From a virus (lineage: Duplodnaviria; Caudoviricetes): a stretch of 64,000 nt of DNA. Position 1 is the first letter of the stretch, and each line of letters opens with the position of its first letter. The notes under the pieces were generated by a model. That model searched no databases and was not told the DNA's origin. It saw only the letters and a list, made by a program, of their open reading frames with translations. Of the stretch, positions 1 through 64,000 are shown one piece after another. The stretch is taken from IMG/VR virus record IMGVR_UViG_3300033067_001375, positions 3,519 through 67,518 of that record, one strand, 5' to 3'. A program made the position numbers and the translations under genes.

Positions 1-5
1 TTTCG

Positions 6-659
6 ATGATTAAGCCGTTTTACCAAGATGATTTTGTCACACTTTACAACGCTGATTGGCGCAAGCACGTTAGGGGCGCCGCATGGCTTGGCCGAAAGTA
101 CAACGTGATGATCACGGATCCGCCGTATGGTGCTAAGCGAAGCGGCGGAGTTGGTAAGTACGGCCGTGAGAAGTGGGACAAAGCAAACCCGAAATGGGAT
201 GAGGCAACGCCTACAAAGAGAGAGCTTGAAACGCTGCTTGCCTTGTGTGATGACGCGGTAATATTCGGCGGCAACTATTTTGAGCTACCGCCAAGCCGAA
301 ACTTTTTGGTTTGGGATAAAGGCGCCGGGTTCAAAGATCGTGACTTTGCTGAGTGTGAGCAAGCTTGGTTAAGCTGGGACGGCAACGCCAAGATTGTCCA
401 GCGTGACCCGTTAGCGGCCGGTGACTATCGCGGCAAGTTTCACCCAACGGCCAAGCCAGTGGCCTTGATGCGATATTGCCTAACGTTGCGGCCTGAGTGG
501 CTAAAGCAGAGCGACCTAACAGTGTTTGACCCTTATGCCGGCTCATGCGCAACGGGTGTGGCTTGCAAACGTGAGGGCGTCAAATCGGTGCTGTTCGAGG
601 TCAACGGTGAGTATTGTGAGCGGGCGGTTGAGGCGTTGTGTCAACAAACTTTTTGGTAG
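6..659 (+). CDS. DNA methyltransferase, beta-class N6-A/N4-C
   Basis: Catalytic DPPY (MITDPPYG) precedes HPTAKP and the SAM-binding VFDPYAGS motif. Confidence 0.92.
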   Translation: MIKPFYQDDFVTLYNADWRKHVRGAAWLGRKYNVMITDPPYGAKRSGGVGKYGREKWDKANPKWDEATPTKRELETLLALCDDAVIFGGNYFELPPSRNFLVWDKGAGFKDRDFAECEQAWLSWDGNAKIVQRDPLAAGDYRGKFHPTAKPVALMRYCLTLRPEWLKQSDLTVFDPYAGSCATGVACKREGVKSVLFEVNGEYCERAVEALCQQTFW

Positions 660-669
660 GCAATCAATC

Positions 670-1332
670 ATGACAGCAGATAAAGACGATACCCGCAATG
701 CTATTGGCCAAGTGTTGCACGGCATAGTTGCCAAGGCGAACGAGGAATTATTCGCGACGGCCGAAAGTGACCTTGACCGTGAATACTGGCACTTTCGTTG
801 GGACGATAGCCGTAGTGCCGATTGGAATTTGTACGTTTTCCAAGATCGGCTCAACCTTTACAAGTCAGCAATAAGACGTTGGGAGGAACATTTCAACGGC
901 TGTTGTTGCGTTGTTGAACGTGTGCGAGATAAGTATCTGATGCCGAAGATTCAAGAATTCCTAGAGGCATTAGAGAACAACCTAAAAAATGCTGCGCCAA
1001 ATCAGTGGCGTTGCTTTCATTGTGACGAGGTGTTTACTGAGTCAGAGGAGGCCGCCAAACACTTTGGCGTTGATCAGAGCAAGCAACCCGGTTGTCAGAT
1101 AGACGTTGCTAAGTACCGAAGATTAGAAGCGGAGGCGGCCTCATATCGCAATGAGGATACAGCTTTGCATAAAGAGATAAACGCGTTGCAGGCTGAGATT
1201 GAAGTTGCTAAGCGGCGGGCTGAGGATGATGGCTATGCGCGCGGCTTGCGTGATGCCAAGTTATACCCTGATGAGTTGGGTTTACAAAGAAAGGCAGATT
1301 GTGAAGAATCCAGCCCGCCCACCAAGACTTGA
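670..1332 (+). CDS. Hypothetical protein (CxxC plus C-terminal coiled coil)
   Basis: Long ORF; ATG 670 follows the MTase stop; contains WRCFHC and heptad-like segments. Confidence 0.7.
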   Translation: MTADKDDTRNAIGQVLHGIVAKANEELFATAESDLDREYWHFRWDDSRSADWNLYVFQDRLNLYKSAIRRWEEHFNGCCCVVERVRDKYLMPKIQEFLEALENNLKNAAPNQWRCFHCDEVFTESEEAAKHFGVDQSKQPGCQIDVAKYRRLEAEAASYRNEDTALHKEINALQAEIEVAKRRAEDDGYARGLRDAKLYPDELGLQRKADCEESSPPTKT

Positions 1333-1582
1333 TCCAAGCGATTCGATCGAATCGCTTGTCCGGTTCCCAAAGGCCGATGATCGTCCGGCCGATTTTGTAC
1401 CAGCGTGGTTAGCCAAACAAACTTACCGCGTTGAGCACAACCCGAATTGTCCTAGCCCTTACCTTGTGCGGTTGATTGCAAAAAACAAAGCCCGAATCGT
1501 TGGTGATAAAACCGACGCGTGCGGTTATGGAAAGACGTTGCAGCAAGCCGCAGAAAATGCACGAAAGACCCAAGGCGAATGA
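1301..1582 (+). CDS. Hypothetical protein
   Basis: Fills the gap between genes; stop overlaps the next ATG (ATGA); GTG start uncertain. Confidence 0.55.
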   Translation: MKNPARPPRLDPSDSIESLVRFPKADDRPADFVPAWLAKQTYRVEHNPNCPSPYLVRLIAKNKARIVGDKTDACGYGKTLQQAAENARKTQGE

Positions 1583-2013
1583 GAAACTTTTTCCCGACAG
1601 TGATCAGTGAGCTTGCACTACACAAGCCAGAGCAAACTAACGGCGTTTGCAGCCGTGCCAGCGAAACTATCTTGCATTCGCAAGCGTGGTTTTCTGAGAG
1701 GCCGGTGGATACGCCGTGGCTTGAGTCAATCGGGTTCTTGAAACTTGGCGGCGGCTTCGATTGCATGAGAACGCTGGCGATCAATGAGGACGTGTATCTT
1801 GAGACGTACCCGGCCTACGTTGATGACGATGCCGGCGAACGATATTGGAGTCACGGTGAGGGCGATAGAATTCGTCGGCTTTATTTGGCCCCGCGCAATC
1901 GTGGTGAGGTCTTGCAACTCTTGCGGCGTTGTGGATACTCTCTTGAGGTTCTAACCAAGCACGTTGAACGTGAGGCGGCGGAGTTATGCTCACAAAGTCA
2001 CAAGCCCTCTTGA
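1579..2013 (+). CDS. Hypothetical protein
   Basis: ATGA coupling with the upstream gene. Confidence 0.65.
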   Translation: MRNFFPTVISELALHKPEQTNGVCSRASETILHSQAWFSERPVDTPWLESIGFLKLGGGFDCMRTLAINEDVYLETYPAYVDDDAGERYWSHGEGDRIRRLYLAPRNRGEVLQLLRRCGYSLEVLTKHVEREAAELCSQSHKPS

Positions 2014-2291
2014 ATATCGCTATGGAGTGCCCAGAGCAGTTTGTCGCGTCAATCAAGTATCTTGACGCAAGGGGCAATGTGACTGAGAGGGTGGTAAGCC
2101 CGATTCGCTATTTGACGCCAAGGCTGGTTAGCGTGTATTGTTTAGGGCGGGAAGCGCCAAGATCACTCAGGCTTAGCGGCATGTTGCAAGTGCGGCTGAA
2201 AGTCACGAGCGACGTCTTGGCCCCCGAAGCAATACGAGACTTGGTTCAACAGCGAAGCGCAGATAGTCACCAGAAACGAGCAACACGATAA
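1986..2291 (+). CDS. Stand-alone WYL-domain protein
   Basis: IKYLDARGNVTERVVSPI...VYCLGREAPRSLRL matches the WYL pattern I.Y....G..t.R.v.P....y.C..R...R.fr. Confidence 0.75.
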   Translation: MLTKSQALLNIAMECPEQFVASIKYLDARGNVTERVVSPIRYLTPRLVSVYCLGREAPRSLRLSGMLQVRLKVTSDVLAPEAIRDLVQQRSADSHQKRATR

Positions 2292-2390
2292 CGACGGCCG
2301 ATAGGCTGGTCACTTGTTGGCCTCACGGAAAGCGACAGCAACGTAGCGTTGTCAATCTGCGCGCACCTTCACGGAAAGCGCGTACACTCT

Positions 2391-3656
2391 ATGGGCCTCA
2401 AGACGGTTACCCGAAAGCTTGATGAGCTTACCCTCGACCCTGACAATGCCCGCAAACACAACTCAGACGTTGATGTTGAGGCCATACGGTTGTCACTCTT
2501 AGAGTTTGGCCAGCAAACCCCAATAGTTGTTGATGAGGCCGATATCGTTGTAAAGGGCAACGGTACCATGATGGCGGCGCTCAAGCTTGGGTGGACTGAG
2601 ATTGAGACGATCAAGACAACGCTAACGGGTGACCAACTCAGAGCGTACGCAATCGCGGACAACCGAACGGCTGAGCTCAGCCAGTGGAATACCGAGACGC
2701 TGATTGCTCAACTCAATGAGCTTGAAGCTACATTGCAGACGGCCGCCGGCTATTCAATTGACGCCTTGGACAAGCTAGCGGCGGAAGTTGGCAAGGAATA
2801 CGATTTGGCAATGGGTCAGATAGTTGACGGTATGCCCGATGAGCCGCCTGAGCCCTTGCCTGAGCCCCCGGTGATTGAGTATGGCCCGATAGACCTAGTT
2901 GACGTCCCGTGCGTTGAGGTGGGCGATCTGTGGTATGCCGGCAAGCATATCGTGCTATGTGCTGACAACACCAAAGAGGCCAATTGGAAAAAGCTACTTG
3001 GCACTCAGTACGAACAAGCCCCCAAGACAATGGCCAACGTCACGGATCCGCCGTACGGTATCGGGGCAGATAAGGCTATGGCCCGCAAGAACGGCACAAA
3101 GTACGGCACGGCCGAGGCTGCGAAGAAAATCTATGCCAAGACCGATTGGGACAAGCCGGTGCCTCATGGGATGCTACAGAGGCTCATGGCGTTCAAAGAA
3201 TCGGTTATCTTCGGTGGCAACTATTACCCGATGCCGCCCGGCCGTTGCTGGTTGATATGGGACAAAGAGAACCACGAAACAAAGCACGCGCACGCTGAAC
3301 TAGCTTGGACAAACCTTGACAAGCCGGTGCAAGTGTTGCGGCATATGTGGAACGGCATGATCCGAAAAGACAAAGAGCCAAGGCACGGCCACCCAACACA
3401 AAAGCCCGTGGGCGTTATGGCCTGGGTGATTAAGCACACGCAAGCGGCGGACATTCTTGACGTGTATCTTGGCAGCGGTTCAACGCTGGTTGCCTGTGAA
3501 CAACTGGGGCGGCGATGCTACGGCATGGAATCGTACCCGGCCTATGTTCAGATGGCACTTGACCGATACAAGGCATTGACCGGCAAAGAGCCTATCTTGG
3601 CTGAGACCGGCGAAACGTTGTCCCAAGTGATGACGCGGCGATTGGCGAAGGGCTGA
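2391..3656 (+). CDS. ParB-like N-terminal domain fused to a beta-class DNA methyltransferase
   Basis: N-terminal PDNARKH...SLLEFGQQTPIVVD...GNGT...AYAIADNR; C-terminal TDPPYG, HPTQKPV, ILDVYLGSGST. Confidence 0.9.
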   Translation: MGLKTVTRKLDELTLDPDNARKHNSDVDVEAIRLSLLEFGQQTPIVVDEADIVVKGNGTMMAALKLGWTEIETIKTTLTGDQLRAYAIADNRTAELSQWNTETLIAQLNELEATLQTAAGYSIDALDKLAAEVGKEYDLAMGQIVDGMPDEPPEPLPEPPVIEYGPIDLVDVPCVEVGDLWYAGKHIVLCADNTKEANWKKLLGTQYEQAPKTMANVTDPPYGIGADKAMARKNGTKYGTAEAAKKIYAKTDWDKPVPHGMLQRLMAFKESVIFGGNYYPMPPGRCWLIWDKENHETKHAHAELAWTNLDKPVQVLRHMWNGMIRKDKEPRHGHPTQKPVGVMAWVIKHTQAADILDVYLGSGSTLVACEQLGRRCYGMESYPAYVQMALDRYKALTGKEPILAETGETLSQVMTRRLAKG

Positions 3657-3662
3657 GATTTT

Positions 3663-3676
3663 TGTAAACGTTTACA
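3663..3676. promoter_or_regulatory. 14-bp palindrome TGTAAACGTTTACA (copy 1)
   Basis: Perfect copy, intergenic, 11 nt before ATG 3688. Confidence 0.85.
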
Positions 3677-3687
3677 TTTTGCGGGGG

Positions 3688-4023
3688 ATGGTCGTGAGTG
3701 ACGTATCAAAGAAATTGCGATGGTATCAGACAGACTACGGAAGTGGATTTGTGATTTTTATCGGGGCAATTGCTGTAAGCGTGTTAATTAGCTGCGCGTT
3801 GGTTGATTGCAGGCTGGTTGAATATCGCTTGCCGAATGTACCACTAACCGAAACGCCGGAAACCAAAGCACGTTTTGAGGTTGAGTTTCAAGCAACCAAA
3901 TGCGCCCACTCACGCCGTATCGTTGAATGCGGTTATGGTGATGGCGGTCCAAGTTGGTGGGAGTGTGACGACTGTGACAAGCGATGGGAAATCCGCAGCG
4001 AATTGCCGGAATGGAGAAAGTGA
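3688..4023 (+). CDS. Hypothetical membrane protein with C-terminal Cys motif
   Basis: Hydrophobic segment followed by CAH...C...WECDDCD. Confidence 0.65.
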   Translation: MVVSDVSKKLRWYQTDYGSGFVIFIGAIAVSVLISCALVDCRLVEYRLPNVPLTETPETKARFEVEFQATKCAHSRRIVECGYGDGGPSWWECDDCDKRWEIRSELPEWRK

Positions 4024-4086
4024 TACCAATTTGCGGCCTGAAATGCTGCCAAGACTGACGTAGTATTTGGGTAGAGGTAGAGGTTT

Positions 4087-4100
4087 TGTAAACGTTTACA
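4087..4100. promoter_or_regulatory. 14-bp palindrome (copy 2)
   Basis: Perfect copy, 17 nt before ATG 4118. Confidence 0.85.
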
Positions 4101-4117
4101 TTTTCGGGGGACGGACG

Positions 4118-4711
4118 ATGATCGAATGGTTGATGATTGTTGGGTTACTCAACTTACTGGTTGGGTTGCTGATCCTCAAGTATTTGCGGCGTGTTTGGCT
4201 ACAGTTGCTTGAGCTTGCCGCGTACTATGGCGCGTTGAGCGGTATGAATTGGTGGCAACACTCAATCGTTGACTTAACCAAGATCAAGACTAACGGCGGC
4301 CTCAGCCTCAGGGTATTTCCTAGTGACGGTGAGCACGCCAAGACTGACGGCGAAAAGGCCAAGGCTGACGCTGATAAGTCTGATCCGGTCAAGATCATTC
4401 ACGACGGCGATGAGTGGTCAATAACGATTGGCGATAAGTTGCGCGGCCGATACAAAGATGGTCACGAAATGGCCAAGCACTTAGCCTTTGCGTTGATTGA
4501 GATTGAGAAGTCTGAGGTACAAAAGGAGATTGAGGCCGATAACCCAATTATCACTTTCGGCCCTCTCAACGTTGGCGATATGTTCAACACGAAAAGCGGC
4601 CGTTGGGTAAAGCAGAGTGATGAGGACGCGTTGTGTGTTATGTCCGGCGTGCACCCGGTTGGTTGGTCAACGAAGTTCAAGCCAACCGATGATGTTGTTG
4701 TTTTGTACTAA
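4118..4711 (+). CDS. Hypothetical protein with N-terminal TM helix
   Basis: GGGGG SD-like site and ATG after the palindrome; hydrophobic N-terminus. Confidence 0.7.
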   Translation: MIEWLMIVGLLNLLVGLLILKYLRRVWLQLLELAAYYGALSGMNWWQHSIVDLTKIKTNGGLSLRVFPSDGEHAKTDGEKAKADADKSDPVKIIHDGDEWSITIGDKLRGRYKDGHEMAKHLAFALIEIEKSEVQKEIEADNPIITFGPLNVGDMFNTKSGRWVKQSDEDALCVMSGVHPVGWSTKFKPTDDVVVLY

Positions 4712-4738
4712 AACGCGCCCGGCGGCCAACGCGGCTAT

Positions 4739-5170
4739 GTGTTCGTTGATGATTACCCGCCGGCTAATTGGTCAGCGGTGCAAAAAACTGACGAGGATCC
4801 GTTTACCAAGCTGGGGCGTGAGGCGGCTGAGGCACGCGAAAAGCGTGTGCTAGATGCGATAGAGGGCGATGATGAAAGTGTATCGCAACCGTGCAAGTTA
4901 TTCTTGCCGCCTATGGGCGTTTCAGAGGGTAACCCTTATCCGCCTCCCCCAAGCCCTCTTGGTGTAACGCGTTGTGAGTGTGGCTGTCACAGTGGCTTGT
5001 GTCTGCATTGCTTCCCGTGTTGTGAGGGGCGTTGCACGTATTGCGGCAACTGGTTCAAGAGTGGCCTGAGGGAACATGCTCAAGCGTGTGAAGGTTGCCC
5101 GCCAGATAAGCCGGCGGCCCCGCCTGATGAGTACGCCAAGCAGCGTGATTTCGGCCCGACAGTTTTGTAA
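4739..5170 (+). CDS. Hypothetical Cys-rich protein
   Basis: CECGCHSGLCLHCFPCCEGRCTYC cluster; the stop codon lies inside palindrome copy 3. Confidence 0.65.
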   Translation: MFVDDYPPANWSAVQKTDEDPFTKLGREAAEAREKRVLDAIEGDDESVSQPCKLFLPPMGVSEGNPYPPPPSPLGVTRCECGCHSGLCLHCFPCCEGRCTYCGNWFKSGLREHAQACEGCPPDKPAAPPDEYAKQRDFGPTVL

Positions 5171-5179
5171 ACGTTTACA
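5166..5179. promoter_or_regulatory. 14-bp palindrome (copy 3)
   Basis: Perfect copy; supplies the TAA of the upstream gene; 17 nt before ATG 5197. Confidence 0.85.
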
Positions 5180-5196
5180 AAGTTTAGGTTGAGGAT

Positions 5197-5769
5197 ATGA
5201 CCAAACGTGCGGGCAAAGGCTCGAAGAATAAACGGCGGTTGGCGCATGCGGAAGCGTTGACGGCGGACAATCTGAGCCCTGAGGAATCACTTGCACTTGA
5301 GCTTGAGGCCTTGCGGTCGGGTTGGCTTAACGGCTCACCAACGTTTGCAAAAACGCGTGAGGCGTTGCTACTCAAAGCAGCTACCAAGGCCTTAAACGGC
5401 AAGTGTGACGATCAAACGTTTATAAAGCTCATGAGAGCCATTGCCCAAACAGAGCACAGAGAGATAGCCCTAAGGCTACAGGCGGCCTCAATTAGCCTTA
5501 GGGCTCAAGGGAAAGGTGGCGATGATTTGCCAGAGCAGCGCGGCTTGCCAGAGCAAAGGGGCGGCTCAACCGTTGTGATCAACAACAACGTGAGCGGACA
5601 AGATACGGCGCCGGCTCAGGTGCCAACGTTCGAAGTGATTCAACAGTTGATTGCCAAAAGAGAAATACGCGATGCCGCCGATAGACGCCCCCAACATATG
5701 CGAGCTCTTGACGCCGCTGGACCTAGCCCAACATTGCAACCCCAAATTCCTACGGCCCCCGCACTTTGA
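5197..5769 (+). CDS. Putative terminase small subunit
   Basis: Helical protein directly upstream of and overlapping TerL; assignment is positional only. Confidence 0.5.
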   Translation: MTKRAGKGSKNKRRLAHAEALTADNLSPEESLALELEALRSGWLNGSPTFAKTREALLLKAATKALNGKCDDQTFIKLMRAIAQTEHREIALRLQAASISLRAQGKGGDDLPEQRGLPEQRGGSTVVINNNVSGQDTAPAQVPTFEVIQQLIAKREIRDAADRRPQHMRALDAAGPSPTLQPQIPTAPAL

Positions 5770-7927
5770 ACTATTGCAACGTGAGTTTCTTGAGACGTTA
5801 CAGCCAGAAGGTTGGGACGTTCTAATAGCTCAGGCGCCGCCCCGTCACGGCAAGAGTGAGTTTTTGTCCCGGTGGGTACCGTCTTGGTTTCATCTGACCT
5901 ACCCAACTGAGCGGTCAATTCTGACCTCTTACGCGCTTGACCTTGCACGCGATCACTCACGCGAAGTGCGCGATAGGGTGCATGAGTACGCGCCGCTATT
6001 TGGTCACCGTGGCATTGACCGAAAGGTGAGCGGTAATGCTGACTGGAAAATTGCAGACTACGGCGGCGGCATGAAAGCGGCCGGGATCCGTGGGGCGATC
6101 ACTGGGCGTGGTGCAAATCTGTTTTTGATTGATGACTACTTTAAGAATGACGAGGAGGCAGTCAACCAAACTCTCAGGGATAAGCAATGGTCTTGGTTTC
6201 AGACGACGGCAACAACGCGATTCGAGCCCGGTTGTAAGTTGATCGTGTTGGCTTGCCTCGTTGGTGATACGCCCGTCGCTATGGCTGACGGCTCAAGCGT
6301 GCCTATTCGTGATGTGCGGCCGGGCGATAGAGTCAAGACGTTTGACGACGGCCGGTTGGCTACTTCTGTTATTCGTAATCATGCCTCAGTTGGGTACGAC
6401 GACGTGTTCCGTTTGACGTTGCAATCGGGTAAAACGGTGACAGCAAACGCGCGTCACCCGTTTTTAGTTGCACGCAATGGAGCTTTGAAGTGGATCAGGC
6501 TGAGAAACTTGACTACCGGGTTGAGAATCGTAACAACAAAGGCCAGTGGGGTAAGTGGAAAGGGAAAACTTGCCAATGGGAAGGTTGCGAACGGCCGGCA
6601 AAGTGCCGTGGATACTGCCATCACCACTACGCGAAGAAACGCACGCTTGACGGCTACCGTGCCCCCTCTCACAATCCGGAATCTCACCGAAAATCAAGGC
6701 TCAAATATCGCTACGGCATTACGGTTGATGACTACAACGCGTTACTCAAAAAACAACGTGGCGTTTGTGCCGTATGCCGTCAACCGCCAAGCGAGCATAA
6801 CACACGCAAACACCAAGGCGGACGATTGTGCGTTGATCACTGCCATGACACTGGAAAGGTGCGAGCCCTCTTGTGCAACGATTGCAACCTTGCCGCCGGA
6901 TACATTAAGACCAGCGCCGCCGCCGCTCAGTTGGCTCGATACCTCAGAGTTTTTGAGCGACTCAATAGTAGCGATTGAGTTCGCCGGCCGGGCCGAAGTG
7001 TTTGATATTGAGATTGAAGGGACGGGCAACTTCATTGCGGCAGGAATGGTAAGCCACAATACGCGCTGGCATGAGGACGACTTGATTGGCCGAATACTCA
7101 AATACGCCCTTGAAGATTCTGAGGCGCCAATGCGTGTGCGTGAGATACGCTTACCCGCGCTAGCTGAGCCAACCGATGAACAGCCCGACCCACTTGGCCG
7201 GAAAACCGATGAGGCTCTTTGGCCTGAGCGTTACAGCACGGCCGCGCTCAAGGCTAAGCGGTCACTCATGGACGGCTATTGGTTCAACGCGATGTTTCAA
7301 CAGCGGTTGACTTCGCACGGGTTCAACGAATGGCCAAGCGAATATTTCTACGGCGTGATGGCTCAGGATGATGAGTGGCCCGATAGGTTCACGATGAGCG
7401 CAACGGCCTTGGATCCAAGCAAAGGGCGCGATGCCAAGAAAGGTGACTTCTCAGGCATAGTCACGGCCGGTTATCACAAAGGCTACATTTGGCTTGACTG
7501 TGACCTTGAGCGGCGGCCGGTTCCAAAGATGATGCGCGACTTGGTTGACTGGAACAACCAGCGACGGCCAACAGTTACAGGCATTGAAGCGGTTGCATTC
7601 CAAGAGCTCTTGGGTACTGACTACGTTCAAGCTCAGATTGAGGCCGGCGGCTATCGTGATGAGCCTGAGCTTATATACAACAACGTGTCAAAGAATCTTC
7701 GCATTGGCAGGATAGGGACGTGGCTCAGGTTGCATATGCTCAAGATCCGCAACACGCCCGGCGGCAAGCTCTTGCTACAGCAACTTAAAGAGTTTCCCAA
7801 CGCGAAGTATGACGACGGCCCCGATGCCGCCGAGATGGCCATACGGCTCTTGCTAACGCTGAGCGAAGCGTTGGCCGAAATCTTCGTTCAGGCCTCACCG
7901 ATGTATACCGAAAGAATTATCACGTAG
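5651..7927 (+). CDS. terL: Terminase large subunit, intein-containing
   Basis: Walker A PPRHGKS, Walker B LFLIDD, coupling motif LA|TRWHEDDL split by the intein, nuclease acidic motifs ALDPS and YDDGPDA. Start may be ATG 5672. Confidence 0.95.
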   Translation: MPKEKYAMPPIDAPNICELLTPLDLAQHCNPKFLRPPHFELLQREFLETLQPEGWDVLIAQAPPRHGKSEFLSRWVPSWFHLTYPTERSILTSYALDLARDHSREVRDRVHEYAPLFGHRGIDRKVSGNADWKIADYGGGMKAAGIRGAITGRGANLFLIDDYFKNDEEAVNQTLRDKQWSWFQTTATTRFEPGCKLIVLACLVGDTPVAMADGSSVPIRDVRPGDRVKTFDDGRLATSVIRNHASVGYDDVFRLTLQSGKTVTANARHPFLVARNGALKWIRLRNLTTGLRIVTTKASGVSGKGKLANGKVANGRQSAVDTAITTTRRNARLTATVPPLTIRNLTENQGSNIATALRLMTTTRYSKNNVAFVPYAVNRQASITHANTKADDCALITAMTLERCEPSCATIATLPPDTLRPAPPPLSWLDTSEFLSDSIVAIEFAGRAEVFDIEIEGTGNFIAAGMVSHNTRWHEDDLIGRILKYALEDSEAPMRVREIRLPALAEPTDEQPDPLGRKTDEALWPERYSTAALKAKRSLMDGYWFNAMFQQRLTSHGFNEWPSEYFYGVMAQDDEWPDRFTMSATALDPSKGRDAKKGDFSGIVTAGYHKGYIWLDCDLERRPVPKMMRDLVDWNNQRRPTVTGIEAVAFQELLGTDYVQAQIEAGGYRDEPELIYNNVSKNLRIGRIGTWLRLHMLKIRNTPGGKLLLQQLKEFPNAKYDDGPDAAEMAIRLLLTLSEALAEIFVQASPMYTERIIT
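6254..7060 (+). mobile_element. Intein (269 aa) in TerL
   Basis: Block A CLVGDTPVAMADGS, block B-like ANARHPFLV, block F VFDIEIEGTGNF, block G VSHN followed by Thr+1. Removing it restores KLIVLA-TRWHEDDL. Confidence 0.95.
6490..6978 (+). CDS. Endonuclease VII-type (His-Me finger) nuclease nested in the -1 frame of the intein
   Basis: CAVC...LCVDHCHDTGKVRALLCNDCN motif; N-terminal CQWEGC...CRGYCHHHY Zn motif; GGAG 7 nt upstream of GTG 6490. Confidence 0.88.
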   Translation: MDQAEKLDYRVENRNNKGQWGKWKGKTCQWEGCERPAKCRGYCHHHYAKKRTLDGYRAPSHNPESHRKSRLKYRYGITVDDYNALLKKQRGVCAVCRQPPSEHNTRKHQGGRLCVDHCHDTGKVRALLCNDCNLAAGYIKTSAAAAQLARYLRVFERLNSSD

Positions 7928-7963
7928 GCGACAAACTTCTGAGCGGTTGCGGCCTTGCATGTT
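7928..7963 (+). promoter_or_regulatory. Class A promoter-like motif (BCGMCNA-N17-GCCTT)
   Basis: GCGACAA-N17-GCCTTGCATGTT upstream of ORF 7980. Confidence 0.6.
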
Positions 7964-7979
7964 AGAAAGTGAGGGCGCT

Positions 7980-8216
7980 ATGGGGCCAACATACCGAAAC
8001 GCGGCTGAGCGAATCCAAAACGCTTGTGATGATTTCCAAGAGTTGATGACGGCCGCGCGTGATTTAGTGGGCGTTATTCATGCTACATCGCTTGGAATGT
8101 CTATTGATGGGCTCATGGATAACAGTACGCCGAAAGAATTTGTTGATGCTTTGATGGATCACAAAGTTTGGCAAACGTTCATTGACGCACTCACAGAGGT
8201 TGAGGACGAAAGGTGA
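7980..8216 (+). CDS. Hypothetical protein
   Basis: GAGGG SD and ATG downstream of the class A motif. Confidence 0.65.
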   Translation: MGPTYRNAAERIQNACDDFQELMTAARDLVGVIHATSLGMSIDGLMDNSTPKEFVDALMDHKVWQTFIDALTEVEDER

Positions 8217-8218
8217 GT

Positions 8219-8347
8219 ATGTTTTACGACGTGTTCGTGGTAGCGTTGCTGATTGCCTTGTTGGTGCTGGTGACGCATGTAATTACTACCGGGCCTCAAG
8301 GTAATCAGTACAAGCAGCTTGACGACGATGATAGCCCAACTCAGTGA
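8219..8347 (+). CDS. Small membrane peptide (42 aa)
   Basis: Read manually: MFYDVFVVALLIALLVLVTHVITTG...; AGGTGAG upstream. Confidence 0.5.
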   Translation: MFYDVFVVALLIALLVLVTHVITTGPQGNQYKQLDDDDSPTQ

Positions 8348-8585
8348 CCTTGAAAAAACGGCGCTATGGGGTTGGATTGAAGTGCCCGCCCTTGCCTTGT
8401 TGGCAATGTTTTCAGTTATCTTTTCCGTTTGGCATTTCGTGCGTTTTTTATATCCGGTGCTTAAAGAAACGTTTGAAGCGGCCTTGAGTAAGCGGCCGGG
8501 CGTTGAGCCTGAGCCCACGGTTGCAAGTAATCCGAAACCTTTTAGAGAGATTGATTTAGAGGATGATGATGGCAGCAAACCCTAG
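8328..8585 (+). CDS. Small membrane protein
   Basis: Central hydrophobic helix; overlaps both neighbours. Confidence 0.6.
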   Translation: MIAQLSDLEKTALWGWIEVPALALLAMFSVIFSVWHFVRFLYPVLKETFEAALSKRPGVEPEPTVASNPKPFREIDLEDDDGSKP

Positions 8586-9324
8586 CTATTACTCAGACGA
8601 GCGGCGCGTGGTTGAAGATCACTTAGACTATGACGCGATGACTGACAGTGAGCTTGACGCTGAGCACGCGAACGCGTTGTATGTTCTTGGTCTGCGTGAC
8701 CCCGACAAAACTCAGCGTGAGTGGGCGGTTGTTCACGTCAACAATATTGACAACCAGCGCAACAAGCGACGGCCAGCGCCAAGCCCGTGGTATCGTTTCA
8801 TTTTGTGGCTCATTGGTTTCACGCGGCCTTTCAAAGATTTGCAGAGCTACGCGGACAAGCTTGAGGCTGATCACGAAAAGGTTTTGATGGGCGAGGTTAC
8901 GTTCAAGAGTATGGCCTTTGAACGAGGACACGGTTTCACGGCCGTTGTTGGTTGTCGGCTTGCTGCTGATTTGGGTACGGTATGGCTTGACTGGCTCAAT
9001 GAGGTTGGCGCCGAAAACTACATTGAGCAAAAGCTGACTTGTCCAGATGGCTCATTTTTGGTAGTGACGATCAAGCGTGAGCGCGGCAAGAGCCCGCACG
9101 ATTTACGCAACCGTGCCGAGATCAACTTGCTTTGCACTCTCAATATGCTTGTTGATTATGTCAACGCTTGTGGTACGCCTTTGAGTAGCAGTCAACAAGC
9201 TATGTTTGACCGCGTGAAATCAGAGCTCAGGCCTGACTACGTGGATTGCGTTTCACCGTTCAAGTTTACCGACAAACAACCGCCGGCAATCGGCCTTGAG
9301 TCAAAAGGTGAGGGTGAGTTATGA
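8563..9324 (+). CDS. Hypothetical protein
   Basis: 253-aa ORF with a GAGGA SD. Confidence 0.75.
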   Translation: MMMAANPSYYSDERRVVEDHLDYDAMTDSELDAEHANALYVLGLRDPDKTQREWAVVHVNNIDNQRNKRRPAPSPWYRFILWLIGFTRPFKDLQSYADKLEADHEKVLMGEVTFKSMAFERGHGFTAVVGCRLAADLGTVWLDWLNEVGAENYIEQKLTCPDGSFLVVTIKRERGKSPHDLRNRAEINLLCTLNMLVDYVNACGTPLSSSQQAMFDRVKSELRPDYVDCVSPFKFTDKQPPAIGLESKGEGEL

Positions 9325-9587
9325 GCGGGCTTTACATCGCGATTGCGTTTGTGTTCATCAACTTGGTTTGGTCATTCGCCTATTGGCTTGGCTACTACGT
9401 TGGGCACAAGCACGGGCTCAGGGACGGTGTAGAGCAAGCTGAGCCGTTGCGATGGTATGCCGAATTTGTGGTCAAGGGCTTCGATCACATTGATGGTTGC
9501 GACAGTGGCCGTTGCTGCTACTACTGCGAAGCGGAATGGGCGTTAGAACGTTTCAACTATGGACCGTATCAAAATGGGCAAAAGTAA
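9321..9587 (+). CDS. Small membrane protein with Cys motif
   Basis: ATGA coupling; N-terminal TM segment; CDSGRCCYYC. Confidence 0.65.
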   Translation: MSGLYIAIAFVFINLVWSFAYWLGYYVGHKHGLRDGVEQAEPLRWYAEFVVKGFDHIDGCDSGRCCYYCEAEWALERFNYGPYQNGQK

Positions 9588-9852
9588 TTGTTTGGTGTTG
9601 GAGACGGTTGAGTTTCGTTTTAAGACGAAAACTAGCCAAGGGTTTTTGGCTGACTGGGTTTTGATATTCGCCAAGGACAAAGTAAGCGTTGGCGGAAACG
9701 GCAACGTTTACAACTATCGCATTCTCGACAAGAGCCTCAAGCCTTGTGAGACTCACGCGCGGCGGATAGTAGACTTTGCGGCCGGTGCTTCGGATATGCC
9801 GTTGCAGAATGTGCGCGGCGATGACAAGCCGTGCCTTGAGGTATTGGAATGA
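9574..9852 (+). CDS. Hypothetical protein
   Basis: Overlapping operon arrangement. Confidence 0.6.
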   Translation: MGKSNCLVLETVEFRFKTKTSQGFLADWVLIFAKDKVSVGGNGNVYNYRILDKSLKPCETHARRIVDFAAGASDMPLQNVRGDDKPCLEVLE

Positions 9853-10091
9853 GCGACAAAGTTGTTGTGTACCCAAGCGATTGGGAATTGTGCATAGCGT
9901 CACGCGAAGGGCTCAAGCCTTGCCCGTTTTGCGGAAGCGGCGTTAGTGCGTGCACTGAGCAAAACGTTGTCACGAAAAATTTCATCGCTTCGATATTCTG
10001 CGTTAGGTGCATGGCCCGTGTTAGTTACACAGCGGTCAAGAAATCAGAGGCTCAATCAAAGGTGGAGGCCAGTTGGCAATGCCGCGTGTAA
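9849..10091 (+). CDS. Lar-like (restriction alleviation) zinc-ribbon protein
   Basis: LKPCPFCG...IFCVRC motif. Confidence 0.65.
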   Translation: MSDKVVVYPSDWELCIASREGLKPCPFCGSGVSACTEQNVVTKNFIASIFCVRCMARVSYTAVKKSEAQSKVEASWQCRV

Positions 10092-10318
10092 CGATAGACG
10101 GAGTTGAGTACGTGCCACGGGCCGAAGTGCCAGAGCTCAACGATGAGCGATTGCAGGCGGCATTAGAGAGCCTGACAGAGATACAATATTTCAGCGATCA
10201 AAGGCACAAGCACAGAGCTTGGGCATGGGACGCCCTCAACGCGCTAGCGCCTGAGCTTGCAGAGTTGGCGGGTAGTAATCCTCAGGCGGCGTTTGACCGC
10301 GTGCGTGGCGACAAATGA
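10073..10318 (+). CDS. Hypothetical protein
   Basis: VTIDGVEYVP N-terminal motif common in phage small proteins; GGAGG SD. Confidence 0.65.
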   Translation: MAMPRVTIDGVEYVPRAEVPELNDERLQAALESLTEIQYFSDQRHKHRAWAWDALNALAPELAELAGSNPQAAFDRVRGDK

Positions 10319-10351
10319 TTCGGGCATGGTGGCGTTGCAAGTGGCTTTCTG

Positions 10352-10534
10352 ATGGGACATACGATGAGCACTACAAATAAGATTGACTTTTGCACGGCGG
10401 CGGCGGCCTTGCTATCGGTGTTTTTCTGCCTATTCAATTCCGGCGCAACCTGCGAGCTTGGTTGGTTTGTTGCGGCTATCGCGTGGTGCTTAGCGTCTTT
10501 TTGTTCTTTCAGATTGGCTTATCGCAATGAATAA
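10352..10534 (+). CDS. Small two-TM membrane protein
   Basis: Two hydrophobic segments. Confidence 0.5.
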   Translation: MGHTMSTTNKIDFCTAAAALLSVFFCLFNSGATCELGWFVAAIAWCLASFCSFRLAYRNE

Positions 10535-10757
10535 GCAAGCGGATGCGTTGCCGTTGCCGCCGGGTATTTGCTGGGTGTGCCGCGAAAAGGCCTCTCACGT
10601 CAGTTTTGGCGCGTTGTGCGAGGATTGTTGGGCAGACAGTATGGCCCGCTGCTTTCCGGCGCCTATGCGGCTCCCACGGCTTACAGAGCGGAAGCAAGAC
10701 ACCTGGGCTGAGGCGCGCCGGCGTGAAAGCGAATTGGCCGAACAAAAAGAATTCTGA
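10527..10757 (+). CDS. Small zinc-finger protein
   Basis: CWVC...LCEDC. Confidence 0.55.
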   Translation: MNKQADALPLPPGICWVCREKASHVSFGALCEDCWADSMARCFPAPMRLPRLTERKQDTWAEARRRESELAEQKEF

Positions 10758-10773
10758 AAACTTTCTGAATTGA

Positions 10774-10809
10774 GCGCCCAAGCGCCCGCCCGGTTGAGCC
10801 TTGTACTAT
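10774..10809 (+). promoter_or_regulatory. Class A promoter-like motif
   Basis: GCGCCCA-N17-GCCTTGTACTAT followed by a GGGCCAA/TTGGCCC hairpin. Confidence 0.7.
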
Positions 10810-10863
10810 GTGGGCCAAGTGATTTGGCCCGGTAGTAACTCTCAAAGATTGGGAAACAAGCAA

Positions 10864-11319
10864 ATGAACTATGTGGAAGCCGCAACCGCAATTGAGCCAG
10901 CCCCGTTTGAGCCAGCCGTTGAGACAGGAAAGCCTTTTGATATCGCAACGCACAACGGCTATATCACGATCACTTCGAAGGAAAGCGGCGTTCATCGAAC
11001 GTTTCGCATTCACACTCAGAAAGTTGACGCGAAGTTTGCCCCCGGCGAGCGGCTGGTTGGCCTCTTGATCGGTTCGGACAATGAGCACGATTACAAGGAT
11101 TTCGCGTTCATCGGCAACAACGGCCGCGTTATTTTGTGGAAAAAGCACCGAGGCGACAAGTTTTATGAGTGGGCGGCCAAGGCTCTTGAGAATCCCCAAG
11201 ATTGGTTGGCCAAGTGTGATATCAGCTTTGACGGCCGTTGCCGCAAGTGCAATCGGTTGCTCACGGATCCAACCAGCGTAGAGCTTGGAATTGGCCCGAA
11301 ATGCCGTGGTGATGAGTAG
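10864..11319 (+). CDS. DUF6011-like protein
   Basis: LLIGSDNEHDY...GRCRKCNRLLTDPTSVELGIGPKC. Confidence 0.75.
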   Translation: MNYVEAATAIEPAPFEPAVETGKPFDIATHNGYITITSKESGVHRTFRIHTQKVDAKFAPGERLVGLLIGSDNEHDYKDFAFIGNNGRVILWKKHRGDKFYEWAAKALENPQDWLAKCDISFDGRCRKCNRLLTDPTSVELGIGPKCRGDE

Positions 11320-11327
11320 TCGGTTTT

Positions 11328-11341
11328 TGTAAACGTTCGCC
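11328..11341. promoter_or_regulatory. Degenerate palindrome copy
   Basis: TGTAAACGTT then divergent; intergenic after ORF 10864 and followed by a GC hairpin. Confidence 0.45.
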
Positions 11342-11481
11342 CGGTCACGCGGCCGGGCTCATCGGGTGATATCGTGAATCAGCTACTTTATTTTATTATT
11401 GGTTTCGTTCTGCCGGTTGTGGTGTATTGCGCCTAGCTTTGTCCGATCAGTTGATCCGTGAGCGAATCGAAAGGGTAAACG

Positions 11482-11826
11482 ATGACTAACACACGAAGCG
11501 AATTCTTGCAGTTCGGCCAATGCGGTCCGCTAGATGACCCTGACCGGCCGGAAATCGGTAGTTTGATCAATTATGAGCCTGACCCCGACAACAAAAACTC
11601 ACGCCCCGGCGTTTATGTCGTGAGGCACGTTGAGGCCGTAATGCAAAGCTCAGTGATGCGCGAGGCGTTGTCTAAGGTGCCTAAGGGGGAAACGCTAATG
11701 AGCCCGGCGTTGTTCGCTACTGAGGAATGTATGGCGCGTGTTCATTTTCATCGGCCGTTTGTGTTGTGGTTGATTTGGTGTGATCGTGTTGGCGATTTGC
11801 CGGCGTTGCCGGCAAGCAGTTTGTAA
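11482..11826 (+). CDS. Hypothetical protein
   Basis: ORF with an AGGG SD. Confidence 0.6.
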   Translation: MTNTRSEFLQFGQCGPLDDPDRPEIGSLINYEPDPDNKNSRPGVYVVRHVEAVMQSSVMREALSKVPKGETLMSPALFATEECMARVHFHRPFVLWLIWCDRVGDLPALPASSL

Positions 11827-11837
11827 GGATTGATGGC

Positions 11838-12419
11838 GTGTGGATTTGTTTGAATAACGCTTTCGTGAGCGCGGTTGAGCACAATGATGACCCGTTGTTG
11901 CTGGTTGTACGCGCCCGCGTAGATGGTCACCTTGAGACGTTCTTTGCCGGTGTTGTTCCCGTGGCTGAGCTCAAGGTTGAAATACACCCTGAGCGTGACT
12001 ACTTGTACCGGACAATCGTGCGGCGGCACGTATTCGCGGCGGCGTTGGCTCACCATGTTGTCAGTGGGATTACCTATGGCAACTTCAAAAACAGTGTCAA
12101 AGATGACGCGTTGCACGATGCTTACTCTCACGTATGGCTAACGATGTTGCAGTTGCAGAGGCATGAGCAAGAGTTTGCCTCTGGCGTTGATTGCCAGTAT
12201 GTTCCTCCGCGTGCCCAAGAGCTATGGCCAAGGCTACCGGTTGATGATCGGTGGCACGGTTTGCCGGATCCGGTTATCGAGCCCCGCGATGATGCGCCGC
12301 GTGGTGGAAAGTCAGCCAAGATAAGGCCTTTACCCGATGCTGACTTTGCAGCGTTCGGGGACGATGCACTAAAGAAAAAACCAGCGAAGAAACCAGCTAA
12401 GAAAGGCAAGCGCAAATGA
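11838..12419 (+). CDS. Conserved hypothetical protein
   Basis: MWI...F.SAV...L.VRAR...DY.YR...I.Y.NFK pattern recalled from phage hypothetical proteins; basic C-terminal tail. Confidence 0.75.
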   Translation: MWICLNNAFVSAVEHNDDPLLLVVRARVDGHLETFFAGVVPVAELKVEIHPERDYLYRTIVRRHVFAAALAHHVVSGITYGNFKNSVKDDALHDAYSHVWLTMLQLQRHEQEFASGVDCQYVPPRAQELWPRLPVDDRWHGLPDPVIEPRDDAPRGGKSAKIRPLPDADFAAFGDDALKKKPAKKPAKKGKRK

Positions 12420-12562
12420 TTGCAGATGAGGATACACCAGCGTCAACGTGCGCAGAGTCGTGTTGCTGTTTGTCCGGTTGTCTGCTGATCGTGGCAACGT
12501 TCGCGTTGATCGTGATAGGCTTTTCAACCGTGGCGGTTCTCACGGTAAAGTTTATTTGGTGA

Positions 12563-12598
12563 GCGCCTAACTTTCGGCCGCGTTGGGCCTTGTATTGT
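12563..12598 (+). promoter_or_regulatory. Class A promoter-like motif
   Basis: GCGCCTA-N17-GCCTTGTATTGT. Confidence 0.7.
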
Positions 12599-12635
12599 GG
12601 GTCAACTGATTGGCGTTCAAGGCAAAGGGTTCAAT

Positions 12636-12965
12636 ATGAAAACGCGTGAATATTGTGCGGCGCTTTACTCTCAAAGCGGGCTGGTTGTTGGCGTTCGGTT
12701 TACCGGTGTTTGGGTTGAATCAACCAGCTTGTACAAGTGGGGTGAGGGTCAGTGGGACGCAGACGTTTCGACGGCAACGGTTGCGGCCGTGATCATGCAA
12801 AGCGGCCACTTGGTCAAGCGTGCTGACGCAACGCCTAGCCAAGAGAGTTGGCTTGCCGCGTTTGAGCGCACGTTGCGTGCAAGTGACGCGTGGCTAGCTG
12901 ACGCGATTGAGATTGACTTACAGTTGACCAAGGCTTTCAAGTTAGATGAGGCGTCCAACAAATGA
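12636..12965 (+). CDS. Hypothetical protein
   Basis: AGGG SD and ATG downstream of the class A motif. Confidence 0.65.
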   Translation: MKTREYCAALYSQSGLVVGVRFTGVWVESTSLYKWGEGQWDADVSTATVAAVIMQSGHLVKRADATPSQESWLAAFERTLRASDAWLADAIEIDLQLTKAFKLDEASNK

Positions 12966-13105
12966 CCCCGTTGTTAATAGCTACGATTATTCCGCTGACT
13001 GACGCACAACTTGCCGCGATGGTTGCGGTTGTTGTCGATAAGTCTGGTATGACAGAACAGCAAGCGCGTGAATTTATTGAAGATTCGCGGGCCGGCGAAT
13101 GCTGA
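12962..13105 (+). CDS. Small hypothetical protein (47 aa)
   Basis: Read manually; ATGA coupling to the upstream gene. Confidence 0.5.
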   Translation: MTPLLIATIIPLTDAQLAAMVAVVVDKSGMTEQQAREFIEDSRAGEC

Positions 13106-13174
13106 AATCGGGCTCAAGTGTGACGATTCAAACTCACAAGCGGCTATTGGTAGCGTGCAAAGGGGATTTGACAA

Positions 13175-13939
13175 ATGACGCGTGATCAAACGAAATTGTT
13201 TTACTTGCTGGCCAACAAGCCCGAAAGCTTGACGCTTGAGCGTGCCGGTTCGTTCATGCCTAAGCGACAAGAGACTCAAGCCTATCGTGACCGCGTTGCG
13301 GCCAAAGAGGCGGCCGGCGAAGAAACTACGATTCTCGATATGTTTGGTTGCATGGAAAACGTGTACCCTGATTCGCGGCCAACAATGTCGGAGGCTCATT
13401 GGTTGATCGAACTATCACGGCAAGTTGAGCGTGAGACGCTAGCCGACTTGGTTCTCAATTGGGCTGAGCACAGCGACGGCGATGACTTGATTGCAGCGGC
13501 AACACGCGTTGCTAACGGTAGCGTCGCGCCGGGTGTTGTTGTTCAGATTGAGCCAACGGCTGACATTAGCGTTGACGTTGGAAAGCATGTCGTTGTTTTG
13601 ACGCTCAAGCGTGGCAATGTAGTAGTGGCCTCAGTCAATCTTTCCCCGTCTAAAATTACTGACGATAAGCTTGTGTTTTTGCTTTTCAGAATGTGGGTAA
13701 GGCGGCCTTTCCGTGGTCAAGGCTTAGGGACGCAAATGTTGACTGAGGCGATAAAGTGGTTTAACGAAAACGCGGCGTTGTATGCCAGTCAGTTTGGTAC
13801 TTGGCAGGGGCTACAGTTGGTGACGGTTGCCAAGGTTTTTGACGATTGCCCGATGGATGACGACGGCCTCAACGCGTGGTATGTTCGGCATGGGTTCGTT
13901 AAAGATGCTGACTTACTAACGTATGAAAGCGCAAAGTGA
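13175..13939 (+). CDS. Protein with C-terminal GNAT acetyltransferase domain
   Basis: LFRMWVRRPFRGQGLGTQML (acetyl-CoA motif A) and LNAWYVRHGF (motif B). Confidence 0.8.
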   Translation: MTRDQTKLFYLLANKPESLTLERAGSFMPKRQETQAYRDRVAAKEAAGEETTILDMFGCMENVYPDSRPTMSEAHWLIELSRQVERETLADLVLNWAEHSDGDDLIAAATRVANGSVAPGVVVQIEPTADISVDVGKHVVVLTLKRGNVVVASVNLSPSKITDDKLVFLLFRMWVRRPFRGQGLGTQMLTEAIKWFNENAALYASQFGTWQGLQLVTVAKVFDDCPMDDDGLNAWYVRHGFVKDADLLTYESAK

Positions 13940-14229
13940 TGTGCACTGAGGCAATGGTTGGTGACGTGTGGTGTAATTCAACGGCCGGACTTGCGGCGGC
14001 TATAGGTTGTGAGCCGGCTGACTTGGTTGAGTGCACTTGGCCCGACCCGACAATGCAAACGGGAATCGTGGCCGATAGTTGCCTTTGTCCGGTTGACATT
14101 GAAAAGACGGCTGAGAAGTTTAGTTACGCGGCTGAGTACGATCAAGACGAAGTTTGTTGGAAGTTGACGAAACATGAACAGCGAAAAACTGAAAGCGGCT
14201 CAGGAACGGATTGCAGCGATCATCGTTGA
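13936..14229 (+). CDS. Hypothetical protein
   Basis: Coupled to the GNAT gene; Cys-rich. Confidence 0.55.
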   Translation: MMCTEAMVGDVWCNSTAGLAAAIGCEPADLVECTWPDPTMQTGIVADSCLCPVDIEKTAEKFSYAAEYDQDEVCWKLTKHEQRKTESGSGTDCSDHR

Positions 14230-14659
14230 TCACTTTGAATTCTGTAGCGATCAACAGAGCTCAGCCACTACGGCCGCCGCTGAGATACTTACAACGATGT
14301 TGGCCGGACAATTCGGCTCACTGAGCTCAAACACTGACGCGGGCCTTGAGCGGCTATCAGAGCGGCTTGGTTGTGATGCGAAGTTTGCCGCGTGCGTGGT
14401 TGCAGTTGATGAGCTCAAGGCTGAGAACGAACGGCAACGGCGAATGATCGGCAAGCTCAGGCAACGTGACGATTCGCAAAAGTACGTTGCCTTGCTAATT
14501 GATCAAAGAGTTTACGGCCCGTTCGGTTCGTGGGATGAGTCATACGAATACGGCCGAAAAATGCAAATGCCGTTTTCCGTCGAGGAGCTAAATAACGTGC
14601 ACCCCGACTTGGTCAAGGCAAGTGACGGCGATGCTGATCCGGTAAGCCGGAACGCGTAG
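14174..14659 (+). CDS. Hypothetical protein
   Basis: 161-aa ORF at the end of the operon. Confidence 0.65.
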   Translation: MNSEKLKAAQERIAAIIVDHFEFCSDQQSSATTAAAEILTTMLAGQFGSLSSNTDAGLERLSERLGCDAKFAACVVAVDELKAENERQRRMIGKLRQRDDSQKYVALLIDQRVYGPFGSWDESYEYGRKMQMPFSVEELNNVHPDLVKASDGDADPVSRNA

Positions 14660-15211
14660 GGGTATCTCAAGCAGTTCGCAAACCCGGTTGACGGCCGGCG
14701 CCGGGTAGTAGCTCACGCGTTTCAAGTTTGGCGTGAGTGGGCTTTGCACTCTCTTTGGTGCAAGCGTGGCTAAGAGTTTATCAACGTCTGAGCCGTGCGT
14801 TGCGTACAGTTGCAGACTATCGCGGCGGAAGTACAAGCCGGGTTTCGGTAGCATGGCAAGAGCGCACTTTCTAACCCACGGCATTCGCGTGAGCGTTCGT
14901 CCGTTTTCCTTCACTGTTTTGAGATAGCCGTTTTTGATGAGCCGCCAAAGTCTATCATGAGACGGCTGATCCGGTAGAATCAGAGCGGCCGCGTAAACCG
15001 TCAAGAGTTGCGGGTTGTCTATCTTGGGCTGAGCCGGCGCTTTGAGCCTGAGACGAAACACAAGCGCGGGTTTGTACGCCACGCGGCCGTTTAGGTGCAA
15101 GCTGACAGTGTTGCGATGCACGCCCAAGCGATTGGCGATCACGCGATTATCGACCCCGTTTTGAGCCCAATAGTGCAAGCGTTCAATGTCAGTCTCAGTT
15201 AGTTTTTGCAT
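14588..15211 (-). CDS. HTH DNA-binding protein, candidate late regulator
   Basis: N-terminal HTH VDNRVIANRLGVHRNTVSLHL; divergent from the portal gene. Confidence 0.7.
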   Translation of the reverse strand: MQKLTETDIERLHYWAQNGVDNRVIANRLGVHRNTVSLHLNGRVAYKPALVFRLRLKAPAQPKIDNPQLLTVYAAALILPDQPSHDRLWRLIKNGYLKTVKENGRTLTRMPWVRKCALAMLPKPGLYFRRDSLQLYATHGSDVDKLLATLAPKRVQSPLTPNLKRVSYYPAPAVNRVCELLEIPLRVPAYRISIAVTCLDQVGVHVI

Positions 15212-15233
15212 GTATGCACGCGGCGGTTAGAAT
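15205..15233 (+). promoter_or_regulatory. Class B (late-type) promoter-like motif
   Basis: TTTGCA-TGTATGCA...(17 nt)-TAGAAT upstream of the portal gene. Confidence 0.6.
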
Positions 15234-15257
15234 TGTTGCCGAAGGATAAACCACAAA

Positions 15258-18200
15258 ATGAGCGTTGAAATTCGATTGCGTGAGTTGTTCGGGGACGTCG
15301 TATCGCCTGATTATACATTTGACGGTACCGGCGTCAGTTGGGGTTGGGACCGCACTGGGCGCGGCGTGTATACCAAGCTCTATGATCGAGCCAACGGCCG
15401 CTATTTGCCAGTGTTCGAAAATGAGCTTGACCTACGCGCCCTCAGGCAATCGGCTTGGCTCATGGCTGAGCGTGTGCCGATGGCCAAGTCTATCATTCAC
15501 GGCTTACAAAACTACACGATTGCCAGCGGGTTTGATTACAAGATAACGCACAGCAATCCTACCGTTGCTCAGATTTGCACCAAAGTATTCAAAAACTGGG
15601 AATCGAATTCCAAGTGGACAAGTCACCAAGAGCGTGATAGTTTCGCGGCCGAAATCGTCGACGGTGAGTTCATTGCTGAGCTATGTTGTGACGGCCCCGA
15701 TGTTTGCCTTGAGCCGCTTGAGGGTGACAATCTCACTGAGCCGCTTAACACAAATGACCTTGATGACTACTTTGAAATCAACGGGCCAACTGATTGGACG
15801 TTTGGCGTTTGCACGCGTGAAAACAAGTTTCGGCCGTTGCGTTATCACGTTGTGCGCAATGACACGGCTACAGACTGGGACGCCCTCAAGCCTTGCGAAA
15901 TAGTTCACTGGACCCGCAACGTTCCGGTCAAGGCCAAGCGCGGGTTTGGTGACTTCTACATTTGTCACCGATACTTGGGTCACGCTGACAAGCTTGCGAT
16001 CAATACGGCGATTGGTACGCAAACGCAAGCGGCCATTGCCTACATAGTTGAGCACGCGGAAGGCGCCCGAAAAGATTCGGTTATGAACATGCTAAACGGG
16101 CTCAGAAACGTTGTGCCCAACGCCTATGATCCGGTCACGGGCGACCCCAACATTCGCACAAAAAAGATTGTGCCCGGCCAGCGAATCGACATACCCTTCG
16201 GTGCCAAGTATCACGCCGGTTTGTTGGGCTCAAACGCAAGCAACATTTACATTGAAGTGATGGAGGCAATGTTGCGCATGGTTGGCACTGTGCGTCATTT
16301 CCCTGAGCACATGCTGACCGGATACGCGGGCAACAACAACATGGCTAGCAGCTTGGTTGCTGAGAGCCCGTTTGTTCAAGGTCGTGTTGCAGAGCAAGCG
16401 GTACGGTCATCACGGCTCAAAGAGCTCATCGTCAAGGTTCTGAAAAAGTTTTTCAATTCACCGTGGGCCAAGCAGCGCGGCTATTGTTGGGACGATGTTG
16501 AGGCCGGTCTTGAGATTACCATTAGCGCGCCTGAAATTGTGAGCCGCGACATTGGTGCGCTTACACTTGCACTCAAGAGCCAAATGGAATTGGGCCTATT
16601 GAGCAAGCGCACGGCCTCACAAAAGTTGTCTCTTGAGTTTGACGCTGAGCAAGCCAACATTAAGAGCGAATCGGCTGAGAGCGGCGGCGGTGAAGTTGGC
16701 GCCGATGGTCAACCGGTGGCGCCTGCCGGATCCGGTGTGTTGGCAAATAGCAACCGGGTACAGTTCAAGCGTGCACGCAAGAACGTTGCCGAAATCGTCA
16801 ATGACTTCACCAGCGGCGCGACGACACGCGTGCAAGCCGAAGTGCTCTTGAGCGCTCAAGGTTTCGGCCCGGCAGAAGTTGAAAAGCTACTCAATGAGCA
16901 AACGCCAAACGTGCAAGAAAGTCTTGTAAACCGATTGACAAAGCGGTTGATCCTCAAGCGTTCCAAGTCACTGCGCGAATCGGTACCGCGTAAACGTTTC
17001 AATGTTGCCCGGCTCTTTGAGTGGGATGAGTACGATCATCCGCGCGGCAGCGATGGTAAGTTTATAGGCAAGATGAGCGGTGTTGATTTGAGCGGTTGGA
17101 ATCCCAAACACGCGACGGCCAAGTGGGCGATCAACAAGATCGGAAAGCTTGAGCAGTTCGCTAAGGCTGGCCAATGGGATATGTTCGAAAGTGCACTGAG
17201 CAAGCCCGGCGGATCAACGCTCAACACGTATCAAAAAACTGTTCTCAAAGCACAAGCCAACTTGGCCAAGCTCAAGGTTGACACGGTGAGCGCGCCGCCT
17301 GAGGGTACAACGCCCAAGCTTGAGGCGCCTGAGCTCATCGACGGTAGCGGCTGGAAAAAGGTAGGCTCACAACTTGGCTCAGTTCAAGGCGGCACATACG
17401 TTGCGCCTGACGGTACAAAATACTACGTCAAGCACGGAGATGATCCGTTGCAAGCACGCAACGAAGTATTGGCCTCGAAGTTGTACCAAGCGTGCGGCGG
17501 TAACGCGTTGGATGTTGACTTGGTTGAAATCAACGGCAAGGTGGGCGTGTGTTCGAAGTGGGACGATTCGGCACAAGTGATTGATTGGGCAAGCTCACCT
17601 GACCTCAAGATTGAAGCGGCCAAAGATTATGCCTTGCACGCGTGGCTAAACAACTGGGATTGCGTTGGCCATATCAGCGATCAGACCAACATTAAAGCGA
17701 TCAACGGTAAGCCGGTGTTGATGGATGCCGGCGGTAGCCTCGAATCAAAAGCCACGGGCGGTATCAAACCGTTTGGTACGGTGCCTAGCACTTACAACGA
17801 TTTGCTCAAGCCCGGTATCAATCAGTCGACGGCTAGTGTGTTCGGCGGAATGACGCCGGCACAACACGTTGAAGCGATAAGCAAGCTTGAGAATATCAGC
17901 GATCAAGACATTGCCGACATGGTTACCAAGTTCGGCAACAAGGATACAGCAACCGCGACGATCAAGACGTTGATTGCACGGCGTGACGCTATCCTCGGCA
18001 TGAAAGAAAGCTTGCAAGCGGCCGCCGCAATGTCAACTGACGCCGTGCCAGCGGCTAACACGCCTGAGGCAAAAGTCAGAGGGCCAGCCGATGGCCAATT
18101 GCACAAAATGTTCGGCCTCACGCCGGCACACTATGACAGCGAGCTTGAGACGTTCACGCCTGACGGTTGGGGCATTATAGCCAAGGCCAAGGGATATAAA

Positions 18201-20027
18201 GACTTCGCCGCGATGGTTGGTGCTCACATGGGCGCGGTCACGAAAGTTGGGTTGGCTAAGAGCAAGTTTGACAAGCTCGAAGCATTATCACAGATACCCA
18301 AAGCGCCAGTTGTAGAGCAACAAGCGGCTAAACCTGATCCGGTAGCGGCGGCCGTTGAGGCTGGTGACAGCAACGCGGCTATCAACGCAATCGTCAAGTC
18401 AAAGCTTGCTGGTCAATACGGCTTAGATGCCGATTATGAATTGAAAGATTCGCCTAAATATGCGCCTTATGCGTTGTCGCCTATTGCACAGAAGAAAGGT
18501 TACAAGGGGTTGCTTGACCTCAAGTATCACTTGCCCGATGCTGTTAGCGCATGGGCGGCGGCTAGTGACTTCACTCAGCAAGCCAAGATTCTTGACGCGT
18601 TGCCAAGTAAGGATAATTTCGATTTGGTTATGGCAACCGGCGGTAGCCCAAGTGAAACGTTTAACAAAAAGCTCGACGATATTTTCAGTGGTGGTTTCAA
18701 AGCGCAACCGGCTAGCGCGCCAGTTGCGCCAGTCACGCCACTACATGAGCCATTGGTTGAGCCTGATCACTGGCAAACCAAGCCTGAGGCGATGGCGGCA
18801 AACGTCACGATGGCAGTACCGCCGCCTCCGATCATCACAAGCCCGGCCAACCAGGACAAAGCCAAGCTCTTGGCTAAGTTGCATGAAGCGGCCAAGACTG
18901 GTGATATAGCAGCGGTGCACGCGATACCGGTCAACATGGATGCCAAAAATACTTATGCCAAAAAGGTAACGGCTTACAAGCTTGCAGTGTTGGCGGCGCT
19001 ATCGTCCGGTGGCGTTGTGGATCCGGCACACGTTACGCCTCCGTCAACGGCTCCGGTTGAAACTGCGCCTGAGGTACCCGGAACAAAGGCGGGGGCACTG
19101 CCTACGCTCACCAGCAAGGTAATCAAGGGCGTTATCAAGCCTGAGCTATTCCCGGCCGCCCCTGAGTTCGTGAGCTCCAACGCGGCCAACGTAGAGGCCA
19201 ACAACGCGATTGTGACCAAGGCACTCTCACTTGCGGCCGCCGGTGACATTGAGGGGCTTGACGCTCAGAGCGCAACGTTGCCACCAAGCAACAAGCTCAA
19301 GACGTGGCACGCGTCACTATTGAGCACGGTGAAAGATCAAACTCAACCGCAAGTGCAACTAGACGGCTCTTATGCTGACTTCACCAAGGCGATTGGCGCG
19401 CTACCGGCCAAGGGTGCTAAGAAGGTTGGCTACTGGGCGGTTGTTAAAGATTTGGGCGGCGTACCGGCCGGGCTTCCAACTGGTGAATACAAGAGCGCAG
19501 AGTATTCCTATCTGCAAGATCACAACCCGGTTTTGAACAAGGGTTTTGAAAACTACGGAAAGAAACTGGACGGCAATGAAGGGCAAGCGATTGTTTCCTA
19601 CACCAACGGATCCTATGACGGGATAAATTCGTGGTTGCGTCACGGTAAAGGTGATTCGAAGTACAAGGAAAAAGCCAAGCAAGCGGCGGCCGCGATGGCC
19701 AAGGCTTCGCATGAGTTGCCAGTTGGTCTAAAACTCAGCCGCAAACACGACGGAGATATGAGCTCACTCAAGGTTGGTGAGGTTGTTGCTGAGGGTGGTA
19801 TACTATCAACTTCTACGGATCCATCGACGTGGAGCGGTTCGAATCATTGGCATATCACGATTGGCCCCGGCTGCAAAGGTTTGTCAACTCACAAGTTTTC
19901 AAGCCACAAAACAGAGGATGAGATTTTACTACCGCCCAACACGCGTTTGCTCATCACTCATATTGCGCCAGGTGACTACGGAAGCGGCCGAAAGATTCAA
20001 GCGGTTATGTTGCCAACGGTCGACTAA
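15258..20027 (+). CDS. Lambda-type portal protein fused to kinase-like and ADP-ribosyltransferase domains
   Basis: Portal at about aa 1-500; HPRGSDGKF motif at about aa 594; kinase-like domain (YYVK, EVLA.KLY, WLNNWD, D.GGSL) at about aa 699-915; ART with R (LSRK), STS and EDE motifs at the C-terminus. Confidence 0.88.
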   Translation: MSVEIRLRELFGDVVSPDYTFDGTGVSWGWDRTGRGVYTKLYDRANGRYLPVFENELDLRALRQSAWLMAERVPMAKSIIHGLQNYTIASGFDYKITHSNPTVAQICTKVFKNWESNSKWTSHQERDSFAAEIVDGEFIAELCCDGPDVCLEPLEGDNLTEPLNTNDLDDYFEINGPTDWTFGVCTRENKFRPLRYHVVRNDTATDWDALKPCEIVHWTRNVPVKAKRGFGDFYICHRYLGHADKLAINTAIGTQTQAAIAYIVEHAEGARKDSVMNMLNGLRNVVPNAYDPVTGDPNIRTKKIVPGQRIDIPFGAKYHAGLLGSNASNIYIEVMEAMLRMVGTVRHFPEHMLTGYAGNNNMASSLVAESPFVQGRVAEQAVRSSRLKELIVKVLKKFFNSPWAKQRGYCWDDVEAGLEITISAPEIVSRDIGALTLALKSQMELGLLSKRTASQKLSLEFDAEQANIKSESAESGGGEVGADGQPVAPAGSGVLANSNRVQFKRARKNVAEIVNDFTSGATTRVQAEVLLSAQGFGPAEVEKLLNEQTPNVQESLVNRLTKRLILKRSKSLRESVPRKRFNVARLFEWDEYDHPRGSDGKFIGKMSGVDLSGWNPKHATAKWAINKIGKLEQFAKAGQWDMFESALSKPGGSTLNTYQKTVLKAQANLAKLKVDTVSAPPEGTTPKLEAPELIDGSGWKKVGSQLGSVQGGTYVAPDGTKYYVKHGDDPLQARNEVLASKLYQACGGNALDVDLVEINGKVGVCSKWDDSAQVIDWASSPDLKIEAAKDYALHAWLNNWDCVGHISDQTNIKAINGKPVLMDAGGSLESKATGGIKPFGTVPSTYNDLLKPGINQSTASVFGGMTPAQHVEAISKLENISDQDIADMVTKFGNKDTATATIKTLIARRDAILGMKESLQAAAAMSTDAVPAANTPEAKVRGPADGQLHKMFGLTPAHYDSELETFTPDGWGIIAKAKGYKDFAAMVGAHMGAVTKVGLAKSKFDKLEALSQIPKAPVVEQQAAKPDPVAAAVEAGDSNAAINAIVKSKLAGQYGLDADYELKDSPKYAPYALSPIAQKKGYKGLLDLKYHLPDAVSAWAAASDFTQQAKILDALPSKDNFDLVMATGGSPSETFNKKLDDIFSGGFKAQPASAPVAPVTPLHEPLVEPDHWQTKPEAMAANVTMAVPPPPIITSPANQDKAKLLAKLHEAAKTGDIAAVHAIPVNMDAKNTYAKKVTAYKLAVLAALSSGGVVDPAHVTPPSTAPVETAPEVPGTKAGALPTLTSKVIKGVIKPELFPAAPEFVSSNAANVEANNAIVTKALSLAAAGDIEGLDAQSATLPPSNKLKTWHASLLSTVKDQTQPQVQLDGSYADFTKAIGALPAKGAKKVGYWAVVKDLGGVPAGLPTGEYKSAEYSYLQDHNPVLNKGFENYGKKLDGNEGQAIVSYTNGSYDGINSWLRHGKGDSKYKEKAKQAAAAMAKASHELPVGLKLSRKHDGDMSSLKVGEVVAEGGILSTSTDPSTWSGSNHWHITIGPGCKGLSTHKFSSHKTEDEILLPPNTRLLITHIAPGDYGSGRKIQAVMLPTVD

Positions 20028-20055
20028 ACCGGTGCCAGTTGCGGCCTTGTTACCC
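20020..20055 (+). promoter_or_regulatory. Class A promoter-like motif
   Basis: TCGACTA-N17-GCCTTGTTACCC; followed by AGAAAGTG as at 7964. Confidence 0.55.
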
Positions 20056-20061
20056 TAGAAA

Positions 20062-20700
20062 GTGAAACCAAAAATGACTGAGATTGTTGATCGAACAGAT
20101 GGCACCAACGCTTCAAAGGGCCGCGATGAGGACGTGTTTTCGGTAGCCAAGAGCCGTGCGGTGACTGAGAGTTATCTTGGCAACGTTGCGGTTGTTCAAG
20201 CTCTATTGAGGGCAGAGATAGCCGATTTCATGCAAACGGCTGACAACCAGAATGCCAACGCGACGGCCGTCAAAGGCCGTGAGATAGCGTTACAGTTGAC
20301 TAAGATTTTTCTTGGCCAAGACGAAACGTTTGCAGGTGTTCCCGGCTGGAATGATCCCGGCCGAATTGACCGATACTTAGCCCCAAAGATCGGTTCAACT
20401 GAGTCTGACGCGGCGCGTGTGATCGAACAATGGGCCGTCCGGTTGCTGACTCAAGTTGTTCAGGTTGCCAACTTCGCGGCTCAAGAGGGCGTGCTTGATG
20501 AGCAATGGACCGGTGAGCTCGAATCAATCGTTGACGAAAATTGTCACCTGATCATGGGCATAGATTCAAGCTATGACGAAATGGTTGATGGTGACATTGA
20601 AATTGAGACGGCGCCGGCGATCAGCCAGCCAACGCCCGAATCAGTGAAAGCTCAGCGGCTTTACGATAGCCTGAAATCCTCTTGGAAAGATTACCCGTAA
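20062..20700 (+). CDS. Hypothetical protein in the head gene cluster
   Basis: 212-aa ORF between portal and MuF. Confidence 0.7.
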   Translation: MKPKMTEIVDRTDGTNASKGRDEDVFSVAKSRAVTESYLGNVAVVQALLRAEIADFMQTADNQNANATAVKGREIALQLTKIFLGQDETFAGVPGWNDPGRIDRYLAPKIGSTESDAARVIEQWAVRLLTQVVQVANFAAQEGVLDEQWTGELESIVDENCHLIMGIDSSYDEMVDGDIEIETAPAISQPTPESVKAQRLYDSLKSSWKDYP

Positions 20701-21350
20701 TGCCGGACGTCATTAAGCGGGCTCAAAAAGAAAAGCGGTTCGCGCGGGATATGGTTTCTGCGTGGACCGTTTTTGCTGCGCCAGCGCTTAAAGGCAAAGA
20801 GCCTGATTGGGACAAATTCGCGTCGGTAAGTGAGAAAGCGGCGCGTGAGCATATTGAAGCGCAGCGGCGGTTGGCAATCGTGTTGCTCTTTCTCATGTTT
20901 GCCGATGATATTAAGAGCGGTAAGCTGAGCGAAGATCCGGAGGAGTACGCCCGCCGGCTGGCCGAATATGAGGCCAACAGTAAGCGCCCCACGAAGTTGG
21001 GCCAACTCTTGGCCAAGACTTCACGCAACCGTTGGCGTGAGCTCAGAGAGCAACCTACACGTCAAGAGCTTGAGCAATGGGTTGAGGACAATCTATCGCT
21101 TGAGCGTGCGCTGGCCGTGAGCGCTACTGAGATAACTATGGCCAACACAAACGGCGAATTCAGGGCGCGTGACATACTGCGCAACCTGGGCGTGAGGCTT
21201 CGCGGTATCTGGCGTGCTGAGCCCGGCGCGTGTGAAGTGTGCGGAGATTTGAACGGCTCACCTGAGGTTATTTGGATCAGATACTTTCCTGGTGGGCCGC
21301 CGGATCCGCACACGTCTTGCCGGTGCCATATCGATTGGGTCAACGCCTAA
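20700..21350 (+). CDS. MuF / SPP1 gp7-like head morphogenesis protein (short form, no toxin extension)
   Basis: TE...A...W....ACEVCGDLNG...PPDPHTSCRC; TAATG coupling. Confidence 0.85.
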   Translation: MPDVIKRAQKEKRFARDMVSAWTVFAAPALKGKEPDWDKFASVSEKAAREHIEAQRRLAIVLLFLMFADDIKSGKLSEDPEEYARRLAEYEANSKRPTKLGQLLAKTSRNRWRELREQPTRQELEQWVEDNLSLERALAVSATEITMANTNGEFRARDILRNLGVRLRGIWRAEPGACEVCGDLNGSPEVIWIRYFPGGPPDPHTSCRCHIDWVNA

Positions 21351-21522
21351 CTAAGTCAATAAAGATCGAGCTCACGCCACTTCGGCTTAGGTTGTTTCTT
21401 TTGTTTCTTCGACGGCTTAACGTCTTGGCGTGACTCATCGTCTTGTTTGTGTAAACGTTTACAAACTCAACGGCGGCCAGCACGTACAAGGCGCCAAGTA
21501 AAAGTTTGGCAATTGGGCTCAT
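21340..21522 (-). CDS. Small hypothetical protein
   Basis: Signal-like N-terminus, basic C-terminus; contains palindrome copy 4. Confidence 0.45.
   Translation of the reverse strand: MSPIAKLLLGALYVLAAVEFVNVYTNKTMSHAKTLSRRRNKRNNLSRSGVSSIFIDLVRR
21450..21463. promoter_or_regulatory. 14-bp palindrome (copy 4)
   Basis: Perfect copy; 12 nt before an in-frame internal ATG on the minus strand. Confidence 0.8.
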
Positions 21523-21899
21523 ACGTTGCTTGGGCCGGGCTCAGTTTGCTCACCCCTCAGAACGCGACAATCAATGAGCTCACCCGTGCGAAGATCGTCC
21601 CAATTCTCAATGATATGCCGATGGGCCAGCGATAGTGTATTACTACCCCAAGTCTCAGGCATGTAATCGGTCTTGAGATTGGTCAACGTGGTAACGATGA
21701 TATGCCCGGTTTCGGGCGGCCAAGCTTGACGGGCAAGCAAACGTTTGACGCGGTCGTAATCGTCAACGTTTCGCGTGTAGTCAACCAGTGACAACGCCGG
21801 ATCATCATGCAACTCAAACGCCGGCTTGCCATCAAGCCGCGTAGCAAGGACAACGATGAACGTGCCGTGATCAACAATTTCAAAAACTTTGCTCAACAT
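21519..21899 (-). CDS. Hypothetical protein
   Basis: 126-aa ORF; palindrome 18 nt upstream on the minus strand. Confidence 0.7.
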   Translation of the reverse strand: MLSKVFEIVDHGTFIVVLATRLDGKPAFELHDDPALSLVDYTRNVDDYDRVKRLLARQAWPPETGHIIVTTLTNLKTDYMPETWGSNTLSLAHRHIIENWDDLRTGELIDCRVLRGEQTEPGPSNV

Positions 21900-21917
21900 T
21901 AGGCGCCAGCCTTTTTT

Positions 21918-21931
21918 TGTAAACGTTTACA
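21918..21931. promoter_or_regulatory. 14-bp palindrome (copy 5)
   Basis: Perfect copy at the junction of two minus-strand genes. Confidence 0.85.
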
Positions 21932-22382
21932 AGAAATACCGCCGCCGCTTAACGTTCGGGGCGTGGATTGGTAGGTCTAAATACTTGGCCAAGCTTACAA
22001 GCTCTGCCTTGGTTTTAGGGATCAAGTTGCCGAACAACTGCTCATCGCAACCGTCCGTGTCACGCACAAACCAAGCAAGCTTGCCGGTTTGTGTTTCGAT
22101 GACTAGCAAACGCCCCAATTGTAGATCACCGTCCTCATTGGAAGCAAAGCCGATAGCTTGCAACCAAGGCACGGTGACTGGATCATTTTTGACGACCAGC
22201 GCGTAGCACTCACTCAGAAAGAAACGCAAGCCAAGTGAGTACGCGCCATATGCAAGGCCAACGCCAAGCAAAACTTGCACTGAGCCGGTAGCCGTGAAGC
22301 AAGCTATGCCCGCAATAAAACAACCGGTTGCAACCGAATCGACGGCAGACGGAACTTGAATAATTCTGATTTGGTCTTTCAT
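21927..22382 (-). CDS. Hypothetical membrane protein
   Basis: Two N-terminal hydrophobic segments; GGGGAAG upstream. Confidence 0.7.
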   Translation of the reverse strand: MKDQIRIIQVPSAVDSVATGCFIAGIACFTATGSVQVLLGVGLAYGAYSLGLRFFLSECYALVVKNDPVTVPWLQAIGFASNEDGDLQLGRLLVIETQTGKLAWFVRDTDGCDEQLFGNLIPKTKAELVSLAKYLDLPIHAPNVKRRRYFL

Positions 22383-22464
22383 CGCTTCCCCAGGAATATG
22401 GTGAAAACTCTATAACACTTTAAGGGGCCTCCAAACGTTCTATTGGATTGGTTTGTATTTGACT

Positions 22465-22500
22465 ACAGAGCAAGGCCGAAATTCCAAAAAAGTTTGTCGG
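22465..22500 (-). promoter_or_regulatory. Class A promoter-like motif
   Basis: CCGACAA-N17-GCCTTGCTCTGT on the minus strand, pointing at the 3-gene minus cassette. Confidence 0.65.
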
Positions 22501-22505
22501 TGCGG

Positions 22506-22534
22506 TTTGCAAGTATGCAAACGCCAGAAAGAAT
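22506..22534 (+). promoter_or_regulatory. Class B (late-type) promoter-like motif
   Basis: TTTGCA-AGTATGCA...(17 nt)-AAGAAT; ATG 22542 lies near the expected +1. Confidence 0.55.
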
Positions 22535-22541
22535 GAGCAAC

Positions 22542-23675
22542 ATGAAAACCAAAGCACGCACTCACAACCAACGTTTGAGCGAATCGGTAACGCAAACCGG
22601 CAACTTCTCAGTTGACCGCGAGGCCGGTGTAATTCGTGGCGTTCGTGTGCTTGGCCTCAAGTCAAAGAACGGTCGGCGCTATCTCAAAGAAGCGGTAGCC
22701 GATGCCATACCGATGTATGAAGGCTCGAAGATTTTCATTGATCACACGTTGGTTGAGGGCGACCGGCCCGTGCGTGATCGGTGGGCTCAGCTTAAAAACG
22801 TTTCTCAGGATGAGGACGGCGGTTTGAGTGGTGACATTCACTTTCTCAAGAGCCATGCGCTAACGCCCGTGATCCTTGAGGCGATTGAGCGTTTTAGTGA
22901 CTTCGGGCTATCACACGATGCCAACGGCGAAGTGCGTAGCGAAAACGGTGTAGCCGTTGTGCACAAGATCAACCGCGTGCATAGCGTTGACTTGGTTAGC
23001 AACCCGGCGACAAACAAAAATTTACACGAAAGCGAAACCATGAAACGCAAGATCATCGAAGTGCTACGCGAAAACGCAAAGGTTTCCATTGCCGGCTATC
23101 TTGCTCAACGTTTGCAAGAAATGGATGGCATGGGCGATATGTCAATGGACATGCCTACTGAGGCCGCGAGCCCCGAAGATCAAGCAGATGCCGCTTTCAA
23201 GGCAATCGTGTTAGCAATTCTTGACGGCGAAGGCGATGCCAACGCGATGGTCGAGAAGATTCGCAAATTATTGGAAGTCAAATCCGAAATTTCGGGGGGT
23301 GGTGGTATGCCTAAAAAAGATAGCGGTGAGGCGATGGGCGCCGCCGCACAAGAGTCAATTGACAGGCTCAAGACTGAGCTTGACAAGTCAAATCAGACTA
23401 TCAATGAGCTCAAGGAATCATTGCAACGCAAAGATGACCGGGCGGCCGCAATCAAGCTGCTTGAATCGTCTGAGCGTGAAGTAACCGAATCGCGTATTGC
23501 GATCATCATGCGATTGCCTGAGGCTGACCGCAAAGGCTATGTGACCGACCTGCCAGTTGTTCGCAAGCGCCCCGAATCCAGCCCAAGCCGTATTGCAGAG
23601 TCAACCAAGGCCGATGAGGAAATCAAGGTTGAGACTCACGATTCGCTCAAAAAGTTGCTAGGCGTGGGCCGCTAG
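22542..23675 (+). CDS. Prohead protease-scaffold fusion
   Basis: SKNGRRY, IFIDH, GLSHDA and SVDLVSNPAT protease motifs, then an acidic coiled-coil scaffold; immediately upstream of the capsid genes. Confidence 0.88.
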   Translation: MKTKARTHNQRLSESVTQTGNFSVDREAGVIRGVRVLGLKSKNGRRYLKEAVADAIPMYEGSKIFIDHTLVEGDRPVRDRWAQLKNVSQDEDGGLSGDIHFLKSHALTPVILEAIERFSDFGLSHDANGEVRSENGVAVVHKINRVHSVDLVSNPATNKNLHESETMKRKIIEVLRENAKVSIAGYLAQRLQEMDGMGDMSMDMPTEAASPEDQADAAFKAIVLAILDGEGDANAMVEKIRKLLEVKSEISGGGGMPKKDSGEAMGAAAQESIDRLKTELDKSNQTINELKESLQRKDDRAAAIKLLESSEREVTESRIAIIMRLPEADRKGYVTDLPVVRKRPESSPSRIAESTKADEEIKVETHDSLKKLLGVGR

Positions 23676-23721
23676 GCCTCAACAAATTCAACAACGCGCA
23701 CACTGACAACCCACCCAATTT

Positions 23722-23735
23722 TGTAAACGTTTACT
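23722..23735. promoter_or_regulatory. Palindrome variant (13/14)
   Basis: TGTAAACGTTTACT, followed by GGAG and ATG 23754. Confidence 0.75.
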
Positions 23736-23753
23736 TTCTTCGGAGTTGATACC

Positions 23754-24470
23754 ATGCCTAAAGCACTGAATTTGCCAGAAGCGTACTACTACGCTGATCG
23801 GCAAGTGTGCGTTGTTGAGGATTTCGTTAGCGGCGTGCCTGCTACATGGACGGGCGTTGGAACGAGCGCAACGGCGGCCAGCGCTACGGATAAGGGCGGC
23901 GCGGTTTCGATTGTGACAACCACAACCGATAACAACGTTTCGAGCTTGATCCTAACTGCCAAGCCCATCATACCAGCGGTTGACGAGCCAATTCACTTTG
24001 CGGCCCGCATTCGGTTTGCTGAGGCAGCCACCAATCAAGCCAACTTGTACGTTGGTCTTAGCTCCAACGCGCCAGCAACGCAAATGCAAGCCAACGGCGC
24101 AGGCCCGGCGGCAAGCTATACCGGTTTCGGTTTCTTCAAGGTCGACGGTAATGTCAACTGGAAAGTGGAAGTCAGCAACGCGGCCGTCAAGTCAACGCAA
24201 GAGCTCAACGGGCAAGCCGTTGCATCGCTCACCCGTGCGGCCAAGGTTGCGGGCTCAGCCTCTTACCAGTTGCTTGAGATTGAGATTATTGCCAAGACTG
24301 CAACCAAGATGGATGTGAGTTTCAAGATCGACGGCGTGTGTGTGTTCAAGGTCACCGATTTTGTGTTCACTTCGATGGTTGCGGTTGGCCCGGTGTTTGT
24401 TTGTATGACCGGATCCACAACGGCCGAAACGCTGATTGTTGACTTGGCCAAATGGGCTCACGTTCGATAG
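23754..24470 (+). CDS. Putative head decoration / minor capsid protein (beta-rich)
   Basis: Lies between scaffold and MCP; predominantly beta-strand-like sequence. Confidence 0.55.
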   Translation: MPKALNLPEAYYYADRQVCVVEDFVSGVPATWTGVGTSATAASATDKGGAVSIVTTTTDNNVSSLILTAKPIIPAVDEPIHFAARIRFAEAATNQANLYVGLSSNAPATQMQANGAGPAASYTGFGFFKVDGNVNWKVEVSNAAVKSTQELNGQAVASLTRAAKVAGSASYQLLEIEIIAKTATKMDVSFKIDGVCVFKVTDFVFTSMVAVGPVFVCMTGSTTAETLIVDLAKWAHVR

Positions 24471-24545
24471 TTCACTGATCACAGTTTTGTTGGGTAGATA
24501 AGCGCCAACGTTTCCTTTCAACGGTTCCACGATTTAGAGGTAATT

Positions 24546-25700
24546 ATGTCCAATGCAATTCAACGGCGTCATAACGACTTGCGTCGGTTGCGTGAGTGCC
24601 GTCTGAGGGAAGGGCGGCGCGATTTGTTTGAGCGCGAAATGGCGGATTTATTCGCTGACCGCTCAGTAAGCTTGAGTGATTTTCACGTTCGCCCGATGTT
24701 CGAGGCTATGGTTGACGACGGCCATGAGCTAGTGAGCAATCACTACGCGCCGAATATGTCCGGCGGCTACCAAGTGCAAGAAGCAAGCGATGCCGTTTCA
24801 ACAAGTATGTTCCCCAATATTATGGGGCAGTATTTGTTCAACGCAATTTTGCGTGCCTATGAAGCGCCTGAGTTCATCGGTGATTCGCTGGTTAGCAAGA
24901 TGGGCACGATGTTGAGCGGGGAGAAGATCCCCGGCATTTCGCCGATCGGTGACCAAGTTGAAGTTGTCAACGAAGGTCAGCCATACCCCAACGCGGTGTT
25001 TGGTGAAAACTGGATTGAAACGCCTGAGACGATCAAACGCGGTTTGATTGTTGACGTGACCAAAGAGGCCGTGTTCTTTGATAAGACTGGCTTAGTGCTC
25101 AAGCGTGCTGGTGAAGTTGGTCAAGCCATCGGCCTAAACCGTGAAAAGCGAATCCTTGACGTTGTGCTTGGTTTGGTGTCAACCTACAAACGCAACGGCG
25201 GCGCAGTTGAAGCAACGTATCAGTCAGATAACACGGTAACCACAACGCCGCTGACCGATTACACAAGCCTTGACGCGGCCGATACCAAGTTTTCCGCGAT
25301 GCTTGATCCGGATACCGGCGAGCCAATCGTGCTGACGCCAAAGGTCTTGATCGTGCCACCAGCGCTACGCAATACGGCCAACCGTATCAAATCGGCGTTC
25401 ATGACGAATATAACCAACTCATCGCGTGAAACGCGTGTTGGTTCCAATTCGCTCAACTACGATTGGAAGATCATAACAAGCCCGTATGTCAAGCAGCGTA
25501 CAAGCTCAGATACGACTTGGTTCTACGGTGACTTTGACGGCGCGTTTGTGTATTCGGAAAATTGGCCAATGCGTGTTGAGCAAGAAAACGCTTCGAGCGC
25601 TCAAGCGTTTGATCGTGACATTGTGCAGCGTTACAAGGCCTCCGAACGTGGCGCCGCCGGCGTGTTTGAGCGCCGCAAGGTTCTCAAGGGCACTGCCTAA
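24546..25700 (+). CDS. Major capsid protein (HK97 fold, Mu gpT-like)
   Basis: QEA...STSMFP, KRG.I..VT.EA.F.D, PKVLIVPPAL and WFYGD motifs; size and position fit. Confidence 0.9.
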   Translation: MSNAIQRRHNDLRRLRECRLREGRRDLFEREMADLFADRSVSLSDFHVRPMFEAMVDDGHELVSNHYAPNMSGGYQVQEASDAVSTSMFPNIMGQYLFNAILRAYEAPEFIGDSLVSKMGTMLSGEKIPGISPIGDQVEVVNEGQPYPNAVFGENWIETPETIKRGLIVDVTKEAVFFDKTGLVLKRAGEVGQAIGLNREKRILDVVLGLVSTYKRNGGAVEATYQSDNTVTTTPLTDYTSLDAADTKFSAMLDPDTGEPIVLTPKVLIVPPALRNTANRIKSAFMTNITNSSRETRVGSNSLNYDWKIITSPYVKQRTSSDTTWFYGDFDGAFVYSENWPMRVEQENASSAQAFDRDIVQRYKASERGAAGVFERRKVLKGTA

Positions 25701-25742
25701 GCTTGCAAATTTTGTCCGCTATCGCCAAACTGTAAACACGTT

Positions 25743-25773
25743 GGGGCGGCGTTCAAGCGCCGCCCCTTTTTTT
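25743..25773 (+). terminator. Intrinsic terminator after MCP
   Basis: GGGGCGGCG-TTCAAG-CGCCGCCCC followed by T7. Confidence 0.9.
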
Positions 25774-25798
25774 GTCCAGCACAAAAAAGGGTTTACAG

Positions 25799-26500
25799 AT
25801 GTCAAACGGCAACGGGGGAAACGTGAGCAGAAATCAGCAACCTCAACCGGCTCGCGCTCAAGGCCAGCCACAAGGCCAGCCACAAGGCCAGCCTAACGCG
25901 TCAGCGCCTCAGGCGGCACAATCGTTGCAAGAGAACGCGAGCAACGCTCAGCAACTCACTGAGGCGGCCTCAGACGTGATTGACAAGGCCGCCCTCATCG
26001 CACGCCTTGAGCAAGCTGAGCAAGCTTTGGCGACGGCGGAGAAAGGCCGCATTGAGGCAGAGAAGCGGGCCGAGGAGGCAGATGCCGCGCGGCGTGAGGC
26101 CGAATCACTCAACGGCCGCCGACTGAGTGGCGAAGAAAAGCCGCTTTATATTCGCGGTGGAGTTTACAAGTTTCGCGTTGGCCCTCTCAAGCCATTGCCT
26201 GACTTTCCCCACCTTGTCAATAAAGAGGTTGAAACCGTCGATGAGAGTGAGGCTATTCGATGGTACTGCGCCAACCACGAAATGAAACCCGGCTCGAATC
26301 GACAAGTTGATCGTGAAAAGGTCAACGTTGTGGCAACGTGTTTGGAAAACAAGCGGCGCGGCGGAATAATCGCGCTCAAGAATCGGCTGGCTGCATTGCG
26401 CAACAAAGTCTTGGGCGGTGCTGTCCTCAATGCCGATGAGGAAAAGCTTGTCAAAGAGTTTGAGGCCGAAGTTTACGGTTACACTAACTTTGAAGATTAA
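25799..26500 (+). CDS. Hypothetical protein (Gln/Pro-rich N-terminus, coiled coil)
   Basis: ORF following the MCP terminator. Confidence 0.75.
   Translation: MSNGNGGNVSRNQQPQPARAQGQPQGQPQGQPNASAPQAAQSLQENASNAQQLTEAASDVIDKAALIARLEQAEQALATAEKGRIEAEKRAEEADAARREAESLNGRRLSGEEKPLYIRGGVYKFRVGPLKPLPDFPHLVNKEVETVDESEAIRWYCANHEMKPGSNRQVDREKVNVVATCLENKRRGGIIALKNRLAALRNKVLGGAVLNADEEKLVKEFEAEVYGYTNFED
25859..25894 (+). repeat. 12-bp tandem repeat CAAGGCCAGCCW x3 (QGQP)
   Basis: Seen directly; in frame within the coding sequence. Confidence 0.9.
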
Positions 26501-26514
26501 AGATTGATTCGATC

Positions 26515-26904
26515 ATGCCAAAGGTGATTGGGGATCCCGGTTCGGGTAAGCGGCTTTTCAAGGTCACTCTCGATGGCGTCAAGGGCTATGCCCACGCAGT
26601 TGATGAGACTGACGCAATTAAGGCCGTGCGCGATGTTGGCGGCATTTCTTATTGCGTGCATCAATCGGCCGTTGCGGTTGACGACATTGACCCTGAGGAC
26701 GCGGTTGAGGCCGACGTTGTTGCTGTCAACGATGAGCTCACGGCTCAAAAGGTTGACGATGAAACCAAAGCAAACGCCATTCGTAAAGAGCTCAAGGCTC
26801 ATCCCGGTATTACCAACGCCGAAGTGGTAAAAAACCTGAAAGCCAAGGACGTCAAAGTCACTAGCGCTCAGGTCACCAAAGTACGCAACGCCGAATCCGT
26901 TTAA
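26515..26904 (+). CDS. Hypothetical protein with a C-terminal HTH-like segment
   Basis: HPGITNAEVVKNL...TSAQVTKVRN. Confidence 0.7.
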   Translation: MPKVIGDPGSGKRLFKVTLDGVKGYAHAVDETDAIKAVRDVGGISYCVHQSAVAVDDIDPEDAVEADVVAVNDELTAQKVDDETKANAIRKELKAHPGITNAEVVKNLKAKDVKVTSAQVTKVRNAESV

Positions 26905-26960
26905 TCAACGGATCACGCGTTCAAGCGAAGTGCCCTCGACTTTACGGGCGGGGGCTTTTT

Positions 26961-26974
26961 TGTAAACGTTTACA
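26961..26974. promoter_or_regulatory. 14-bp palindrome (copy 6)
   Basis: Perfect copy, 9 nt before ATG 26984. Confidence 0.85.
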
Positions 26975-26983
26975 AAGTTGATC

Positions 26984-27256
26984 ATGGCTACCATACGTCA
27001 AAACCTGATCACGCGGGCCAAAAATATTGCGGCTGAGCTTGCGGCAATTGATCAAACCGCAATCGGCGGTATGCCTAATACCAAGGATGCGGACGGCGGT
27101 ACCACGATTGATCACGTTGGGTACAAGAAGGCTCTTTGGGATGAGCTACTAGGCCTGATGAAATTGTTGGGCGTCAAGACGGTTGAAGAATTAGACGCGC
27201 TTGACGGTGCTGAGGACAACTCAGTATTTGAAATCGAAACTCAACTAGAGGTTTAA
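26984..27256 (+). CDS. Putative head-tail adaptor / small virion protein
   Basis: Small helical protein after the capsid genes; positional assignment. Confidence 0.45.
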   Translation: MATIRQNLITRAKNIAAELAAIDQTAIGGMPNTKDADGGTTIDHVGYKKALWDELLGLMKLLGVKTVEELDALDGAEDNSVFEIETQLEV

Positions 27257-27258
27257 CC

Positions 27259-28776
27259 ATGAGCACGCTGCTACAGTTCACGGCCGCCGGCGGTGCCTGG
27301 GATACTCACAACTGGGTTTCAAATGAAGCGTTGACGGCTGACGGGCATTATGCTGAGTTCGTTGTCACAAGCCTCGATAACGGCCACGGGTTCGGTGTAA
27401 CGCCCGACACAAGCGGCGTATCAACTAACGCCTGGGTTGTTTGGTTCAGCGGTGGCATAACTTACATACTACTTGCCGGCGGCGTTCAGGCGACCTATCC
27501 GGCCGTCACTTACAACCTGTTTGATCGGTTCCGCTTTCGCAAGAGCGGTAGTAATGTGATCGTCAGCAAGAACGGCGTTGACTTCCACGCGATAGCTTTG
27601 GCCGGTACTCTCTACGCTTATGCGGCTAGCTATAACGGCACTTCGTCTTGTGATGTTGACTCAGTGAATGGATCCGCCGTCACAACACGCACTAGCGCGG
27701 CGTGTACGATTACCGCCGGCGTTCCTTCAACAGACTATTTCGCCAACAACGCGGCGTTACGATATTGTCCGCTCACATGGATGGGCTCAGGCACAAATCG
27801 CGAATCGTCATTGCCCGGCTCATCAGTTAGTTTTAATTTCAGCGGGCCGCGTGCAAGCTTTCTTTATGATGGTCGCGGCCAAGTCAACTTGGTGCAAGGC
27901 ATTCGCACTTGGTTGTCATACCGAATTGATGGCGGTGCATGGACGCGGTACAAGATCACTGATGAAACGCTTGTATCCTTAGAGATAGCCAGCGGCTTGA
28001 GCGCGGGCACTCACAAGGCCGAGGTGTTGATTGCCGAATCAAACTATGGGGCACGCTACAACGCTTCTCCTATTCGATACGCGGGCATTTATTCCTATGG
28101 TGTGAGAGTACCAACCGGGCAAACAGTGAGCGCTCCGGCGCCTAAGTCACGGTTGCTAGTGATGTTCGGTGATAGTAACTCAGAGGGCGCCGAGGATATC
28201 TACCCAAATCACAACCAACCCACTTCGTTTTCACAGTTGATTGCAGACGGCATTGGGGCTGAGCTTTCGCTGACTTCGTTTCCTGGTCAAGGTTGGATAA
28301 CAACGCCCGGCGCTAATATTCCAACGTTTCAAAACGCCTGGGATAAGTACAACGATACGTCAAGCAAATTGAGCGGCGGTAAGTTTACTACCGAGCCGAA
28401 GATCGTTGCAATTTGTCACGGTCAGAATGATTCAACCGATGTTACGGCGGCGGCAACCAGTACGCTCAACGCGATACTTGCAGCAACCACTACGGCCAAG
28501 ATCGTCGTGATGTGCCCGGTTGGGCGTTCGCGGCGTTCTGAATTGATTGCAGCGGTAGCGGCGGTGAATAATTCGCGTTGCGTGTTCTTTGATAACCCTA
28601 CTGACTGGCTGGCCACCTACGGCGCCAACGGCCTCAACACTCACTTGACAGAGGCCGGGCACGTTCAGTACGCAAACGTTATGCGTCCTAAGTTCGCGGC
28701 GTTGTTCCCGGTGCCAGCGGCCGCAACGCCAACGCGTCAAGTTTCCAAGGGCTCTTTACGTTCATGTTTGAGGTAA
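27259..28776 (+). CDS. Virion-cluster protein with SGNH/GDSL hydrolase domain
   Basis: FGDSNSEG (block I), SFPGQG (II), HGQND (III), THLTEAGH (V); beta-rich N-terminus. Confidence 0.82.
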   Translation: MSTLLQFTAAGGAWDTHNWVSNEALTADGHYAEFVVTSLDNGHGFGVTPDTSGVSTNAWVVWFSGGITYILLAGGVQATYPAVTYNLFDRFRFRKSGSNVIVSKNGVDFHAIALAGTLYAYAASYNGTSSCDVDSVNGSAVTTRTSAACTITAGVPSTDYFANNAALRYCPLTWMGSGTNRESSLPGSSVSFNFSGPRASFLYDGRGQVNLVQGIRTWLSYRIDGGAWTRYKITDETLVSLEIASGLSAGTHKAEVLIAESNYGARYNASPIRYAGIYSYGVRVPTGQTVSAPAPKSRLLVMFGDSNSEGAEDIYPNHNQPTSFSQLIADGIGAELSLTSFPGQGWITTPGANIPTFQNAWDKYNDTSSKLSGGKFTTEPKIVAICHGQNDSTDVTAAATSTLNAILAATTTAKIVVMCPVGRSRRSELIAAVAAVNNSRCVFFDNPTDWLATYGANGLNTHLTEAGHVQYANVMRPKFAALFPVPAAATPTRQVSKGSLRSCLR

Positions 28777-28780
28777 CGCG

Positions 28781-29113
28781 ATGGAAAAGGCAATAACGGC
28801 CGATGGCGCTAATGGTTCGGTCACGCTGGTTAAAGGCGATAACCTGATCACACTAGAGGCGTCAGCTATAGGCGCCACAACTGAGTTGATTCTACAATCG
28901 CGTACCGATGCCGCCGGCATTTGGTGCGATCACATTGACCCGATGGACTCAACCAAGCTTGCGAAGATTTCGATTGCCAACGCCACAACCGGGGGCGCCG
29001 GATACGGTCGTCACTTCGTGCTGCCGGGGCCGGGCGAATTGAGAGCGTGGGCGGTAAACTTCGGCGTGACGGCGGGTGCAAAATTAAGAGCTCTTGACGC
29101 TCAGGGACGATAG
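28781..29113 (+). CDS. Hypothetical virion-cluster protein
   Basis: GAGG SD; operon context. Confidence 0.7.
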   Translation: MEKAITADGANGSVTLVKGDNLITLEASAIGATTELILQSRTDAAGIWCDHIDPMDSTKLAKISIANATTGGAGYGRHFVLPGPGELRAWAVNFGVTAGAKLRALDAQGR

Positions 29114-29120
29114 TACGGCT

Positions 29121-30215
29121 ATGGCAATCAATCAAAACGCTGAGTCAATTGGTTCAAGCGGGTACGCGGTGCGCGGGCCGATTAGCGCCGCTGTCGCGGT
29201 TGGTTGTTGCCTAATCGAAGTTGGTAGTAATCAACTAGGTTGGTCAGCTAGTGCCGTTTCATTGGTAGGTCACACGCACAACGTTGCCGATGTTACTGAT
29301 CTCGCAACTGCGCTTACTGGTCTAGTGAGCAAAGCTGGCGATACGATGACTGGCGCACTGAACGGCACATCGTTCATCGCCAGTTCTGCGATAGTCGGTC
29401 AAAACGTATTGGCCGATTACTATCTGACGACGCAGGCCAACCTATCTCTGCGAACATCGGGTGTGGTCAAGTTTCAGAATGTGGCAGGTAATGCCGATGT
29501 GGGGTTCACTGGTGGTGCAGGTACGCTGAGCGGTAATATTGCCATTGCCACCGCTGGCGTTGCTGGTACAGCAGCGAGCCCAACATTGAAACTTGGTGCT
29601 TTTGCTACCGGTTTATTTGAAAACAATGCTAGTCTGTTCGTTACCCGTCAAGGCACTACTCAAGTTGCTTTTGATGGCACTAATGTCAATCTGAAAAGCA
29701 CTGTTGCGTTAGGCTGGGCAAGTGGCTCGCCTGATGCAACTAGTGCCGATATTTCATTAGTTCGTAACGCTGCCGGTCAACTCGACGTTAGGGCTAACAA
29801 TGGCTTGCGGATTAGGAATCTTGCGAATAGTGCCTATGCTTTTTTGGCTGCTAATGCTGGAGTGTCTTTTTCGCCATACGGCATTGTGCGAGACGATGGA
29901 GCAAAAACAGTTTTAGAAGCCTACGGGGGACACCAATTAGCCCTGAAAAACTATTCGTCCACTGTAGCGACAAAAGTATTATGTAATAACGGATTCGCTG
30001 TTCGCAATGAAGCTGATAACGCAGACGCTGCTTTGACCACCGGTGCAGCTACACTCAGCGGCCCTCTCTACCTCGCTCCAATCACATTCGCCACGCTCCC
30101 AAGCGCTTCCGCACAAACCGGCGCTCGCTATCGAATCACAGACCGTTCGCAACGCGAATGCTACAGCGACGGAACTAATTGGCGATTCGCCGCCGATGAT
30201 GCGATCGTAACTTAA
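29121..30215 (+). CDS. Tail fibre / receptor-binding-like protein
   Basis: HTH.vADV..L..AL...VSKAGDTMTGAL fibre motif; Gly/Ala/Thr-rich; C-terminal YSDGTNW. Confidence 0.72.
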   Translation: MAINQNAESIGSSGYAVRGPISAAVAVGCCLIEVGSNQLGWSASAVSLVGHTHNVADVTDLATALTGLVSKAGDTMTGALNGTSFIASSAIVGQNVLADYYLTTQANLSLRTSGVVKFQNVAGNADVGFTGGAGTLSGNIAIATAGVAGTAASPTLKLGAFATGLFENNASLFVTRQGTTQVAFDGTNVNLKSTVALGWASGSPDATSADISLVRNAAGQLDVRANNGLRIRNLANSAYAFLAANAGVSFSPYGIVRDDGAKTVLEAYGGHQLALKNYSSTVATKVLCNNGFAVRNEADNADAALTTGAATLSGPLYLAPITFATLPSASAQTGARYRITDRSQRECYSDGTNWRFAADDAIVT

Positions 30216-30223
30216 TCCAATCA

Positions 30224-30415
30224 ATGATCAGGCCAACCATGAATGTAAAACGCACTATCTATCTCTGCACGCTCTCAGGCGAGTACAGGCAAGTCGTGAA
30301 TGTTGCATCGCATGACCTGCTACCGCTAGCGGCGAACAACCCTGGAATGATTTGCACGATAACTGGCGAAAATGTCCAATACGAATCTGATGGAACTAAC
30401 TGGATAGCACTTTAG
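30224..30415 (+). CDS. Small protein resembling the fibre C-terminal tip
   Basis: Ends in YESDGTNWIAL, echoing YSDGTNWRFA of the upstream gene. Confidence 0.55.
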   Translation: MIRPTMNVKRTIYLCTLSGEYRQVVNVASHDLLPLAANNPGMICTITGENVQYESDGTNWIAL

Positions 30416-30417
30416 AA

Positions 30418-31119
30418 ATGACAACTCGACCATACGAATTACTTGCCCGCTTCGCCAATGACGGCTCAGTCGCTGGTGTTTCGGTGCGCACCATAACCAA
30501 CGCCAACGGGCGTGATTACGAAAACGACCCGCAGCCACTCAGTGGCGCAACGGATCCAGCATTCGTCGCGTTCGCTGCTGCTTTCTCGGCCGCGATCGTC
30601 GCCCAGCGTGATCAGCTGGTCATCGATAAGGCATCGCTCGAATCGCAGCTGGCCATACTGACCAGTGATCGCGACAGCCTGCAGGATCAATTGACGATAC
30701 GCAGGATCGAACGAGACTCCGCCAATGCCTTGACATTGGAGACATCCGCAGACTTCAATCGAGTGTCTGCGCAACTGGCAACTATGACTAGCGAGCGCGA
30801 CGCGCTGCAGGCGGAGGTAGCAACTCGCGATCAACGAATCATCGAAGTTGAGGGCCAGCTCGAGGCGCTACTGCATCCGGTGACCAATCCACGCCACGTC
30901 GCCCCGTTCGACTTCCTGGCCCTGCTAAAGCCAGAAGAAATCTTCGCGCTGCAAACCAGTGTTGATCCGGTCGTAGTTGTCGGCCGTGCCAAGCTGCAGA
31001 CGATCATCACCTACATCGATTTAGACAACCAGGAAACGATTGGTTTAGTCCGCTACATGGAATCAATCGGCTTGATCGAAGCGGGCCGGGCGGATCAAAT
31101 TTTAAGCGGCAAAAGCTAA
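30418..31119 (+). CDS. Coiled-coil protein with a tail-fibre-chaperone-like C-terminus
   Basis: Long heptad repeat, then FDFLALLKPEE...IDLD...GLIEAGRADQIL. Confidence 0.65.
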   Translation: MTTRPYELLARFANDGSVAGVSVRTITNANGRDYENDPQPLSGATDPAFVAFAAAFSAAIVAQRDQLVIDKASLESQLAILTSDRDSLQDQLTIRRIERDSANALTLETSADFNRVSAQLATMTSERDALQAEVATRDQRIIEVEGQLEALLHPVTNPRHVAPFDFLALLKPEEIFALQTSVDPVVVVGRAKLQTIITYIDLDNQETIGLVRYMESIGLIEAGRADQILSGKS

Positions 31120-31121
31120 GC

Positions 31122-31820
31122 ATGAGCGCCATTGAGTGGGCTGGACAAATTGGGTATACGTTCACGGTCACGGTGAAAGATCCGTTGGCCGGGTTCGCTA
31201 CGTTGGCAACCGGTTTGAGCGTGACTGAGTACGCGCCGGGAATCTATCGTTGCTCAACCGGCTCACTCACTGGATTGGTTTACATCGAAGCGACGGCGGG
31301 CGTTGCCAAAACGATTGGGTACGCCAACCTTTCGCAACCCGGCACTGACGGCTATAGCGATGTGGTTGACACGCCTGAGGAGGTCTATCCACCCTCAGGT
31401 ACCTCAACAGACTACCGCGCGTTGTACGCTAGTTCGTGGCGTCATTTGCCAAACGTGCACAATGCGGCTTTTGAGTTTAGCCCTCAACGCAAGTTTGCAG
31501 GATCAGCGCCAACAGCGCCGGCTAGCGGCGTCAAGATTCGCAAAGCCAACCCAACGCAAAAGCAAATGATGGAAGCAAGCGCGACGGGTATCGGGTTCGA
31601 TGGCACGGATCAGATTATCACTGTTTGGGCTTACACGCTGAGTGCAAGCTACGCTTTTGAGCCTAAGCCGAAAGATCGGCTGATAATCCTTGATGACGTG
31701 ACAGGCCTGAGTGTTGAGCGTTGGTTGATCGAAAGCGTTAAGCGTGCGATGTTCGGCGCTCAGTTCGTTTGCTACTGCAAGAGCTCACCCATTAACTCAA
31801 GTGAGGCGGCGGTTGTTTAA
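31122..31820 (+). CDS. Putative head-closure-like virion protein
   Basis: C-terminal PKPKDRLI...WLIESV beta pattern; position. Confidence 0.5.
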   Translation: MSAIEWAGQIGYTFTVTVKDPLAGFATLATGLSVTEYAPGIYRCSTGSLTGLVYIEATAGVAKTIGYANLSQPGTDGYSDVVDTPEEVYPPSGTSTDYRALYASSWRHLPNVHNAAFEFSPQRKFAGSAPTAPASGVKIRKANPTQKQMMEASATGIGFDGTDQIITVWAYTLSASYAFEPKPKDRLIILDDVTGLSVERWLIESVKRAMFGAQFVCYCKSSPINSSEAAVV

Positions 31821-32275
31821 TGCCACTTCAAAAGCGAATCAAGGCCGAAGATTTCGTCGAGGCAATTGATCAGTGGGCAGATGAGATAATCGGTGGCTCA
31901 TTCGAAAAGCCTCTGCGCGAATGCTTGCCAATCTTGCACGAAAACTTTGAGGATCATTTCATCAAAGAGCAAGCGCCATATGGCACATGGCCAGCGCGTA
32001 AGTATTCGTACCCTTGGCCTATCTTGATCAAGACCGGCAACATGCTTGAGGCCGCCCGCGATACTGGCAACCCCGGCAACTTGTGTGAGGTTACCGCTCA
32101 CGAATTACAAACGGGCGTCAAGGTCGATGTTGTCAAGTATGCAGGCTTCCAGCAATATGGTACGAGCAAACTGCCCCCGCGCCCGTATGTCTGGGCAGAC
32201 GATGCCACGATTGACGCGTGTGAGGATGCGTTTGCCGTGGCTTGCTTCAAAATGTTTGTCCTCAGTGGCTTGTAA
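31820..32275 (+). CDS. Phage virion morphogenesis protein (Mu gpG/gpS-like)
   Basis: W....PILIKTGNML...YAGFQQYGT.KLPPRPYV. Confidence 0.82.
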   Translation: MPLQKRIKAEDFVEAIDQWADEIIGGSFEKPLRECLPILHENFEDHFIKEQAPYGTWPARKYSYPWPILIKTGNMLEAARDTGNPGNLCEVTAHELQTGVKVDVVKYAGFQQYGTSKLPPRPYVWADDATIDACEDAFAVACFKMFVLSGL

Positions 32276-32787
32276 TGGCGCTCAAGAGTCAGCAATTCGA
32301 AATATGCAAAAAGCTCAAGGCGATACTTGACGCTGACGCTGACATTGGCGGCGTTGACAAATGGCGCGTGCGCAAGCTGGGGTTTCACGAGGAGGCCAAG
32401 TGGGCGGCCGGTTGGTATGTTGTTCCGCTCACCAGTAGCGACGATTACCACGAAACGCAACAAGATCAAATCCAGTTTCGGCAACTGGTTGCGATCATTG
32501 ACCCGGCCAATGAGGGTAACCTTGAGACAGGGCTGGAAATAGGCCTAGCACGCATTGAGCGGGTTGAGTCTATCTTTCGCAACCGTGCGGGCGGAAACGC
32601 GCCAGCGGGCCTTATGGCCCTCAATAGCGTGTTGACCGGTGCTGATCAGATGGCGTTTCAAAAATCCGAAATCTCACCCGCTGATCGGTTTGTGGCGGCG
32701 GCTCTTGCCAAGGGTTATGACTGCTCTGCGACGGTTGTCAGTGTGTTTATTACAACGCTACGGCGTGACGTTTCATTATTGGGGTAA
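32275..32787 (+). CDS. Putative tail terminator / completion protein
   Basis: Position and size; TAATG coupling. Confidence 0.5.
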   Translation: MALKSQQFEICKKLKAILDADADIGGVDKWRVRKLGFHEEAKWAAGWYVVPLTSSDDYHETQQDQIQFRQLVAIIDPANEGNLETGLEIGLARIERVESIFRNRAGGNAPAGLMALNSVLTGADQMAFQKSEISPADRFVAAALAKGYDCSATVVSVFITTLRRDVSLLG

Positions 32788-32789
32788 TC

Positions 32790-33125
32790 ATGGCAAAGCG
32801 AATTGGCGCACTAGAGGAAACTACAGTTTCCAACGTGGCGGAAACAACCAGCAAGCCGGCTGAGCCGGTTGTTGAGTCAAAGGTTGTCGATGGCTTATAC
32901 CAAGCCAAGGGCGGCGGCTATGACTTGCACGTTGAGGCGGATAGCCGTGAGCTTGCGGTTGAGTTGGTCAAAGCCTACACGGGGCTTGAGCCTCAAGGCT
33001 TCGTGCTTACCCAATGCAAGGTAACGCCGGTACACGGTACGCCAACGCTACGCGGTGGCTATCGTGATGTGGTGGTTGACGAAAAAGGCAAGGTTGAAAA
33101 CCGTTTGTGGTACGAACGCGGCTAA
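32790..33125 (+). CDS. Hypothetical protein
   Basis: Operon context. Confidence 0.65.
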   Translation: MAKRIGALEETTVSNVAETTSKPAEPVVESKVVDGLYQAKGGGYDLHVEADSRELAVELVKAYTGLEPQGFVLTQCKVTPVHGTPTLRGGYRDVVVDEKGKVENRLWYERG

Positions 33126-33337
33126 TGGGCAAAGATGATCGAGACTACAGCAACGGTGAGATAACCGTTGAATGGCGGCCGGACAAATGCGTGCACTGTA
33201 AAGTGTGCGTTGATGGTTTGCCGCAAGTGTTCAACATTGACGCCCGGCCTTGGGTAAACATGCAGGCGGCGACAACTGACGAAATCAAGAAACAAGTTGA
33301 GGCTTGCCCTAGCGGTGCCCTCAAGATTCGATTGTAA
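33125..33337 (+). CDS. Divergent 4Fe-4S mono-cluster protein (Fer4_19 / YjdI-like)
   Basis: YSNGEITV.W.P.KC.H...CV.GLP.VF....RPW...CPSGAL. Confidence 0.85.
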   Translation: MGKDDRDYSNGEITVEWRPDKCVHCKVCVDGLPQVFNIDARPWVNMQAATTDEIKKQVEACPSGALKIRL

Positions 33338-33346
33338 ACGTTTACA
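33333..33346. promoter_or_regulatory. 14-bp palindrome (copy 7)
   Basis: Perfect copy; supplies the stop of the Fe-S gene; 20 nt before the tail tube ATG. Confidence 0.85.
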
Positions 33347-33366
33347 TTTTTTGAGGGTGCAAAGCC

Positions 33367-34236
33367 ATGTCCCAAAGCGTAGCAAGTGTTGCTTTCGGCG
33401 GTTCAGATACCGGCTGGACAACTGATAAGATCGCGCTTGGTTTGCGTGATTGTGATTTGATCGGCAACCGCGTTTTCGGCGTTGCTCAAGGCAAGCGTGG
33501 CACGCGTCAAGACTATGATTGCCGCGCCGCTCAGTTGGCCGAAACCGTTGAGGGTGGTTTCAATATTTATCCAACTGACGCTGAGCTCGATTGGATAATG
33601 AATAGGGCTTTCGGTACCAACACGGGAACGCCTTGGGTACCCGGTGAAACGATACCGGCCTTTTTCTTTTGGGTGAAAAAAGGTGGCGTGCAAACGTTCA
33701 AGTATGACAACTTGCGCGTAAACCGTTTTGTGATCAGCGGCGCCGAAACTCAGTTTCTCAACTTGCGAGTTGATTGCGTTGGTGAAAAAGAAACCGAAGT
33801 CACCGATCTAGTGCCCGGCGGTACGCTGGTGGATTGTGATACCGTCTTTCCGTTCGCGACAATCGTGCTCACTATCGGTGGCACGGCGTTCAAGATCAAG
33901 AGCTTTGAGTGGTCAGTTGACAACATGATTGCATCGGGGCAGATGGAAAATAACCTCACGCGTCAGATATTTGAGAGTGAGGGTATCAGCGTTGGCCTCA
34001 ATGTGAACTGTGCTTATCGTTCGGATACAAAGGCGCTCTACCGCAAAGCAATTACCGGCGATGCGGCTAGCCTCTTGTTTACAAATGGCACGAATGCCTA
34101 CACAATCACTATACCTAACTTGAAGATCCCCAACGCCGGGCCAACGGTTCCTGAGAGCGGCGAGGTTACGATGGGCTTGCAAATGCAGGCTTACCGAACT
34201 ACCGCTAACCCGGTGTTTACGATCACAAAGGCATAG
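33367..34236 (+). CDS. Major tail (tube) protein
   Basis: 289 aa, beta-rich, directly upstream of the chaperone/frameshift pair and tape measure. Confidence 0.78.
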   Translation: MSQSVASVAFGGSDTGWTTDKIALGLRDCDLIGNRVFGVAQGKRGTRQDYDCRAAQLAETVEGGFNIYPTDAELDWIMNRAFGTNTGTPWVPGETIPAFFFWVKKGGVQTFKYDNLRVNRFVISGAETQFLNLRVDCVGEKETEVTDLVPGGTLVDCDTVFPFATIVLTIGGTAFKIKSFEWSVDNMIASGQMENNLTRQIFESEGISVGLNVNCAYRSDTKALYRKAITGDAASLLFTNGTNAYTITIPNLKIPNAGPTVPESGEVTMGLQMQAYRTTANPVFTITKA

Positions 34237-34245
34237 TGTTGAGTT

Positions 34246-34259
34246 TGTAAACGTTTACA
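34246..34259. promoter_or_regulatory. 14-bp palindrome (copy 8)
   Basis: Perfect copy, 16 nt before ATG 34276. Confidence 0.85.
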
Positions 34260-34275
34260 TTGCGGGGCGCGCAAA

Positions 34276-34647
34276 ATGAGTTCGTGGAAAGATGGATTGA
34301 TTCTTGAGGGCTTCACTCAGACGGGTTACATGGAGCAAGTTGAAGGCTTGCACCCTGAGCTCAGGTTTGAGTTTTGCCCGGTGCTGTCAGATGACGTTGA
34401 GGTTGCACAAGCCAAGCTTGTTGGCCTCAAAACAACTGAGGTTATTTCGTTCATGGCCAAGGTTATTGCTGACTCACTGACCAAGTGGAGTTTCGGCGAT
34501 GGCAAGCCAACCGTCACGCTAGTTAAGCGTATGCGTCACTCTCAGTTGGCCAAGCTCTATAGCATGGTGATTTGCCAACGGCCGATTGACAAAGATCCGT
34601 TGGCAAGCGATGAGGACGAAACGGTCGAAAGTCAGTTGGGAAAATAA
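34276..34647 (+). CDS. Tail assembly chaperone (G-like)
   Basis: Lies between tube and tape measure; ends in the slippery sequence G GGA AAA TAA. Confidence 0.8.
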   Translation: MSSWKDGLILEGFTQTGYMEQVEGLHPELRFEFCPVLSDDVEVAQAKLVGLKTTEVISFMAKVIADSLTKWSFGDGKPTVTLVKRMRHSQLAKLYSMVICQRPIDKDPLASDEDETVESQLGK

Positions 34648-35042
34648 AGCGGGCTTTTGGCTTGCTGCTCAATCATGCTCACTTGTACTATCGGCCTTGT
34701 GCTCTTTGTAGAGAGTTTCACTTTCAAGAGGACACGGGGCAGGTAGCCAAGAATGGCAGGGATCAACCGATCAAGAGGCAAGGCCCGGTGCCTTGCGAAA
34801 CGAGCCACGGTTGCCCCAAAGGCCATTGGCGTGACGAAATAAAGCTGAAAGCTCATCAACGAAAAGTAATCGACCTTTTTTACGCAAGCCGCAACCACAA
34901 CGTTTTGACGAAAGACGAAAAGCGCAGCCCAATAATCCGTCACTTGTTCGCCTCATTTGAGCAACAACTTGCCACACATGAGCGGACAAATTTAGTTCAA
35001 GTGATCACACTGGCAACGATGAAAAGGGCAACTCAACAATGA
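34638..35042 (+). CDS. Tail assembly chaperone -1 frameshift extension (T-like)
   Basis: Heptamer G_GGA_AAA at 34638-34644 is in phase; the -1 frame stays open to 35042 and has no good start of its own. Confidence 0.75.
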   Translation, partial: GKIKRAFGLLLNHAHLYYRPCALCREFHFQEDTGQVAKNGRDQPIKRQGPVPCETSHGCPKGHWRDEIKLKAHQRKVIDLFYASRNHNVLTKDEKRSPIIRHLFASFEQQLATHERTNLVQVITLATMKRATQQ

Positions 35043-37690
35043 GCGGTGCGCGGGACGTTGTATTCAAGTTGACGGCTGAGCCGGATCCGGCGTTGCGTGC
35101 CAAGCTTCGCAATTTTGCGACCGATGTTGTAGGCGTTTACAAGGTCATTGAGGACGCCGAAACCAAGACGGTTGAAAAGAGCAAGCTTGGCGTCAACGCA
35201 CGCGTTGAGGCTCATCTAAGCGGCGCACGCAAGATAGCGGCGGCAACTATTGAGGCCGTCAAAGCCGGGCAGCAAATTGACTCTAAGGAGGTGCAAGAGT
35301 ATGCCAAGCTCATGGCTGAAAAGGAACGTATTGCAGCGAAAACCGAAAAGGCTATTCGCGTGGCTATGCGCTCTGCTGACCGTCACGGGTTTGATGATCA
35401 AGGCAAAGAAACGTTGCGGGCTAAAATCGCAGCGGCGGCCGCCGACGAAATCGCGAAGATCGAAAAGCGGTTGGATATACTCAAAACCTCAATTCAACAA
35501 AAGGCCGCCAAAGAGGCTCAGAAACAAGCCGATGCCGAAATCAAAGCCACTCAACGCGTGGAGAAAGAGAAAGCAGCGGCGGCGGCCAAGCTTGCAGCGG
35601 ATCAAGCTAAGTTGGCAGCGAAGCGCCAAGCCGAGGCAGATAAAGAGTATGACCGTCTTTTGCAGAGTGGCCAACGTGCGGCGGCTAAAGAATATGAGGC
35701 CAAGGTTAAGGCTGACGCTGACGCGGCGGCTAAGATCAAATCGGAGGCAGAGCGAACGGCGGCGGCTCAGGCAAAGGCGGCCGAAGATTATTCCAGGGTA
35801 GCTATAGCTGCTCACAATCGCTTAGGTGACGCTCGCACAAGCGCGGCCGCCCAATCAATGGCGGCCAATGCCCGATTGAATACGGCAAGCCGTGAGGCCC
35901 TCCAAGCCGTTGCTGAGCTTGGCGAGTCAGTGATGAAAACTGCGCGGGGCTTCGTGGCTCTTGGCCTTGTTGGCGAAAAGGACCTCGATAAGGTCAAGGA
36001 CAACTTGCTTGCGATGCAAGGCGCCCTAGACATTATGGGCGGTTCAATGCAGACGTTTCTAAAGATAACAAGATCCGCTGAGGCATTGGGCCGGGCTCTT
36101 AAAGCAGCTACAGCCGCTCAGATTGCGCTCAATGCGGCTCAATCCGCTGGGGCGGTAACTGGGTCAAGTGGAATTGGCGCGGCCGTAGTGGGCTCACTGG
36201 CTGGCTTAATGGGCCGGTTCCGGAAAGCGGCCCCGAATATGACCGGGCAAGGTGGGATGCTTGGCATGAGTGGCGGCGCTACGGCAACGGCGGCGGGCGC
36301 GGGCGGGGCGGCGGCCGGCACTGGCTTGGTATTGCCTACGGCGATAGCGGCCGGCGGGGCGTTTGATTTGTATGCCGGGTACGATGTTGGCAAAAATATG
36401 TTGCAGCATGGGATTGGCGGTGGCGCTACCCGTGGCTCGTTTACTGATATGTCCGGCGGTTCGAAACTCAACCCGTTTTCGTGGATGTATCGGGCTCAGT
36501 GGGAACGGCAAAAATCAGACACGCAAACGGCCAAGGCTACCAAGAGGGCCGCAAGCTTGGCCGAAATGACGGCGTTGCAGGACGCCGAAATGGGCCGTGC
36601 GGGCGGTGAGTCTTTCGGCCGGTCAGCTAAGTCACTGGCAAGTCAGTCAGCACTCTTTGACCTTGGCGGCCAGCGCCTTGACGATACTGCCGGATCAGCA
36701 CGCACAAGGCTTGAGGCTCAACAGTCAGAGCGTGACGCGGCGCTAATCAAATCAACTGAGGCACTTGAGGCCAAGCGGCGTGCGATCAGTGCGCAGAGTG
36801 CCAAGGCAAAGGCTGAGGATGAGGTTGGCGCTTATAAGAAAGCCAGCGCTCAGTTGATGGCTATTGACAAGGAACAATACAAGGCGCGTGACGCGGCTCA
36901 GAAAGAGGGCGGCCGTGCGCAGAGCGCAGCCGTTGATATTCGATACAAGAGCCAAGAGGCGCGGCTTGTTGCAGAGATAGCGGCCGAAGAAAAACGCGTT
37001 GCCGGATACAAGGCAGAGGCCGCCAAATACGATGAGCGGTTCAAAGAAATTCGTGAGCAATTCTTGGGGCAAGCGGAGGAGGGTGAGCGGCGCATACTTG
37101 GGCTACTTGGCCAACGCCGTGACCTTGAGCGCCAGACGGGCCAAGAGAAGCGTCAAGTAGCCGAGGACTCACTCAACTTTGCACAGCAAGAGTTTGACGT
37201 TGCCAAGGCCAAGGCTGACCAAGCGCGTGATCAAGTGTTGAGCGCGAAAGAGCGTTTCGGTTTGATGGACTCAGGGCAGCAAGCTGACTTACTTGATTTA
37301 GCGAGACGCGCCAAGGCTGGCCAAACACTGAGCCGCGAAGAGCTCAAACGTTTACAAGGGTTGGGTCTTGAGTCAACCAACAACTTAGTAAGCCGTCAAG
37401 CTAACCGATTGGCTGAGCAAGGCGGCTTTAACCAAATTGCCGGTGAGGATATGGCAAAGGCTAAGCAACTTCAAAACATGCAAAACAGTCTTGCGGTGCA
37501 AGTTGCTGATCGACGTCAGATTGTGCTCAACTACCAAGCTAACACGGACAAACTTGTTGCCGAAGTCACAAAGCAAGTTGGTGATCGTTTGGCAGCTACG
37601 GACAAAGAAACGGTTGATAAGTTCAACAAGGCCTTTGCTGAGCTCGAAGCGGTTAGGAATTCGATTCGCAACGGTGGAGGTCGCGGGTAA
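35039..37690 (+). CDS. Tape measure protein
   Basis: 883 aa, Ala/Lys/Gln-rich helical sequence with a central Gly-rich hydrophobic stretch; position. Confidence 0.88.
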   Translation: MSGARDVVFKLTAEPDPALRAKLRNFATDVVGVYKVIEDAETKTVEKSKLGVNARVEAHLSGARKIAAATIEAVKAGQQIDSKEVQEYAKLMAEKERIAAKTEKAIRVAMRSADRHGFDDQGKETLRAKIAAAAADEIAKIEKRLDILKTSIQQKAAKEAQKQADAEIKATQRVEKEKAAAAAKLAADQAKLAAKRQAEADKEYDRLLQSGQRAAAKEYEAKVKADADAAAKIKSEAERTAAAQAKAAEDYSRVAIAAHNRLGDARTSAAAQSMAANARLNTASREALQAVAELGESVMKTARGFVALGLVGEKDLDKVKDNLLAMQGALDIMGGSMQTFLKITRSAEALGRALKAATAAQIALNAAQSAGAVTGSSGIGAAVVGSLAGLMGRFRKAAPNMTGQGGMLGMSGGATATAAGAGGAAAGTGLVLPTAIAAGGAFDLYAGYDVGKNMLQHGIGGGATRGSFTDMSGGSKLNPFSWMYRAQWERQKSDTQTAKATKRAASLAEMTALQDAEMGRAGGESFGRSAKSLASQSALFDLGGQRLDDTAGSARTRLEAQQSERDAALIKSTEALEAKRRAISAQSAKAKAEDEVGAYKKASAQLMAIDKEQYKARDAAQKEGGRAQSAAVDIRYKSQEARLVAEIAAEEKRVAGYKAEAAKYDERFKEIREQFLGQAEEGERRILGLLGQRRDLERQTGQEKRQVAEDSLNFAQQEFDVAKAKADQARDQVLSAKERFGLMDSGQQADLLDLARRAKAGQTLSREELKRLQGLGLESTNNLVSRQANRLAEQGGFNQIAGEDMAKAKQLQNMQNSLAVQVADRRQIVLNYQANTDKLVAEVTKQVGDRLAATDKETVDKFNKAFAELEAVRNSIRNGGGRG

Positions 37691-38415
37691 TGTATCTTCG
37701 AATTGGCGGTTACACGCGGCCGTTTCTTGAGGCCAATGTCGACCCAAGCTTTCAAAACTTTTTTGATGGCCAACGGCGATTGTACAAAACCGGCGTGACG
37801 TACCAAATCGACGGCAAGATCGTGTTGCAGACTGGGGCAAGTGAGGCGGCAATGACGCGCGAAATAAACGCGCTCAAGGTTGCATTGGGTCAACTCAACC
37901 CTGACATTGTTTTGCTCAACAGTGACGGCGTGACGCCATCACACTTTGCGCTATACGCCAACAAGTGCATTGTTGGGCCTCAGATAATGAATTGGTCTTT
38001 TCCGTCCAATGCAGGACGCTTGTACCACACAAGTTGTCCGTACTCAATTACCGTTTACGCTGAGCAACCAGTTGGCAACGGTAGCCCAATATTGGCTTTC
38101 AGTGAAACGGTAGATGACTCAGGGGCCGGCGGTTGGGAAAAGGTTTTCGTGGGCGGTGCGATCAACCCGCCTGAGGAACAAATTGGACAACAGTACAGCA
38201 CGTACAGGTACACTCAAAGCGGCTCAGCTATGGGCCTATACGACTGGCCTCAAGTGCCTCCGCCTCTTTGGCCGTTTGCGCTCAAGCGTCAACGACCAAA
38301 GATACAACGTTCATCGCCTGAAATAATGGGTGACGTTGCACAAAATTATCGGATAAGCTGGGCGTATGAATACGAGAGCCCGTTCGAGCTCTTTGGTGAC
38401 CCTCACACAATGTAA
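37690..38415 (+). CDS. Putative distal tail / tail tip protein
   Basis: Directly follows the TMP (TAATG); the stop lies inside palindrome copy 9. Confidence 0.55.
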   Translation: MYLRIGGYTRPFLEANVDPSFQNFFDGQRRLYKTGVTYQIDGKIVLQTGASEAAMTREINALKVALGQLNPDIVLLNSDGVTPSHFALYANKCIVGPQIMNWSFPSNAGRLYHTSCPYSITVYAEQPVGNGSPILAFSETVDDSGAGGWEKVFVGGAINPPEEQIGQQYSTYRYTQSGSAMGLYDWPQVPPPLWPFALKRQRPKIQRSSPEIMGDVAQNYRISWAYEYESPFELFGDPHTM

Positions 38416-38424
38416 ACGTTTACA
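38411..38424. promoter_or_regulatory. 14-bp palindrome (copy 9)
   Basis: Perfect copy, 15 nt before ATG 38440. Confidence 0.85.
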
Positions 38425-38439
38425 AAAACGGGTTGAGAA

Positions 38440-39681
38440 ATGGCAAAGAAATACTGGCTCGGCGCGGCTCAAGCAGTGGCTCAGGTTACAACGGTTACCT
38501 ATTCAGCCTACACAATCGGCGTGACGTACAGACTGACCGTCAACAATAAGGTCGTGAGCTACACGGCCGTCGCGGCAACCAGCGCAGACGTTTGGGCCGG
38601 AATGGTCAACGCGTGGAATTCAAGCGGCTTCGCTGAAATTCAAGAAATGGTTGCAAGCGTTGGCGGCGCGGGCATTGTTTTGACAGGCCGGGACGCTGGC
38701 GTACCCGTGACGGTTACCGGTAGCTCAAGCGGTGCACCAACAGCAACGGTTACAGCGACGACGGCGGCAACTGGGCCAAACTTTTTGATGAACGCGGCCA
38801 ACTGGGTTGGCGGTACTGCGCCAGTTGCGGCCGATGAGCTTATCTTTCGCAACTCATCGGTCAGCGTGCTTTATGACATTGAGCAAACCGGGATCAACTT
38901 TTCTCACGTCACGGTTGAAGCAAGCTTTACGGGTGCAATCGGTTTGCCGGCAACGCGTGAGAACGGCGCGGCTTATCCTGAGTACCGCCCGCGATACTTG
39001 AAACTTGGCGATGGCACTAACACTTACAACTTGACTATTGGCGCCGGTGTTGGTCAACAAGCCTCACGCGTGCTCGTTGATGCAAACCAAGCGTCAGTGA
39101 CCCTAGTAGTGTTTGGCAGTGGTCAAGCCTCTCTTGATGCGATGCCGGTTGAGCTCAAAAATACTGACTCAGCAAGCGCGGCTCAGATATACGCGGGCAA
39201 CGTTGCCATTCGCGCCGATACAACGGGCAACCTTGCAACTCTTGCGGTAATCTTCAGGCAAGATTTGAACGCTCAGCCCAATGTGATTATCGGTGAGGGT
39301 GTGACGGTTGCGGCCGCCAAGCAACTTGGCAATAGCACTCTATCGAACTATGGCACAATCACAGTTATGGATGTTGTTGACGGTGCTGAGTGTTACAACT
39401 ACGCAACAATGCCAACGGCACTCGCAGCCAACCAAGGCAAAATCTATTGGGTATCGTCAGCCAACTTGTCAACGCAAGCGATTGCGTACAGTATGGGGCT
39501 GATTGACTTCTCACGGCACGGCACGGCCAAGAGTTGCCAAGCGTGCGATGTGTACGGCGGCGGCTCAGTGTTGGATCCGTTGGGGCTGGTGACGTTTACA
39601 ACGGGCATAATCCTAAAGGGTTGCAAGCTTGCCGATACAACCATTGACGTTGGGCGCAGCCGTACACTAACAATCACGTAG
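38440..39681 (+). CDS. Tail tip / baseplate protein (beta-rich)
   Basis: Thr/Ala/Val-rich; operon context. Confidence 0.55.
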   Translation: MAKKYWLGAAQAVAQVTTVTYSAYTIGVTYRLTVNNKVVSYTAVAATSADVWAGMVNAWNSSGFAEIQEMVASVGGAGIVLTGRDAGVPVTVTGSSSGAPTATVTATTAATGPNFLMNAANWVGGTAPVAADELIFRNSSVSVLYDIEQTGINFSHVTVEASFTGAIGLPATRENGAAYPEYRPRYLKLGDGTNTYNLTIGAGVGQQASRVLVDANQASVTLVVFGSGQASLDAMPVELKNTDSASAAQIYAGNVAIRADTTGNLATLAVIFRQDLNAQPNVIIGEGVTVAAAKQLGNSTLSNYGTITVMDVVDGAECYNYATMPTALAANQGKIYWVSSANLSTQAIAYSMGLIDFSRHGTAKSCQACDVYGGGSVLDPLGLVTFTTGIILKGCKLADTTIDVGRSRTLTIT

Positions 39682-39686
39682 GTATC

Positions 39687-41456
39687 ATGAAACAATGTTT
39701 GTTTCTTTGGGGCAATGAGCCTTGTGAGGGTGGAGGCTCATTTACCTTGCAACCGGGCACGGCGCCGTCGCGTGGCACGTTCCGGTTTCGTCTTGGTGCA
39801 ACACTCAATCAGTTTGACCGGCTCACGATCACTGATGGCTCACAAGCTATTCGTGTTGATGGTTGTCGTGTTGTTCGCGCCTCGATCACTTCTGGCTCAG
39901 GCGGCCGATACCAAGAGGTAACGATTGAGGATAGGCGTTGGCGTTGGCAGTATGCCCGCGTATGGGGCGATTACAACGCGGTCGAGCATAACGTCATACT
40001 TGCGGCAACCAAGCGCAGTGCGCGTGATATGGCTATCCAATGCCTCAACGCAATGAACGAGACTGTTTACAACGTTTCACTCTTACCGGCTGATTCATAC
40101 CCGCGTATTGACTGGGACGCTGAGTTAGCCCCGGCGGCTCTTGATCAACTTGCGGCTCAGTATGGATTGATTGTCACGGTGAGTTTCGCCGGTGCGATCG
40201 TCCTATGTAAGAACGGCGTTGGTCAGCGGCCGCCACTTGATCAGCGTGCGATGGATGCGACGGCCGGCCGTGAGCCGCCGGTTGTGCCTGATCAGCTTGT
40301 GTTTGAAGGTGGGCAAACACTATGGCAACATGACTTGCTGCTCGACCCTTGGGGCTTCGAGTCAATGCTCGAAAGGTCAGAACTCAAGCCGATCAACAGC
40401 TTGACTTACAAGCCTACAAACGGTTGGGAAAAAGAGGATCCAACGGACTTCTACGGCGTGACCGAAAAGAAACGTGAGCTTGCCAAGAGTTGCATTTGGA
40501 AAGTGTTTAAGGTTTCCGAAGGGTTTCAGTTGCCCATACCGCCGGCCGCGCTACCCAATGGCGGCAAGGGCGGTTACATGCCGCGCGCAGCGATCAACCA
40601 AGTAAAGAACTACTACCGCGTTGACACTGGTGAGCTTTGGCGAATCTTGCCATTGCATAATCTGCAATTGTCAATGTTCAAAAAGGCGGGCAAAGAGGAG
40701 GGGCCGGCGGCTCAAGTGTTTGGTGTATTCCGCGATGAGAAACACCAATTCGGAAACAACGTGACCACGGATCCGCCAAGCATACTGGACAAAAATTATT
40801 CGTTTCCGCAAACGGTTGCCGATGAGCTCCTGTATCACGGTGGGTTCAGCATTGATGCGTTGCACGGCGTTGTTAAGTTCGGTTCTCCGATGTATTGTTG
40901 GGACCGCACTGGAAACAAAAACTCAGCGCGTGCGGCGCCAAAGATTCGCTTGAGAACGTCTTTCGGTTTGCGTGACACGCAATCGCGGGCTCATTTATCT
41001 CAACAGTATTGGTACTCACCCGGCAACCTTTCGTCGCGCCAAGGTGTTGTTGATGTAATCAAGCGGCCTGAGTCAATTTTTGAAATCGCTTCGGTGGCGA
41101 CGTCCTCATCAACAACCAACGTTGCCGATTACATTTTGCAGGCCAAGTATTACTTGCAAGAACAGTTGAACAGCTACTACCCTGAGGACGCATTGAGCGT
41201 ACCCTACAAAGGTTTCGTGTTCAACGTTGGTCTTGACGGCGCTATCCGTTCGATCACTTGGGCCGTTCGAGATGGCGGCGGCGGTACAACGCAAATTGAA
41301 TATCTCAACGAGCGGCCTGACTTGCGAATCAGCCACAATGACCTAAAGGCTAAGGTTGCGGATTACAATCAGCGCGTTCAAATCATGCAGGATAGAGCGA
41401 AGCAAGCCATATCAAAACGCAACGCTCACAACCACCACCACCAGCACAACCGATAG
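39687..41456 (+). CDS. Putative baseplate hub / tail tip protein
   Basis: 589 aa downstream of the TMP; positional assignment. Confidence 0.55.
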   Translation: MKQCLFLWGNEPCEGGGSFTLQPGTAPSRGTFRFRLGATLNQFDRLTITDGSQAIRVDGCRVVRASITSGSGGRYQEVTIEDRRWRWQYARVWGDYNAVEHNVILAATKRSARDMAIQCLNAMNETVYNVSLLPADSYPRIDWDAELAPAALDQLAAQYGLIVTVSFAGAIVLCKNGVGQRPPLDQRAMDATAGREPPVVPDQLVFEGGQTLWQHDLLLDPWGFESMLERSELKPINSLTYKPTNGWEKEDPTDFYGVTEKKRELAKSCIWKVFKVSEGFQLPIPPAALPNGGKGGYMPRAAINQVKNYYRVDTGELWRILPLHNLQLSMFKKAGKEEGPAAQVFGVFRDEKHQFGNNVTTDPPSILDKNYSFPQTVADELLYHGGFSIDALHGVVKFGSPMYCWDRTGNKNSARAAPKIRLRTSFGLRDTQSRAHLSQQYWYSPGNLSSRQGVVDVIKRPESIFEIASVATSSSTTNVADYILQAKYYLQEQLNSYYPEDALSVPYKGFVFNVGLDGAIRSITWAVRDGGGGTTQIEYLNERPDLRISHNDLKAKVADYNQRVQIMQDRAKQAISKRNAHNHHHQHNR

Positions 41457-41462
41457 GCCAAC

Positions 41463-42095
41463 ATGATCACTGAGCTCTACAAAGGTTTCGGTTGGATCAA
41501 TGACACGGGTGCTGACATTGAGCCCGGCTCAGCGCTTGAGCTCAAGGATTCAATCGTGCAAGAGAATGAGATTTTCTTTCACGTCAAAAAGCCTACGATT
41601 GCCGGCATAGCAAAGCGGTTGATTTACTTCAATGCGCCGGTGCTTGTGCCGGACGGTGGCGCGGGCCGGTTTCAAGTTGGGCCTATCTTTATCGTTGCCA
41701 AAAATGGCGCGATCAACATTGGTGATTTGGTTGGGCCGGTTGCTGCTCAGTGGTATGTAGCAACTGGCTCAGGTGGCTACAGCTACCTTGGCGATGATCC
41801 GACAGGCGTGTTCACTAACTGTGGCGTAATTGCGGCGGTTGGATCAGTAAAAAAACTGTTTGTGACTACCTCAACTATCACGGCGGCAACTGGCACAAGC
41901 TCACCGTTTACACCCGGCACGGGTACCGGCACTATGATGGAATTCTACGATGCAAGCGGCACAGTAAAGACTCAGACAACCGGGATAACTGGCGTGACTC
42001 TCAAACACCACGGCTCACAGTCAATTGCATCGGGCCGCGTAGTTCAAGCTGAGTACGTGGACGGCTTTTGGCTCATCGACGTTGACTACTGCTAA
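41463..42095 (+). CDS. Minor tail protein
   Basis: Gly/Thr-rich; operon context. Confidence 0.55.
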   Translation: MITELYKGFGWINDTGADIEPGSALELKDSIVQENEIFFHVKKPTIAGIAKRLIYFNAPVLVPDGGAGRFQVGPIFIVAKNGAINIGDLVGPVAAQWYVATGSGGYSYLGDDPTGVFTNCGVIAAVGSVKKLFVTTSTITAATGTSSPFTPGTGTGTMMEFYDASGTVKTQTTGITGVTLKHHGSQSIASGRVVQAEYVDGFWLIDVDYC

Positions 42096-42104
42096 AGCGT
42101 AAAC

Positions 42105-42773
42105 ATGAAACATAATTCCCCCGGTTGCGCAACGGTTGATTGTTGCTCTAACCCTTGTCCGTGCGGTGTGACTGGTGACCCGGTTGTTGGCAACTATGGC
42201 ACAATATCAGTCACAATTGCCAACGTGGCTATGAATGGCTTGTCGCCGCCCATGTGTGACCCGCCGCGTTCAGGTTTGACGATAGATCAAACATGGTACA
42301 ACGGCGTGACGTTTCAATTTAGGCACGAATGGACGCTTGCGCAACTGGCTTCGAATAATCCAAACGGCTTTGATGTTGTTGACAACTCAACGGCGCCAAC
42401 GGTGCGATGCACTCAGCAAAGCGGATATTGGCAATGCTTCTACACGGCAACTGATTTTTTTTGGTGGGGCATTGCTTGCGGTATTGGGCGACTTGGTTCC
42501 GGCTTCCCATACTTTCTTTTGACGCGTACAGTTTTGCAATGCGGCCTTGGCTCAACAGCCTCAGGCTCGCCCGTGATTTCGTCAGTGACCTCGCAAGGTT
42601 CAGTTGATTACTACAACAGCGCCAACACTTCCAACGACCCGGTTCACCCTTGCCACAATCCAGCGGGAACATACATTTTCCTGGGCAGAAACTCAGCGCC
42701 GTTTACAAGTATAAATACCGGGCCGTTTGATTTTCGAACGTTCACAATTTCAAGTATTACGTGGTCACCATGA
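42105..42773 (+). CDS. Cys-rich minor tail protein
   Basis: N-terminal PGCATVDCCSNPCPC. Confidence 0.55.
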   Translation: MKHNSPGCATVDCCSNPCPCGVTGDPVVGNYGTISVTIANVAMNGLSPPMCDPPRSGLTIDQTWYNGVTFQFRHEWTLAQLASNNPNGFDVVDNSTAPTVRCTQQSGYWQCFYTATDFFWWGIACGIGRLGSGFPYFLLTRTVLQCGLGSTASGSPVISSVTSQGSVDYYNSANTSNDPVHPCHNPAGTYIFLGRNSAPFTSINTGPFDFRTFTISSITWSP

Positions 42774-43075
42774 TCGAGTGCGATTGCGGCCGCCGGTATC
42801 ACGGCGTAAAGGTCTTGTGCGATTGCGGCCTGTTAATCGAAGCGGGGCAACTTCCAAGAAAAACAGTCTGCAAGTTTCGCGGTGACGAAAAAGGGGTAGG
42901 CTCTTGCCGTTGCGGGCCGTTTTATACGTGCGATTTGAAGGGGCTTTACTGTTCAGCCAAGACACCAGTTGATGACCTTGTTGAGCTCAATTTCACTGAC
43001 GGTTCAAAGATGGTGCTTGTGATGGAAGTTGACTTTCAAGGTTGCGATCAGTGTGACGACTTTATGACTGAGTAG
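42770..43075 (+). CDS. Small Cys-rich protein
   Basis: ATGA coupling; multiple CxC/CxxC motifs. Confidence 0.6.
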   Translation: MIECDCGRRYHGVKVLCDCGLLIEAGQLPRKTVCKFRGDEKGVGSCRCGPFYTCDLKGLYCSAKTPVDDLVELNFTDGSKMVLVMEVDFQGCDQCDDFMTE

Positions 43076-43077
43076 TT

Positions 43078-43091
43078 TGTAAACGTTTACA
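43078..43091. promoter_or_regulatory. 14-bp palindrome (copy 10)
   Basis: Perfect copy; overlaps the -35 of a class B motif. Confidence 0.85.
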
Positions 43092-43114
43092 AGTATGCAC
43101 GCCCGCCGGATACT
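43086..43114 (+). promoter_or_regulatory. Class B (late-type) promoter-like motif
   Basis: TTTACA-AGTATGCA...(17 nt)-GATACT upstream of the membrane/peptidase operon. Confidence 0.55.
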
Positions 43115-43163
43115 AAGGCTGAAACTGATCAACCTTTGACGTTTAACCAAGCGAGGCGCGCTT

Positions 43164-43757
43164 ATGGATTCCCGTCACGAAATCATTATCACTGAGCAAG
43201 GCAACAATCGGGGCCGAAACTTTCTTATCGGCGTTGCCGTCATTTGGCTCTTGTTTCATCTCTGGTTTCACGATTCCAATATCCGCAACCTAGTCCACTT
43301 TGCGGCCTCAGGCGAAAAGCCAAGCGGTTTCTCAAGCGTATCGTTTTCAATCTTCTCGATACTGCTTGAGGTCGTCATTGTGATCGGCGGCGTTGGGGCT
43401 GCAATCGGTTGGGGTGTATGGCAAGTCATTTGGGACGTAGGCGCCGGTTTCGTGCAGGCTATCAACGCGTGGCGGGCCAAAAACGCGGCATTGGCGGCGG
43501 CTCAGGATGCGGCCAAGCAAGCGGCCATAAGCGCGGCCACTCTCAACGCGGTAGCAACTGGCCTATCTGATCAAGTCAGAACGGATACCGGTGAGGCGAT
43601 AACGTTCAGTGATGTTGTCAACGCAGTTCAGACGGTAGCCAATGAGCTTGAGGAGTTGCGTAAACGTTTTGACGCGGTACCGCTTTTCACTGGTGAGCCC
43701 GCTAAAACTCCAACAGCGCGAAAGACTGCAACCAAAAAAACTTCTGATTCAAAGTAA
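43164..43757 (+). CDS. Membrane protein (holin-like candidate)
   Basis: Two TM segments and a basic C-terminus. Confidence 0.55.
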   Translation: MDSRHEIIITEQGNNRGRNFLIGVAVIWLLFHLWFHDSNIRNLVHFAASGEKPSGFSSVSFSIFSILLEVVIVIGGVGAAIGWGVWQVIWDVGAGFVQAINAWRAKNAALAAAQDAAKQAAISAATLNAVATGLSDQVRTDTGEAITFSDVVNAVQTVANELEELRKRFDAVPLFTGEPAKTPTARKTATKKTSDSK

Positions 43758-43772
43758 GGCACGGGGGACACG

Positions 43773-44474
43773 ATGACTTTTTCAAACAAGCTATTCAAGC
43801 AATCTAGCGGCGTATCTCAGGTGAGCGCGCCAGCGGGTCTTAGCTCTGGGGCGGGTGAGCATAACGCCCTGCCTCAGAGCGGGCTCGGCGCTCAGTCACA
43901 ACCTGAGCCAGCGCCGCAACCAACCGTCGCGTCCCCCGCGCCGGCAACCGCGGCGCCGCCGGTGCAATATCCGGCGGCGCCCGTGGTTCAGTTTCCCAAT
44001 ACGGTAGGGCCTGTTTATGCCGCGCCGTTGCAACCTGTTCAGCGTCAGTCAACGTTGCTGATCACTGCGCTCATTTGTGCCGTGATTGTCTTGGGTGCGC
44101 TTCAGTTTCGATCACTCATCAAGATCATGCCGGATCCCGATGGCGCAGACGGGTTGCATGTGCTCTTGATGTATGAAAGCGATCCCGATGAGGGCGAAGC
44201 AACCGACGATCAAAAGCTTTCGATGAGCGCCAAGATGGTTGGCGATTGGCTCAAGGAAAATTGCGGCAAAGATTCAACCGGAAAGCCGGCTTGGCGAATC
44301 TTGGATGATGACACCAACCTTGAGCATGATGATCCGGCGTTTGCCAAGATGGCTGAGAAGAAACGCAAGAGTGAGCCTTGGCTTTACATGAGCGGAGGCG
44401 GCCGCGAAATCAGTGAGCCAATGGTTGACGGCAAGCCCGAAGAATTCATAGAGCAATTGGAAAAGGGGAAGTAG
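43773..44474 (+). CDS. Single-pass membrane protein with a Pro-rich N-region and globular C-domain
   Basis: Pro/Ala-rich region, TM LLITALICAVIVLGAL, acidic C-terminal domain. Confidence 0.7.
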   Translation: MTFSNKLFKQSSGVSQVSAPAGLSSGAGEHNALPQSGLGAQSQPEPAPQPTVASPAPATAAPPVQYPAAPVVQFPNTVGPVYAAPLQPVQRQSTLLITALICAVIVLGALQFRSLIKIMPDPDGADGLHVLLMYESDPDEGEATDDQKLSMSAKMVGDWLKENCGKDSTGKPAWRILDDDTNLEHDDPAFAKMAEKKRKSEPWLYMSGGGREISEPMVDGKPEEFIEQLEKGK

Positions 44475-44478
44475 GCAA

Positions 44479-45282
44479 ATGGTTGACTTCTACAAACCGC
44501 GTTGCACAGTCATTGACGACAATACGTACAAGCAATTCGTTGACGATTTGCCGCCGCGTTTTCGTCGTGGTTACACTGGGCGGCCATTCGATAAGGTGCC
44601 TTACGGTGGGGCAAGTTATGCTAAGCCGCGTGCGCGCCGAATCTATGATCGGTCAGAGTGGGCAGAGCGAGCCAAGGACAAAAAGAAATACGGCTCGAGC
44701 TTGCGTGAAGTGTGGCGCCGTGGCGGCCTCAACGTACTCAACCAACAACAAACAAACTATTGTTGGTGTAATGGCGTTGTAGGTGCCTACCAAGCCAAGC
44801 GGGCCTTTCAGGGTTTGCCTTACATCAAGTTCAGCGCGGCCAGCGTTGCGGCCCGGCTCAAGCGTTATCAAAACGTTGGCGGTTGGGGTGGTGAGGCAAT
44901 CGAAGGTATCAACCAAGGCCTCTTGTGCAATCTGGACCTTTGGCCAGCCAATGAGATTGATGACCGCTTTGACACGCCTGAGGCTCGCGCCTATGGCAAG
45001 ACTCATTCGGTGCTTGAGTGGGATGACCTCAAGCCCGGTTCGTTCGAAGAAATGGCAAGCGCGTTGCTTGACGATGATCCGGTACCGGCCGGCCATATGT
45101 GGTGGGGTCATTTAGTTTGTCACCTTGACTTGGTTCAACTAGGTCGCGATGACTGGGCTACAATCTTCGCTAACTCTTGGGGTTCAGATTGGGAGGATGA
45201 GGGTTTCGGCGTGATGCACGAAAACAAGGCGCGGCCAGATGAGGCTAACGCTTTGCGATCAGTAGCGGCCGTCCTTGTGTAA
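44479..45282 (+). CDS. Papain-like cysteine peptidase (C1 family)
   Basis: NQQQTNYCW (oxyanion Gln and catalytic Cys), GHLVC (His), ANSWGSDW..EGFG (Asn). Confidence 0.9.
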   Translation: MVDFYKPRCTVIDDNTYKQFVDDLPPRFRRGYTGRPFDKVPYGGASYAKPRARRIYDRSEWAERAKDKKKYGSSLREVWRRGGLNVLNQQQTNYCWCNGVVGAYQAKRAFQGLPYIKFSAASVAARLKRYQNVGGWGGEAIEGINQGLLCNLDLWPANEIDDRFDTPEARAYGKTHSVLEWDDLKPGSFEEMASALLDDDPVPAGHMWWGHLVCHLDLVQLGRDDWATIFANSWGSDWEDEGFGVMHENKARPDEANALRSVAAVLV

Positions 45283-45285
45283 GCT

Positions 45286-45705
45286 ATGCGTGTTTTTATT
45301 TGGGTAGTGATCGTTTTACTTTGTGCCGCGTGGGTGTTCACAATCTCACGCGAGCTACATCGTGCGGGGGATGATATGAGCAACAAGTTGAAAGCTGAGC
45401 ACTTCGCGGGCAAGGAAAACAACCGGCCCCTTGGTGGCACAACAACCGGCCCCGGCTTATCGGTAAGCTGGAAAGGTGACAACGCTCAGTTTGGTGCTGA
45501 GCCGATTGATTTAGTTGAGGCGGCGCTTGATCGTGTCAAGCACTTGCAAACGACGGCGGCCGGCGGTGATCCGGTGGCACGTCAAATTTGGGCGCTTGAA
45601 CAGTGTGCCCAAGAGCTACGCAAGATTGAAGCGGCCAACGCGCCGCGCACTGCGCCGGGCGTTGGTTCCGGTGCTGGTTTCGGTGGTACGGTTGAAAAGG
45701 AATAA
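45286..45705 (+). CDS. Tad1/Acb2-like helical protein (optional N-terminal TM; internal ATG at 45376)
   Basis: GAEPIDLVEAALDRVKHLQ resembles the G...DL.E...DRLK.FQ core recalled for Tad1. Confidence 0.55.
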   Translation: MRVFIWVVIVLLCAAWVFTISRELHRAGDDMSNKLKAEHFAGKENNRPLGGTTTGPGLSVSWKGDNAQFGAEPIDLVEAALDRVKHLQTTAAGGDPVARQIWALEQCAQELRKIEAANAPRTAPGVGSGAGFGGTVEKE

Positions 45706-45714
45706 CAAACAACC

Positions 45715-46425
45715 ATGTTTCAAAAAACTCAATTCTTGATGGTAGCCATTTCGGCTATCGGTTCGGTTGGTGCCTTACTGGCACCGAATGCTAAGGACGA
45801 AAAGGCTCGCCAATATTCGAGCCCTGAGCAACCACACTTTGTATCGGCGCCAGCGGACAAAAAGCCCAAGGCTGAAAGTGAAGATTCGGATTTTCGGGGT
45901 TCGGGCTACGGCTATAACGACCCTCTCGAAGATCGTGTCGTGAAACTTGAAAACGATATGCAGGTGGTCAAGAAAGCCATTGAGCTTGTCAACGGTGGTA
46001 AGACGCCGGCGGCGGCGGTGACTGAGGCGGCCTCTAAGCCCGCCGTAGAGAGCAAGACAACTCAAGTGGACTCTTTGACCGTGCGAGCCGGGCAAACGCC
46101 TGAGGAGGTGGTTAAAGCGTTGCAGGCGGCCGGTTACAAGGCAAACGTGACCTATGGCTCTTATGGATCAACCGGCTCATCGGCGACCTACTCAAGCGGC
46201 GGCTCAAGCGGCGGATCCAAATCAGCGGTGAGCTACGCTTACCCTGAGACGGTGCAAAGCTACAGCTACCCAGTTCAACAGAGCTACAGCTACCCGGTGC
46301 AAACCCAAGCTACCTACGCGTACCCGGTGCAAACTCAGTCTAGCTACCGCGTTGGATTGTTCGGCCGCGTGTATTCGTCTCAACCGACTTGCCGCATGGT
46401 CAATGGGCAAATGATTTGCAACTAG
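45715..46425 (+). CDS. Exported protein with Tyr-rich repeats
   Basis: Signal-like N-terminus; three YxYPVQxx repeats; ends CRMVNGQMICN. Confidence 0.7.
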   Translation: MFQKTQFLMVAISAIGSVGALLAPNAKDEKARQYSSPEQPHFVSAPADKKPKAESEDSDFRGSGYGYNDPLEDRVVKLENDMQVVKKAIELVNGGKTPAAAVTEAASKPAVESKTTQVDSLTVRAGQTPEEVVKALQAAGYKANVTYGSYGSTGSSATYSSGGSSGGSKSAVSYAYPETVQSYSYPVQQSYSYPVQTQATYAYPVQTQSSYRVGLFGRVYSSQPTCRMVNGQMICN

Positions 46426-46514
46426 CCTATTGCGCTGGCTTGCTGATCGTTTTGGGTGCACTCTTGGTAGTTTTGGGCGCGTTGCTGTCTGATCAACGAC
46501 CAGCGCGCCCATGA
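46416..46514 (+). CDS. Small TM peptide (32 aa)
   Basis: Read manually: TTG start, LQLAYCAGLLIVLGALLVVLGALLSDQRPARP. Confidence 0.35.
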   Translation: MQLAYCAGLLIVLGALLVVLGALLSDQRPARP

Positions 46515-46524
46515 GAGGCTGGCA

Positions 46525-46908
46525 ATGTTTTATCTTATCGCTCAAGTTGACGTGAAATCCGCCGGTGACGCGGTTGGCCGATGGACTCAGGATTACGGCA
46601 TTGCCGTTGTCTTGTTGTTCGGTGGGCTCTTTGCGCTCGCGTTCGCGGCTTGGAAAATATCAAGCTGGACGGGTAAAAATATTTTGATCCCGTTGCGTGA
46701 TGCCGGCATATCGCATTTGAGCAAGACTGACGCAACGCTTGAGAGCGTCAAAGATACTATGGTGCAAATCAGCCGTGACCTTGGAACGGCTAGCCAAGCG
46801 ATCACTACTCTTGACGCAAGGCATAGCCGTTGGGTTGATGAGCAACAAATAAAACTTGGTACGATCAAATGCCGGCCGCGTGATGACGCTGAGCCGAACG
46901 GAGCTTAA
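46525..46908 (+). CDS. Single-pass membrane protein (holin/spanin-like candidate)
   Basis: N-terminal TM followed by a coiled coil. Confidence 0.6.
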   Translation: MFYLIAQVDVKSAGDAVGRWTQDYGIAVVLLFGGLFALAFAAWKISSWTGKNILIPLRDAGISHLSKTDATLESVKDTMVQISRDLGTASQAITTLDARHSRWVDEQQIKLGTIKCRPRDDAEPNGA

Positions 46909-46909
46909 C

Positions 46910-47119
46910 ATGACTCGAAAATGGCGTCACTTCAAACACGGTGATATGCGGCTGATGGGACAAGTTGAGCCCAAGGATATTTTGGAGCTCAACTACAACG
47001 TCAGCCGTTGTATCAACGTTACTCACCTGAGCGAAAACTTGGCTGAGTTTATTTGTGACGCGCTCAACAACGAATTGCCGTTGAATCTTGAGCACGCGTT
47101 GCAAGCCAGCCGGGCTTAG
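46910..47119 (+). CDS. Hypothetical protein
   Basis: GGAG SD; last gene of the plus-strand operon. Confidence 0.55.
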   Translation: MTRKWRHFKHGDMRLMGQVEPKDILELNYNVSRCINVTHLSENLAEFICDALNNELPLNLEHALQASRA

Positions 47120-47349
47120 ATATCGCCGATGATTTCTTGCAACTCAGTTGATGACCAGTTGCCGGAAGTTGCTACGCGGCGAAGCGTTTTCTTGTAAAGA
47201 TCACGCTCCTCACGCAGGCGGGCGTTTTCGGTTTCCAGATTGTCTACCTGTTTTGCAAGTGCCGTTGTTGTCGACGTGGAGTTAGTCAACTCCAAAATTC
47301 TCTGTCTGAGGCGGGCGTTTTCTTGCTCAGCCTGTTCGAGCTTGTTCAT
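47116..47349 (-). CDS. Small coiled-coil protein
   Basis: Heptad pattern; GAGGG SD after a palindrome variant. Confidence 0.65.
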   Translation of the reverse strand: MNKLEQAEQENARLRQRILELTNSTSTTTALAKQVDNLETENARLREERDLYKKTLRRVATSGNWSSTELQEIIGDI

Positions 47350-47570
47350 TCGAGCCAGCCCTCATTTGTAAACGTTTCAAGCGGCAAGCACTCACACAAA
47401 GTCTTGGGTCGTTGGCAGCGGCCGCAACGGCAAACAGCGGACGGCTCGGGCCAAGGTTTTTTTCGCTCACGCTTGGCTGAGCACTCTCGGCAACGATTGA
47501 CAATCACTGAGTTGGTAGTCAAGCAGTTGCGGCAAATCCAATTGTCGCCATCAAGCCCTTGGTTGTTCAT
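47346..47570 (-). CDS. RanBP2-type zinc-finger protein
   Basis: WICRNCLTTNSVIVNRCREC fits W-x-C-x2-C-x3-N-x6-C-x2-C exactly. Confidence 0.65.
   Translation of the reverse strand: MNNQGLDGDNWICRNCLTTNSVIVNRCRECSAKRERKKPWPEPSAVCRCGRCQRPKTLCECLPLETFTNEGWLE
47367..47380. promoter_or_regulatory. Palindrome variant (12/14)
   Basis: TGTAAACGTTTCAA, 17 nt upstream of minus-strand ATG 47349. Confidence 0.65.
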
Positions 47571-48159
47571 GACGCCTTGCCGTTTGAAGATTTGAGCGAA
47601 GCGAAGCAACCAGCGCCAGCGCGGCAACGTGAGCGTCGGCCGCCCAAGCGTGTGCGGATTGGGTAACATTTTTCCTCGTAAACATAGCGGTCAGATTGAC
47701 AGTTGCAATGCAGCGTTCGAGAGACTCAAGACGCCTCTCAATGCGTCGCGCCTCATCAAGTAGGTTTTCTACTTCGATAGCCTCTACGTCCTCAGTGTGC
47801 TTGCTGAGAACGGTTGCAATACGGTCAAAAATCTCAACCAAGTAACGGGCGTTATCGCGTTGGCAAACGGTTGCGAATAAAAACGCGGCGTCAACCTCAT
47901 CAAGATCCAATAGCCGGGCGGCCTCATCCTCAAAGAGCTCACCGTCAAAGGCTTCGCTTTCGGTGTTGGCGTCCTCATTGGCGGCGTAGCAAACCCAAGC
48001 GGCTAACCCGGCTTTCGTCGTGCTAGCGTCAAGTAAGAGCCCAAGCAAGCTGTCAACACAATCGCGGTCTTGGCCATCAATAACAAACCCGCAATCAGCA
48101 ACCTTGTTGCGGTTGGCTTGCATGAGTGAGCGGGTCTTTTCCAGTAGTTTGACGTTCAT
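47551..48159 (-). CDS. Hypothetical protein
   Basis: 202-aa ORF downstream of a class A motif and leader. Confidence 0.7.
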   Translation of the reverse strand: MNVKLLEKTRSLMQANRNKVADCGFVIDGQDRDCVDSLLGLLLDASTTKAGLAAWVCYAANEDANTESEAFDGELFEDEAARLLDLDEVDAAFLFATVCQRDNARYLVEIFDRIATVLSKHTEDVEAIEVENLLDEARRIERRLESLERCIATVNLTAMFTRKNVTQSAHAWAADAHVAALALVASLRSNLQTARRHEQPRA

Positions 48160-48206
48160 TTGCTTGGTTCCTTAGGCTTGATTTACCGGGGCTACCGTTG
48201 CCCCTT

Positions 48207-48242
48207 GTAATGATAGGCTCAACCCGTGTCACCTTTGGGCGC
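48207..48242 (-). promoter_or_regulatory. Class A promoter-like motif
   Basis: GCGCCCA-N17-GCCTATCATTAC on the minus strand. Confidence 0.65.
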
Positions 48243-48254
48243 TAATTCGCGAAA

Positions 48255-48719
48255 TTATTTTTCGGGATTTGCGCCAACAGATGCGGCGATTTCTTCGTTG
48301 GTCAGTTGCTTGCCGCTTTTGAGGCTAGCCAACAGAGCAATGTCGGTTTCCGATGGTGCGCCAAGCTTGGCATAATCTTCGGCCGAAATGCCGATTGACG
48401 CGGCCAGCCGGCCGAAAGCCTCAGTGAGCTTTTGGTTGTAGTAGCAAAGGAAACGCAAGCGATCAGAGCGAAAGGCAGGGGCGCCGTTCTTTCTTTTGGC
48501 GGCTCGCGTTGGCTTGTTGACAGTGATGCCAACGGCCTCAACGACCTCATCAATAACGCCGTCCGTGACAACCATACCGTTGAAGTTTTTGCGGATCAAG
48601 TTGGCTAACTCATCGGGCGTTTTGTTGTCAATGAGTGACTTGTTGACAGTGGCCCACATGACAATTTTCATTGCATCGGCGCGGTTGGTCACGGTACGTG
48701 GCTTTTTGTTCGTGTTCAT
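48255..48719 (-). CDS. Hypothetical basic protein
   Basis: AAGGGATGAG upstream of ATG 48719. Confidence 0.7.
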   Translation of the reverse strand: MNTNKKPRTVTNRADAMKIVMWATVNKSLIDNKTPDELANLIRKNFNGMVVTDGVIDEVVEAVGITVNKPTRAAKRKNGAPAFRSDRLRFLCYYNQKLTEAFGRLAASIGISAEDYAKLGAPSETDIALLASLKSGKQLTNEEIAASVGANPEK

Positions 48720-48817
48720 CTCATCCCTTTGGTGAATTCTGGAAACTGAAACTGATCGGAAATTCCTAACGCAATTACAAGGCTCACTAGCGGCTAAGAT
48801 TTGTCGGGTATTTTTTT

Positions 48818-48831
48818 TGTAAACGTTTACA
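48818..48831. promoter_or_regulatory. 14-bp palindrome (copy 11)
   Basis: Perfect copy at the left edge of the non-coding control region. Confidence 0.85.
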
Positions 48832-49004
48832 AACTTTTGCAGCAATGCGGCCTTGTATCTTCGGAGGGTTCAATATGTCTAACGCTGTTTTGTTCTTGGA
48901 TTGTGATGGGGTAATCAACGGCAACTCAAGCCCGCGATCACGCCGGGTTGGTGGCTTTGAGCATGCGCTACAGATGGCTTGACGTATCTTGCAGATGGCA
49001 ACGC

Positions 49005-49032
49005 TTGACAATTTCCGCCCGGCGTTTATTAT
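49005..49032 (+). promoter_or_regulatory. Sigma70-type promoter
   Basis: TTGACA-N16-TATTAT; the predicted +1 is just before the 18-bp stem at 49041. Confidence 0.6.
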
Positions 49033-49040
49033 TTGTGCAC

Positions 49041-49197
49041 GGGGTTGTCAGTCCTGCCAAAATACCCGTTGTTGAGTGAGGCGTTGTAAACCTCAAACAG
49101 CAACGGGTTTTTTCGTGTCAAAATTGTATCGACAGATTGACCTACCGAATCGGCCGCTTATCCTTGTACGAACGCGCCGGGCAGGATTGACAACCCC
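49041..49197 (+). ncRNA. Candidate structured ncRNA (about 157 nt)
   Basis: Ends pair over 18 nt with one G-U; internal 11-bp hairpin 49064-49111; no ORF. Confidence 0.5.
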
Positions 49198-49625
49198 TTC
49201 CCGGCGCCAGTGATCATTTGAGTTCATGGCGACTGGAAAGAGGCGATAGATTCGGCGCACGATATCGGGCCTGGGGTGGACCCCTCAGAAGTTATCGAGG
49301 CGGGTGATGTTCGCTAATCTCTGCGCACGCTATGCGCTCATGCAACACGGCCCGATGAGCCGTGGGGGTCAGACACGCGGCAAGCGTGGACGGACAAAAG
49401 GCCTCACCAGCCTCAAGCCAACGTTGAAGTGAAATAAACCGGGCAACGCCACCCAGCGACCCGGTCGGCGGCGCTCAATGACGATTGGCAACCCTTGGGG
49501 GTCAACATGCCCTCAATGCTAGGTCAGTTAGGCAAACCTTCCCGGTCAATCGGCGGCCGCTCAATACCGCCGGACATGGGGGTGGCGCGCCTTGTGGGCA
49601 GAAAAAAGAAATATTTTGAAAATAG

Positions 49626-49662
49626 GCGCCTAACTTTTCCGCCAAGCCGGCCTTGATGTTAT
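49626..49662 (+). promoter_or_regulatory. Class A promoter-like motif
   Basis: GCGCCTA-N17-GCCTTGATGTTAT upstream of the AAA ATPase. Confidence 0.7.
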
Positions 49663-49712
49663 GTGGGCAGTGAGCCCGGTAAACAAGCAAGCAAGTGTAA
49701 AGGGTAAAAGCG

Positions 49713-51263
49713 ATGATCAAGACCAAAGAGAAACCAGCCGCCGCCAAGGCAGATAGCAAGGAGTCAGACAACAAGGGCGTTTACGCCAAGCTCAATAAGG
49801 CCTATCGCGTTGGTTGCCCAATTGTCAGCCTTACTACCAGTGACCCGGCCGAGGCTACCCGCAACGTGATAGCAGCGCTTGACAAGTGCGGCGTGGTTAC
49901 GTGGGATTGTGCCGTTGGTGCAAAAATCCCGTTGGGTGTTTCCAATGAGGATCAGGCACAAATAAAGTTGGCGAATGAGGGTCTTGGAAAAGTTGACACG
50001 GACACGCTCAATTTGGCCGATTTTCTGGTGAGTTGCAACAAGTTGCCGCGTGACGTTGCCGTTGTGATTTACAACGCCCATTTGTTCATCGGTGAGCCCT
50101 CGGTTGTTCAAGCTATCTGGAATCTTCGCGACCCATTCAAGAGCCCTAAGCGCATGCTTATTTTGATGAGCCCCGCGCTACGTGTTCCGGTTGAGTTGCA
50201 GCACGACGTGATCGAGCTTGATGAGCCGTTGCCAACGAAAAGCGAATTGGCGTCAGTCATTGACCGCGTTGCCGGCCAAGTGGAGAGCGTTAGCCAAGAG
50301 CAAATTGATGACGCGGCCAACGCTAGCCAAGGCTTGAGCGCCTTTGCTGCTGAGCAGATGGCGGCCCTCAATCTAACCAAAGAAAACGGCTTGAGCGTTC
50401 GCGGTGTTTGGGGTGACAAGTGTGCCAAGATCAACGAAACGCCCGGCCTCAAAGTGATCAGCGCCGGCGGGTTCGATGATGTTGCCGGAGTTGAGCAAAT
50501 CAAAAAGTTTCTCAAGTCCATCTTGGCCGGGCGCGACAAGCCTAATTGCATCGTGTACGTTGACGAAATCGAAAAATCAATGGGCGGCTCAGCCCACGAC
50601 ACAAGCGGCGTGAGTCAAGATCAGTTGGGCGTGTTGTTGCAGTATATGCAAGACAAGAAAGCAACCGGGGCGATTTTCAACGGCCCTCCTGGCGCCGCCA
50701 AGTCAGCACTAGCGAAAGCCGCCGGGGCTGACGCTGGTATCCCTACGATTCAAATTGACCTTGGGGCCATGAAAGGCTCATTGGTTGGCGAATCGGAAAC
50801 GCGGATCCGTGACGCCCTCAAGGTGATTGATAGCGTCAGCGGCGGCCAAACGCTTTGGTTAGCAACGTGCAATAGTCTGACGGCCTTGCCACCTGAGCTA
50901 CGACGCCGGTTCAAGTTTGGTACGTGGTTCTTTGACTTGCCAACGCTTGAAGAGCGCCGGGCTATCTGGGCGCTCTACTGCAAAAAGTATGAGTTGGCTG
51001 AGCCAAGCGAAAAGCTTTTGGCTAATCCATGGACGGGGGCCGAAATCGAGTCTTGCTGCGATATCGCATGGCGAACAATGCAAACCGTTGAGCAAGCCTC
51101 AGATTTCATCGTGAGCTACGCGGTAGCCAATGCACGATCACTTGAGGCCTTGCGTGACGGTGCTGAGGCTAAATTCCTGAGCGCGTCAGCCCCCGGCTAC
51201 TACACCAAGCCCAAGAGTGAGAAAGAGCCTACCGGCGAAAATTCCCGCGAGCTCGATATCTAA
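49713..51263 (+). CDS. Ycf46-like AAA+ ATPase with transposed Walker A/B blocks
   Basis: VYVDEIEK at about aa 281-288 precedes GPPGAAKS at aa 324-331; then LATCN, LPPELRRRF and FFDLP. Confidence 0.88.
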   Translation: MIKTKEKPAAAKADSKESDNKGVYAKLNKAYRVGCPIVSLTTSDPAEATRNVIAALDKCGVVTWDCAVGAKIPLGVSNEDQAQIKLANEGLGKVDTDTLNLADFLVSCNKLPRDVAVVIYNAHLFIGEPSVVQAIWNLRDPFKSPKRMLILMSPALRVPVELQHDVIELDEPLPTKSELASVIDRVAGQVESVSQEQIDDAANASQGLSAFAAEQMAALNLTKENGLSVRGVWGDKCAKINETPGLKVISAGGFDDVAGVEQIKKFLKSILAGRDKPNCIVYVDEIEKSMGGSAHDTSGVSQDQLGVLLQYMQDKKATGAIFNGPPGAAKSALAKAAGADAGIPTIQIDLGAMKGSLVGESETRIRDALKVIDSVSGGQTLWLATCNSLTALPPELRRRFKFGTWFFDLPTLEERRAIWALYCKKYELAEPSEKLLANPWTGAEIESCCDIAWRTMQTVEQASDFIVSYAVANARSLEALRDGAEAKFLSASAPGYYTKPKSEKEPTGENSRELDI

Positions 51264-51267
51264 TTTT

Positions 51268-51281
51268 TGTAAACGTTTACA
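51268..51281. promoter_or_regulatory. 14-bp palindrome (copy 12)
   Basis: Perfect copy between the AAA and sigma genes. Confidence 0.85.
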
Positions 51282-51500
51282 AGCCGCCCGGCCGATAAAT
51301 ACAAAATTGGCCGGGATGGCTTGATCCGCCTACGCGGCGGAGCTAGACTGTCCCCCGGTAAATAAGCAAGCACGCAAATGATTGCGGCAAACTCTCTAAA
51401 ACAATATGGGCCTTAGGTCAGCCGCCCCGCGAAAGCGGCGGTTTGCTTGACCGACCAAGCGGTTGACCTCTGGCCCTCCTTTCAAGATGAAAGATTGCAA

Positions 51501-52070
51501 ATGACAACTCTCGAACTGGCTATCAGCGGTGATTCTGACGCGGCCGCCCAAGTGATCGAAAACGTTGCCAAGCGTGTTCGGTATCTTTGCACCAAAGCGA
51601 ACTACAAAATTACGGCCGTACGTGCGGACGCAGATGACGCGGCTCAAATGGCCCTTGTGCGAATCTATCAAGCTCTTGTTGGCGGTGACTGTGCCGTCAT
51701 GGATCCAAACGCGTTTGGCTGGTTCGTGTTTCGCCAAGCCCGTAACGCGTGCCGTCTGATCGAAAATACACACGGCCGCAAAAAGCGTGAGATAGCCAGG
51801 GAGGCCGCAAGCTTCGATGATGCTGACGCCGGTTGTACGGTTGTCAGCAGTGACAAGCCGGCCGATGAGCGAGCCGTAGAAACAGAGCTCATCGGCGCAC
51901 TTATGGCCATGGTCAAGCGTGATGATGACCGGGCGATACTCAACGGCATTCTTGACGGCATGACGATCAATGAGATTGCCGCCGGCCTCAAGGTTTCCCC
52001 AGCGTTTGTTTACACGCGTCTACAGAAGATTCGCGCAAAGGCGCGTACTCAGTTGGCGCAATTGGTCTAG
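51501..52070 (+). CDS. ECF-type RNA polymerase sigma factor
   Basis: Region 2 (A..GD..A....; DADDAAQ.AL; FGWF...ARN) and region 4 HTH (GMTINEIA..L.VS...VYTRL.KIR). Confidence 0.88.
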   Translation: MTTLELAISGDSDAAAQVIENVAKRVRYLCTKANYKITAVRADADDAAQMALVRIYQALVGGDCAVMDPNAFGWFVFRQARNACRLIENTHGRKKREIAREAASFDDADAGCTVVSSDKPADERAVETELIGALMAMVKRDDDRAILNGILDGMTINEIAAGLKVSPAFVYTRLQKIRAKARTQLAQLV

Positions 52071-52299
52071 TTGCTCAATGGTTGTGAACAACCCGCGAAA
52101 CTGATAAGCGATAACCGGAAAGGCGCGGCTTGCCGTAGCCCGGTTGGAATTGGCTCACAGTGCACAATGTAAAGCTAAGGTTGTTGAAGTGCCTGAGCTC
52201 ACGCCACATAGAGGGCAGTAATTGGGTGAAGGCGTCAGTAACTGAACCGAGCATTGTTTGCTTAGCTTCCAAGAGCAACGTTTTATTTTGAGGTTTTTA

Positions 52300-53013
52300 A
52301 TGGCTTGGAAAGTAACGGCTTACACTGGCAAGCGTAGGGACAAGATTCTTGGCTCAACGTACGTTCGAGCCGATACAGAGGACAAGGCCAAAGAGATTGG
52401 CCGAAAGGCTTTGCGGCTGATCGGTATCAAGGGTAAGTATCAGGTATCAGCGGCGGTTTACCGCCCTGAGAACGATTGGGCGTTTTTTGGGTATCTGGCA
52501 AGGGTTGAGGTAATCGTGCATCGCGTTGCTGGCGTTGTGGTTTGGCGGGATTATTTGGAGGAAAAGATGAGCGAGTCAAGCATAGGCATACAGTTGCTAC
52601 ATCCATTCTGCTTTACCAATCCAGGTAAGTGGTCAGACGGTTTTAATGAGCATGGCATTTTTGAGATTGTCGGACTGGACGAACTTTCTGGCCGAGTCCC
52701 GAAAGCAACTATTCGACGAATTGCATCATTCAAAGCTGACTGCATGATTGGCGAAGTGGCAAAGACACCAACACATCGCATTAAAAGCCGAGCAGTTCGG
52801 ACATCGCTTCATAGCTTTTCGGAGCATGCTGATTTCAACCAACTAACCGCCGCCCAGTCGCGAGTGGCGGAGCTGGAGAAACTGCTGCGAATCGTCAATG
52901 TGCAACTGGGCAATATCGAGTTCAATATTCGGCAGGAATCAGTAGCCAACCCAAGCAAAGAGGACTGGCTGCGAATTGTACGATCAGTGCTGGAGCAATT
53001 GAATGGAAAGTAA
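52300..53013 (+). CDS. Hypothetical protein, possibly two fused genes (internal GGAGG-ATG at 52568)
   Basis: Continuous ORF with an apparent composition change near 52550. Confidence 0.6.
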   Translation: MAWKVTAYTGKRRDKILGSTYVRADTEDKAKEIGRKALRLIGIKGKYQVSAAVYRPENDWAFFGYLARVEVIVHRVAGVVVWRDYLEEKMSESSIGIQLLHPFCFTNPGKWSDGFNEHGIFEIVGLDELSGRVPKATIRRIASFKADCMIGEVAKTPTHRIKSRAVRTSLHSFSEHADFNQLTAAQSRVAELEKLLRIVNVQLGNIEFNIRQESVANPSKEDWLRIVRSVLEQLNGK

Positions 53014-53138
53014 CTGTGCATGTGGCAACGAGTCCGGCACAAACGACGAATGCGAGCGATGCCGACTGATTGACCAGTTGAAAGCGGCCCAGAATCGAGT
53101 GGGACCGTGGCTGGCTGGACACCCACGGCCCTGGGCTC

Positions 53139-53375
53139 TTGGCTTTGCGCCTAGCGTGCGCACGCGGGACGGTTGACGCTGTGGCCGTCAACAAGGCGTT
53201 CGATGAGGGGCCGGCCGTTCCAGTGTTCAAGACGGCCGCACAGGCGGCTAAGCATGGACGGAGAGCGATCAACCGGCCCGGCCGCAAGGCAAAGGCGTTG
53301 GTTGAGAAGATCGAAACCAAGCGGTTAAAAAATAAAATCCGCACAAGCGGCAAAATCGGAAAAAAGACCGACTAG
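53139..53375 (+). CDS. Basic hypothetical protein, start uncertain
   Basis: Frame is open from 53082; no clear start codon. Confidence 0.4.
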   Translation: MALRLACARGTVDAVAVNKAFDEGPAVPVFKTAAQAAKHGRRAINRPGRKAKALVEKIETKRLKNKIRTSGKIGKKTD

Positions 53376-53404
53376 TTTTTCCGTATACGCGGCCTTTACT
53401 TTAT
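53368..53404 (+). promoter_or_regulatory. Class A promoter-like motif
   Basis: CCGACTA-N17-GCCTTTACTTTAT followed by the CCGGG/CCCGGTA hairpin leader. Confidence 0.65.
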
Positions 53405-53455
53405 GAGCCGGGTAGTTCGCCCGGTAGAATAGTTTCAAAGATTGGAGCAAAGTAA

Positions 53456-54463
53456 ATGAGTGACGCGATGACCACAACAACCGATTTGCCAGCCGGGTTC
53501 GTTATTCCTGAGGCTCAGCAAGAGGCGGCCCCAGTGGCCCCAGCGGCAACCCCAAGTGCCATTGAGTTTGGCAAGAAACTGCAAGAGCAAACGAGCGGTT
53601 GTGCGTTGCACACGTACGCGCTCAGCCGCCGCCGAACTATGTCACGCGGTGCCCTCAACCAAGTGGCCGGCATGTTTGAAGCGGAAACCGATTCGATTGG
53701 CGGATCCCGCGAGATTATCAGCCGCAAGCACGAATTCGTTAAGCCGGTCTATATGCTGCTTGACCGCGCGAAAGACTTGGTGCGCACCTATACGATTGAC
53801 TACCCTGAAAAGGGCGTGCGGCTGATCAAGATTGATCGAATCGAATTGGTTGTTGGTAAGATCAACGAAATTCGCGATGAGCTCAACAAGGCGTTGTTGG
53901 CCTTGCGTGACAACTGGCAATCGGTCAAAGATGACGCCAAAAATCGGTTGGGCAATCTCTACAACGAGGGTGACTATCCACTTGACCCAACGGTTGGCTA
54001 TGGCGTTGAGCTCACGTTTCCAGCGATCAAGCCGGATGATCGTTTGGCTCAATTACACCCTGAGCTTTTCAAGCAAGAGCAAGAGCGTATTGCGGCCCGA
54101 TTCGCTGACGCGGTGAAACAAGCCGAGGCAGTGGCGGCCGATGAGCTCACCAAAATGCTTGATCACTTGATTGAGCGGCTGACGCCGGCCGATGGCGGAT
54201 CCAAGAAAACGTTGCATGAGACGACGGTAACCAACTTGGTTGACTTCGCTAAGCGGTTCAAGGATATGAGCGTAGGTAGCAACGCTGACCTTGAGGCCTT
54301 GGTTGCCGAAGTGGAAAAGGCGGCCAGCGGCATTGACGTTAAGACGTTGCGAAAGAGCGACGGCGGTGCCATCGGCAAGATCAAAGAAAAGGTGCAAGGG
54401 TTGCGGGCCAAGATGGATGAGCTTGTCATTGCCCGGCCGATTCGCGAGCTCGATTTGGATTAA
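53456..54463 (+). CDS. DUF3150-like helical protein
   Basis: ...RLGNLYNEGDYP... pattern and long helices; ends RELDLD. Confidence 0.55.
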   Translation: MSDAMTTTTDLPAGFVIPEAQQEAAPVAPAATPSAIEFGKKLQEQTSGCALHTYALSRRRTMSRGALNQVAGMFEAETDSIGGSREIISRKHEFVKPVYMLLDRAKDLVRTYTIDYPEKGVRLIKIDRIELVVGKINEIRDELNKALLALRDNWQSVKDDAKNRLGNLYNEGDYPLDPTVGYGVELTFPAIKPDDRLAQLHPELFKQEQERIAARFADAVKQAEAVAADELTKMLDHLIERLTPADGGSKKTLHETTVTNLVDFAKRFKDMSVGSNADLEALVAEVEKAASGIDVKTLRKSDGGAIGKIKEKVQGLRAKMDELVIARPIRELDLD

Positions 54464-54479
54464 ATTTTTTCGATGGGCC

Positions 54480-54515
54480 GCGCCTAGTTTTTCGCCGGGC
54501 GCGGCCTTTCATTGT
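54480..54515 (+). promoter_or_regulatory. Class A promoter-like motif inside a 10-bp inverted repeat
   Basis: GCGCCTA-N17-GCCTTTCATTGT; GGCCGCGCCT/GGGCGCGGCC stem at 54476-54506. Confidence 0.65.
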
Positions 54516-54550
54516 AGGCTGATCGGTAACAAGCAAACTGAGGGTTAAAA

Positions 54551-55012
54551 ATGTCACACGTCACAACGGTTGATTTGGAAGTTAAGGATTTAGATTGCCT
54601 CGCAAAGGCGGCTGAGTTTCTTGGTCTTGAGCTTGTACGCGATGTTAAAACGTACAAGTGGTGGGGGCGGTTTGTGGGCGATTACAACGACCCGGCAATC
54701 AAGGCTATGGGCCTGACGCCTGAGAATCACGGCAAGTGTGAGCACAAGCTACGCGTAAAGGGCGCCGGTTCTGAGACGTATGAGATTGGCCTTGTGATGG
54801 TCGACGGCTCATGGCGGCTCTTATTTGACTTCTACGCGGGCGGTAATGGCCTCATGCAAAAGATCAGCCGCGTTGGCGCACGCGGTAAGGATTGCGATTT
54901 GTTGGTGCAAGAGTACGCGGCCGAAGTGGCTAAAAAGCAACTGCGCCGCAAGGGTCTACGGTTCACCGAACGCCGCGAAAACGGCAAGATCAAGCTCACG
55001 GCTCAGGTTTAA
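54551..55012 (+). CDS. DUF1257 (Ycf35-like) protein
   Basis: MSH...V...VKDLDCL.KA...LG...EIGL...DG.W.L.FD.Y...L.QEYA. Confidence 0.82.
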   Translation: MSHVTTVDLEVKDLDCLAKAAEFLGLELVRDVKTYKWWGRFVGDYNDPAIKAMGLTPENHGKCEHKLRVKGAGSETYEIGLVMVDGSWRLLFDFYAGGNGLMQKISRVGARGKDCDLLVQEYAAEVAKKQLRRKGLRFTERRENGKIKLTAQV

Positions 55013-55028
55013 TTTTCAGCGCAAGTTT

Positions 55029-55042
55029 TGTAAACGTTTACA
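55029..55042. promoter_or_regulatory. 14-bp palindrome (copy 13)
   Basis: Perfect copy, 17 nt before ATG 55060. Confidence 0.85.
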
Positions 55043-55059
55043 ACGTTCAAAGGTGAATC

Positions 55060-55251
55060 ATGGCAGGGACAATTGACATTGAGATTGATGAAAAGGGCGC
55101 CGCAACCGTCAAGGTGCAAGGCGTTGCTGGCAAGTCTTGCAAAGATTTGACGGCCAATATTGAGGCCGCGCTTGGCAAGGTTGCCAAGACTGAGCCCACG
55201 CGGGAAATGAATAGCCCGGCCGTTCACAAGCGTACTCAGGGGCAAAAGTAA
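55060..55251 (+). CDS. DUF2997 protein
   Basis: I.I.ID..G...VKV.G..G.SC..LT..IE.ALG.V.....T.E. Confidence 0.85.
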   Translation: MAGTIDIEIDEKGAATVKVQGVAGKSCKDLTANIEAALGKVAKTEPTREMNSPAVHKRTQGQK

Positions 55252-55288
55252 GGTAGCGTTGTTGTTGACTCCTCCAACGCACTTTGCG

Positions 55289-55329
55289 AGGCCGTTGCTG
55301 CTTGAGGGGAAGCGGCAACGGCCTTTTTT
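55289..55329 (+). terminator. Intrinsic terminator
   Basis: 15-bp stem AGGCCGTTGCTGCTT/AAGCGGCAACGGCCT followed by a T run. Confidence 0.85.
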
Positions 55330-55344
55330 CATGGAGTTGAAAAG

Positions 55345-56100
55345 ATGGCTTTCAAGATCGGTGATTCGGTTTACATCAAACACGCTGGCATTGTTTTGTA
55401 CAGCGCAACCGTCGTTGATCCGATGCCCGGCGAAAAATGGGTTACTGTGCATGGCTACAACCTGGGCATTAAATACGACAAAGAGCAATTGCACAAAAAC
55501 GTTGTCCGTGTGCGTGAGAGTAATGTTGAGAAAGCCTTGGCGGGTGACGTGCCTTGTTGCAACGTGCACGGCGGAAAGCTTGTAAGGCGAACGGGCAAGC
55601 GGCGAACGTTCCACGCGTGCCCTGAGTGTGATGTTGGTTGGTGGGAAAGGGACGCCTACAAAACAGTTTCCTATCCGGCCAACCAAGCTGTCAGAACAGC
55701 ACGTCTTGAGCTCTGTAAACTCATGCCGGTAAATTGCAGCTACACCTACAAAGTCATGGCGTTTGTGATCGAAAAAACTGGCGGCTCAATCGGGCGGCTC
55801 AACTTCAAAGAGTGCCAAGATTTAACGCGTATCTGCAAGCGCGGCGGCGTGATGCGTTTCGATGACTGGGACGGCAATTGTTGGCGGCTCAGTAGTCTTG
55901 AGGGCGATGAGGCCTACGCAAACGTTGGCCTTGATCGAATGCCCGGCTACTGCAATCGGCACGCGTTTGACCCGGTAACTATGTGGTGCGGATTCTGTGG
56001 CGTCAGCGCAGAGCTTGTAAGATTTGGGACGACAAAAGTTGATCCAAAGGCGGCCTTTAATAGTACCAAGCCAACTGTTTGGCGGGAAATCGAATTGTAG
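55345..56100 (+). CDS. Multi-domain protein with a DUF3268-like zinc finger
   Basis: CNVHGG...FHACPECD...PANQAVRTAR; C-terminal HAFD...CGFCG. Confidence 0.65.
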   Translation: MAFKIGDSVYIKHAGIVLYSATVVDPMPGEKWVTVHGYNLGIKYDKEQLHKNVVRVRESNVEKALAGDVPCCNVHGGKLVRRTGKRRTFHACPECDVGWWERDAYKTVSYPANQAVRTARLELCKLMPVNCSYTYKVMAFVIEKTGGSIGRLNFKECQDLTRICKRGGVMRFDDWDGNCWRLSSLEGDEAYANVGLDRMPGYCNRHAFDPVTMWCGFCGVSAELVRFGTTKVDPKAAFNSTKPTVWREIEL

Positions 56101-56135
56101 CGCCTAAGAAAACAGGAAACTAGGCCTTTAACTGA
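56100..56135 (+). promoter_or_regulatory. Class A promoter-like motif
   Basis: GCGCCTA-N17-GCCTTTAACTGA upstream of csrA. Confidence 0.65.
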
Positions 56136-56146
56136 GAGGGATACGG

Positions 56147-56377
56147 ATGTTAGTTTTACAGCGCCAAGAGGGCGAAAAGATCATTTGCCGAATTGAAGAT
56201 ATTGAGGCTTTGAAAAATGGGGATGAAATCGTTATTGATATCGCGTCGGCTCGCGGCAATCGGATCAAGGTGGGCATTGAGGCGCCGCTTGCAATTCGAA
56301 TCTTGCGGGCTGAGCTTGCGGACGATAGTAATTTCGGAAACCGGAGAGATAAGCTACCTATCAGCCCAAACGCTTGA
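56147..56377 (+). CDS. csrA: CsrA-like RNA-binding regulator
   Basis: MLVL.R..GE.I...G..IKVGIEAP..I.ILR.EL. Confidence 0.85.
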   Translation: MLVLQRQEGEKIICRIEDIEALKNGDEIVIDIASARGNRIKVGIEAPLAIRILRAELADDSNFGNRRDKLPISPNA

Positions 56378-56642
56378 TGATGCCTTTGACGGCAAGCAGA
56401 GCAAGCGCCGGGCCTCTCACGTTGAGCCGGTCAATGTTGTGCTCAGGCCAGCGTTTCACGTCTTGCGTTGGGCGTTCGGTGAGAGCGGCCGCGTTGCAAA
56501 GTGGACGCGGCATTGGGCTTGCAAGTGGCGAGTGAATCTTAGCCCTAGCAACGGGCCAACCTTCGGCCGTTTCATTTCGCGGGATATCGCGATAGCGGCC
56601 GAGGAGCGATGGCTTGAGGCCAATTACCTTTGAGGTAGGAAA

Positions 56643-57149
56643 ATGCAGACGTTAGCCGAAGTTGGGTTAGAGCGTGACGGCCAGATTATCAGCGGCTATG
56701 ATGCGGCGCACGACGACGAAAAAAACGGCGGCGGGGAAATGATTTCAGCCGCTATAAGTGTCCTTAGGCACACACGCGGCGAAATCGCCAACGATAAGTT
56801 TGGCATTTGCGATAAGTGGAAAGGAAACAACCGGCGGTTGATAATCATAGCGGCCGCGTTGTTGGTTGCTGAGATTGACCGGCTTGACCGGATCACTGAT
56901 CGGAATGAGGCGCTAAAGGGCGTGCCTGAGATTGAGCCCAAGCCGCAAGATCCGGCGGCCAAGTTGTTGAAGTGGTTCAGCTATCAACACCTTGCCAAAG
57001 AGGAGGTGCGCGCGGTTTCGCGCCGGTTCTCAATCATGGCTCAGATGATCATTGAATCTATGCCCCCGTGCGCTGAGCGAACAAAGTGCATGAGCAAGTT
57101 GCTTGAGGCCAAAGATTGTGCGGTGAGAGCAACGCTCGACCCGTCTTAG
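56643..57149 (+). CDS. Two-domain phage hypothetical protein
   Basis: ER..QI..GY...HDD...AALLVAEIDRLDR, followed by F.Y.HL...KLLEAKDCAVRA. Confidence 0.75.
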   Translation: MQTLAEVGLERDGQIISGYDAAHDDEKNGGGEMISAAISVLRHTRGEIANDKFGICDKWKGNNRRLIIIAAALLVAEIDRLDRITDRNEALKGVPEIEPKPQDPAAKLLKWFSYQHLAKEEVRAVSRRFSIMAQMIIESMPPCAERTKCMSKLLEAKDCAVRATLDPS

Positions 57150-57174
57150 CGTGAGTAGTTTTGAGTGTTGAGTT

Positions 57175-57188
57175 TGTAAACGTTTACA
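57175..57188. promoter_or_regulatory. 14-bp palindrome (copy 14)
   Basis: Perfect copy, 17 nt before ATG 57206. Confidence 0.85.
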
Positions 57189-57205
57189 AGGATTGGGTTG
57201 ATCGA

Positions 57206-57625
57206 ATGACGAAAGAGATTGATGATGTGAAAGCGGCCGATGATGCTGTGGCGGCTGAGGCCGAGACGGATCCAACGCCGGCTGAGAAAAAACGCAAGAC
57301 GTTTTCGCTGGGGGACAAAATCAAGATCGTTGATTTGCTACGCGGCCGCGTTGAGCCCTTCATTGATGACACAAAAGATGGCGTTGCGCGACAAGTTTCT
57401 GAGGCAACCGGCGTTGATATGCCGGCAAGTAGTTTGTACTACCTTGTTGATGAGTTGCCAGAGTTCAAGCTTGCCGAAAAACTGATCGTCAAGACTGAGC
57501 CGAAAATGATGGAGCAACAAGTCAAAGAGCTTGAGCGCGAAGTGAGTAAGCTCAACGAAACGGTGACGTTGCTCACTTCGCAAGTGTTCGAGATGGCGGC
57601 TATCGTTCGGTGGGATGGTAGATAA
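57206..57625 (+). CDS. Hypothetical protein with a C-terminal coiled coil
   Basis: ORF following the palindrome. Confidence 0.65.
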   Translation: MTKEIDDVKAADDAVAAEAETDPTPAEKKRKTFSLGDKIKIVDLLRGRVEPFIDDTKDGVARQVSEATGVDMPASSLYYLVDELPEFKLAEKLIVKTEPKMMEQQVKELEREVSKLNETVTLLTSQVFEMAAIVRWDGR

Positions 57626-57652
57626 GGTTTAATAAGGTTTAGCAACTGAACT

Positions 57653-58582
57653 ATGGCACTGACACCACAACAGATTGCGGCCCGCCAATTTCGGATTGGT
57701 GGGTCAGAGCTTGCGGCGATCATCGGGGACAACCCGTATTGTTCGCCATACGAATTGTGGGCGCGAAAAACAAATCGTTTACGTGTCAACTATTCAGATG
57801 AGGAAAATGAAGCGATTGAGCTCGGTAACATGATCGAGCCGTTGCTACTCAGTTGGTTTGAAATACGGCAAGGCAAACCGATTGAGCGCGGTGGTGAGGT
57901 TGCAAGTGACGACGGCCTAGTTGTCACGCTGCTTGATGGAAAGTTTTACGACAACTCAGCGGTGGTTGAGGCTAAGACCTCGATGCTTGCCGGGTGGTCA
58001 CGCAAGCTTGCCGATCAATGGACGCGTGAAAGTTTCCCGCGCTACTACTGGTGGCAAATTCAAGCTCAGATGCACGCGGCGAAGATCCCCAAGGGGTTTC
58101 TCATTGCGCTCATCGGCGGCAAGGGCCGTGTAGTGTACGAGGTTGAGTATGATCAAGAGACGATTGTTAAGGCTCTTGAGGTTGCGCGTGAGTGGTGGGA
58201 TTTGCACGTTGGCTTTGATCAAGAGCCGCTAGCGGTACCGCCAAAGGACGCCGATGTTATCCGGCGCATGCACGCAAAGATCGGTGAGGCAGTTGAGCTA
58301 ACCGATGAGGACGCCGATGATGTTGACCGGGCCAATGAGTTGAACGATGAGGCCACGGAGCTCATTAAAAACGTCAAGGCAATCAAGGCGGCTCTTGCGT
58401 GCAAGATGGGTGAGGCAACCGAGGGTTTGCTTCCCGATGGACGGCTAGTCTCTTTCAGAGAAAAGAACGTCAAGGGTTATTGGGTAAAGCCGCGTACGCA
58501 ACGTGAGCTAAGATTACCCAAAACGATTAAGCTGGAAGCTGAGGACGATGACGAAAGCGAAGATTTCGCCGCGTTCGAATGA
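57653..58582 (+). CDS. YqaJ-like (lambda-exonuclease family) nuclease
   Basis: R...IGGSE...I.G.NPY.SP..LW..KT; LDG; EAKT; Y..Q.Q.QM. Confidence 0.92.
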   Translation: MALTPQQIAARQFRIGGSELAAIIGDNPYCSPYELWARKTNRLRVNYSDEENEAIELGNMIEPLLLSWFEIRQGKPIERGGEVASDDGLVVTLLDGKFYDNSAVVEAKTSMLAGWSRKLADQWTRESFPRYYWWQIQAQMHAAKIPKGFLIALIGGKGRVVYEVEYDQETIVKALEVAREWWDLHVGFDQEPLAVPPKDADVIRRMHAKIGEAVELTDEDADDVDRANELNDEATELIKNVKAIKAALACKMGEATEGLLPDGRLVSFREKNVKGYWVKPRTQRELRLPKTIKLEAEDDDESEDFAAFE

Positions 58583-58604
58583 TGAGCCGCCGGGCTTTGC
58601 GGCG

Positions 58605-58964
58605 ATGCTCAATGGCTATGGTGACTTGTTGCTTGGTGCGCTTATCGTTGACCCTTCGCGGATCCATGACGAAAACGTTGCCAAGCTACAGGTCACCGAT
58701 TGCCCCTCAGAGCTCTTGCAACGCGTTGTAGTGACGTTGCGATACAAAGCTGACATAGATGAGCGGGCGCTTGCTGGGGCGTGCGTGGTTGGCTACGGCT
58801 ACTCATGCCGGGCTGAGCTAGTCAACGCCACGGCTCACGCAGTGCCGTATCTTGCCGGTTGGTACGCGGCAAACATTCGAAGGTTGCAGCGTTCGCGGCG
58901 GTTGTTTTGGAAGTACGCCCGAAAGACTGAGGAGGCCCGGTTGAAAATGTTGCGTGATTTCTGA
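58605..58964 (+). CDS. Hypothetical protein
   Basis: ORF between the exonuclease and annealing protein; start uncertain. Confidence 0.55.
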   Translation: MLNGYGDLLLGALIVDPSRIHDENVAKLQVTDCPSELLQRVVVTLRYKADIDERALAGACVVGYGYSCRAELVNATAHAVPYLAGWYAANIRRLQRSRRLFWKYARKTEEARLKMLRDF

Positions 58965-59016
58965 TTCGAAGCGACCAAAGTTGTCCGGATCCGGCGTTAA
59001 ATGGTAGCCTGAGTTT

Positions 59017-59030
59017 TGTAAACGTTTACA
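59017..59030. promoter_or_regulatory. 14-bp palindrome (copy 15)
   Basis: Perfect copy, 10 nt before ATG 59041. Confidence 0.85.
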
Positions 59031-59040
59031 AGTTTTGAGG

Positions 59041-60081
59041 ATGATGATGACCGAACTACAACCCGGCTTACCGCAGCAGCAGAGGATTGACGATGAGACG
59101 CGAAAGCAACTCAACCTAGAGATTTGGAATTCTCTTTCGATCACTGACCCGGCTTTCACGCGTGAGATTGAGGGCAAGGATTACAAGGGCACAACCGTCA
59201 AGCCTCATTATGTGGTATGGCGATTGACTGAGAAGTTTGGCCCGGTTGGTGTAGGTTGGGGTTGGGAAATCGTCGATGAGCGAATTGACGCGTTTGGCGA
59301 ACATGAACGAATGCACGTTGTGCGAATGCGTTTTTGGTATCGGCCTATCATTGCCGGCATTCAAGTTGAAGAGCGCGCGACAATTGAACAGTTTGGGCAG
59401 ACACGATACGCCTACCTAACAAAAGGATCAGACACGCGGCCGGGCTACTTAAAGGTTGATGAGGACGCCCCGAAGAAATCAATCACTGATGCGCTCACGA
59501 AGTGTGCAAGCTACGTTGGGGCGGCCGGCGATATTTTCCTCGGTCAGTGGTGCGAAAGTTACGTTGGCCGTGCACGCAACTACATTTCGCGCACTGGTCA
59601 CGGCCCAAAGCAACCGTTGGCTCAAGCCGATGGCAACAACCCGGTAAGCGGTAAGCCTCAGAACGTTGCAACGCCTGAGACGAAAAAGACAACGACGGCT
59701 GAACAGACTAAGGCACAAACGCAAATCCCGCCGTCACCAAAAACGCTCGAGGAGTTGGCTGAATTCGCTTTGAAAATCGAAAAGAGCGTTAGCGAGAAAG
59801 AGGTTACCGGATACGGCCTTACTGTTTACAAGTGGTACGTTGACCGTGACAAAGTATCGCTAGTGCCTATGCTGCAAGAGAAAGAGTTTGCCAAGCTAAA
59901 GGAGTTGGCAGGAAAGATCGTTCAGCGGCGCAGCGAGCTTGTTATCAGTAAGACGATGCCCCTATTTAAGCAAATGTCCGAAACGCTGGTTTCGTGTGGT
60001 TTGCTAACCAAGTCACAAGCAGACGTTCCATATAACTTGGCACGCACGCGATTAAATTACGTTGAACCAAGTCAGCAGTAG
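59041..60081 (+). CDS. Rad52/Sak-like single-strand annealing protein
   Basis: RLTEKFGPVG.GWGWEI...DEDAPKKS.TDALTKCAS.VG...DIF.G; adjacent to YqaJ. Confidence 0.75.
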   Translation: MMMTELQPGLPQQQRIDDETRKQLNLEIWNSLSITDPAFTREIEGKDYKGTTVKPHYVVWRLTEKFGPVGVGWGWEIVDERIDAFGEHERMHVVRMRFWYRPIIAGIQVEERATIEQFGQTRYAYLTKGSDTRPGYLKVDEDAPKKSITDALTKCASYVGAAGDIFLGQWCESYVGRARNYISRTGHGPKQPLAQADGNNPVSGKPQNVATPETKKTTTAEQTKAQTQIPPSPKTLEELAEFALKIEKSVSEKEVTGYGLTVYKWYVDRDKVSLVPMLQEKEFAKLKELAGKIVQRRSELVISKTMPLFKQMSETLVSCGLLTKSQADVPYNLARTRLNYVEPSQQ

Positions 60082-60114
60082 TAACCCTTAGAGAACGTAG
60101 AAAGATTCTGGATT

Positions 60115-61152
60115 ATGACAACGAAGAAAAAGACAACCACCAAGGCGCAGGGAACGCGGCCGCCGGCTGAGGATGTTTGGCAGATTGCGACGGTTCCACT
60201 TGCGGACGTGGTTTTGAATCCCGATTATCAGATGAGAGTTGAGGCGCGGTCTCCGTCTGAGTATTTCGAAGCGATTGTAAACCGCAACGGTGATTGGCCG
60301 TTTCCGCCGATCAAGTGTTGTGAGGTTCGCGGAAAGCTGATTTGTGTTGATGGCTTTACGCGTTGCCAAGCGGCTCTTGATTACGTTGCTGAAAAGAGTG
60401 TTGAAGGGTTCTCTATTCCGGTTTCGTACAAGAAAGCGACGGCGCGTGAGGCGTTGATTGAGGCGTTGAAGTCTAACGCCGATCACGGTTACCGGCGCAC
60501 CAACGCGGATAAGCGAAACGCTGTGTTGCGGGCAATCGGTGCGATGCCAACGGCGACGGCTCACAAGATTGCTGACGCTTGCAGTGTGAGCCATACATAC
60601 GTTTACACAATCAAGGCGCAACTCACAACTGATAGCGAAGCGCCAACGGCTGAGCAAGTGACCGCGACGGCCGCCGATCATGAGGCCAACGCGGCGGCTG
60701 AGACGTTGCATCAAGAGCAACTGACGGCGGCTGAGAACAAACAGAAAGAGCTTGGCGCGTGCCCCAACTGCAAAGTCAAAGGCCGCTGGATTGAGCGCGA
60801 TGACGGTTGGGTATGTGGTGACTGTTTACACCCGCACGGTGAGCCGGCGGGCAATGAGGATGAAAAAGAGGCTGAGCCGGTGGCGCCAAAAACGCCTGAG
60901 CCTGAGCCCGTGACCGTTGATGAAACAACGCCGTCCGGTTTCGAGGTGCCCGATGTAGAGCAACCGGATGACACCAAGAAAAACAGCAAGCCAGCCAAGC
61001 CAACGGCGGCTATGCTCAACTTGCGAGCGGACAAGATCAAGAAAGCCAAGGCGGCCGTTGGTGTGATCGTTCGCATTGCTGACGACCTTGGGTTCACTGA
61101 TTCGATTACTTCGGCGATTGAAGCGATACAAGCCAAGCTTGCAGAGGGCTAA
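60115..61152 (+). CDS. ParB-like N-terminal domain plus HTH protein
   Basis: FPPI....V.G.L..VDGF.R..A; SNA.HG..RT..DKR.AV; HTH TAHKIADACSVSHTYV. Confidence 0.8.
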   Translation: MTTKKKTTTKAQGTRPPAEDVWQIATVPLADVVLNPDYQMRVEARSPSEYFEAIVNRNGDWPFPPIKCCEVRGKLICVDGFTRCQAALDYVAEKSVEGFSIPVSYKKATAREALIEALKSNADHGYRRTNADKRNAVLRAIGAMPTATAHKIADACSVSHTYVYTIKAQLTTDSEAPTAEQVTATAADHEANAAAETLHQEQLTAAENKQKELGACPNCKVKGRWIERDDGWVCGDCLHPHGEPAGNEDEKEAEPVAPKTPEPEPVTVDETTPSGFEVPDVEQPDDTKKNSKPAKPTAAMLNLRADKIKKAKAAVGVIVRIADDLGFTDSITSAIEAIQAKLAEG

Positions 61153-61154
61153 CC

Positions 61155-61463
61155 ATGAGCGGATCAGAGATTGATTATCACTTTGCGTTTGAGCACTTCG
61201 AACGCGAAGTGAGGCCGGTTGTTATCTGGCGCGTTGTGTTTAGCACGGCGGCGGGCAACGCCAACGCGTTACAGTTGACGCGGTACTATAGCGGGCATGA
61301 TGCAAAAGAAAAAGTTGACGCGATTGCGGCCGACAAAACTAAGCGCGTTATCAGCGTTGATAAGTACGTGATGGCGTTGAATAGCTCATTGAAGGATCAG
61401 AAACTTGCAATCGTTAATACCATGCCTACCGCCGCTCAAGAGTCACCAAAGCAAGGGACTTGA
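61155..61463 (+). CDS. Hypothetical protein
   Basis: GAGGG SD. Confidence 0.6.
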   Translation: MSGSEIDYHFAFEHFEREVRPVVIWRVVFSTAAGNANALQLTRYYSGHDAKEKVDAIAADKTKRVISVDKYVMALNSSLKDQKLAIVNTMPTAAQESPKQGT

Positions 61464-63063
61464 TGCGTTCAATGTTCAGCGCGCAAATGAGCCTGAGTTA
61501 CCCTCACTGCTTGTGAGCCCGCCGGGCTCAGGCAAAAGCCGAATGATGCTTGAGCTTGCGGTTGCTGAGTTAGCACGGCCCAACGGCTTGACGGTACTCA
61601 AGGCCCATAGGCGCATGCTCATTGAGCAATTGCAAGCCAACTTTGAAACGGCCGGCATTGAGTACGGCATGATAGCTGACGGATACCCGTACAACCCCGA
61701 CGCCCGTATTCAGCTTGTGTCAAGTCAAACGCTCTACGCACGGGCGGTACAACGCGGCACGATTGACATGCCAAAGGCAACGCTTGTCATTGATGATGAG
61801 GCTCACCAACAGACCGGCAAAATGCAAAGGGCGATGGTCTATGGATCATTCCAAGATAACACGGTGCAAGAGGGCTTCGCGACGAATGGCGCTTACGTGT
61901 GCGGCTTCACGGCCTCACCACTCATGGGCGCGGCCATCTATCAACGGTTGATCAACGTTGCTAGTTATTCAGAGCTACGCGACTGTGGTATGCACCAACT
62001 TGTCAAAGTGTTCGGCCCCGATGAGATTGACACGGCCGGGCTCAAGATGACTCAAGCCGGTGAATACTCAGAGAAGAAACTAGAGGAGCGCGTACAAGTA
62101 ATTTTTGGCAGCGTGTATGCCGAATGGAAAGCGCTAAACACGGCCGCTTACCCGGCCATCTTGTACGCCCCAAGCGTTAAGTCAAGCCGATGGTTTGCAA
62201 CTGAGTTTTTGAAAAAGGGCGTTCGCGTTGCGCACCTCGACGGTGAGCAAGCGTTGATTCCTGAGGGCAACAAGTTGGTCACCTACGCGGCCGATAAGGA
62301 TATCAGGCGGCAACTATTGGAAATGAGCAAGAGCGGTGAGATTGCTATGATCAGCAACCGTTTCGTGTTGCGTGAGGCAATCGACATGCCTTGGCTTTAT
62401 CACGGCATTTTTGCGACCGTGATGGGTAGCTTGACTACCTACCTACAAAGCGTTGGCCGGCTTCAACGTTTTTGGTCTGCATACGATCACAAAATATTGC
62501 AATGTCACGGGGGCTCATACTGGCGCCACGGCTCACCAAACGAAGATAGAACGTGGCGGCTTGGCGTCACAAACCAGCAAGCGCAGAAAGAGCGCATAGA
62601 AAAGATACTCAAGGGTGAACGGCCTGAGGGCATACGGTGCCCGCGTTGTGGTTTCTGGCAACGAAGCGGCCAAGCGTGCCTCAATGAAAATTGCCGACAT
62701 GATCACAAGGGCGTCAGCGTTCGAATGGTTCGAAGTGTGGCGGGTAAGCTCAAGGCGATGACCGGGGCAGTGTATCGCGCACCAAGCAACGATGATGAGG
62801 TAAATAAATTTTGGCGCAAGATTCTTTTCATGTGCGGCAAGGACAATGCGTCAGTCTCAAGCGCGGTTGCCATATTCATTGCCGGTTGCAATAAGCGCGG
62901 TTGGATCCCTGACACAAGCAAACTCACCAACAAGGTGCCCGCCCAAGATTCGATGATGTGGCATAGAAAGGTTGCAGTTGTTTACCCGTGGACCGTGCGT
63001 GCCAAGGTAGTGGCTAAGTCTGAGACGGCCCAACAACCAGTGAGAGAGCTCGATTTAGATTAA
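61405..63063 (+). CDS. Superfamily 2 helicase (RadD/YejH-like) with C-terminal zinc finger
   Basis: SPPGSGKS, DDEAH, GFTASP, LREAIDMP, QSVGRLQR and CPRCG motifs. Confidence 0.92.
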   Translation: MQSLIPCLPPLKSHQSKGLDAFNVQRANEPELPSLLVSPPGSGKSRMMLELAVAELARPNGLTVLKAHRRMLIEQLQANFETAGIEYGMIADGYPYNPDARIQLVSSQTLYARAVQRGTIDMPKATLVIDDEAHQQTGKMQRAMVYGSFQDNTVQEGFATNGAYVCGFTASPLMGAAIYQRLINVASYSELRDCGMHQLVKVFGPDEIDTAGLKMTQAGEYSEKKLEERVQVIFGSVYAEWKALNTAAYPAILYAPSVKSSRWFATEFLKKGVRVAHLDGEQALIPEGNKLVTYAADKDIRRQLLEMSKSGEIAMISNRFVLREAIDMPWLYHGIFATVMGSLTTYLQSVGRLQRFWSAYDHKILQCHGGSYWRHGSPNEDRTWRLGVTNQQAQKERIEKILKGERPEGIRCPRCGFWQRSGQACLNENCRHDHKGVSVRMVRSVAGKLKAMTGAVYRAPSNDDEVNKFWRKILFMCGKDNASVSSAVAIFIAGCNKRGWIPDTSKLTNKVPAQDSMMWHRKVAVVYPWTVRAKVVAKSETAQQPVRELDLD

Positions 63064-63099
63064 GCGACGAAACTTTCAAACGATTAGGCCTTGAGTGAT
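63064..63099 (+). promoter_or_regulatory. Class A promoter-like motif
   Basis: GCGACGA-N17-GCCTTGAGTGAT directly before ATG 63100. Confidence 0.6.
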
Positions 63100-63924
63100 A
63101 TGAGCAAAAAACGAAACCGCAAGACGTACCGAAAGCGAACGTGCCCAAGGCATAGTGTTGCACTCATCGGATCAAGTACGCGGTTTGGCCGGCGTTTTGA
63201 TTGCCCTATTGGCGGTTGTGACGTGATGTGTTGGGATGGCTCAACCAGTACGCCGGCCGATCAGAAAACGCGTGACGCGCGTCACCAAGCCCATGAGGCC
63301 TTTGATCCTATTTGGAAAGAGGGTTGGCTAAAGCGATCACAAGCGTACAAAGAGCTTGCCCGGTTAATGAAGTTGACGCCGGACAAAACTCATATCGGTA
63401 TGTTCAACTTGCAGCAATGCCTAGAAGTGCATGAGCACGCGGCGACCATTATGAAAGGGTTTGAAGTGAATCCCGAAAGACAAGCAGAAATAGCACAAGC
63501 GATGGGGGCTGAGATAGTCAATCCTGAGGATATGACCGAACGCCAAAAGCACTTGGTTGCGACGGTAAAGACTATCAGCGGGCCACTTGGCGGCGGTTTT
63601 GTAACGGGCATTATTCCGCCTGGCGCAGGCAAGGCACGACGGTTGGTTGAGTTGACTGATCACGACCTAGCAACGCGTTTGGTGTGTGCGATGCGAAAAC
63701 GCATTACTCACAATCAATCGTTGCTTGCGAACTACTACGCTGACGATTCGAAGCGTGACAAGTCTCAGCCGTTTATAAGCGTTGAGGACGCGGCCCGGCT
63801 TCGCGGTGAAACAATGGCGCTCATCGGCGTGCTTGATGAGTGCGGCGTGACTGTGGCGGCCGATGGTGTACTGGGTGATTGCCGGCGGCGAATCGGGCAA
63901 AGGTGCGCGGCCAACTCATCCTGA
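63100..63924 (+). CDS. DUF3268-like zinc-finger protein with C-terminal extension
   Basis: C...GC...PAD..TR.AR..AH.AFD.IW...R..AY..LA..M......HIG.F...QC. Confidence 0.75.
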   Translation: MSKKRNRKTYRKRTCPRHSVALIGSSTRFGRRFDCPIGGCDVMCWDGSTSTPADQKTRDARHQAHEAFDPIWKEGWLKRSQAYKELARLMKLTPDKTHIGMFNLQQCLEVHEHAATIMKGFEVNPERQAEIAQAMGAEIVNPEDMTERQKHLVATVKTISGPLGGGFVTGIIPPGAGKARRLVELTDHDLATRLVCAMRKRITHNQSLLANYYADDSKRDKSQPFISVEDAARLRGETMALIGVLDECGVTVAADGVLGDCRRRIGQRCAANSS

Positions 63925-64000
63925 CAAAAACCAAGGAAACCGTGGCTGCAGGCAACTGCAACCGGTTGCAGAGAAGATCCCTATGAATTTGCCAGTGACA

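Follow-up and report, generated by a model that had tools for sequence, protein, structure and literature searches.

Here, we describe an array of short bipartite sites (class A) in an uncultured 67-kb river phage, which probably act as about 14 promoters for host core RNA polymerase equipped with the phage's own ECF-type sigma, their promoter activity being predicted. The pairing of sigma and motif is suggested by their co-occurrence within one genome, and the array is most likely a new consensus sequence put to a use already familiar from phages. Should the assignment hold, sequence alone would suffice to map this phage's transcription units, and the sigma together with 14 natural promoter (strength) variants would form a compact candidate orthogonal expression pair. 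No long-standing question is opened, as phage-private sigma and promoter sets are already well known. The window analyzed is a stretch of 64,000 nt within a 67.5-kb IMG/VR record; the record is linear with a CheckV completeness of 68%, hence the number of sites is a lower bound.

Motif and sites

The pattern BCGMCNA-N17-GCCTT has 13 matches, against 0.32 ± 0.57 expected and a maximum of 3 in 100 dinucleotide shuffles. The first-pass annotation had claimed a rigid 17-nt spacer, and a spacer scan of the whole 67.5-kb record (CG[AC]C.A-N{k}-GCCTT, k = 8–27) agrees: k = 17 gives 15 matches and every other k gives 0–3. A weight-matrix scan returns 14 strong sites, 13 in the window and one located 1.3 kb upstream of it, with scores of 24.7–35.6 bits compared with a largest value of 18.5 in 20 shuffles (mean shuffle maximum, 9.4 bits). 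Four weaker variants accompany them.

Strong class A sites
7928..7956 (+), GCGACAA-N17-GCCTT, directly after the terminase stop, 23 nt to ATG 7980; 35.6 bits (leave-one-out, 31.3)
9269..9297 (+), within the last 55 nt of gene 8569-9324, 23 nt to ATG 9321; 28.1 bits
10774..10802 (+), 61 nt to ATG 10864, with a 5' hairpin after the site; 24.8 bits
12563..12591 (+), 44 nt to ATG 12636; 34.2 bits
20020..20048 (+), overlaps the stop of a 1589-aa portal fusion, 25 nt to ATG 20074; 25.0 bits
22472..22500 (-), candidate driver of leftward genes 22382-21340, in the gap from which these and the head genes diverge; 33.6 bits
48779..48807 (-), control region, candidate driver of leftward gene 48719-48255; 28.8 bits
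49626..49654 (+), 58 nt to the AAA ATPase gene (49713), nearest consensus-spaced copy upstream of the sigma gene; 35.6 bits
53368..53396 (+), 59 nt to ATG 53456; 31.3 bits
54480..54508 (+), 42 nt to ATG 54551; 28.4 bits
56029..56057 (+), 3' end of gene 55345-56100, in tandem with 56100; 26.9 bits
56100..56128 (+), 18 nt to ATG 56147, ahead of recombination and helicase genes; 24.7 bits
63064..63092 (+), directly after the helicase stop, with an in-frame ATG just 7 nt past GCCTT; 30.0 bits
L130:2231-2259, outside the window

Weaker variants
10308..10336 (+), downstream box GCGTT; 16.3 bits
61330..61358 (+), downstream box GCGTT, upstream of an SF2 helicase gene; 18.6 bits
48826..48854 (+), TT replaces the invariant CG, 20 nt before a 35-aa ORF; 17.3 bits
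48214..48242 (-), marginal, ends GCCTA, 54 nt before leftward gene 48159-47551; 9.2 bits, next to the mean shuffle maximum

Eleven sites had been proposed earlier, ten of which stand as exact matches (7928, 10774, 12563, 20020, 22500(-), 49626, 53368, 54480, 56100 and 63064), whereas the eleventh, 48242(-), is the marginal variant ending in GCCTA, which has GGTTGAGCCT in common with site 10774. That list was also incomplete, lacking 9269(+), 48807(-), 56029(+), L130:2231-2259 and the two GCGTT variants. The weak copy at 48826, said to overlap a palindrome, indeed does so, its upstream box being the right half of palindrome 48818-48831. One exact match to the pattern, 36803-36831(-), which the earlier list did not include, is attributed to chance, as it lies antisense inside an 883-aa ORF and scores below 8 bits in the weight matrix.

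The sites have a common layout, in which an AT-rich stretch is followed by sCGmCwAA(c), a T-tract and (G)GCCTTG, with the spacing AA(C)-N16-CCTT. Among 12 pattern-selected sites the upstream box has A7 in 12/12 (fixed by the selecting pattern), A8 in 10/12 and C9 in 5/12, and positions 10–13 are dominated by T (6–8 of 12). The downstream box has G-CCT-T in all strong sites, and CGT is restricted to the weaker variants 10308 and 61330. A+T content reaches 70–74% at -14 to -5 and 70% in the five bases after GCCTTG, compared with 47% genome-wide, so that the AT-rich flank previously noted after the motif is real; in the upstream stretch it is 63% versus 47%, a value reached by 0/5000 resamples.

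Each of the 14 strong sites faces the next gene downstream at 18–133 nt from its start, except for one before an ORF-free gap of 416 nt, whereas just 11% of strand-positions have such a placement before a co-oriented start. None of the 14 is antisense or deep within a gene, consistent with the earlier description of sites at gene junctions facing the downstream gene. The site before the ORF-free stretch of ~420 nt argues that the signal is not tied to translation. At 63064 the in-frame ATG follows GCCTT so closely that a leaderless start is possible. The head/tail block (22.5–47 kb) contains no class A site. The proposal of a phage-specific, promoter-like class at operon starts with an unusually GC-rich downstream box is hence supported for the non-structural genes, and its early or middle timing would follow from gene content only.

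The phage sigma

Genes and signals of the sigma region
49005..49032 (+), candidate sigma-70-type promoter, TTGACA-N16-TATTAT, upstream of the AAA and sigma genes
51501..52070 (+), ECF-type sigma gene, 189 aa, proposed reader of the class A motif

The first-pass annotation had placed an ECF sigma at 51501-52070, and on profile, motif and model evidence its product is a divergent but complete ECF-type sigma, with binding to core RNA polymerase predicted. It scores 32.2 bits on PF07638 (cut-off 21.1), and aligns end to end with TIGR02937 (1–165 of 165) at 39.0 versus a cut-off of 42.9, which its 69%-identical relative P0003 passes with 43.4. Profile matches include CnrH, SigW and RpoE. The AF2 model has helical domains at 1–104 and 121–188 joined by a disordered linker (104–118), and its top Foldseek matches are all ECF sigmas (sigmaE, AlgU, SigW, CnrH, SigL and SigH), with the sigma2 domain superimposing on E. 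coli sigmaE region 2 at a TM of 0.74 and an rmsd of 2.7 Å. The protein consists only of sigma2 and sigma4 with a short linker, lacking regions 1.1 and 3. Region 2.2 of such sigmas touches the beta' clamp helices through an acidic DxxDxxQ(E) motif (PMC13147305); the phage protein keeps it as D43-A-D-D46-A-A-Q49-M, with D46 and Q49 invariant in 10/10 aligned family members.

The family is tiny, with about 8 full-length kin among 1.84 billion representative proteins, and the close relatives are 79% and 69% identical. At curated cut-offs the protein falls in no bacterial ECF family save the generic PF07638, and no anti-sigma was recognized beside its gene.

Who reads the motif

The geometry of class A indicates an ECF-type sigma, not whose sigma it is, and a host alternative sigma (ECF or other) could be the reader, with infection exploiting or triggering it and the phage sigma reading something else or being redundant. 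To the left and right of the control region, class A sites precede the genes that look earliest, before any phage protein exists, and language-model features place the phage sigma nearest to bacterial ECFs of PF07638, most of them from Planctomycetota, which makes a captured host specificity conceivable. However, we consider a host reader unlikely. Host ECFs are normally kept inactive, a risky dependency for 14 promoters, and the phage encodes a complete sigma with intact core-binding residues, for which no other ECF-like motif was noticed (by inspection rather than formal motif discovery). A common host sigma should also leave arrays elsewhere, yet an array of the class A motif is found on no other IMG/VR contig and at none of at least 119 metagenome loci listed. 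Five related phage records (AAA protein 32–43% identical, capsid protein 53%) all lack the sigma, and the motif has at most one match in each, which is the control level.

We regard it as quite improbable that the boxes bind a phage transcription factor that redirects the host sigma-70 holoenzyme, by appropriation or as an activator as at T4 middle promoters, or that they form a repressor operator. Many phage proteins are of unknown function, a second repeated element, a 14-bp palindrome, shows that sequence-specific regulators exist here, and the upstream box, as cCGACAa, is partly like TTGACA. Against this, the CGCCTA variant of that box is little like TTGACA, neither box repeats the other in direct or inverted orientation, and no TAnnnT stands at a fixed offset after either box, so the class A sites have no sigma-70 -10 box. 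That the sites always follow the direction of the genes and allow one spacing only suits a sigma better than an operator.

A function of the motif at the RNA level or in a different DNA process (processing, translational operator, recombination, packaging) is highly improbable: hairpins follow several sites, and a mosaic joint of a related strain, strain variants and contig breaks all fall at the upstream edge of 56029, in the manner of recombination hot spots, but the spacer sequence is not conserved, the two halves cannot pair, a distance to the start codon of 7 to 133 nt is no fixed translational signal, and phage promoters often carry mosaic joints, which are no argument against promoter function.

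Proposed transcription programme

With the phage sigma as the favoured reader, the upstream box sCGmCwAA(c) would be the target of its sigma4 domain, aided by the adjoining T-tract, and the AT-rich stretch farther upstream may act as a UP-like element. The sigma2 domain would melt the DNA at (G)GCCTTG, fixed 16 nt after AA(C), and transcription is expected to start ~6–9 nt after GCCTT. From these signals and from gene content we infer both the transcript starts at class A sites and the following temporal order; among public runs, no RNA run was listed that contains the phage.

The host sigma-70 holoenzyme would first fire 49005 and read through into the AAA and sigma genes. This promoter is the only good sigma-70-type match that is intergenic and co-oriented, and is the predicted host-read entry point. 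It matches 11/12 consensus positions, and by number alone one such match carries no significance in 67 kb; shuffled sequence yields more sigma-70-like matches than the genome does (6.8 versus 3). The class A sites are absent from the genome-wide list of sigma-70-type promoters. A hairpin and a T-run follow 49005, so read-through to the sigma gene is assumed.

The phage sigma would then activate all class A promoters, including 49626 upstream of its own gene, which would amount to positive feedback. It would also act on the genes for replication and recombination, on the clusters of small genes that separate terminase from portal, and on two units transcribed leftward. The 49626 copy precedes the AAA gene; it shares the strand of the sigma gene and lies 1.9 kb ahead of it, and no strong terminator was seen in between. 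The motif-like element nearest to the sigma gene (51385) has a spacer of 19 nt; direct autoregulation would hence depend on a transcript shared with the AAA gene that spans a gap of 237 nt. In a third step the head/tail block would be served by other signals. A need for the phage sigma at nearly all non-structural genes would leave an unusually small early phase.

A bolder version is possible though doubtful: almost the whole non-structural programme (at least 14 units, including an ORF-free 420-nt RNA whose ends are tRNA/tmRNA-like) would be run by a private ECF-like sigma with a GCCTT -10 box that breaks the CGT rule, and host sigma-70 would be required only at one entry promoter and perhaps at three late ones, in a host that is possibly a planctomycete. 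We know of no phage transcription programme described for planctomycetes.

Comparison with known systems

Published ECF promoters combine AAC in the -35 element and a proximal T-tract (tGAAACnTTTt) with a short, group-specific -10 element, often CGT, at spacers of 14–17 bp (PMC5758882). Class A geometry fits this design, with AA and a weakly conserved C in the putative -35, an adjoining T-rich stretch and 16 nt to a C-x-T box. Bacterial ECF group 4 (B. subtilis sigmaW, sigmaV, sigmaX and sigmaM, PMC5758882; E. coli sigmaE) likewise has two short boxes, a rigid spacer within 14–17 bp and near-consensus sites; its AAC-type box with a T-tract and its copy upstream of the sigma's operon are possible further parallels. 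In contrast, an invariant CG-M-C lengthens the phage upstream box on its 5' side, the sigma is phage-borne, and the downstream box is GCCTT(G) and not CGT-type, with CGT solely in two weak variants; as published ECF -10 boxes are group-specific, the missing CGT lowers the likeness and does not exclude the ECF class. If the assignment holds, class A is one more case showing how widely ECF-type -10 boxes can stray from CGT.

The closest tested precedent is Salmonella phage 7-11, in which host core RNA polymerase carrying the sigma SaPh711_gp47 recognizes eight bipartite promoters (GTAAtg-N16-aCTA), the cycle being opened from two sigma-70 promoters (PMC8948821). An earlier bioinformatic prediction that placed the sigma gene behind both promoter types, as proposed here (PMC4331800), has since been revised by experiment (PMC8948821). 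Both phages have a divergent phage-encoded sigma and a low-copy, conserved bipartite promoter with a fixed ~16-nt spacer, and the couple of host sigma-70 promoters at the start of the 7-11 cycle would correspond to the one proposed here. The consensus differs, however, and no similarity to gp47 was detectable (tblastn against 50,697 phage records, no match). The 7-11 class is proven by experiment and serves late (virion) genes, whereas class A is read from sequence and lies before non-structural genes. If the assignment holds, this phage applies its own sigma to non-structural rather than late genes.

In phiEco32, gp36 with its required cofactor gp79 uses single-element promoters with AATGTA centred at -11.5 (PMC12276001). 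There, as proposed here, a phage sigma succeeds sigma-70 after the early phase and drives a private promoter class, but class A has two conserved boxes and no gp79-like protein was identified in our phage.

Sigma-28 (FliA) promoters have the consensus TAAA-N15-GCCGATAA. Class A resembles them in register, a possible lead, with TAA at positions 6–8 and GCC at 25–27 reproducing TAA-N16-GCC, whereas CTT replaces the CGA core of the sigma-28 -10 box. The phage sigma also differs in having no region 3, and its fold and profile matches rank ECF sigmas ahead of sigma-28.

A bipartite motif at gene starts

The pattern BCGMCNA-N17-GCCTT had been put forward in a first-pass annotation, from the sequence alone, as a candidate promoter class at 11 operon starts, read by the phage ECF sigma or by a host alternative sigma. 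It is a real bipartite motif, with 13 matches against 0.32 expected from dinucleotide shuffles, none of which came close. The sharpest control is variation of the spacer: when the boxes are kept and gaps of 8–27 nt are tried over the whole record, 15 matches are seen at 17 nt and 0–3 at any other length, which bears out the proposed rigid spacing. A weight matrix derived from these sites (leave-one-out scores 9.9–31.3 bits) finds 14 strong sites at 24.7–35.6 bits and four weaker sites at 9–19 bits, compared with a largest score of 18.5 bits and a mean maximum of 9.4 in 20 shuffles. We call the motif and its weight-matrix relatives class A.

Class A sites found by the weight matrix (window coordinates unless marked)
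7928, 9269, 10774, 12563, 20020, 49626, 53368, 54480, 56029, 56100, 63064, + strand: strong sites
22500, 48807, - strand: strong sites, leftward
L130:2231-2259 (record coordinates): strong site outside the window, 1.3 kb upstream
61330, 10308, + strand: weaker sites with a GCGTT downstream box
48826, + strand: weaker site with TT replacing CG
48242, - strand: weaker site with a GCCTA downstream box

Ten of the 11 sites first listed are strong, whereas 48242(-), with its GCCTA box, is weak; 9269, 48807(-) and 56029 are strong as well. An exact match at 36803–36831(-) lies antisense within an 883-aa ORF, fails the matrix and was rejected as a chance hit, given that the pattern expectation allows one such match.

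The next gene is co-oriented with every strong site (14/14), at a distance from GCCTT to the called start of 18–133 nt except for a 416-nt gap without an ORF at the site outside the window, and the short gaps (18 nt at 56100, 23 nt at 7928 and 9269) leave room for a Shine–Dalgarno sequence alone. Five strong sites overlap the last 1–72 nt of the preceding gene, and none of the 14 lies deeper inside a gene or antisense. Given that the pre-gene zone covers approximately 11% of strand-positions, chance cannot account for this placement, and the location at gene junctions, oriented toward the downstream gene on both strands, is as the first-pass annotation had described it. Site 63064 has an in-frame ATG 7 nt past its GCCTT (63093–63102), and the gene caller chose the start at 63226 for the DUF3268 zinc-finger gene over this ATG. 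If the near ATG is used, a transcript starting 6–9 nt downstream would make the DUF3268 message leaderless.

The consensus opens with an A+T-rich stretch, continues with s-C-G-m-C-w-A-A-(c) and a T-rich run at positions 10–13, and after a variable G+C-rich spacer ends with (t/s)(G)-G-C-C-T-T-(G) and an A+T-rich patch. The A+T content is 70–74% at -14 to -5 and, in agreement with the AT-rich stretch originally seen after the motif, 70% over the five bases past GCCTTG, compared with a genome value of 47%; the mean of 63% at -20 to -1 was equalled in 0/5000 resamples. The two boxes do not repeat one another in either direct or inverted orientation. Pairing between the boxes was considered and dropped, and membership in a longer repeated cassette was rejected, as the repeat search shows the 29-nt core alone.

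Interpretation as a promoter class

Judged on sequence, class A is by far best read as a promoter class. Promoters of ECF sigmas carry AAC in the -35 element, a short group-specific -10 element that is often CGT, spacers of 14–17 bp and sites near consensus, with a homopolymeric T-tract near the -35 element (tGAAACnTTTt) that stimulates some ECF sigmas (PMC5758882). Class A resembles them in having AA(C) at positions 7–9, a T-tract next and C(C/G)TT exactly 16 nt later. It differs in its invariant CG-M-C extension 5' of AA, in the low conservation of the third AAC base and in having CCT instead of CGT in all strong sites, although the two GCGTT variants indicate that, at the sequence level at least, CGT can be accommodated.

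The strong site outside the window is followed by 420 nt without an ORF, and the signal is thus uncoupled from translation. The ends of L130:2268-2560 (window -1250 to -960) resemble a tRNA/tmRNA acceptor-T arm, GGGGGGUAGCUCAUUAGGAUCGAC ... GGAGGUUCGAAACCUCCCCCCC; neither ARAGORN nor Rfam (E up to 10) finds a tRNA, tmRNA or RNA family in the ORF-free stretch, which has a fold z-score of -0.8.

A sigma-70 promoter was rejected, given that no TAnnnT stands at a fixed distance past either box. Class A sites are absent from sigma-70 consensus scans, and sigma-70-like matches (at least 10 of 12 positions) are fewer in the record than in shuffles (3 versus 6.8). A MotA-like box combined with a sigma-70 -10 element was considered and dropped, and the likeness of GCCTTGA to a sigma-32 -35 element was rejected because a CCCCAT box occurs at no fixed distance.

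The phage sigma factor

The 189-aa product of 51501–52070 passes the Pfam Sigma70_ECF (PF07638) cut-off (32.2 versus 21.1 bits), retains the acidic DxxDxxQ core-binding motif (D43, D46, Q49) described in PMC13147305, and gives an AlphaFold model (mean pLDDT 78.6; two helical domains with a disordered linker) for which every top Foldseek match is an ECF sigma, confirming the earlier call of a phage-encoded ECF sigma. The generic ECF model TIGR02937 is aligned over its full length, at a score 4 bits below its cut-off, and the family profile gives near-full-length matches to the solved ECF sigmas CnrH, SigW and sigmaE.

The family is very small. Two close relatives, P0002 (79% identical) and P0003 (69%), are found among 5.8 billion clustered proteins, and approximately eight full-length kin, every one of them from a metagenome assembly, among 1.84 billion representatives; relatives P0002–P0015 were located on contigs of up to 66 kb, with P0002, P0003, P0006 and P0015 on Logan/JGI contigs of 4–66 kb, and the more distant relatives are 25–35% identical. 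A word-seeded scan covering genomes from 185,579 species of bacteria and archaea gave no kin, and searches with the sigma and two family alignments gave no locus in viral, metagenome or genome contig collections. The authors of the ECF reclassification state that phage ECF-like sigmas fall outside their scheme (PMC7826278). By language-model features, the clusters nearest the sigma are PF07638 ECFs, mostly from Planctomycetota, and the 53% G+C of the phage would suit some freshwater planctomycetes; Planctomycetota as host are a lead only.

Genome context and the proposed link between sigma and motif

The record (67,518 bp, linear, 53% G+C; the window is bases 3519–67518) has a CheckV completeness of 68%, and several riverine metagenome runs contain near-identical DNA; none of the public runs matched is an RNA run. 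Its DNA, sigma and capsid protein have no relatives among 50,697 deposited phage genomes. The terminase matches in the phage database, intein-bearing mycobacteriophage genes at approximately 30% identity, say nothing about the host. Our own gene calling gives approximately 100 genes, almost all on the + strand.

Genome layout from our own gene calls
5672–7927: terminase with intein
15258–20027: portal fusion, 1589 aa
22542 to approximately 46900: head/tail block
47116–48719, - strand: leftward gene group
48720–49712: control region, 1 kb
+ strand: rightward non-structural block with AAA ATPase, sigma, YqaJ exonuclease and SF2 helicase

Evidence that the sigma reads the class A motif is circumstantial. 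The ECF-type gene is the one sigma gene identified in the record, and class A geometry is also ECF-type. A class A copy with consensus spacing, 49626, lies upstream of the gene pair formed by the AAA ATPase gene (starting at 49713) and the downstream sigma gene, and the sole good host-type promoter match, TTGACA-N16-TATTAT at 49005, is another 600 nt upstream. A similar layout was predicted bioinformatically in phage 7-11 for its sigma gene (PMC4331800), for which the predicted promoters were later revised by experiment (PMC8948821). Weak points of the linkage are the 237-nt gap between the AAA and sigma genes and the 19-nt, not 17-nt, spacer of the class A-like element nearest the sigma. This element, CGGCAAAC...GGGCCTT at 51385–51414, lies approximately 90 nt ahead of the start codon of the sigma gene and may be an autoregulatory copy that is weak or has decayed.

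A host-specific sigma is a less probable candidate reader of class A. The rarity of both motif and sigma, and the findings in related phages, speak against a host promoter type of wide occurrence. Five related phage records have no sigma and 0–1 motif match each, which is the control level; one of them is 91% complete with an AAA 43% identical, and two have a capsid protein 53% identical. The pattern CGMCWAACTTT-N11-GGCCTTG has three isolated single matches in IMG/VR, with no sigma relative beside them, and at least 119 single matches in metagenomes, with no sigma relative among the matches listed; of the metagenome loci listed that have two or three relaxed matches, those inspected look like chance in coding sequence. 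A weak sigma-profile match in the relative L003 was rejected as a sigma and is a sigma4-type helix-turn-helix only.

A long hairpin with a T-run lies approximately 60–110 nt downstream of 49005 (49005–49115), a weak point for an entry-promoter role. The identical 18-nt sequence CCGGTAAAYAAGCAAGCA occurs at 49676–49693, in the AAA leader past the 5' hairpin, and at 51355–51372, upstream of the sigma gene (2 copies versus 0.16 expected), with shorter look-alikes downstream of sites 10774 and 54480. DNA-level comparison with four DNA runs gave 306 differences, of which 40 are listed. In a related strain from one riverine run, the 80 nt before site 56029 are swapped for 83 other letters (55949–56030), and contigs from two further runs end precisely at 56030, so that a mosaic joint coincides with the upstream edge of this class A site.

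Proposed transcription programme and other elements

With the phage sigma as the reader of class A, the map suggests that host sigma-70 holoenzyme would enter at 49005, that the sigma would then be produced, and that class A would fire both ways from the control region and at each non-structural unit. No class A site falls within the head/tail block (22.5–47 kb). A second motif, TTTRCAWGTATGCAM, has three matches versus 0.07 expected.

Copies of TTTRCAWGTATGCAM
15205–15219, + strand: just upstream of the portal gene
22506–22520, + strand: just upstream of the protease/scaffold gene
43086–43100, + strand: just upstream of gene 43164

These sites carry sigma-70-like hexamers, TTGCAw-N16-(T/A)AGAAT or TTTACA-N17-GATACT, and may therefore be late promoters, candidates for a sigma-70 type with a conserved spacer.

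SPO1 gp28 is a middle-type sigma factor, and the phage sigma would be one too if this programme is right. The closest tested system is phage 7-11, in which sigma gp47 reads eight copies of a bipartite GTAAtg-N16-aCTA promoter and the cycle starts from two sigma-70 promoters (PMC8948821); that sigma serves late genes, unlike the middle-type role proposed here. In phiEco32, gp36 acts with a cofactor on a single element, AATGTA (PMC12276001), whereas class A has two boxes. New here are the sigma family, the consensus, notably its GCCTT box, and the proposed role in expressing non-structural genes.

A 14-bp palindrome, TGTAAACGTTTACA, occurs at 48818–48831 and at 15 other places (for example 3663, 26961, 51268 and 59017), usually with a 5' T-run and mostly 6–20 nt ahead of ribosome-binding sites. 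The copy at 48818–48831 separates two divergent class A sites, 48807(-) and 48826(+), and provides the upstream box for 48826, the weaker copy that the first-pass annotation had rightly seen to overlap a palindrome; in this position it appears operator-like.

Follow-up and report, generated by a model that had tools for sequence, protein, structure and literature searches.

P0001, a protein of 1589 residues, is probably the portal of its phage with a head-packaged two-enzyme effector carried on its C-terminus. Folds and profiles place along the polypeptide a lambda-type portal (aa 1 to ~575), a kinase resembling HipA, CtkA and PI4KII (~685-925) and an ADP-ribosyltransferase (ART) of the R-S-ExE type (~1390-1589), in that order. 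The window, the 64,000-nucleotide stretch of DNA analysed, holds the gene as one open frame on the plus strand, as a sequence-only reading had claimed, and every motif quoted there was found where it had been placed.

15258..20027, + strand: portal-cargo gene P0001, a single ORF from ATG 15258 to TAA 20027, 1589 aa, no internal stop
aa 594-602 (nt 17037), + strand: P0001 motif HPRGSDGKF
aa 703-712, + strand: P0001 motif GSQLGSVQGG
aa 722-725, + strand: P0001 motif YYVK
aa 736-743, + strand: P0001 motif EVLASKLY
aa 796-801, + strand: P0001 motif WLNNWD
aa 822-828, + strand: P0001 motif MDAGGSL
aa 1493-1496, + strand: P0001 motif LSRK
aa 1516-1520, + strand: P0001 motif LSTST
aa 1553-1559, + strand: P0001 motif EDEILLP

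The fusion is conserved across related phages. Twelve proteins among the retrieved relatives share the portal-kinase-ART architecture at 35-74% identity, and in P0002, P0005, P0006, P0007 and P0036, which come from separate samples and databases and span the same range of identity, it is as uninterrupted as in P0001. The full-length relative P0002 (~70-74% identical) was found in two samples with identical synteny, and the synteny of the fused locus is repeated in independent JGI, ENA and Logan samples. A mis-assembly had been named as one danger to the reading, and neither a stop nor a frameshift was found between portal and cargo. A 52.8-kb contig from run X1, which may be the source sample, spans the whole portal-cargo stretch with 0 differences; a 2061-base contig from a second sample, X2 (16131-18191), crosses the junction gap-free, differing by six substitutions; and four runs showed neither indels nor joints. 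That portal and effector genes were merged through a missed stop or frameshift is vanishingly improbable: we found nothing in its favour, metagenomic though the contig is, and against it stand the independent contigs that cross the junction without gaps, the five relatives with unbroken architecture and the sequence conservation that extends through the linker.

Beyond these relatives, a megablast search of 50,697 phage records returned 0 matches. A tblastn search of phages gave no portal match at E<=1e-5 and matched the cargo part alone, in giant proteins of ~90-kb phages and in Gordonia phages. The portal had no relative in a scan of 185,579 species-representative genomes, hence no host was assigned. 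The stretch was present in none of the RNA runs, a result with no bearing on expression. The source is an uncultured river phage.

The portal gene sits in a packaging and head module, together with the large terminase gene (TerL) and the capsid gene (24546-25700).

15258..16982 (aa 1-575), + strand: portal domain (Pfam, PHROG, AF2 and Foldseek)
5651..7927, + strand: large terminase with intein (PHROG_38, E 1.5e-79 in two stretches), the packaging partner upstream of the portal

The portal domain comprises a core (~aa 50-470), a disordered Gly/Pro/Ala-rich segment (~476-492) and four C-terminal helices (500-573). The lambda-type portal proposed from the sequence was recovered at the level of fold: an AF2 model (m8c2fbfa730c8; pLDDT 71 overall, >90 in the core) was searched with Foldseek and its best matches are all portals, lambda gpB first (8k38, E 4e-12, TM 0.55 on the target), with Chi, R4C, T4 gp20 and HK97 also among them. 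The fold search was required, as a PDB sequence-profile search reached no portal. PHROG_21 (‘portal’) matches P0001 at E 2.8e-10, and Phage_portal_2 (PF05136) aligns to aa 58-355 over profile positions 22-329 of 354 at E 2e-6, with 27.7 bits, under the cut-off of 32.9; the relative P0036 scores over it, with 46.7 bits. Unfused relatives of 564-578 aa, which occur with identical gene order, terminate where P0001 ~aa 577 aligns. TerL in the relatives is either 464-477 aa long or carries an Intein_splicing match. No second portal was found among the ORFs scanned by family profiles, on a contig that may miss part of the genome; the PF05136 profile search of the phage’s own record is too insensitive here, giving no match even for the known portal.

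Downstream of the portal domain, the remainder of the protein divides as follows.

17037..17309, + strand: HPRGSDGKF motif (aa 594-602) and helical module (aa ~607-684) ahead of the kinase (conservation, model, local HMM)
17310..18032, + strand: protein-kinase-like domain, HipA/CtkA/PI4KII-like (aa 685-925; AF2 pLDDT 91.7, fold alignment)
18033..19424, + strand: spacer rich in Ala and Pro, containing helical modules (aa 926-1389; no domain recognised)
19425..20027, + strand: ART domain of R-S-ExE type (aa 1390-1589) and stop codon (Pfam ADPrib_exo_Tox, PDB profile matches)

Within the HPRGSDGKF motif, P595 and G600 are invariant among the fused relatives. The module that follows is helical in a model of high pLDDT; by a local HMM, most cassette proteins have it ahead of their kinase, and some have a second copy before the ART. 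The kinase-like domain recognised by the sequence-only reading is predicted to adopt a bilobal kinase fold. VIA-align places the model closest to Helicobacter pylori CtkA (Z 17.2, rmsd 3.2 Å, 216 residues aligned), followed by PI4KIIalpha (Z 13.3), HipA (12.0), LepB-N (11.1) and the classical kinases (8-9). A Gly-rich loop, the ATP-binding Lys, the alphaC Glu, the catalytic Asp and Asn and the metal-binding Asp of a DxG motif are all present, and across 188 aligned domains K725 is retained in 182, E736 in 184, D801 in 180, N811 in 184 and D823 in 182, with N799 also within 180-188. In Pfam the region has no match at E<=1, whether to HipA_C, to PI3_PI4_kinase or to any other family, and ESM Atlas features offer leads alone, to PI3_PI4_kinase, HipA_2 and LepB_N at 0.91-0.92. 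By modelled fold and residues the predicted kinase is a member of the HipA/CtkA/PI4KII branch outside any named family. It shares the fold and the catalytic residue set of that branch but is just 12-16% identical to it, matches no Pfam kinase model, has an insert between the catalytic Asp801 and Asn811, and lies always within head cargo proteins, usually followed by an ART. HipA- and PI4K-like folds include lipid and small-molecule kinases too.

The spacer between the enzymes is the least conserved part of P0001, with 59% identity to P0002 and about half of it aligning to other relatives. It has no match in Pfam, PHROG or PDB profiles, and the internal repeats visible by eye gave nothing in a blastp self-comparison and are not significant in pairwise comparison (z 0.3-2.6).

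The C-terminal domain had been read as a VIP2-like ART with the R-S-E signature, and this assignment holds, the domain falling in the VIP2/C3/Alt clade. ADPrib_exo_Tox (PF03496) matches aa 1428-1571 with 34.8 bits, over its cut-off of 23.4, and R1495, S1517-T-S and E1553-D-E1555 are present. Compared with solved structures, the family profile finds more than 40 ARTs, with Lmo0066 best (2.7e-18) and ExoT, Vis, Vip2, CdtA, SpvB, Tre1, iota and C3 among the others; our literature search found no functional study of Lmo0066. Over 135 domains R1495 is kept in 132, E1553 in 134 and E1555 in 134, and S1517-T1518-S1519 and the other catalytic positions are each present in at least 93%, save S1519 at 76%. 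Judged by their residues, both enzymes are catalytically complete.

If the cargo is to leave the head it must be cut from the portal, since the portal stays in the capsid and an uncut linker would hold the cargo there. Candidate sites for such a cut lie at the end of the portal domain, and a candidate protease gene precedes the capsid gene.

16908..16982, + strand: linker in which two motifs, V-Q-E-S (aa 551-554) and L-R-E-S (aa 572-575), are candidate prohead-protease sites (motif enrichment)
22443..23675, + strand: candidate prohead protease-scaffold, 410 aa, likely start M31 (nt 22533) (conservation, motifs, weak profiles)
24546..25700, + strand: major capsid protein (Pfam Phage_capsid_4, E 4e-21, aa 81-381)

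In 12 of 12 fused relatives the stretch from the portal core to the HPRG motif contains at least one hydrophobic-x-E-S/A motif; the total of 27 compares with 6.1 +/- 2.4 in shuffled sequences and a maximum of 18 in 2000 shuffles. From this enrichment we infer that the VQES and LRES motifs are protease cleavage sites, and they coincide with the natural end of the unfused portals. The capsid protein carries similar candidate maturation sites, M-F-E-A (aa 51, in 4/4 relatives) and V-Q-E-A (aa 77, in 3/4), both ahead of the capsid domain, which begins at aa 81. The ORF at 22443-23675 precedes the capsid gene in all relatives. Its N-terminal 170 aa contain invariant D-H, G-L-S-H-D and S-V-D motifs, its C-terminal half is helical and acidic, and it holds 8-9 hydrophobic-x-E-S/A motifs against ~1.7 expected. 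Language-model features (ESM Atlas) lead to Peptidase_S77 and Mu-like_Pro, and there are very weak profile matches to the scaffold 6b0x (E 0.034) and, in 2/5 members, to Phage_GPO (E 0.0095). It matched no Pfam protease family, and a tblastn search of phages found no match. Its identification as the prohead protease is a lead and falls short of proof.

Two genes follow the cassette before this region.

20062..20700, + strand: cassette-linked partner gene, 212 aa, GTG 20062 (ATG 20074 an alternative start) (linkage to the cassette)
20700..21350, + strand: MuF-like minor head protein, short, with a start codon (ATG 20700) that overlaps the TAA of the partner (TAATG) (motifs, weak Pfam)

Homologues of the partner lie directly 3' of a kinase-ART protein at all nine other loci checked (L003, L005, L008, L010, L011, L012, Dolphis gp118, ECML-606-1 gp46 and IMG/VR L030/L037/L042/L061) and are missing at the unfused-portal loci L007 and L009. 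The partner has no Pfam or PDB match and no recognisable immunity or hydrolase fold, and a complex prediction with the kinase and ART domains scored 0.00, which is no answer in either direction. The sequence-only reading had placed a short MuF gene next to the portal. A short gene without cargo that is weakly MuF-like by sequence does exist, but it is the second gene downstream, and the immediate neighbour, the partner, is not MuF. The MuF-like family keeps TE(I/V)T.A, CxxC and PPxPHxxCxC; Pfam Phage_Mu_F matched two of four members (best E 0.0037), and hhalign against a MuF-bearing protein aligned the R..IA.TE motif alone (E 0.14). P0001 itself has no MuF domain by Pfam or PHROG. In most relatives the MuF-like gene comes after the portal or an inserted cassette.

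In this portal clade the cargo is followed by a conserved W-x-x-Y-P end, which adjoins the short MuF-like gene. We propose that the cassette occupies an insertion hotspot bounded by the portal core and by this end, whose translation is coupled to that of the MuF-like gene. In loci L023 and L027 the cargo lies between the core and the W..YP tail inside one ORF. The tail case is strong for L005/L011 compared with P0177, in which aa 1-~700 of P0005/6 are joined straight to the tail module that forms a separate ORF in L005/L011; from its sequence P0177 is a natural cargo-less derivative. The partner gene ends S-W-K-D-Y-P (20680-20697), and its tail matches the tail HMM over the last six residues alone (7.4 bits, E 0.7), so that at the P0001 locus the case for the slot is one of position and census. 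The W-K-D codons, rich in purines, also resemble a Shine-Dalgarno sequence ahead of the MuF-like ATG, and part of the W..YP conservation may therefore act at the RNA level.

Portal homologues with variable C-terminal domains, which it had been suggested we seek, were found, and the cargo of the clade is highly polymorphic: in 69 complete relatives, what follows the portal core is between 8 and 1297 residues long. The kinase-ART cassette itself occurs fused to the portal, as standalone proteins (P0022, P0023) and fused to MuF (P0025, P0033). With its partner it is found also as its own gene right after the portal and at the end of giant proteins in ~90-kb phages. Its presence on MuF and as standalone proteins is as expected for packaged cargo. 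The kinase is followed by the ART in 134 of ~165 kinase-bearing proteins. At E<=1e-3 the kinase domain turns up in 3198 cluster representatives, without exception large multidomain proteins. PHROG 802 (‘Alt-like’) matches the Dolphis and ECML-606-1 homologues, and other long portal cargos (L029, L033, L069) gave no PDB sequence match. More tentatively, and with some doubt on our part, the W-x-x-Y-P slot might be a dedicated cargo slot in which unrelated cassettes, bracketed by prohead-protease sites, are swapped, making the portal a modular 12-copy delivery scaffold; the kinase-ART-partner triad might then be a widespread, unstudied three-part effector (thousands of protein clusters) whose enzymes act jointly on a host target and whose partner restrains them until ejection.

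Most likely the portal would load the cargo in the procapsid, a prohead protease would free it and it would exit with the DNA. Portals are dodecamers, and with their C-termini facing the capsid interior, assembly would bring the ~110-kDa cargo into the procapsid in as many as 12 copies. The protease (candidate ORF 22443-23675) would then cut the hydrophobic-x-Glu|Ser/Ala linker sites VQES 551-554 and LRES 572-575. After exit with the DNA, phosphorylation and Arg-type ADP-ribosylation of host proteins at the onset of infection would serve takeover or counter-defence. The product of the translationally linked partner gene (20062-20700) would probably hold the enzymes in a harmless state in the producing cell, or else assist them there. 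Twelve 110-kDa cargos (~1.3 MDa) would plausibly fit beside ~68 kb of DNA, judging from the analogous cases of T4 internal proteins and N4 vRNAP. The cargo-adaptor interpretation of the sequence-only reading is supported in part: the portal, kinase and ART domains and the variable C-termini are borne out, while its functional steps (12 copies, release, injection, takeover or anti-defence) stay inference.

The same locus could be read otherwise. The kinase and ART, made late, might modify proteins of host or phage origin while assembly is under way, for instance to block late abortive infection, with the portal fusion a by-product of the cassette landing in the portal-MuF junction. The cargo region is a hotspot of many unrelated inserts, in frame or with their own stop, so the fusion may be neutral; the cassette is also a separate gene (P0022; L030, L037, L061), and the tight linkage of the partner suggests that activity in the producer matters. 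We nevertheless hold this to be unlikely, as the cassette is found repeatedly on two capsid-interior anchors, portal and MuF, and on no other recognisable anchor, the linker motifs common to scaffold and capsid proteins point to prohead processing, and the standalone copies remain in the head-gene block. Those linker motifs, lying exactly at the end of unfused portals, also speak against a cargo that stays bound to the portal in the capsid, whether with a structural or packaging role (filling, organising DNA, plugging the channel) or as a passenger with no role after ejection. The long Ala/Pro-rich spacers and helical modules could indeed be flexible tethers, L023 and L027 do carry their cargo between core and W..YP tail in one ORF, and no protease family is firmly identified. 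Yet the catalytic residues of both enzymes, which a filler does not need, are kept in ~96-100% of >130 homologues, and unfused relatives assemble without such a filler, making permanent tethering a distinctly poor prospect.

The domain swapping and the conserved downstream gene resemble polymorphic toxin loci, and P0001 with its partner could be a toxin-immunity pair of the MuF/Bxa type, serving competition between lysogens and non-lysogens or released on lysis, with the partner as immunity factor. There is precedent in the prophage MuF-ART Bxa, neutralised by downstream Bsi and BAH (PMC11699363), and in the link between temperate phages and MuF toxins (PMC5576092). Here we recognised no integrase or repressor in the ORFs scanned, a relative of the portal in 0 of 185,579 species-representative genomes argues against a common prophage, and the partner lacks a recognisable immunity or hydrolase fold; such a pair seems quite improbable to us. 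Delivery of a portal-borne effector from the head remains our preferred reading.

Proteins injected with the DNA act before phage gene expression, which makes them prime candidates for first-strike takeover or anti-defence; to our knowledge few have been studied, for example T4 Alt, internal proteins and N4 vRNAP. A portal fusion sets both copy number and location of its cargo, so that packaging, processing and ejection become directly testable, and we know of no portal fusion of this kind that has been tested experimentally. A HipA/CtkA-like kinase, an Arg-type ART and a partner recur in thousands of phage protein clusters for which we found no Pfam family and no published function, so that work on a single member would supply annotation for a great many proteins. 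The 3' end of the portal gene, with its natural insertion slot, may also be of use for bringing proteins into capsids.

Effectors on phage head proteins are already known; P0001 is a conserved example, with an unstudied kinase-ART pair, a partner gene of its own and likely release sites. Iyer et al. (2017, PMC5512222; 2022, PMC9503650) described PBECR, 2H, InPase and Nudix domains on portals and ARTs on head or portal proteins, and predicted portal- and MuF-fused effectors to be injected. P0001 has the architecture of their polyvalent effectors, at least two effector domains plus a virion anchor in one phage ORF of the head module, and shares with them several catalytic domains per head-locus polypeptide, a portal or MuF anchor and predicted delivery with DNA. 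Their kinase, in contrast, is a Ser/Thr/Tyr-type lacking the C-lobe, from (pro)phages of Verrucomicrobia and Bacteroidetes, whereas that of P0001 is HipA/CtkA/PI4KII-like. We found no mention in these two papers of a fixed kinase-ART-partner module, linker cleavage motifs or a W..YP insertion site, and our literature search returned nothing specific on a phage cassette that joins portal, kinase and ART, or a CtkA/HipA kinase and an ART.

MuF polymorphic toxins (Jamet et al. 2017, PMC5576092), whose ARTs include EFV and Bxa with its immunity Bsi and BAH (PMC11699363), likewise carry a variable C-terminal effector, often an ART, on a minor head protein beside the portal. A downstream gene neutralises Bxa, and the cassette type of P0001 occurs on MuF in P0025 and P0033. 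The carrier in P0001 is instead the portal, with 12 copies per virion expected compared with 1-2 reported for SPP1 gp7; the phage’s MuF-like protein (20700-21350) is short and without cargo, its partner (20062-20700) is unrelated by sequence to known immunity families, and signs of a temperate lifestyle are absent. T4 Alt is a packaged and injected ADP-ribosyltransferase, which gp21, the prohead protease of T4, processes at L/I-x-E sites. Alt and, in the reading preferred here, P0001 are encoded for head packaging, and both belong to the R-S-E ART clade, the cassette ART profile matching Alt at Y-x-G-x-Y..IN..L and E-x-E-V-I-L-P (15.4 bits in a one-sequence search), and the release proposed here at x-E sites would parallel gp21 processing. 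Alt, however, is a free 682-aa protein that is self-targeted to the head and has no kinase (kinase HMM -0.3 bits), whereas the ART of P0001 belongs to the same polypeptide as the portal and has a kinase as its companion.

The portal, kinase and ADP-ribosyltransferase (ART) regions of the portal-cargo protein, P0001, are encoded by one uninterrupted reading frame of 1589 codons, 15258–20027 (+), as the sequence-only reading had proposed, and every motif which that reading quoted lies in P0001 where it had placed it, by residue and by nucleotide. Mis-assembly, which it had named as a refuting condition, was checked directly, and the contigs of four runs showed neither indels nor joints nor loose ends. 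A 52.8-kb contig from run X1, which may be the source sample, spans 15000–20300 without a difference. A 2061-base contig of a second sample aligns without a gap to 16131–18191, reaching from residue ~292 in the portal to residue ~978 in the cargo, and carries six substitutions. Another study supplied pieces, from two riverine metagenomes, that match at 99% or more. A stronger argument than the bridging contigs is that the same unbroken architecture recurs in 35–74%-identical proteins from unrelated samples (P0002–P0007, P0024, P0028, P0036, P0082 and P0084). An assembly artefact is excluded by the gap-free contigs together with these relatives. The gene order around the fused relatives was that of the window wherever the context could be read.

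The window covers bases 3519–67518 of a 67.5-kb IMG/VR virus record (G000). Although CheckV puts its completeness at 68%, the genome may be nearly whole, since three related phage contigs end at 67–68.5 kb. Near-identical pieces of G000 are present in riverine metagenomes, and a scan of 185,579 species-representative genomes, bacterial and archaeal, gave no relative of the portal. The order of the head module is as follows.

Gene order of the head module in the window.
DNA methyltransferase gene, first listed gene of the module
5651–7927 (+), large terminase (TerL), 758 aa, with an intein; PHROG_38 matched in two separated stretches
Run of small genes, between the large terminase and the HTH gene
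14588–15211 (-), HTH gene, ~200 aa; N-terminal HTH with weak HTH_30, HTH_38 and GerE matches
15258–20027 (+), portal-cargo gene
20062–20700 (+) and 20700–21350 (+), two small genes (partner gene, MuF-like gene)
22443–23675 (+), 410-aa gene, then 23754–24470, 238-aa gene
24546–25700 (+), capsid gene, Phage_capsid_4

The TerL of the phage that encodes P0002 matches Intein_splicing, and the large terminase of the window is itself an intein-bearing TerL. It is 758 aa long, compared with 464–477 aa in relatives; at locus L007 the TerL position is held by an 820-aa gene with a LAGLIDADG match. The unfused portal P0008 (954 aa, 55% identical to the portal of the window) has an insert of ~400 aa after ...GYAGNNNLA which, by eye only, is intein-like with a homing endonuclease (CHDD...; ...SGNSALVAESPF). 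It looks as if both TerL and portal carry inteins in this phage group, the portal insert being judged by eye. The HTH gene lies directly upstream of the portal and keeps this position in all relatives, with or without cargo (L003, L005, L007, L009, L011, L012); it is a candidate late-gene regulator and, being present in relatives of both kinds, is not cargo-specific. The strand-rich 238-aa protein, whose gene follows that of the protease-scaffold candidate and precedes the capsid gene, has 237–238 aa in all relatives and no family match; judged from its position, it may serve as a decoration or auxiliary head protein.

Profile matches and modelling both identify residues 1 to ~575 of P0001 as a portal. 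Phage_portal_2 aligns over almost its entire model, at 27.7 bits against a cut-off of 32.9, which a relative exceeds (46.7 bits), and the PHROG_21 'portal' profile matches P0001 with an E value of 2.8e-10. The AF2 model, based on 31 relatives, has a pLDDT of 71, with a core above 90 and low values for the N-terminus and the clip and tunnel loops, as expected when a portal is modelled as a monomer. Foldseek returned solely portal chains as top matches, lambda gpB being the best (E 4e-12), followed by Chi, R4C, T4 gp20, HTV1 and HK97. Unfused relatives (564–578 aa, 39–53% identical, with identical gene order) end where they align to residue ~577 of P0001.

Beyond this point a basic linker leads to the invariant HPRG motif (H-P-R-G-x-D-G-K-F), which together with a helical module is confidently modelled over residues 594–684; some relatives have a second copy of the module ahead of the ART. 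The kinase region itself (residues ~685–925) has no Pfam, PHROG or PDB sequence match. The AF2 model of residues 585–931 reached a pLDDT of 91.7, and its Foldseek matches were kinases only. In VIA-align the best match was Helicobacter pylori CtkA (Z 17.2, rmsd 3.2 Å over 216 residues), ahead of PI4KIIalpha (13.3), HipA (12.0), LepB-N (11.1), actin-fragmin kinase (9.7) and the classical protein kinases (8–9). The glycine-rich loop, Lys725, Glu736, Asn799, Asp801, Asn811 and Asp823-x-Gly are each conserved in 180–188 of 188 aligned domains. This fold ranking and these residues place the domain as an intact-looking member of the HipA/CtkA/PI3-4K branch of the kinase-like fold, and the lack of any sequence-profile match places it outside every named sequence family. 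Among 1.84 billion cluster representatives, HMMER picked out 3198 clusters with this domain at E≤1e-3 and 1936 at E≤1e-10, practically all of the matching representatives being large multidomain proteins. Some proteins, such as P0057 (3416 aa), carry the kinase two to five times in tandem or have ART domains flanking it on both sides, and the module appears to undergo duplication and shuffling. In P0006, by eye only, residues ~600–810 between portal and kinase look like an inserted HD phosphohydrolase (…HDIGK…).

The Ala/Pro-rich spacer that follows (residues 926–1389) is poorly conserved, and no domain was recognised in it with Pfam or PDB profiles. The C-terminal ART (residues ~1390–1589) is matched by Pfam ADPrib_exo_Tox above cut-off, and a profile of the fused family matches more than 40 solved ARTs, including Lmo0066 (2.7e-18), ExoT, Vis, Vip2, CdtA, SpvB, Tre1, iota and C3. 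Arg1495, Ser1517-Thr-Ser and Glu1553-x-Glu1555 are present in P0001 and nearly invariant. In P0004, a second ART-like module (YRALG...SSWT...EFLLP) was seen by eye between portal and kinase, at residues ~700–900; the local ART HMM did not detect it.

Kinase followed by ART is the arrangement in 134 of about 165 kinase-bearing proteins compared, and 12 of the 134 have the portal clade of the window at their N-terminus. The cassette also occurs on MuF proteins (P0025, P0033), as a standalone protein of ~800–880 aa (P0022, P0023) and as the C-terminus of 1222–2253-aa proteins in cultured ~90-kb phages (Dolphis gp117, ECML-606-1 gp47). On the contig of P0022, the upstream ORF is a portal end with a different, topoisomerase-IB-like extension. 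These sequence comparisons show a cassette that moves from one head anchor to another. It does not travel alone: the partner gene (20062–20700) directly follows the portal-cargo ORF, and each cassette locus examined has a homologue as the very next gene after the kinase-ART protein, its start often overlapping the stop of the latter (L003, L005, L008, L010, L011, L012, Dolphis gp118, ECML gp46 and, from IMG/VR, L030, L037, L042 and L061). The gene is absent at the unfused-portal loci L007 and L009, and its product matched no Pfam family and, by sequence, no solved structure. In Dolphis and ECML-606-1 a further gene of ~285 aa follows the partner (gp119 and gp45, 45% identical to each other, annotated 'nucleotide phosphatase'); the window lacks it, and in the ~90-kb phages it may be another cassette accessory.

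The MuF-like gene begins at ATG 20700, overlapping the partner TAA (TAATG). It is kept at fused and unfused loci with the pattern TE(I/V)T.A, CxxC and PPxPHxxCxC, and Phage_Mu_F weakly matches two of four family members. This is probably the short MuF gene that had been described as adjacent to the portal, although it comes second after the portal-cargo gene, behind the partner. The variable C-terminal parts anticipated among portal homologues were found: across the 69 IMG/VR loci whose portal ORF is complete, 8–1297 residues lie past the portal core, with a median of 255 (more than 500 in 20 loci and more than 800 in eight; ~100 for an unfused portal). Cargos include an ART only (L016, L023, L027), a eukaryotic-type, TopoIB-like topoisomerase I (P0191, PF01028) and an unrelated ~650-aa cargo (P0009); the 1000–1300-aa extensions of L029, L033 and L069 had no PDB sequence match. 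Many portals of the closer subclade terminate in ...W-x-x-Y-P, with exactly one such ORF at each such locus. This ending is on the portal itself in 25 loci, some with internal cargo, and on a separate ORF in 10, among them L030 and L061, where, as in the window and L003, it belongs to the partner protein; in 31 of 33 cases the MuF-like gene comes straight after the ORF that bears it. A natural control is provided by P0177, in which residues 1–~700 of P0005/P0006 (76–78% identity) run straight on into the tail module (84% identity) that forms a separate ORF behind the cargo in L005 and L011. From the census and this control we infer that the portal gains cargo cassettes, and at times loses them again, upstream of its last codons, leaving the portal-MuF junction intact. 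In the window the tail similarity is limited to the terminal SWKDYP of the partner protein, whose codons also form a purine-rich stretch ahead of the MuF-like ATG, so part of the constraint may reflect translational coupling rather than protein function.

In each of the 12 fused proteins, the stretch from the portal core to the HPRG motif holds at least one hydrophobic-x-E-S/A motif; in P0001 these are VQES (551–554) and LRES (572–575), exactly at the end of unfused portals. The linkers hold 27 in total, against 6.1 ± 2.4 in shuffles (maximum 18 in 2000). Eight or nine, against about 1.7 expected, occur in the conserved 380–410-aa protein encoded ahead of the capsid gene, in five of five relatives. 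Conserved sites are also present in the capsid protein, at residues 51 and 77, just before its Pfam domain. T4 gp21 cleaves after Glu in L/I-x-E, and by analogy the motifs fit this rule as putative cleavage sites. The 410-aa protein has two parts, an N-terminal domain of ~170 aa in which D-H, G-L-S-H-D and S-V-D do not vary, and a C-terminal half that is acidic and helical; His71 and Ser127 are among its invariant residues. Its ESM Atlas features suggest T4-gp21-type (S77) or Mu-type prohead proteases, and it weakly matches P2 gpO and scaffold proteins. It is our lead for the prohead protease.

The domain identities, intact active sites, conserved fusion, mobility between portal, MuF and free forms, linked partner gene and motif enrichment are established here, and the mechanism proposed on top of them is as follows. 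With its C-termini turned towards the inside of the capsid, a portal dodecamer would bring up to 12 cargos into the procapsid, where a prohead protease would release them. They would then leave with the DNA to modify host targets at time zero; in the producing cell, the partner would restrain or assist the cargo, on the model of Bsi and Bxa (PMC11699363). Taken as a whole, we consider this sequence of packaging, release and ejection under partner control rather probable. The same enzymes might instead be active only in the producer cell, which seems unlikely, or the cargo might stay tethered to the portal in a structural role, which we regard as quite improbable; a Bxa-like competition toxin appears equally improbable.

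Effectors fused to portals are of a kind already described: PBECR, 2H and InPase domains have been reported on portals, with injection predicted (Iyer et al. 2017, PMC5512222), and toxins on MuF proteins are likewise documented (Jamet et al. 2017, PMC5576092). Between them, the 2017 paper and Iyer et al. 2022 (PMC9503650) also list ARTs joined to head or portal proteins. T4 Alt weakly shares the flanking ART motifs with the cassette (15.4 bits) but, unlike it, has no kinase domain. Neither the combination of a HipA/CtkA-like kinase, an R-S-ExE ART and an obligatory partner, nor the shared cleavage-type motifs, nor a defined insertion slot before the W..YP end of the portal was found in PMC5512222, PMC9503650, PMC5576092 or literature searches. 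Set beside these systems, the kinase-ART-partner module is unsurprising in principle, yet very abundant, unstudied and unusually easy to test.

What the first reader, a model, noticed from the sequence alone, without database searches (positions are those of the whole stretch)
50541..50880. AAA+ ATPase with Walker B block transposed in front of Walker A
Seen: the order is ...VAGVEQIKKFL... [PNCIVYVDEIEK...DTSGVS...LGVLLQYMQD] [GAIFNGPPGAAKS...DLG...SLVGESE...RDAL] LWLATCN...LPPELRRRF...FFDLP. Established: canonical AAA+ and Ycf46 proteins run Walker A, then GESE, then Walker B, then sensor 1. Here two intact blocks are swapped rather than simply circularly permuted, and the P-loop reads GPPGAAKS. 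Inference: a rewired P-loop topology that keeps all catalytic motifs. I recall similar database sequences but no characterisation.
Basis: partly seen in the sequence, partly recalled or inferred. Interest (0 to 1): 0.74.

Follow-up and report, generated by a model that had tools for sequence, protein, structure and literature searches.

The report
AAA ATPase with relocated Walker B
A phage gene encodes a Ycf46-like AAA ATPase in which the 41-residue strand-helix unit carrying Walker B sits in front of the Walker A block instead of behind it; the rearrangement is real, is shared by hundreds of relatives that keep every catalytic residue, and I found no paper that describes it.

Summary
ORF 49713-51263 (+, 516 aa) runs Walker B (D284, E285), then Walker A (K330), then sensor 1 (N387).

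- **The change:** block B (aa 279-319, beta3-alpha3) and block A (aa 320-379, beta1 to alpha2) have exchanged places. Both termini stay fixed, so this is an internal, non-circular permutation.
- **Not an assembly error:** contigs from a separate study bridge all three junctions. All 385 retrieved relatives, down to 33% identity, show order B-A-C.
- **Origin:** 123 normal-order relatives show A-B-C with the same signature motifs, and no intermediate form turned up. Swapping the blocks back raises BLAST scores to normal-order relatives by 38-45 bits.
- **Fold:** AlphaFold2 models, a normal-order control model and residue covariation all indicate that the usual 5-1-4-3-2 sheet is kept.
- **Context:** the window is a phage. 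The ATPase belongs to a conserved, uncharacterised module with DUF3150-like, DUF1257 and DUF2997 proteins. Normal-order relatives carry the same module on plasmids.
- **Likely role:** an active Cdc48-like remodelling ATPase. Activity, oligomer state and substrate are untested.

Earlier agents of this scan reached the same reading on other DNA. This is a new variant of a known kind.

The parts
49713..51263 (+). Gene for the 516-aa permuted Ycf46-like AAA ATPase (P0001).
   Evidence: ORF list and translation. Pfam AAA scores 53.7 bits against a cut-off of 21.2. 385 homologues share the same block order.
49713..50447 (+). N-terminal domain (about aa 1-245): a degenerate, D1-like AAA-type domain without a P-loop or a DE pair.
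   Evidence: The whole model aligns to p97/Cdc48 D1-D2 (Z 16-17, about 400 residues aligned). The normal-order control aligns the same way. The sequence has TSDP where Walker A would lie and NAHLF where Walker B would lie.
50547..50669 (+). Block B (aa 279-319): beta3 with Walker B (D284, E285), the pore-loop-2 region DTSGVSQ, and alpha3. This block now lies ahead of Walker A.
   Evidence: HMMER aligns it to the Walker B-alpha3 segment of VAT D2. The block HMM hits it before block A in every family member. Model elements are E279-283 and H302-314.
50670..50849 (+). Block A (aa 320-379): beta1, P-loop GPPGAAKS (K330, S331), alpha1, beta2, pore loop 1 (KGSLVG), and alpha2 with GESE.
   Evidence: Pfam AAA profile positions 2-53 match aa 321-372. 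Model elements are E318-323, H328-341, E345-348 and H360-376. K330 is invariant.
50850..51212 (+). Block C (aa 380-500): beta4 with sensor 1 (N387), the arginine-finger region PPELRRRF (R398, R399), beta5, and the lid with WTGAEI.
   Evidence: N387 and R399 are invariant and R398 nearly so. This stretch aligns to the C-terminal part of the p97 D2 AAA domain and its lid.
51213..51260 (+). Disordered C-terminal tail ending RELDI, with invariant R512.
   Evidence: pLDDT is below 50 for aa 504-516. R512 is invariant in 85 members. The same kind of tail ends three other proteins of this phage.
53456..54463 (+). DUF3150-like 335-aa module partner, ending RELDLD.
   Evidence: BLASTP E 6e-50 and 1e-49 to the proteins in the same position in L004 and L005. 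Those two match the annotated DUF3150 protein of the Manganitrophus plasmid and the ORF after it. There is no direct Pfam hit.
54551..55012 (+). DUF1257 (Ycf35-type) 153-aa module partner.
   Evidence: 44% identical (E 1.5e-37 and 5e-35) to the L004 and L005 proteins, which pass the Pfam DUF1257 cut-off at 26.1 and 27.6 bits against 22.2. There is no direct Pfam hit for the window copy.
55060..55251 (+). DUF2997 63-aa module partner.
   Evidence: Pfam PF11211, E 1.3e-13, 51 bits against a cut-off of 24.1.

Best explanation
The gene encodes a phage-borne, Ycf46-like, two-domain AAA protein: a degenerate D1-like N-domain followed by a classical AAA domain. Within the AAA domain, the 41-residue beta3-alpha3 unit (Walker B, pore loop 2) has changed places with the 60-residue beta1-alpha1-beta2-alpha2 unit (Walker A, pore loop 1).

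Only three loop connections differ from the normal chain: alpha0 to beta3, alpha3 to beta1, and alpha2 to beta4. From general knowledge of the AAA fold, all three lie at the N-terminal edge of the sheet, away from the nucleotide site. The folded domain therefore keeps the normal 5-1-4-3-2 sheet and a complete active site.

The rearrangement arose once from a normal-order ancestor of the same mobile-element family. The probable route is a partial internal duplication followed by loss of the redundant copies; this route is inferred.

The protein most likely still works as an ATP-driven, ring-forming remodeller or unfoldase. It acts within a conserved module with DUF3150-like, DUF1257 and DUF2997 proteins. 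Activity, ring formation and substrate are all inferred.
For: **Block swap is shown.**
- In VAT D2, consecutive segments 321-376 and 376-428 align to profile positions 302-357 and 258-308.
- Swapping the blocks back raises BLAST scores by 38-45 bits against three normal-order relatives.
- Block HMMs give B-A-C in 385 of 385 members and A-B-C in the normal-order relatives, with no intermediates.

**The sequence is real.** Contigs from an independent study bridge all three junctions.

**Selection acts on the catalytic residues.** E285, K288, K330, N387, R399 and G359 are invariant. D284, R398 and S331 are conserved in at least 90% of 85 members, which reach down to 36% identity. Inteins sit in the P-loop, in GES|E and at AT|CN in some members.

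**The fold is kept.**
- The AlphaFold2 model has pLDDT 81.9.
- Its AAA domain matches p97 D2 at Z 15.7-15.9, rmsd 2.5-2.6 A, 198-202 residues aligned.
- A normal-order control model aligns 226-240 residues to the same chains at a similar rmsd. The loss of 28-38 residues is about what a sequential aligner would drop for one 41-residue block.
- Mean-field covariation on 376 members ranks C279 (start of beta3) with S376 (end of alpha2) first of 28,942 pairs. Best ranks for strand pairs are 31 for beta3-beta4, 41 for beta1-beta4, 93 for beta1-beta5 and 288 for beta3-beta2. Fifty-one pairs exceed the maximum of a column-shuffled control.

**Single origin.** The permuted sequences form one side of a branch with SH-aLRT 100.

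**Same module as normal-order relatives.** DUF1257, DUF2997 and a DUF3150-type gene lie next to the permuted ATPase in the window, L003, L004 and L005, and next to the normal-order ATPase on the Manganitrophus plasmid. The Nostoc plasmid shows DUF1257 and DUF2997.
Against: - I could not read model coordinates, so the distance from E285 to the P-loop was never measured.
- The covariation control does not preserve relatedness among sequences. The beta3-beta2 signal (rank 288) is no better than some non-neighbour strand pairs (ranks 233 and 355).
- The GK[ST] glycine is replaced in 77% of permuted members. The arginine-finger region also appears two residues shorter than in normal-order relatives. 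Nucleotide handling may therefore differ.
- The tree samples only the best hits of two searches, so a single origin is not strongly tested.
- There is no biochemical data on any member or on any module partner.
Confidence: 0.8

Rival explanations
1. The permuted protein is a catalytically dead or weak pseudo-ATPase. It would serve as a nucleotide-binding scaffold in the module rather than as a motor.
For: The P-loop GK[ST] glycine is Gly in all 123 normal-order relatives. It is Ala in 210, Ser in 55 and another non-Gly residue in 30 of 381 permuted members. The arginine-finger region appears shortened (PPELRRRF against PPEFLRAERW). The N-domain is already a degenerate AAA-like domain.
Against: E285, K330, N387 and R399 are invariant, and the pore-loop glycine G359 is kept across members down to 36% identity. 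That pattern is hard to explain without catalysis. Inteins target exactly these sites. Eighty-six members still have the glycine.
Confidence: 0.1
2. Block B does not fill the beta3 slot of its own chain. Instead it inserts into a neighbouring protomer (3D domain swap), so Walker B is supplied in trans within the ring.
For: The new alpha0-to-beta3 connection must span two strand positions. Covariation cannot tell contacts within a chain from contacts between chains.
Against: The monomer AlphaFold2 model places E279-283 as a paired strand at pLDDT 82-90 within one chain. The linkers at both block borders are as short as in normal-order relatives.
Confidence: 0.07
3. The order is an artefact of local mis-assembly or of a chimeric contig.
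For: None found. The window comes from a metagenomic virus record.
Against: 385 independent sequences from many samples show the same order. They include a cultured phage, Tunturiibacter phage Tunturi_3 gp103. Contigs from a second study bridge each junction at 96-100% identity.
Confidence: 0.01
4. The DEIEK segment only resembles Walker B by chance, and the domain has lost its true Walker B.
For: The Pfam AAA_2 hit on aa 274-305 is weak on its own (E 0.1).
Against: The whole 41-residue block, including the DTSGVSQ loop and alpha3, matches the Walker B-alpha3 segment of normal-order relatives. Returning it to its usual place raises scores by 38-45 bits. The spacing from Walker A to sensor 1 is 58 residues against 99, a difference of exactly the block length.
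Confidence: 0.01

Closest known systems
Normal-order Ycf46-type AAA ATPases of plasmids and other mobile elements. Examples are the AAA family ATPase WDT73634.1 of a Candidatus Manganitrophus plasmid and WP_010999606.1 of Nostoc PCC 7120 pCC7120alpha.
   Same: They have the same two-domain build and similar length. They share the signature motifs GSLVGESE, DE(I/L)EK, DTSGVSQ, ATCN, PPEL and (W)(S/T)GAE(I/L), and an arginine-bearing C-terminal tail. The neighbouring genes match: DUF1257 and DUF2997, with DUF3150 annotated on the Manganitrophus plasmid. Identity is 27-30% after swapping the blocks back.
   Different: Their order is A-B-C (Walker A, Walker B, sensor 1), and the spacing from Walker A to sensor 1 is 99 residues rather than 58. 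The P-loop glycine is always kept. The arginine-finger region appears two residues longer.
Cyanobacterial and plastid Ycf46 (COG0464, SpoVK/Ycf46/Vps4 family).
   Same: The ESM Atlas model of this protein aligns over 425-428 residues at TM 0.75 to clusters automatically named Ycf46. JGI names normal-order relatives 'SpoVK/Ycf46/Vps4 family'. The DUF2997-DUF1257 (ycf35) gene pair is known from cyanobacteria (PMC4284462).
   Different: Ycf46 has the normal motif order; this rests on my own knowledge plus the normal-order relatives read. No Ycf46 sequence from a plastid or a cyanobacterial chromosome was compared here. The window gene is viral.
Cdc48/p97/VAT type II classical AAA unfoldases.
   Same: These are the best structural and sequence matches among solved structures. 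The whole chain matches D1-D2, and the AAA domain matches D2.
   Different: D1 is degenerate in the window protein, there is no N-terminal cofactor-binding domain of the p97 type, and the D2-like domain is permuted.
Circularly permuted P-loop GTPases (the YlqF/YjeQ type; from my own knowledge).
   Same: They are P-loop NTPases in which the linear order of nucleotide-binding motifs differs from the norm while the fold is kept.
   Different: Those are circular permutations, with new termini. Here both termini are unchanged and two internal neighbouring segments are exchanged. This is a non-cyclic permutation in the sense of PMC2096629.

Membership tests
Classical AAA domain (Pfam PF00004) | Profile match above the curated cut-off. 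| tested here: met
   53.7 bits against a cut-off of 21.2, but in two stretches. The best stretch covers only profile positions 2-53.
Classical AAA domain (Pfam PF00004) | Walker A with lysine and Ser/Thr; Walker B with the DE pair. | tested here: met
   The motifs are GPPGAAKS (K330, S331) and VYVDE (D284, E285). K330 and E285 are invariant. The GK glycine is Ala in this protein.
Classical AAA domain (Pfam PF00004) | Sensor 1 Asn and the arginine fingers of the second region of homology. | tested here: met
   N387 and R399 are invariant, and R398 is kept in at least 90% of members.
Classical AAA domain (Pfam PF00004) | Linear order Walker A, pore loop 1, Walker B, sensor 1. | tested here: not met
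   The order is Walker B, Walker A, pore loop 1, sensor 1, in 385 of 385 members.
Classical AAA domain (Pfam PF00004) | Alpha/beta core with sheet order 5-1-4-3-2, plus a helical lid. | tested here: inconclusive
   The predicted model matches p97 D2 at Z 15.9, rmsd 2.6 A over 198 residues. The control comparison and covariation agree with the normal sheet order. I could not read coordinates, and there is no experimental structure.
Classical AAA domain (Pfam PF00004) | ATP hydrolysis and a ring oligomer. | not testable with these tools
This needs biochemistry.
Ycf46-type AAA with DUF1257/DUF2997 partners | A protein of about 500 aa with a degenerate N-terminal AAA-like domain and a C-terminal AAA domain. 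| tested here: met
   Alignment over aa 26-492 to the normal-order Manganitrophus protein. TM 0.75 to clusters automatically named Ycf46. D1-D2-like match.
Ycf46-type AAA with DUF1257/DUF2997 partners | Neighbouring DUF1257 and DUF2997 genes. | tested here: met
   DUF2997 has a direct Pfam hit. DUF1257 is assigned through 44% identity to members that pass the Pfam cut-off. The same genes lie beside relatives in L003-L005, L025 and L027.
Ycf46-type AAA with DUF1257/DUF2997 partners | Orthology with cyanobacterial or plastid ycf46. | not tested
   No ycf46 sequence from a plastid or a cyanobacterial chromosome was obtained. Only plasmid relatives and Atlas cluster names were available.
Circularly permuted P-loop NTPases | N- and C-terminal parts exchanged, creating new termini. 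| tested here: not met
   The N-domain, alpha0, sensor 1, lid and tail keep their places. Only aa 279-319 and aa 320-379 are exchanged.
IetA (anti-phage IetAS ATPase) | Full-length match to the IetA or IteA models. | tested here: not met
   Only partial hits were found: 32.4 bits in PADLOC and 27.2 bits against a cut-off of 510 in NCBIfam, both on aa 369-460.

The most novel reading that the evidence does not exclude
This may be the first recognised natural non-circular permutation of the ASCE P-loop core: a fully active classical AAA motor whose covalent wiring between catalytic motifs and pore loops is changed. Here pore loop 2 and alpha3 lead into the P-loop strand, and pore loop 1 and alpha2 lead into the sensor 1 strand. 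The motor would act as the engine of an undescribed four-protein machine of phages and plasmids (AAA, DUF3150, DUF1257, DUF2997). That machine may recognise partners or clients through a shared C-terminal R-E-L-D-type tail.
Probability: 0.35. Interest if true: 0.8.

Novelty: new variant of a known kind. Interest (0 to 1): 0.68.

Why it matters
- **Fold evolution.** Non-cyclic permutations of a conserved enzyme core are rare. This one is a large, naturally selected family with a close normal-order sister family working in the same gene module. That makes a ready-made comparison for asking how far strand order matters for folding of the P-loop core.
- **Motor mechanism.** In AAA motors the chain that links Walker B, pore loop 2 and sensor 1 is thought to carry signals between the nucleotide site and the pore. 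Here that chain is cut and rejoined differently, so models of this coupling can be tested on a natural variant.
- **Annotation.** Profile models match only part of the domain; precomputed Pfam hits on three of the four homologue loci looked up are marked 'weak' or 'faint'.
- **A testable module.** The finding points to an unstudied module shared by phages, plasmids and cyanobacteria (ycf46, ycf35). A cultured phage, Tunturi_3, carries a permuted member.

Tried and rejected
- **Complex prediction.** Ring formation and an in-trans Walker B were therefore not tested.
- **Profile-profile comparison.** Protein comparison on A2 against A3 failed internally. hhalign in the script box failed on the input format. 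Block HMMs were used instead.
- **Model coordinates.** Model files are not exposed in the script box, so no residue distances could be measured.
- **Literature.** One search timed out. Searches for permuted AAA or P-loop wording, Ycf46, DUF1257, DUF2997 and DUF3150 found no description of this rearrangement and no functional study of the partners. The library lacks most subscription journals, so this is not proof of absence.
- **Direct Pfam hits for two partners.** The window's 153-aa and 335-aa proteins gave no direct Pfam DUF1257 or DUF3150 hit. They were assigned through intermediate homologues.
- **Defence systems.** PADLOC gave only partial IetA hits on the ATPase and nothing on the partners. 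The module is not filed as a known defence system.
- **Expression.** No RNA holder was listed among the sequencing runs, so nothing can be said on expression.
- **Intermediate forms.** No A-B-A-C or B-A-B-C form was found among 508 sequences. Only the best hits of three searches were visible, so intermediates could still exist.
- **Plasmid tblastn.** The search aligned normal-order proteins across the swap in one piece. That looked collinear until the sequences were read.
Full report
**1. The observation**

The stretch 50541-50880 lies inside one ORF, 49713-51263 on the + strand, which gives 516 aa. The translation reads, in order:
- FDDVAG, the usual helix ahead of an AAA core;
- CIVYVDEIEK, the Walker B strand with D284 and E285;
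- a DTSGVSQ loop and a helix;
- GPPGAAKS, Walker A with K330 and S331;
- IPTIQIDLG, then SLVGESE, which is pore loop 1 and the start of alpha2;
- LWLATCN, sensor 1 with N387;
- PPELRRRF, the arginine fingers;
- FFDLP and a lid with WTGAEI.

Pfam AAA matches aa 321-372 to profile positions 2-53. AAA_2 weakly matches aa 274-305 to its Walker B region.

The clearest single proof comes from a profile search of PDB sequences. In VAT D2, residues 321-376 align to profile positions 302-357. The directly following residues 376-428 align to the preceding profile positions 258-308.

**2. The exact change**

I read three normal-order relatives from plasmids of Nostoc PCC 7120, Microcystis and Candidatus Manganitrophus. 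Against them the borders are sharp:
- Block B is aa 279-319 (41 aa, nt 50547-50669): beta3, Walker B, pore loop 2 and alpha3.
- Block A is aa 320-379 (60 aa, nt 50670-50849): beta1, P-loop, alpha1, beta2, pore loop 1 and alpha2.

These two blocks have exchanged places. Everything before and after them is collinear with the relatives.

Exchanging the blocks back in a script raised BLASTP scores to the three relatives from 146, 92 and 86 bits to 191, 130 and 129 bits. The spacing from Walker A to sensor 1 is 58 residues in the permuted form and 99 in the normal form, a difference of exactly the length of block B.

Both termini are unchanged. This is therefore an internal segment swap, a non-cyclic permutation in the sense of PMC2096629, and not a circular permutation.

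**3. Not an artefact**

Word-indexed searches with the window protein and with its 33%-identical relative from the cultured Tunturiibacter phage Tunturi_3 (gp103) were combined with an exhaustive profile search. Together they gave 385 family members.

HMMs built from blocks B, A and C hit all 385 in the order B-A-C. They hit the normal-order relatives in the order A-B-C, with no intermediate form. One of the 123 normal-order sequences is a fragment in which only block A was hit.

The profile search counted 2,981 clusters at 50% identity with E <= 1e-30. The best 150 all match end to end at E < 1e-150.

Logan contigs from a different study (riverine metagenomes) bridge each junction at 96-100% identity: 50454-50610, 50499-50689 and 50691-50876. 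One run holds the whole stretch with no difference, though that run may be the source sample.

**4. Selection**

In 85 members reaching down to 36% identity:
- E285, K288, K330, G327, G359, N387, R399 and the tail residue R512 are invariant.
- D284, S331 and R398 are kept in at least 90%.

Some members carry inteins exactly in the P-loop (GPPG|C...HN|AKS), in GES|E, and between T and C of ATCN. Inteins typically sit in the most conserved sites of proteins.

Two changes travel with the permutation:
- The glycine of GK[ST] is Gly in 123 of 123 normal-order relatives. Among 381 permuted members it is Gly in only 86, Ala in 210 and Ser in 55.
- The arginine-finger region reads PPELRRRF against PPEFLRAERW, which appears two residues shorter.

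**5. Fold**

AlphaFold2 with a 20-sequence alignment gave pLDDT 81.9 and pTM 0.74. The element order is E279-283, H302-314, E318-323, H328-341, E345-348, H360-376, E380-386 and E404-406.

The whole chain aligns to D1-D2 of p97, Cdc48 and NVL. The N-domain is therefore a degenerate D1-like domain; it has neither a P-loop nor a DE pair.

As a control I modelled a normal-order relative (pLDDT 90.1) and compared both models with the same PDB chains:

| PDB chain | Permuted model: Z, rmsd, residues aligned | Normal-order control: Z, rmsd, residues aligned |
|---|---|---|
| 3cf0_A (p97 D2) | 15.7, 2.5 A, 202 | 24.2, 2.6 A, 240 |
| 6g2v (p97 D2) | 15.9, 2.6 A, 198 | 23.7, 2.1 A, 226 |
| 4d82_B (Vps4) | 15.2, 2.9 A, 202 | 23.8, 2.2 A, 231 |
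| 6bmf_B (Vps4) | 15.8, 3.5 A, 213 | 23.8, 2.9 A, 249 |

The permuted model loses 28-38 aligned residues, while rmsd is equal on 3cf0_A and 0.5-0.7 A higher on the other three chains. That is about what a sequence-ordered aligner would drop if one 41-residue block sits in its usual place in space but out of order in the chain.

This was mean-field direct-coupling analysis on 376 permuted members, with an effective number of 304, over residues 246-500.
- The top pair of 28,942 is C279 (first residue of beta3) with S376 (end of alpha2). These two are near neighbours in the normal chain but 97 residues apart here.
- Other high pairs are V281-W382 (beta3-beta4, rank 31), N278-Q379 (rank 39), I286-A384 (rank 21), A320-L383 (beta1-beta4, rank 41) and F322-F407 (beta1-beta5, rank 93).
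- Further pairs link alpha3 to alpha2 and pore loop 2 to pore loop 1.
- The best beta3-beta2 pair ranks 288.
- A column-shuffled control peaked at 1.73, and 51 real pairs exceed it.

The strongest strand adjacencies thus spell 5-1-4-3, the normal order. The beta3-beta2 contact is only weakly supported, and the control does not preserve relatedness among sequences.

**6. Where it comes from**

The window is an IMG/VR virus record of 67.5 kb. It has a large terminase, a portal, a protease and tail genes. An ECF-type sigma factor gene lies just downstream of the ATPase.

The ATPase heads a module with three partners:
- A 335-aa DUF3150-like protein (53456-54463).
- A 153-aa DUF1257 protein (54551-55012).
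- A 63-aa DUF2997 protein (55060-55251). Pfam detects this one directly. The other two are assigned through homologues that pass Pfam cut-offs or carry the annotation.

The same set of genes follows the permuted ATPase in three other loci, at 59%, 46% and 45% identity. It also accompanies normal-order ATPases on the Nostoc and Manganitrophus plasmids.

The normal-order relatives share the unusual motifs of the permuted family: GSLVGESE, DTSGVSQ, ATCN and the C-terminal region. A tree of 44 members with the blocks swapped back and 43 normal-order sequences puts all permuted ones on one side of a branch with SH-aLRT 100. Because the sequences are the best hits of two searches, this is consistent with a single origin but does not prove it.

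In species-representative genomes the permuted form occurs in MAG contigs assigned mainly to Planctomycetota, Acidobacteriota, Armatimonadota and Gemmatimonadota.

**7. How it most likely works**

Shown: the swap, its conservation, the retained catalytic residues and the shared module.

Inferred from the known AAA fold: the three changed connections (alpha0 to beta3, alpha3 to beta1, alpha2 to beta4) join neighbouring or near-neighbouring strands at the edge of the sheet away from the nucleotide. This is why the active site and both pore loops can stay in place.

Inferred by analogy with Cdc48, VAT and Vps4: the protein forms a ring and uses ATP to remodel or unfold a protein.

Inferred route of origin: partial internal duplication giving redundant copies of A and B, followed by loss of the outer copies. 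No intermediate was seen.

The substrate is unknown. One lead is that only 4 of 405 ORFs of at least 60 aa in the window end in an R-[EDRK]-hydrophobic-[DE] tail. They are the ATPase (RELDI), the DUF3150-like protein (RELDLD), ORF 55345-56100 (REIEL) and ORF 61405-63063 (RELDLD). The tail arginine is invariant in the ATPase family. The DUF3150-like proteins of other loci carry similar tails.

**8. Comparison and novelty**

The protein works like, and descends from, the Ycf46-type classical AAA proteins. It fails one defining feature of every described AAA domain, the linear motif order. I therefore class it as a new variant of a known kind.

Full-text searches found no description of a permuted AAA or AAA+ core and no functional study of the partner families. 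The library is incomplete, so priority cannot be certain.

Earlier agents of this scan reported the same relocated Walker B cassette and the same module on other DNA. I tested these points independently here.

**9. Verdict**

I score interest at 0.68.

Noticed in passing
Homologues P0031, P0061, P0132, P0191, P0207, P0219, P0227, P0255; probably also L009:2509-4816: Some permuted family members carry inteins of about 150-395 aa. They are inserted in the P-loop (after GPPG or GTGK), in GES|E, or between T and C of the sensor 1 motif ATCN. In L009 the match spans 2.3 kb for 496 aa.
   Followed up: partly
window 51246-51260, 54446-54460, 56083-56097, 63043-63060: Only four of 405 ORFs of at least 60 aa end in an R-[EDRK]-hydrophobic-[DE] tail, and all four are + strand genes of the early region: the ATPase (RELDI), the DUF3150-like protein (RELDLD), ORF 55345-56100 (REIEL) and ORF 61405-63063 (RELDLD). 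Similar tails end the DUF3150-like proteins of other loci. This may be a shared docking or recognition tag.
   Followed up: partly
window 51447-52070: A 207-aa ECF-type sigma factor gene (Pfam Sigma70_ECF E 1.2e-07; phrog_1740) lies directly downstream of the ATPase, between it and the rest of the module.
   Followed up: no
window 5651-7927: The 758-aa large terminase matches terminase profiles only at aa 25-199 and aa 470-744. About 270 residues in between are unmatched and could be an insertion.
   Followed up: no
window 15258-20027: A 1,589-aa protein matches a portal profile only in its first 380 residues. The remainder is unassigned.
   Followed up: no
window 2349-3656: A 435-aa protein matches ParB-like nuclease/partition profiles at its N-terminus and DNA methyltransferase profiles at its C-terminus.
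   Followed up: no
L027:6126-7012 (Candidatus Manganitrophus plasmid CP114554.1): The annotated DUF3150 gene and the overlapping next ORF match the N- and C-terminal halves of the single phage proteins of about 300 aa. The plasmid gene may be split or frameshifted.
   Followed up: no
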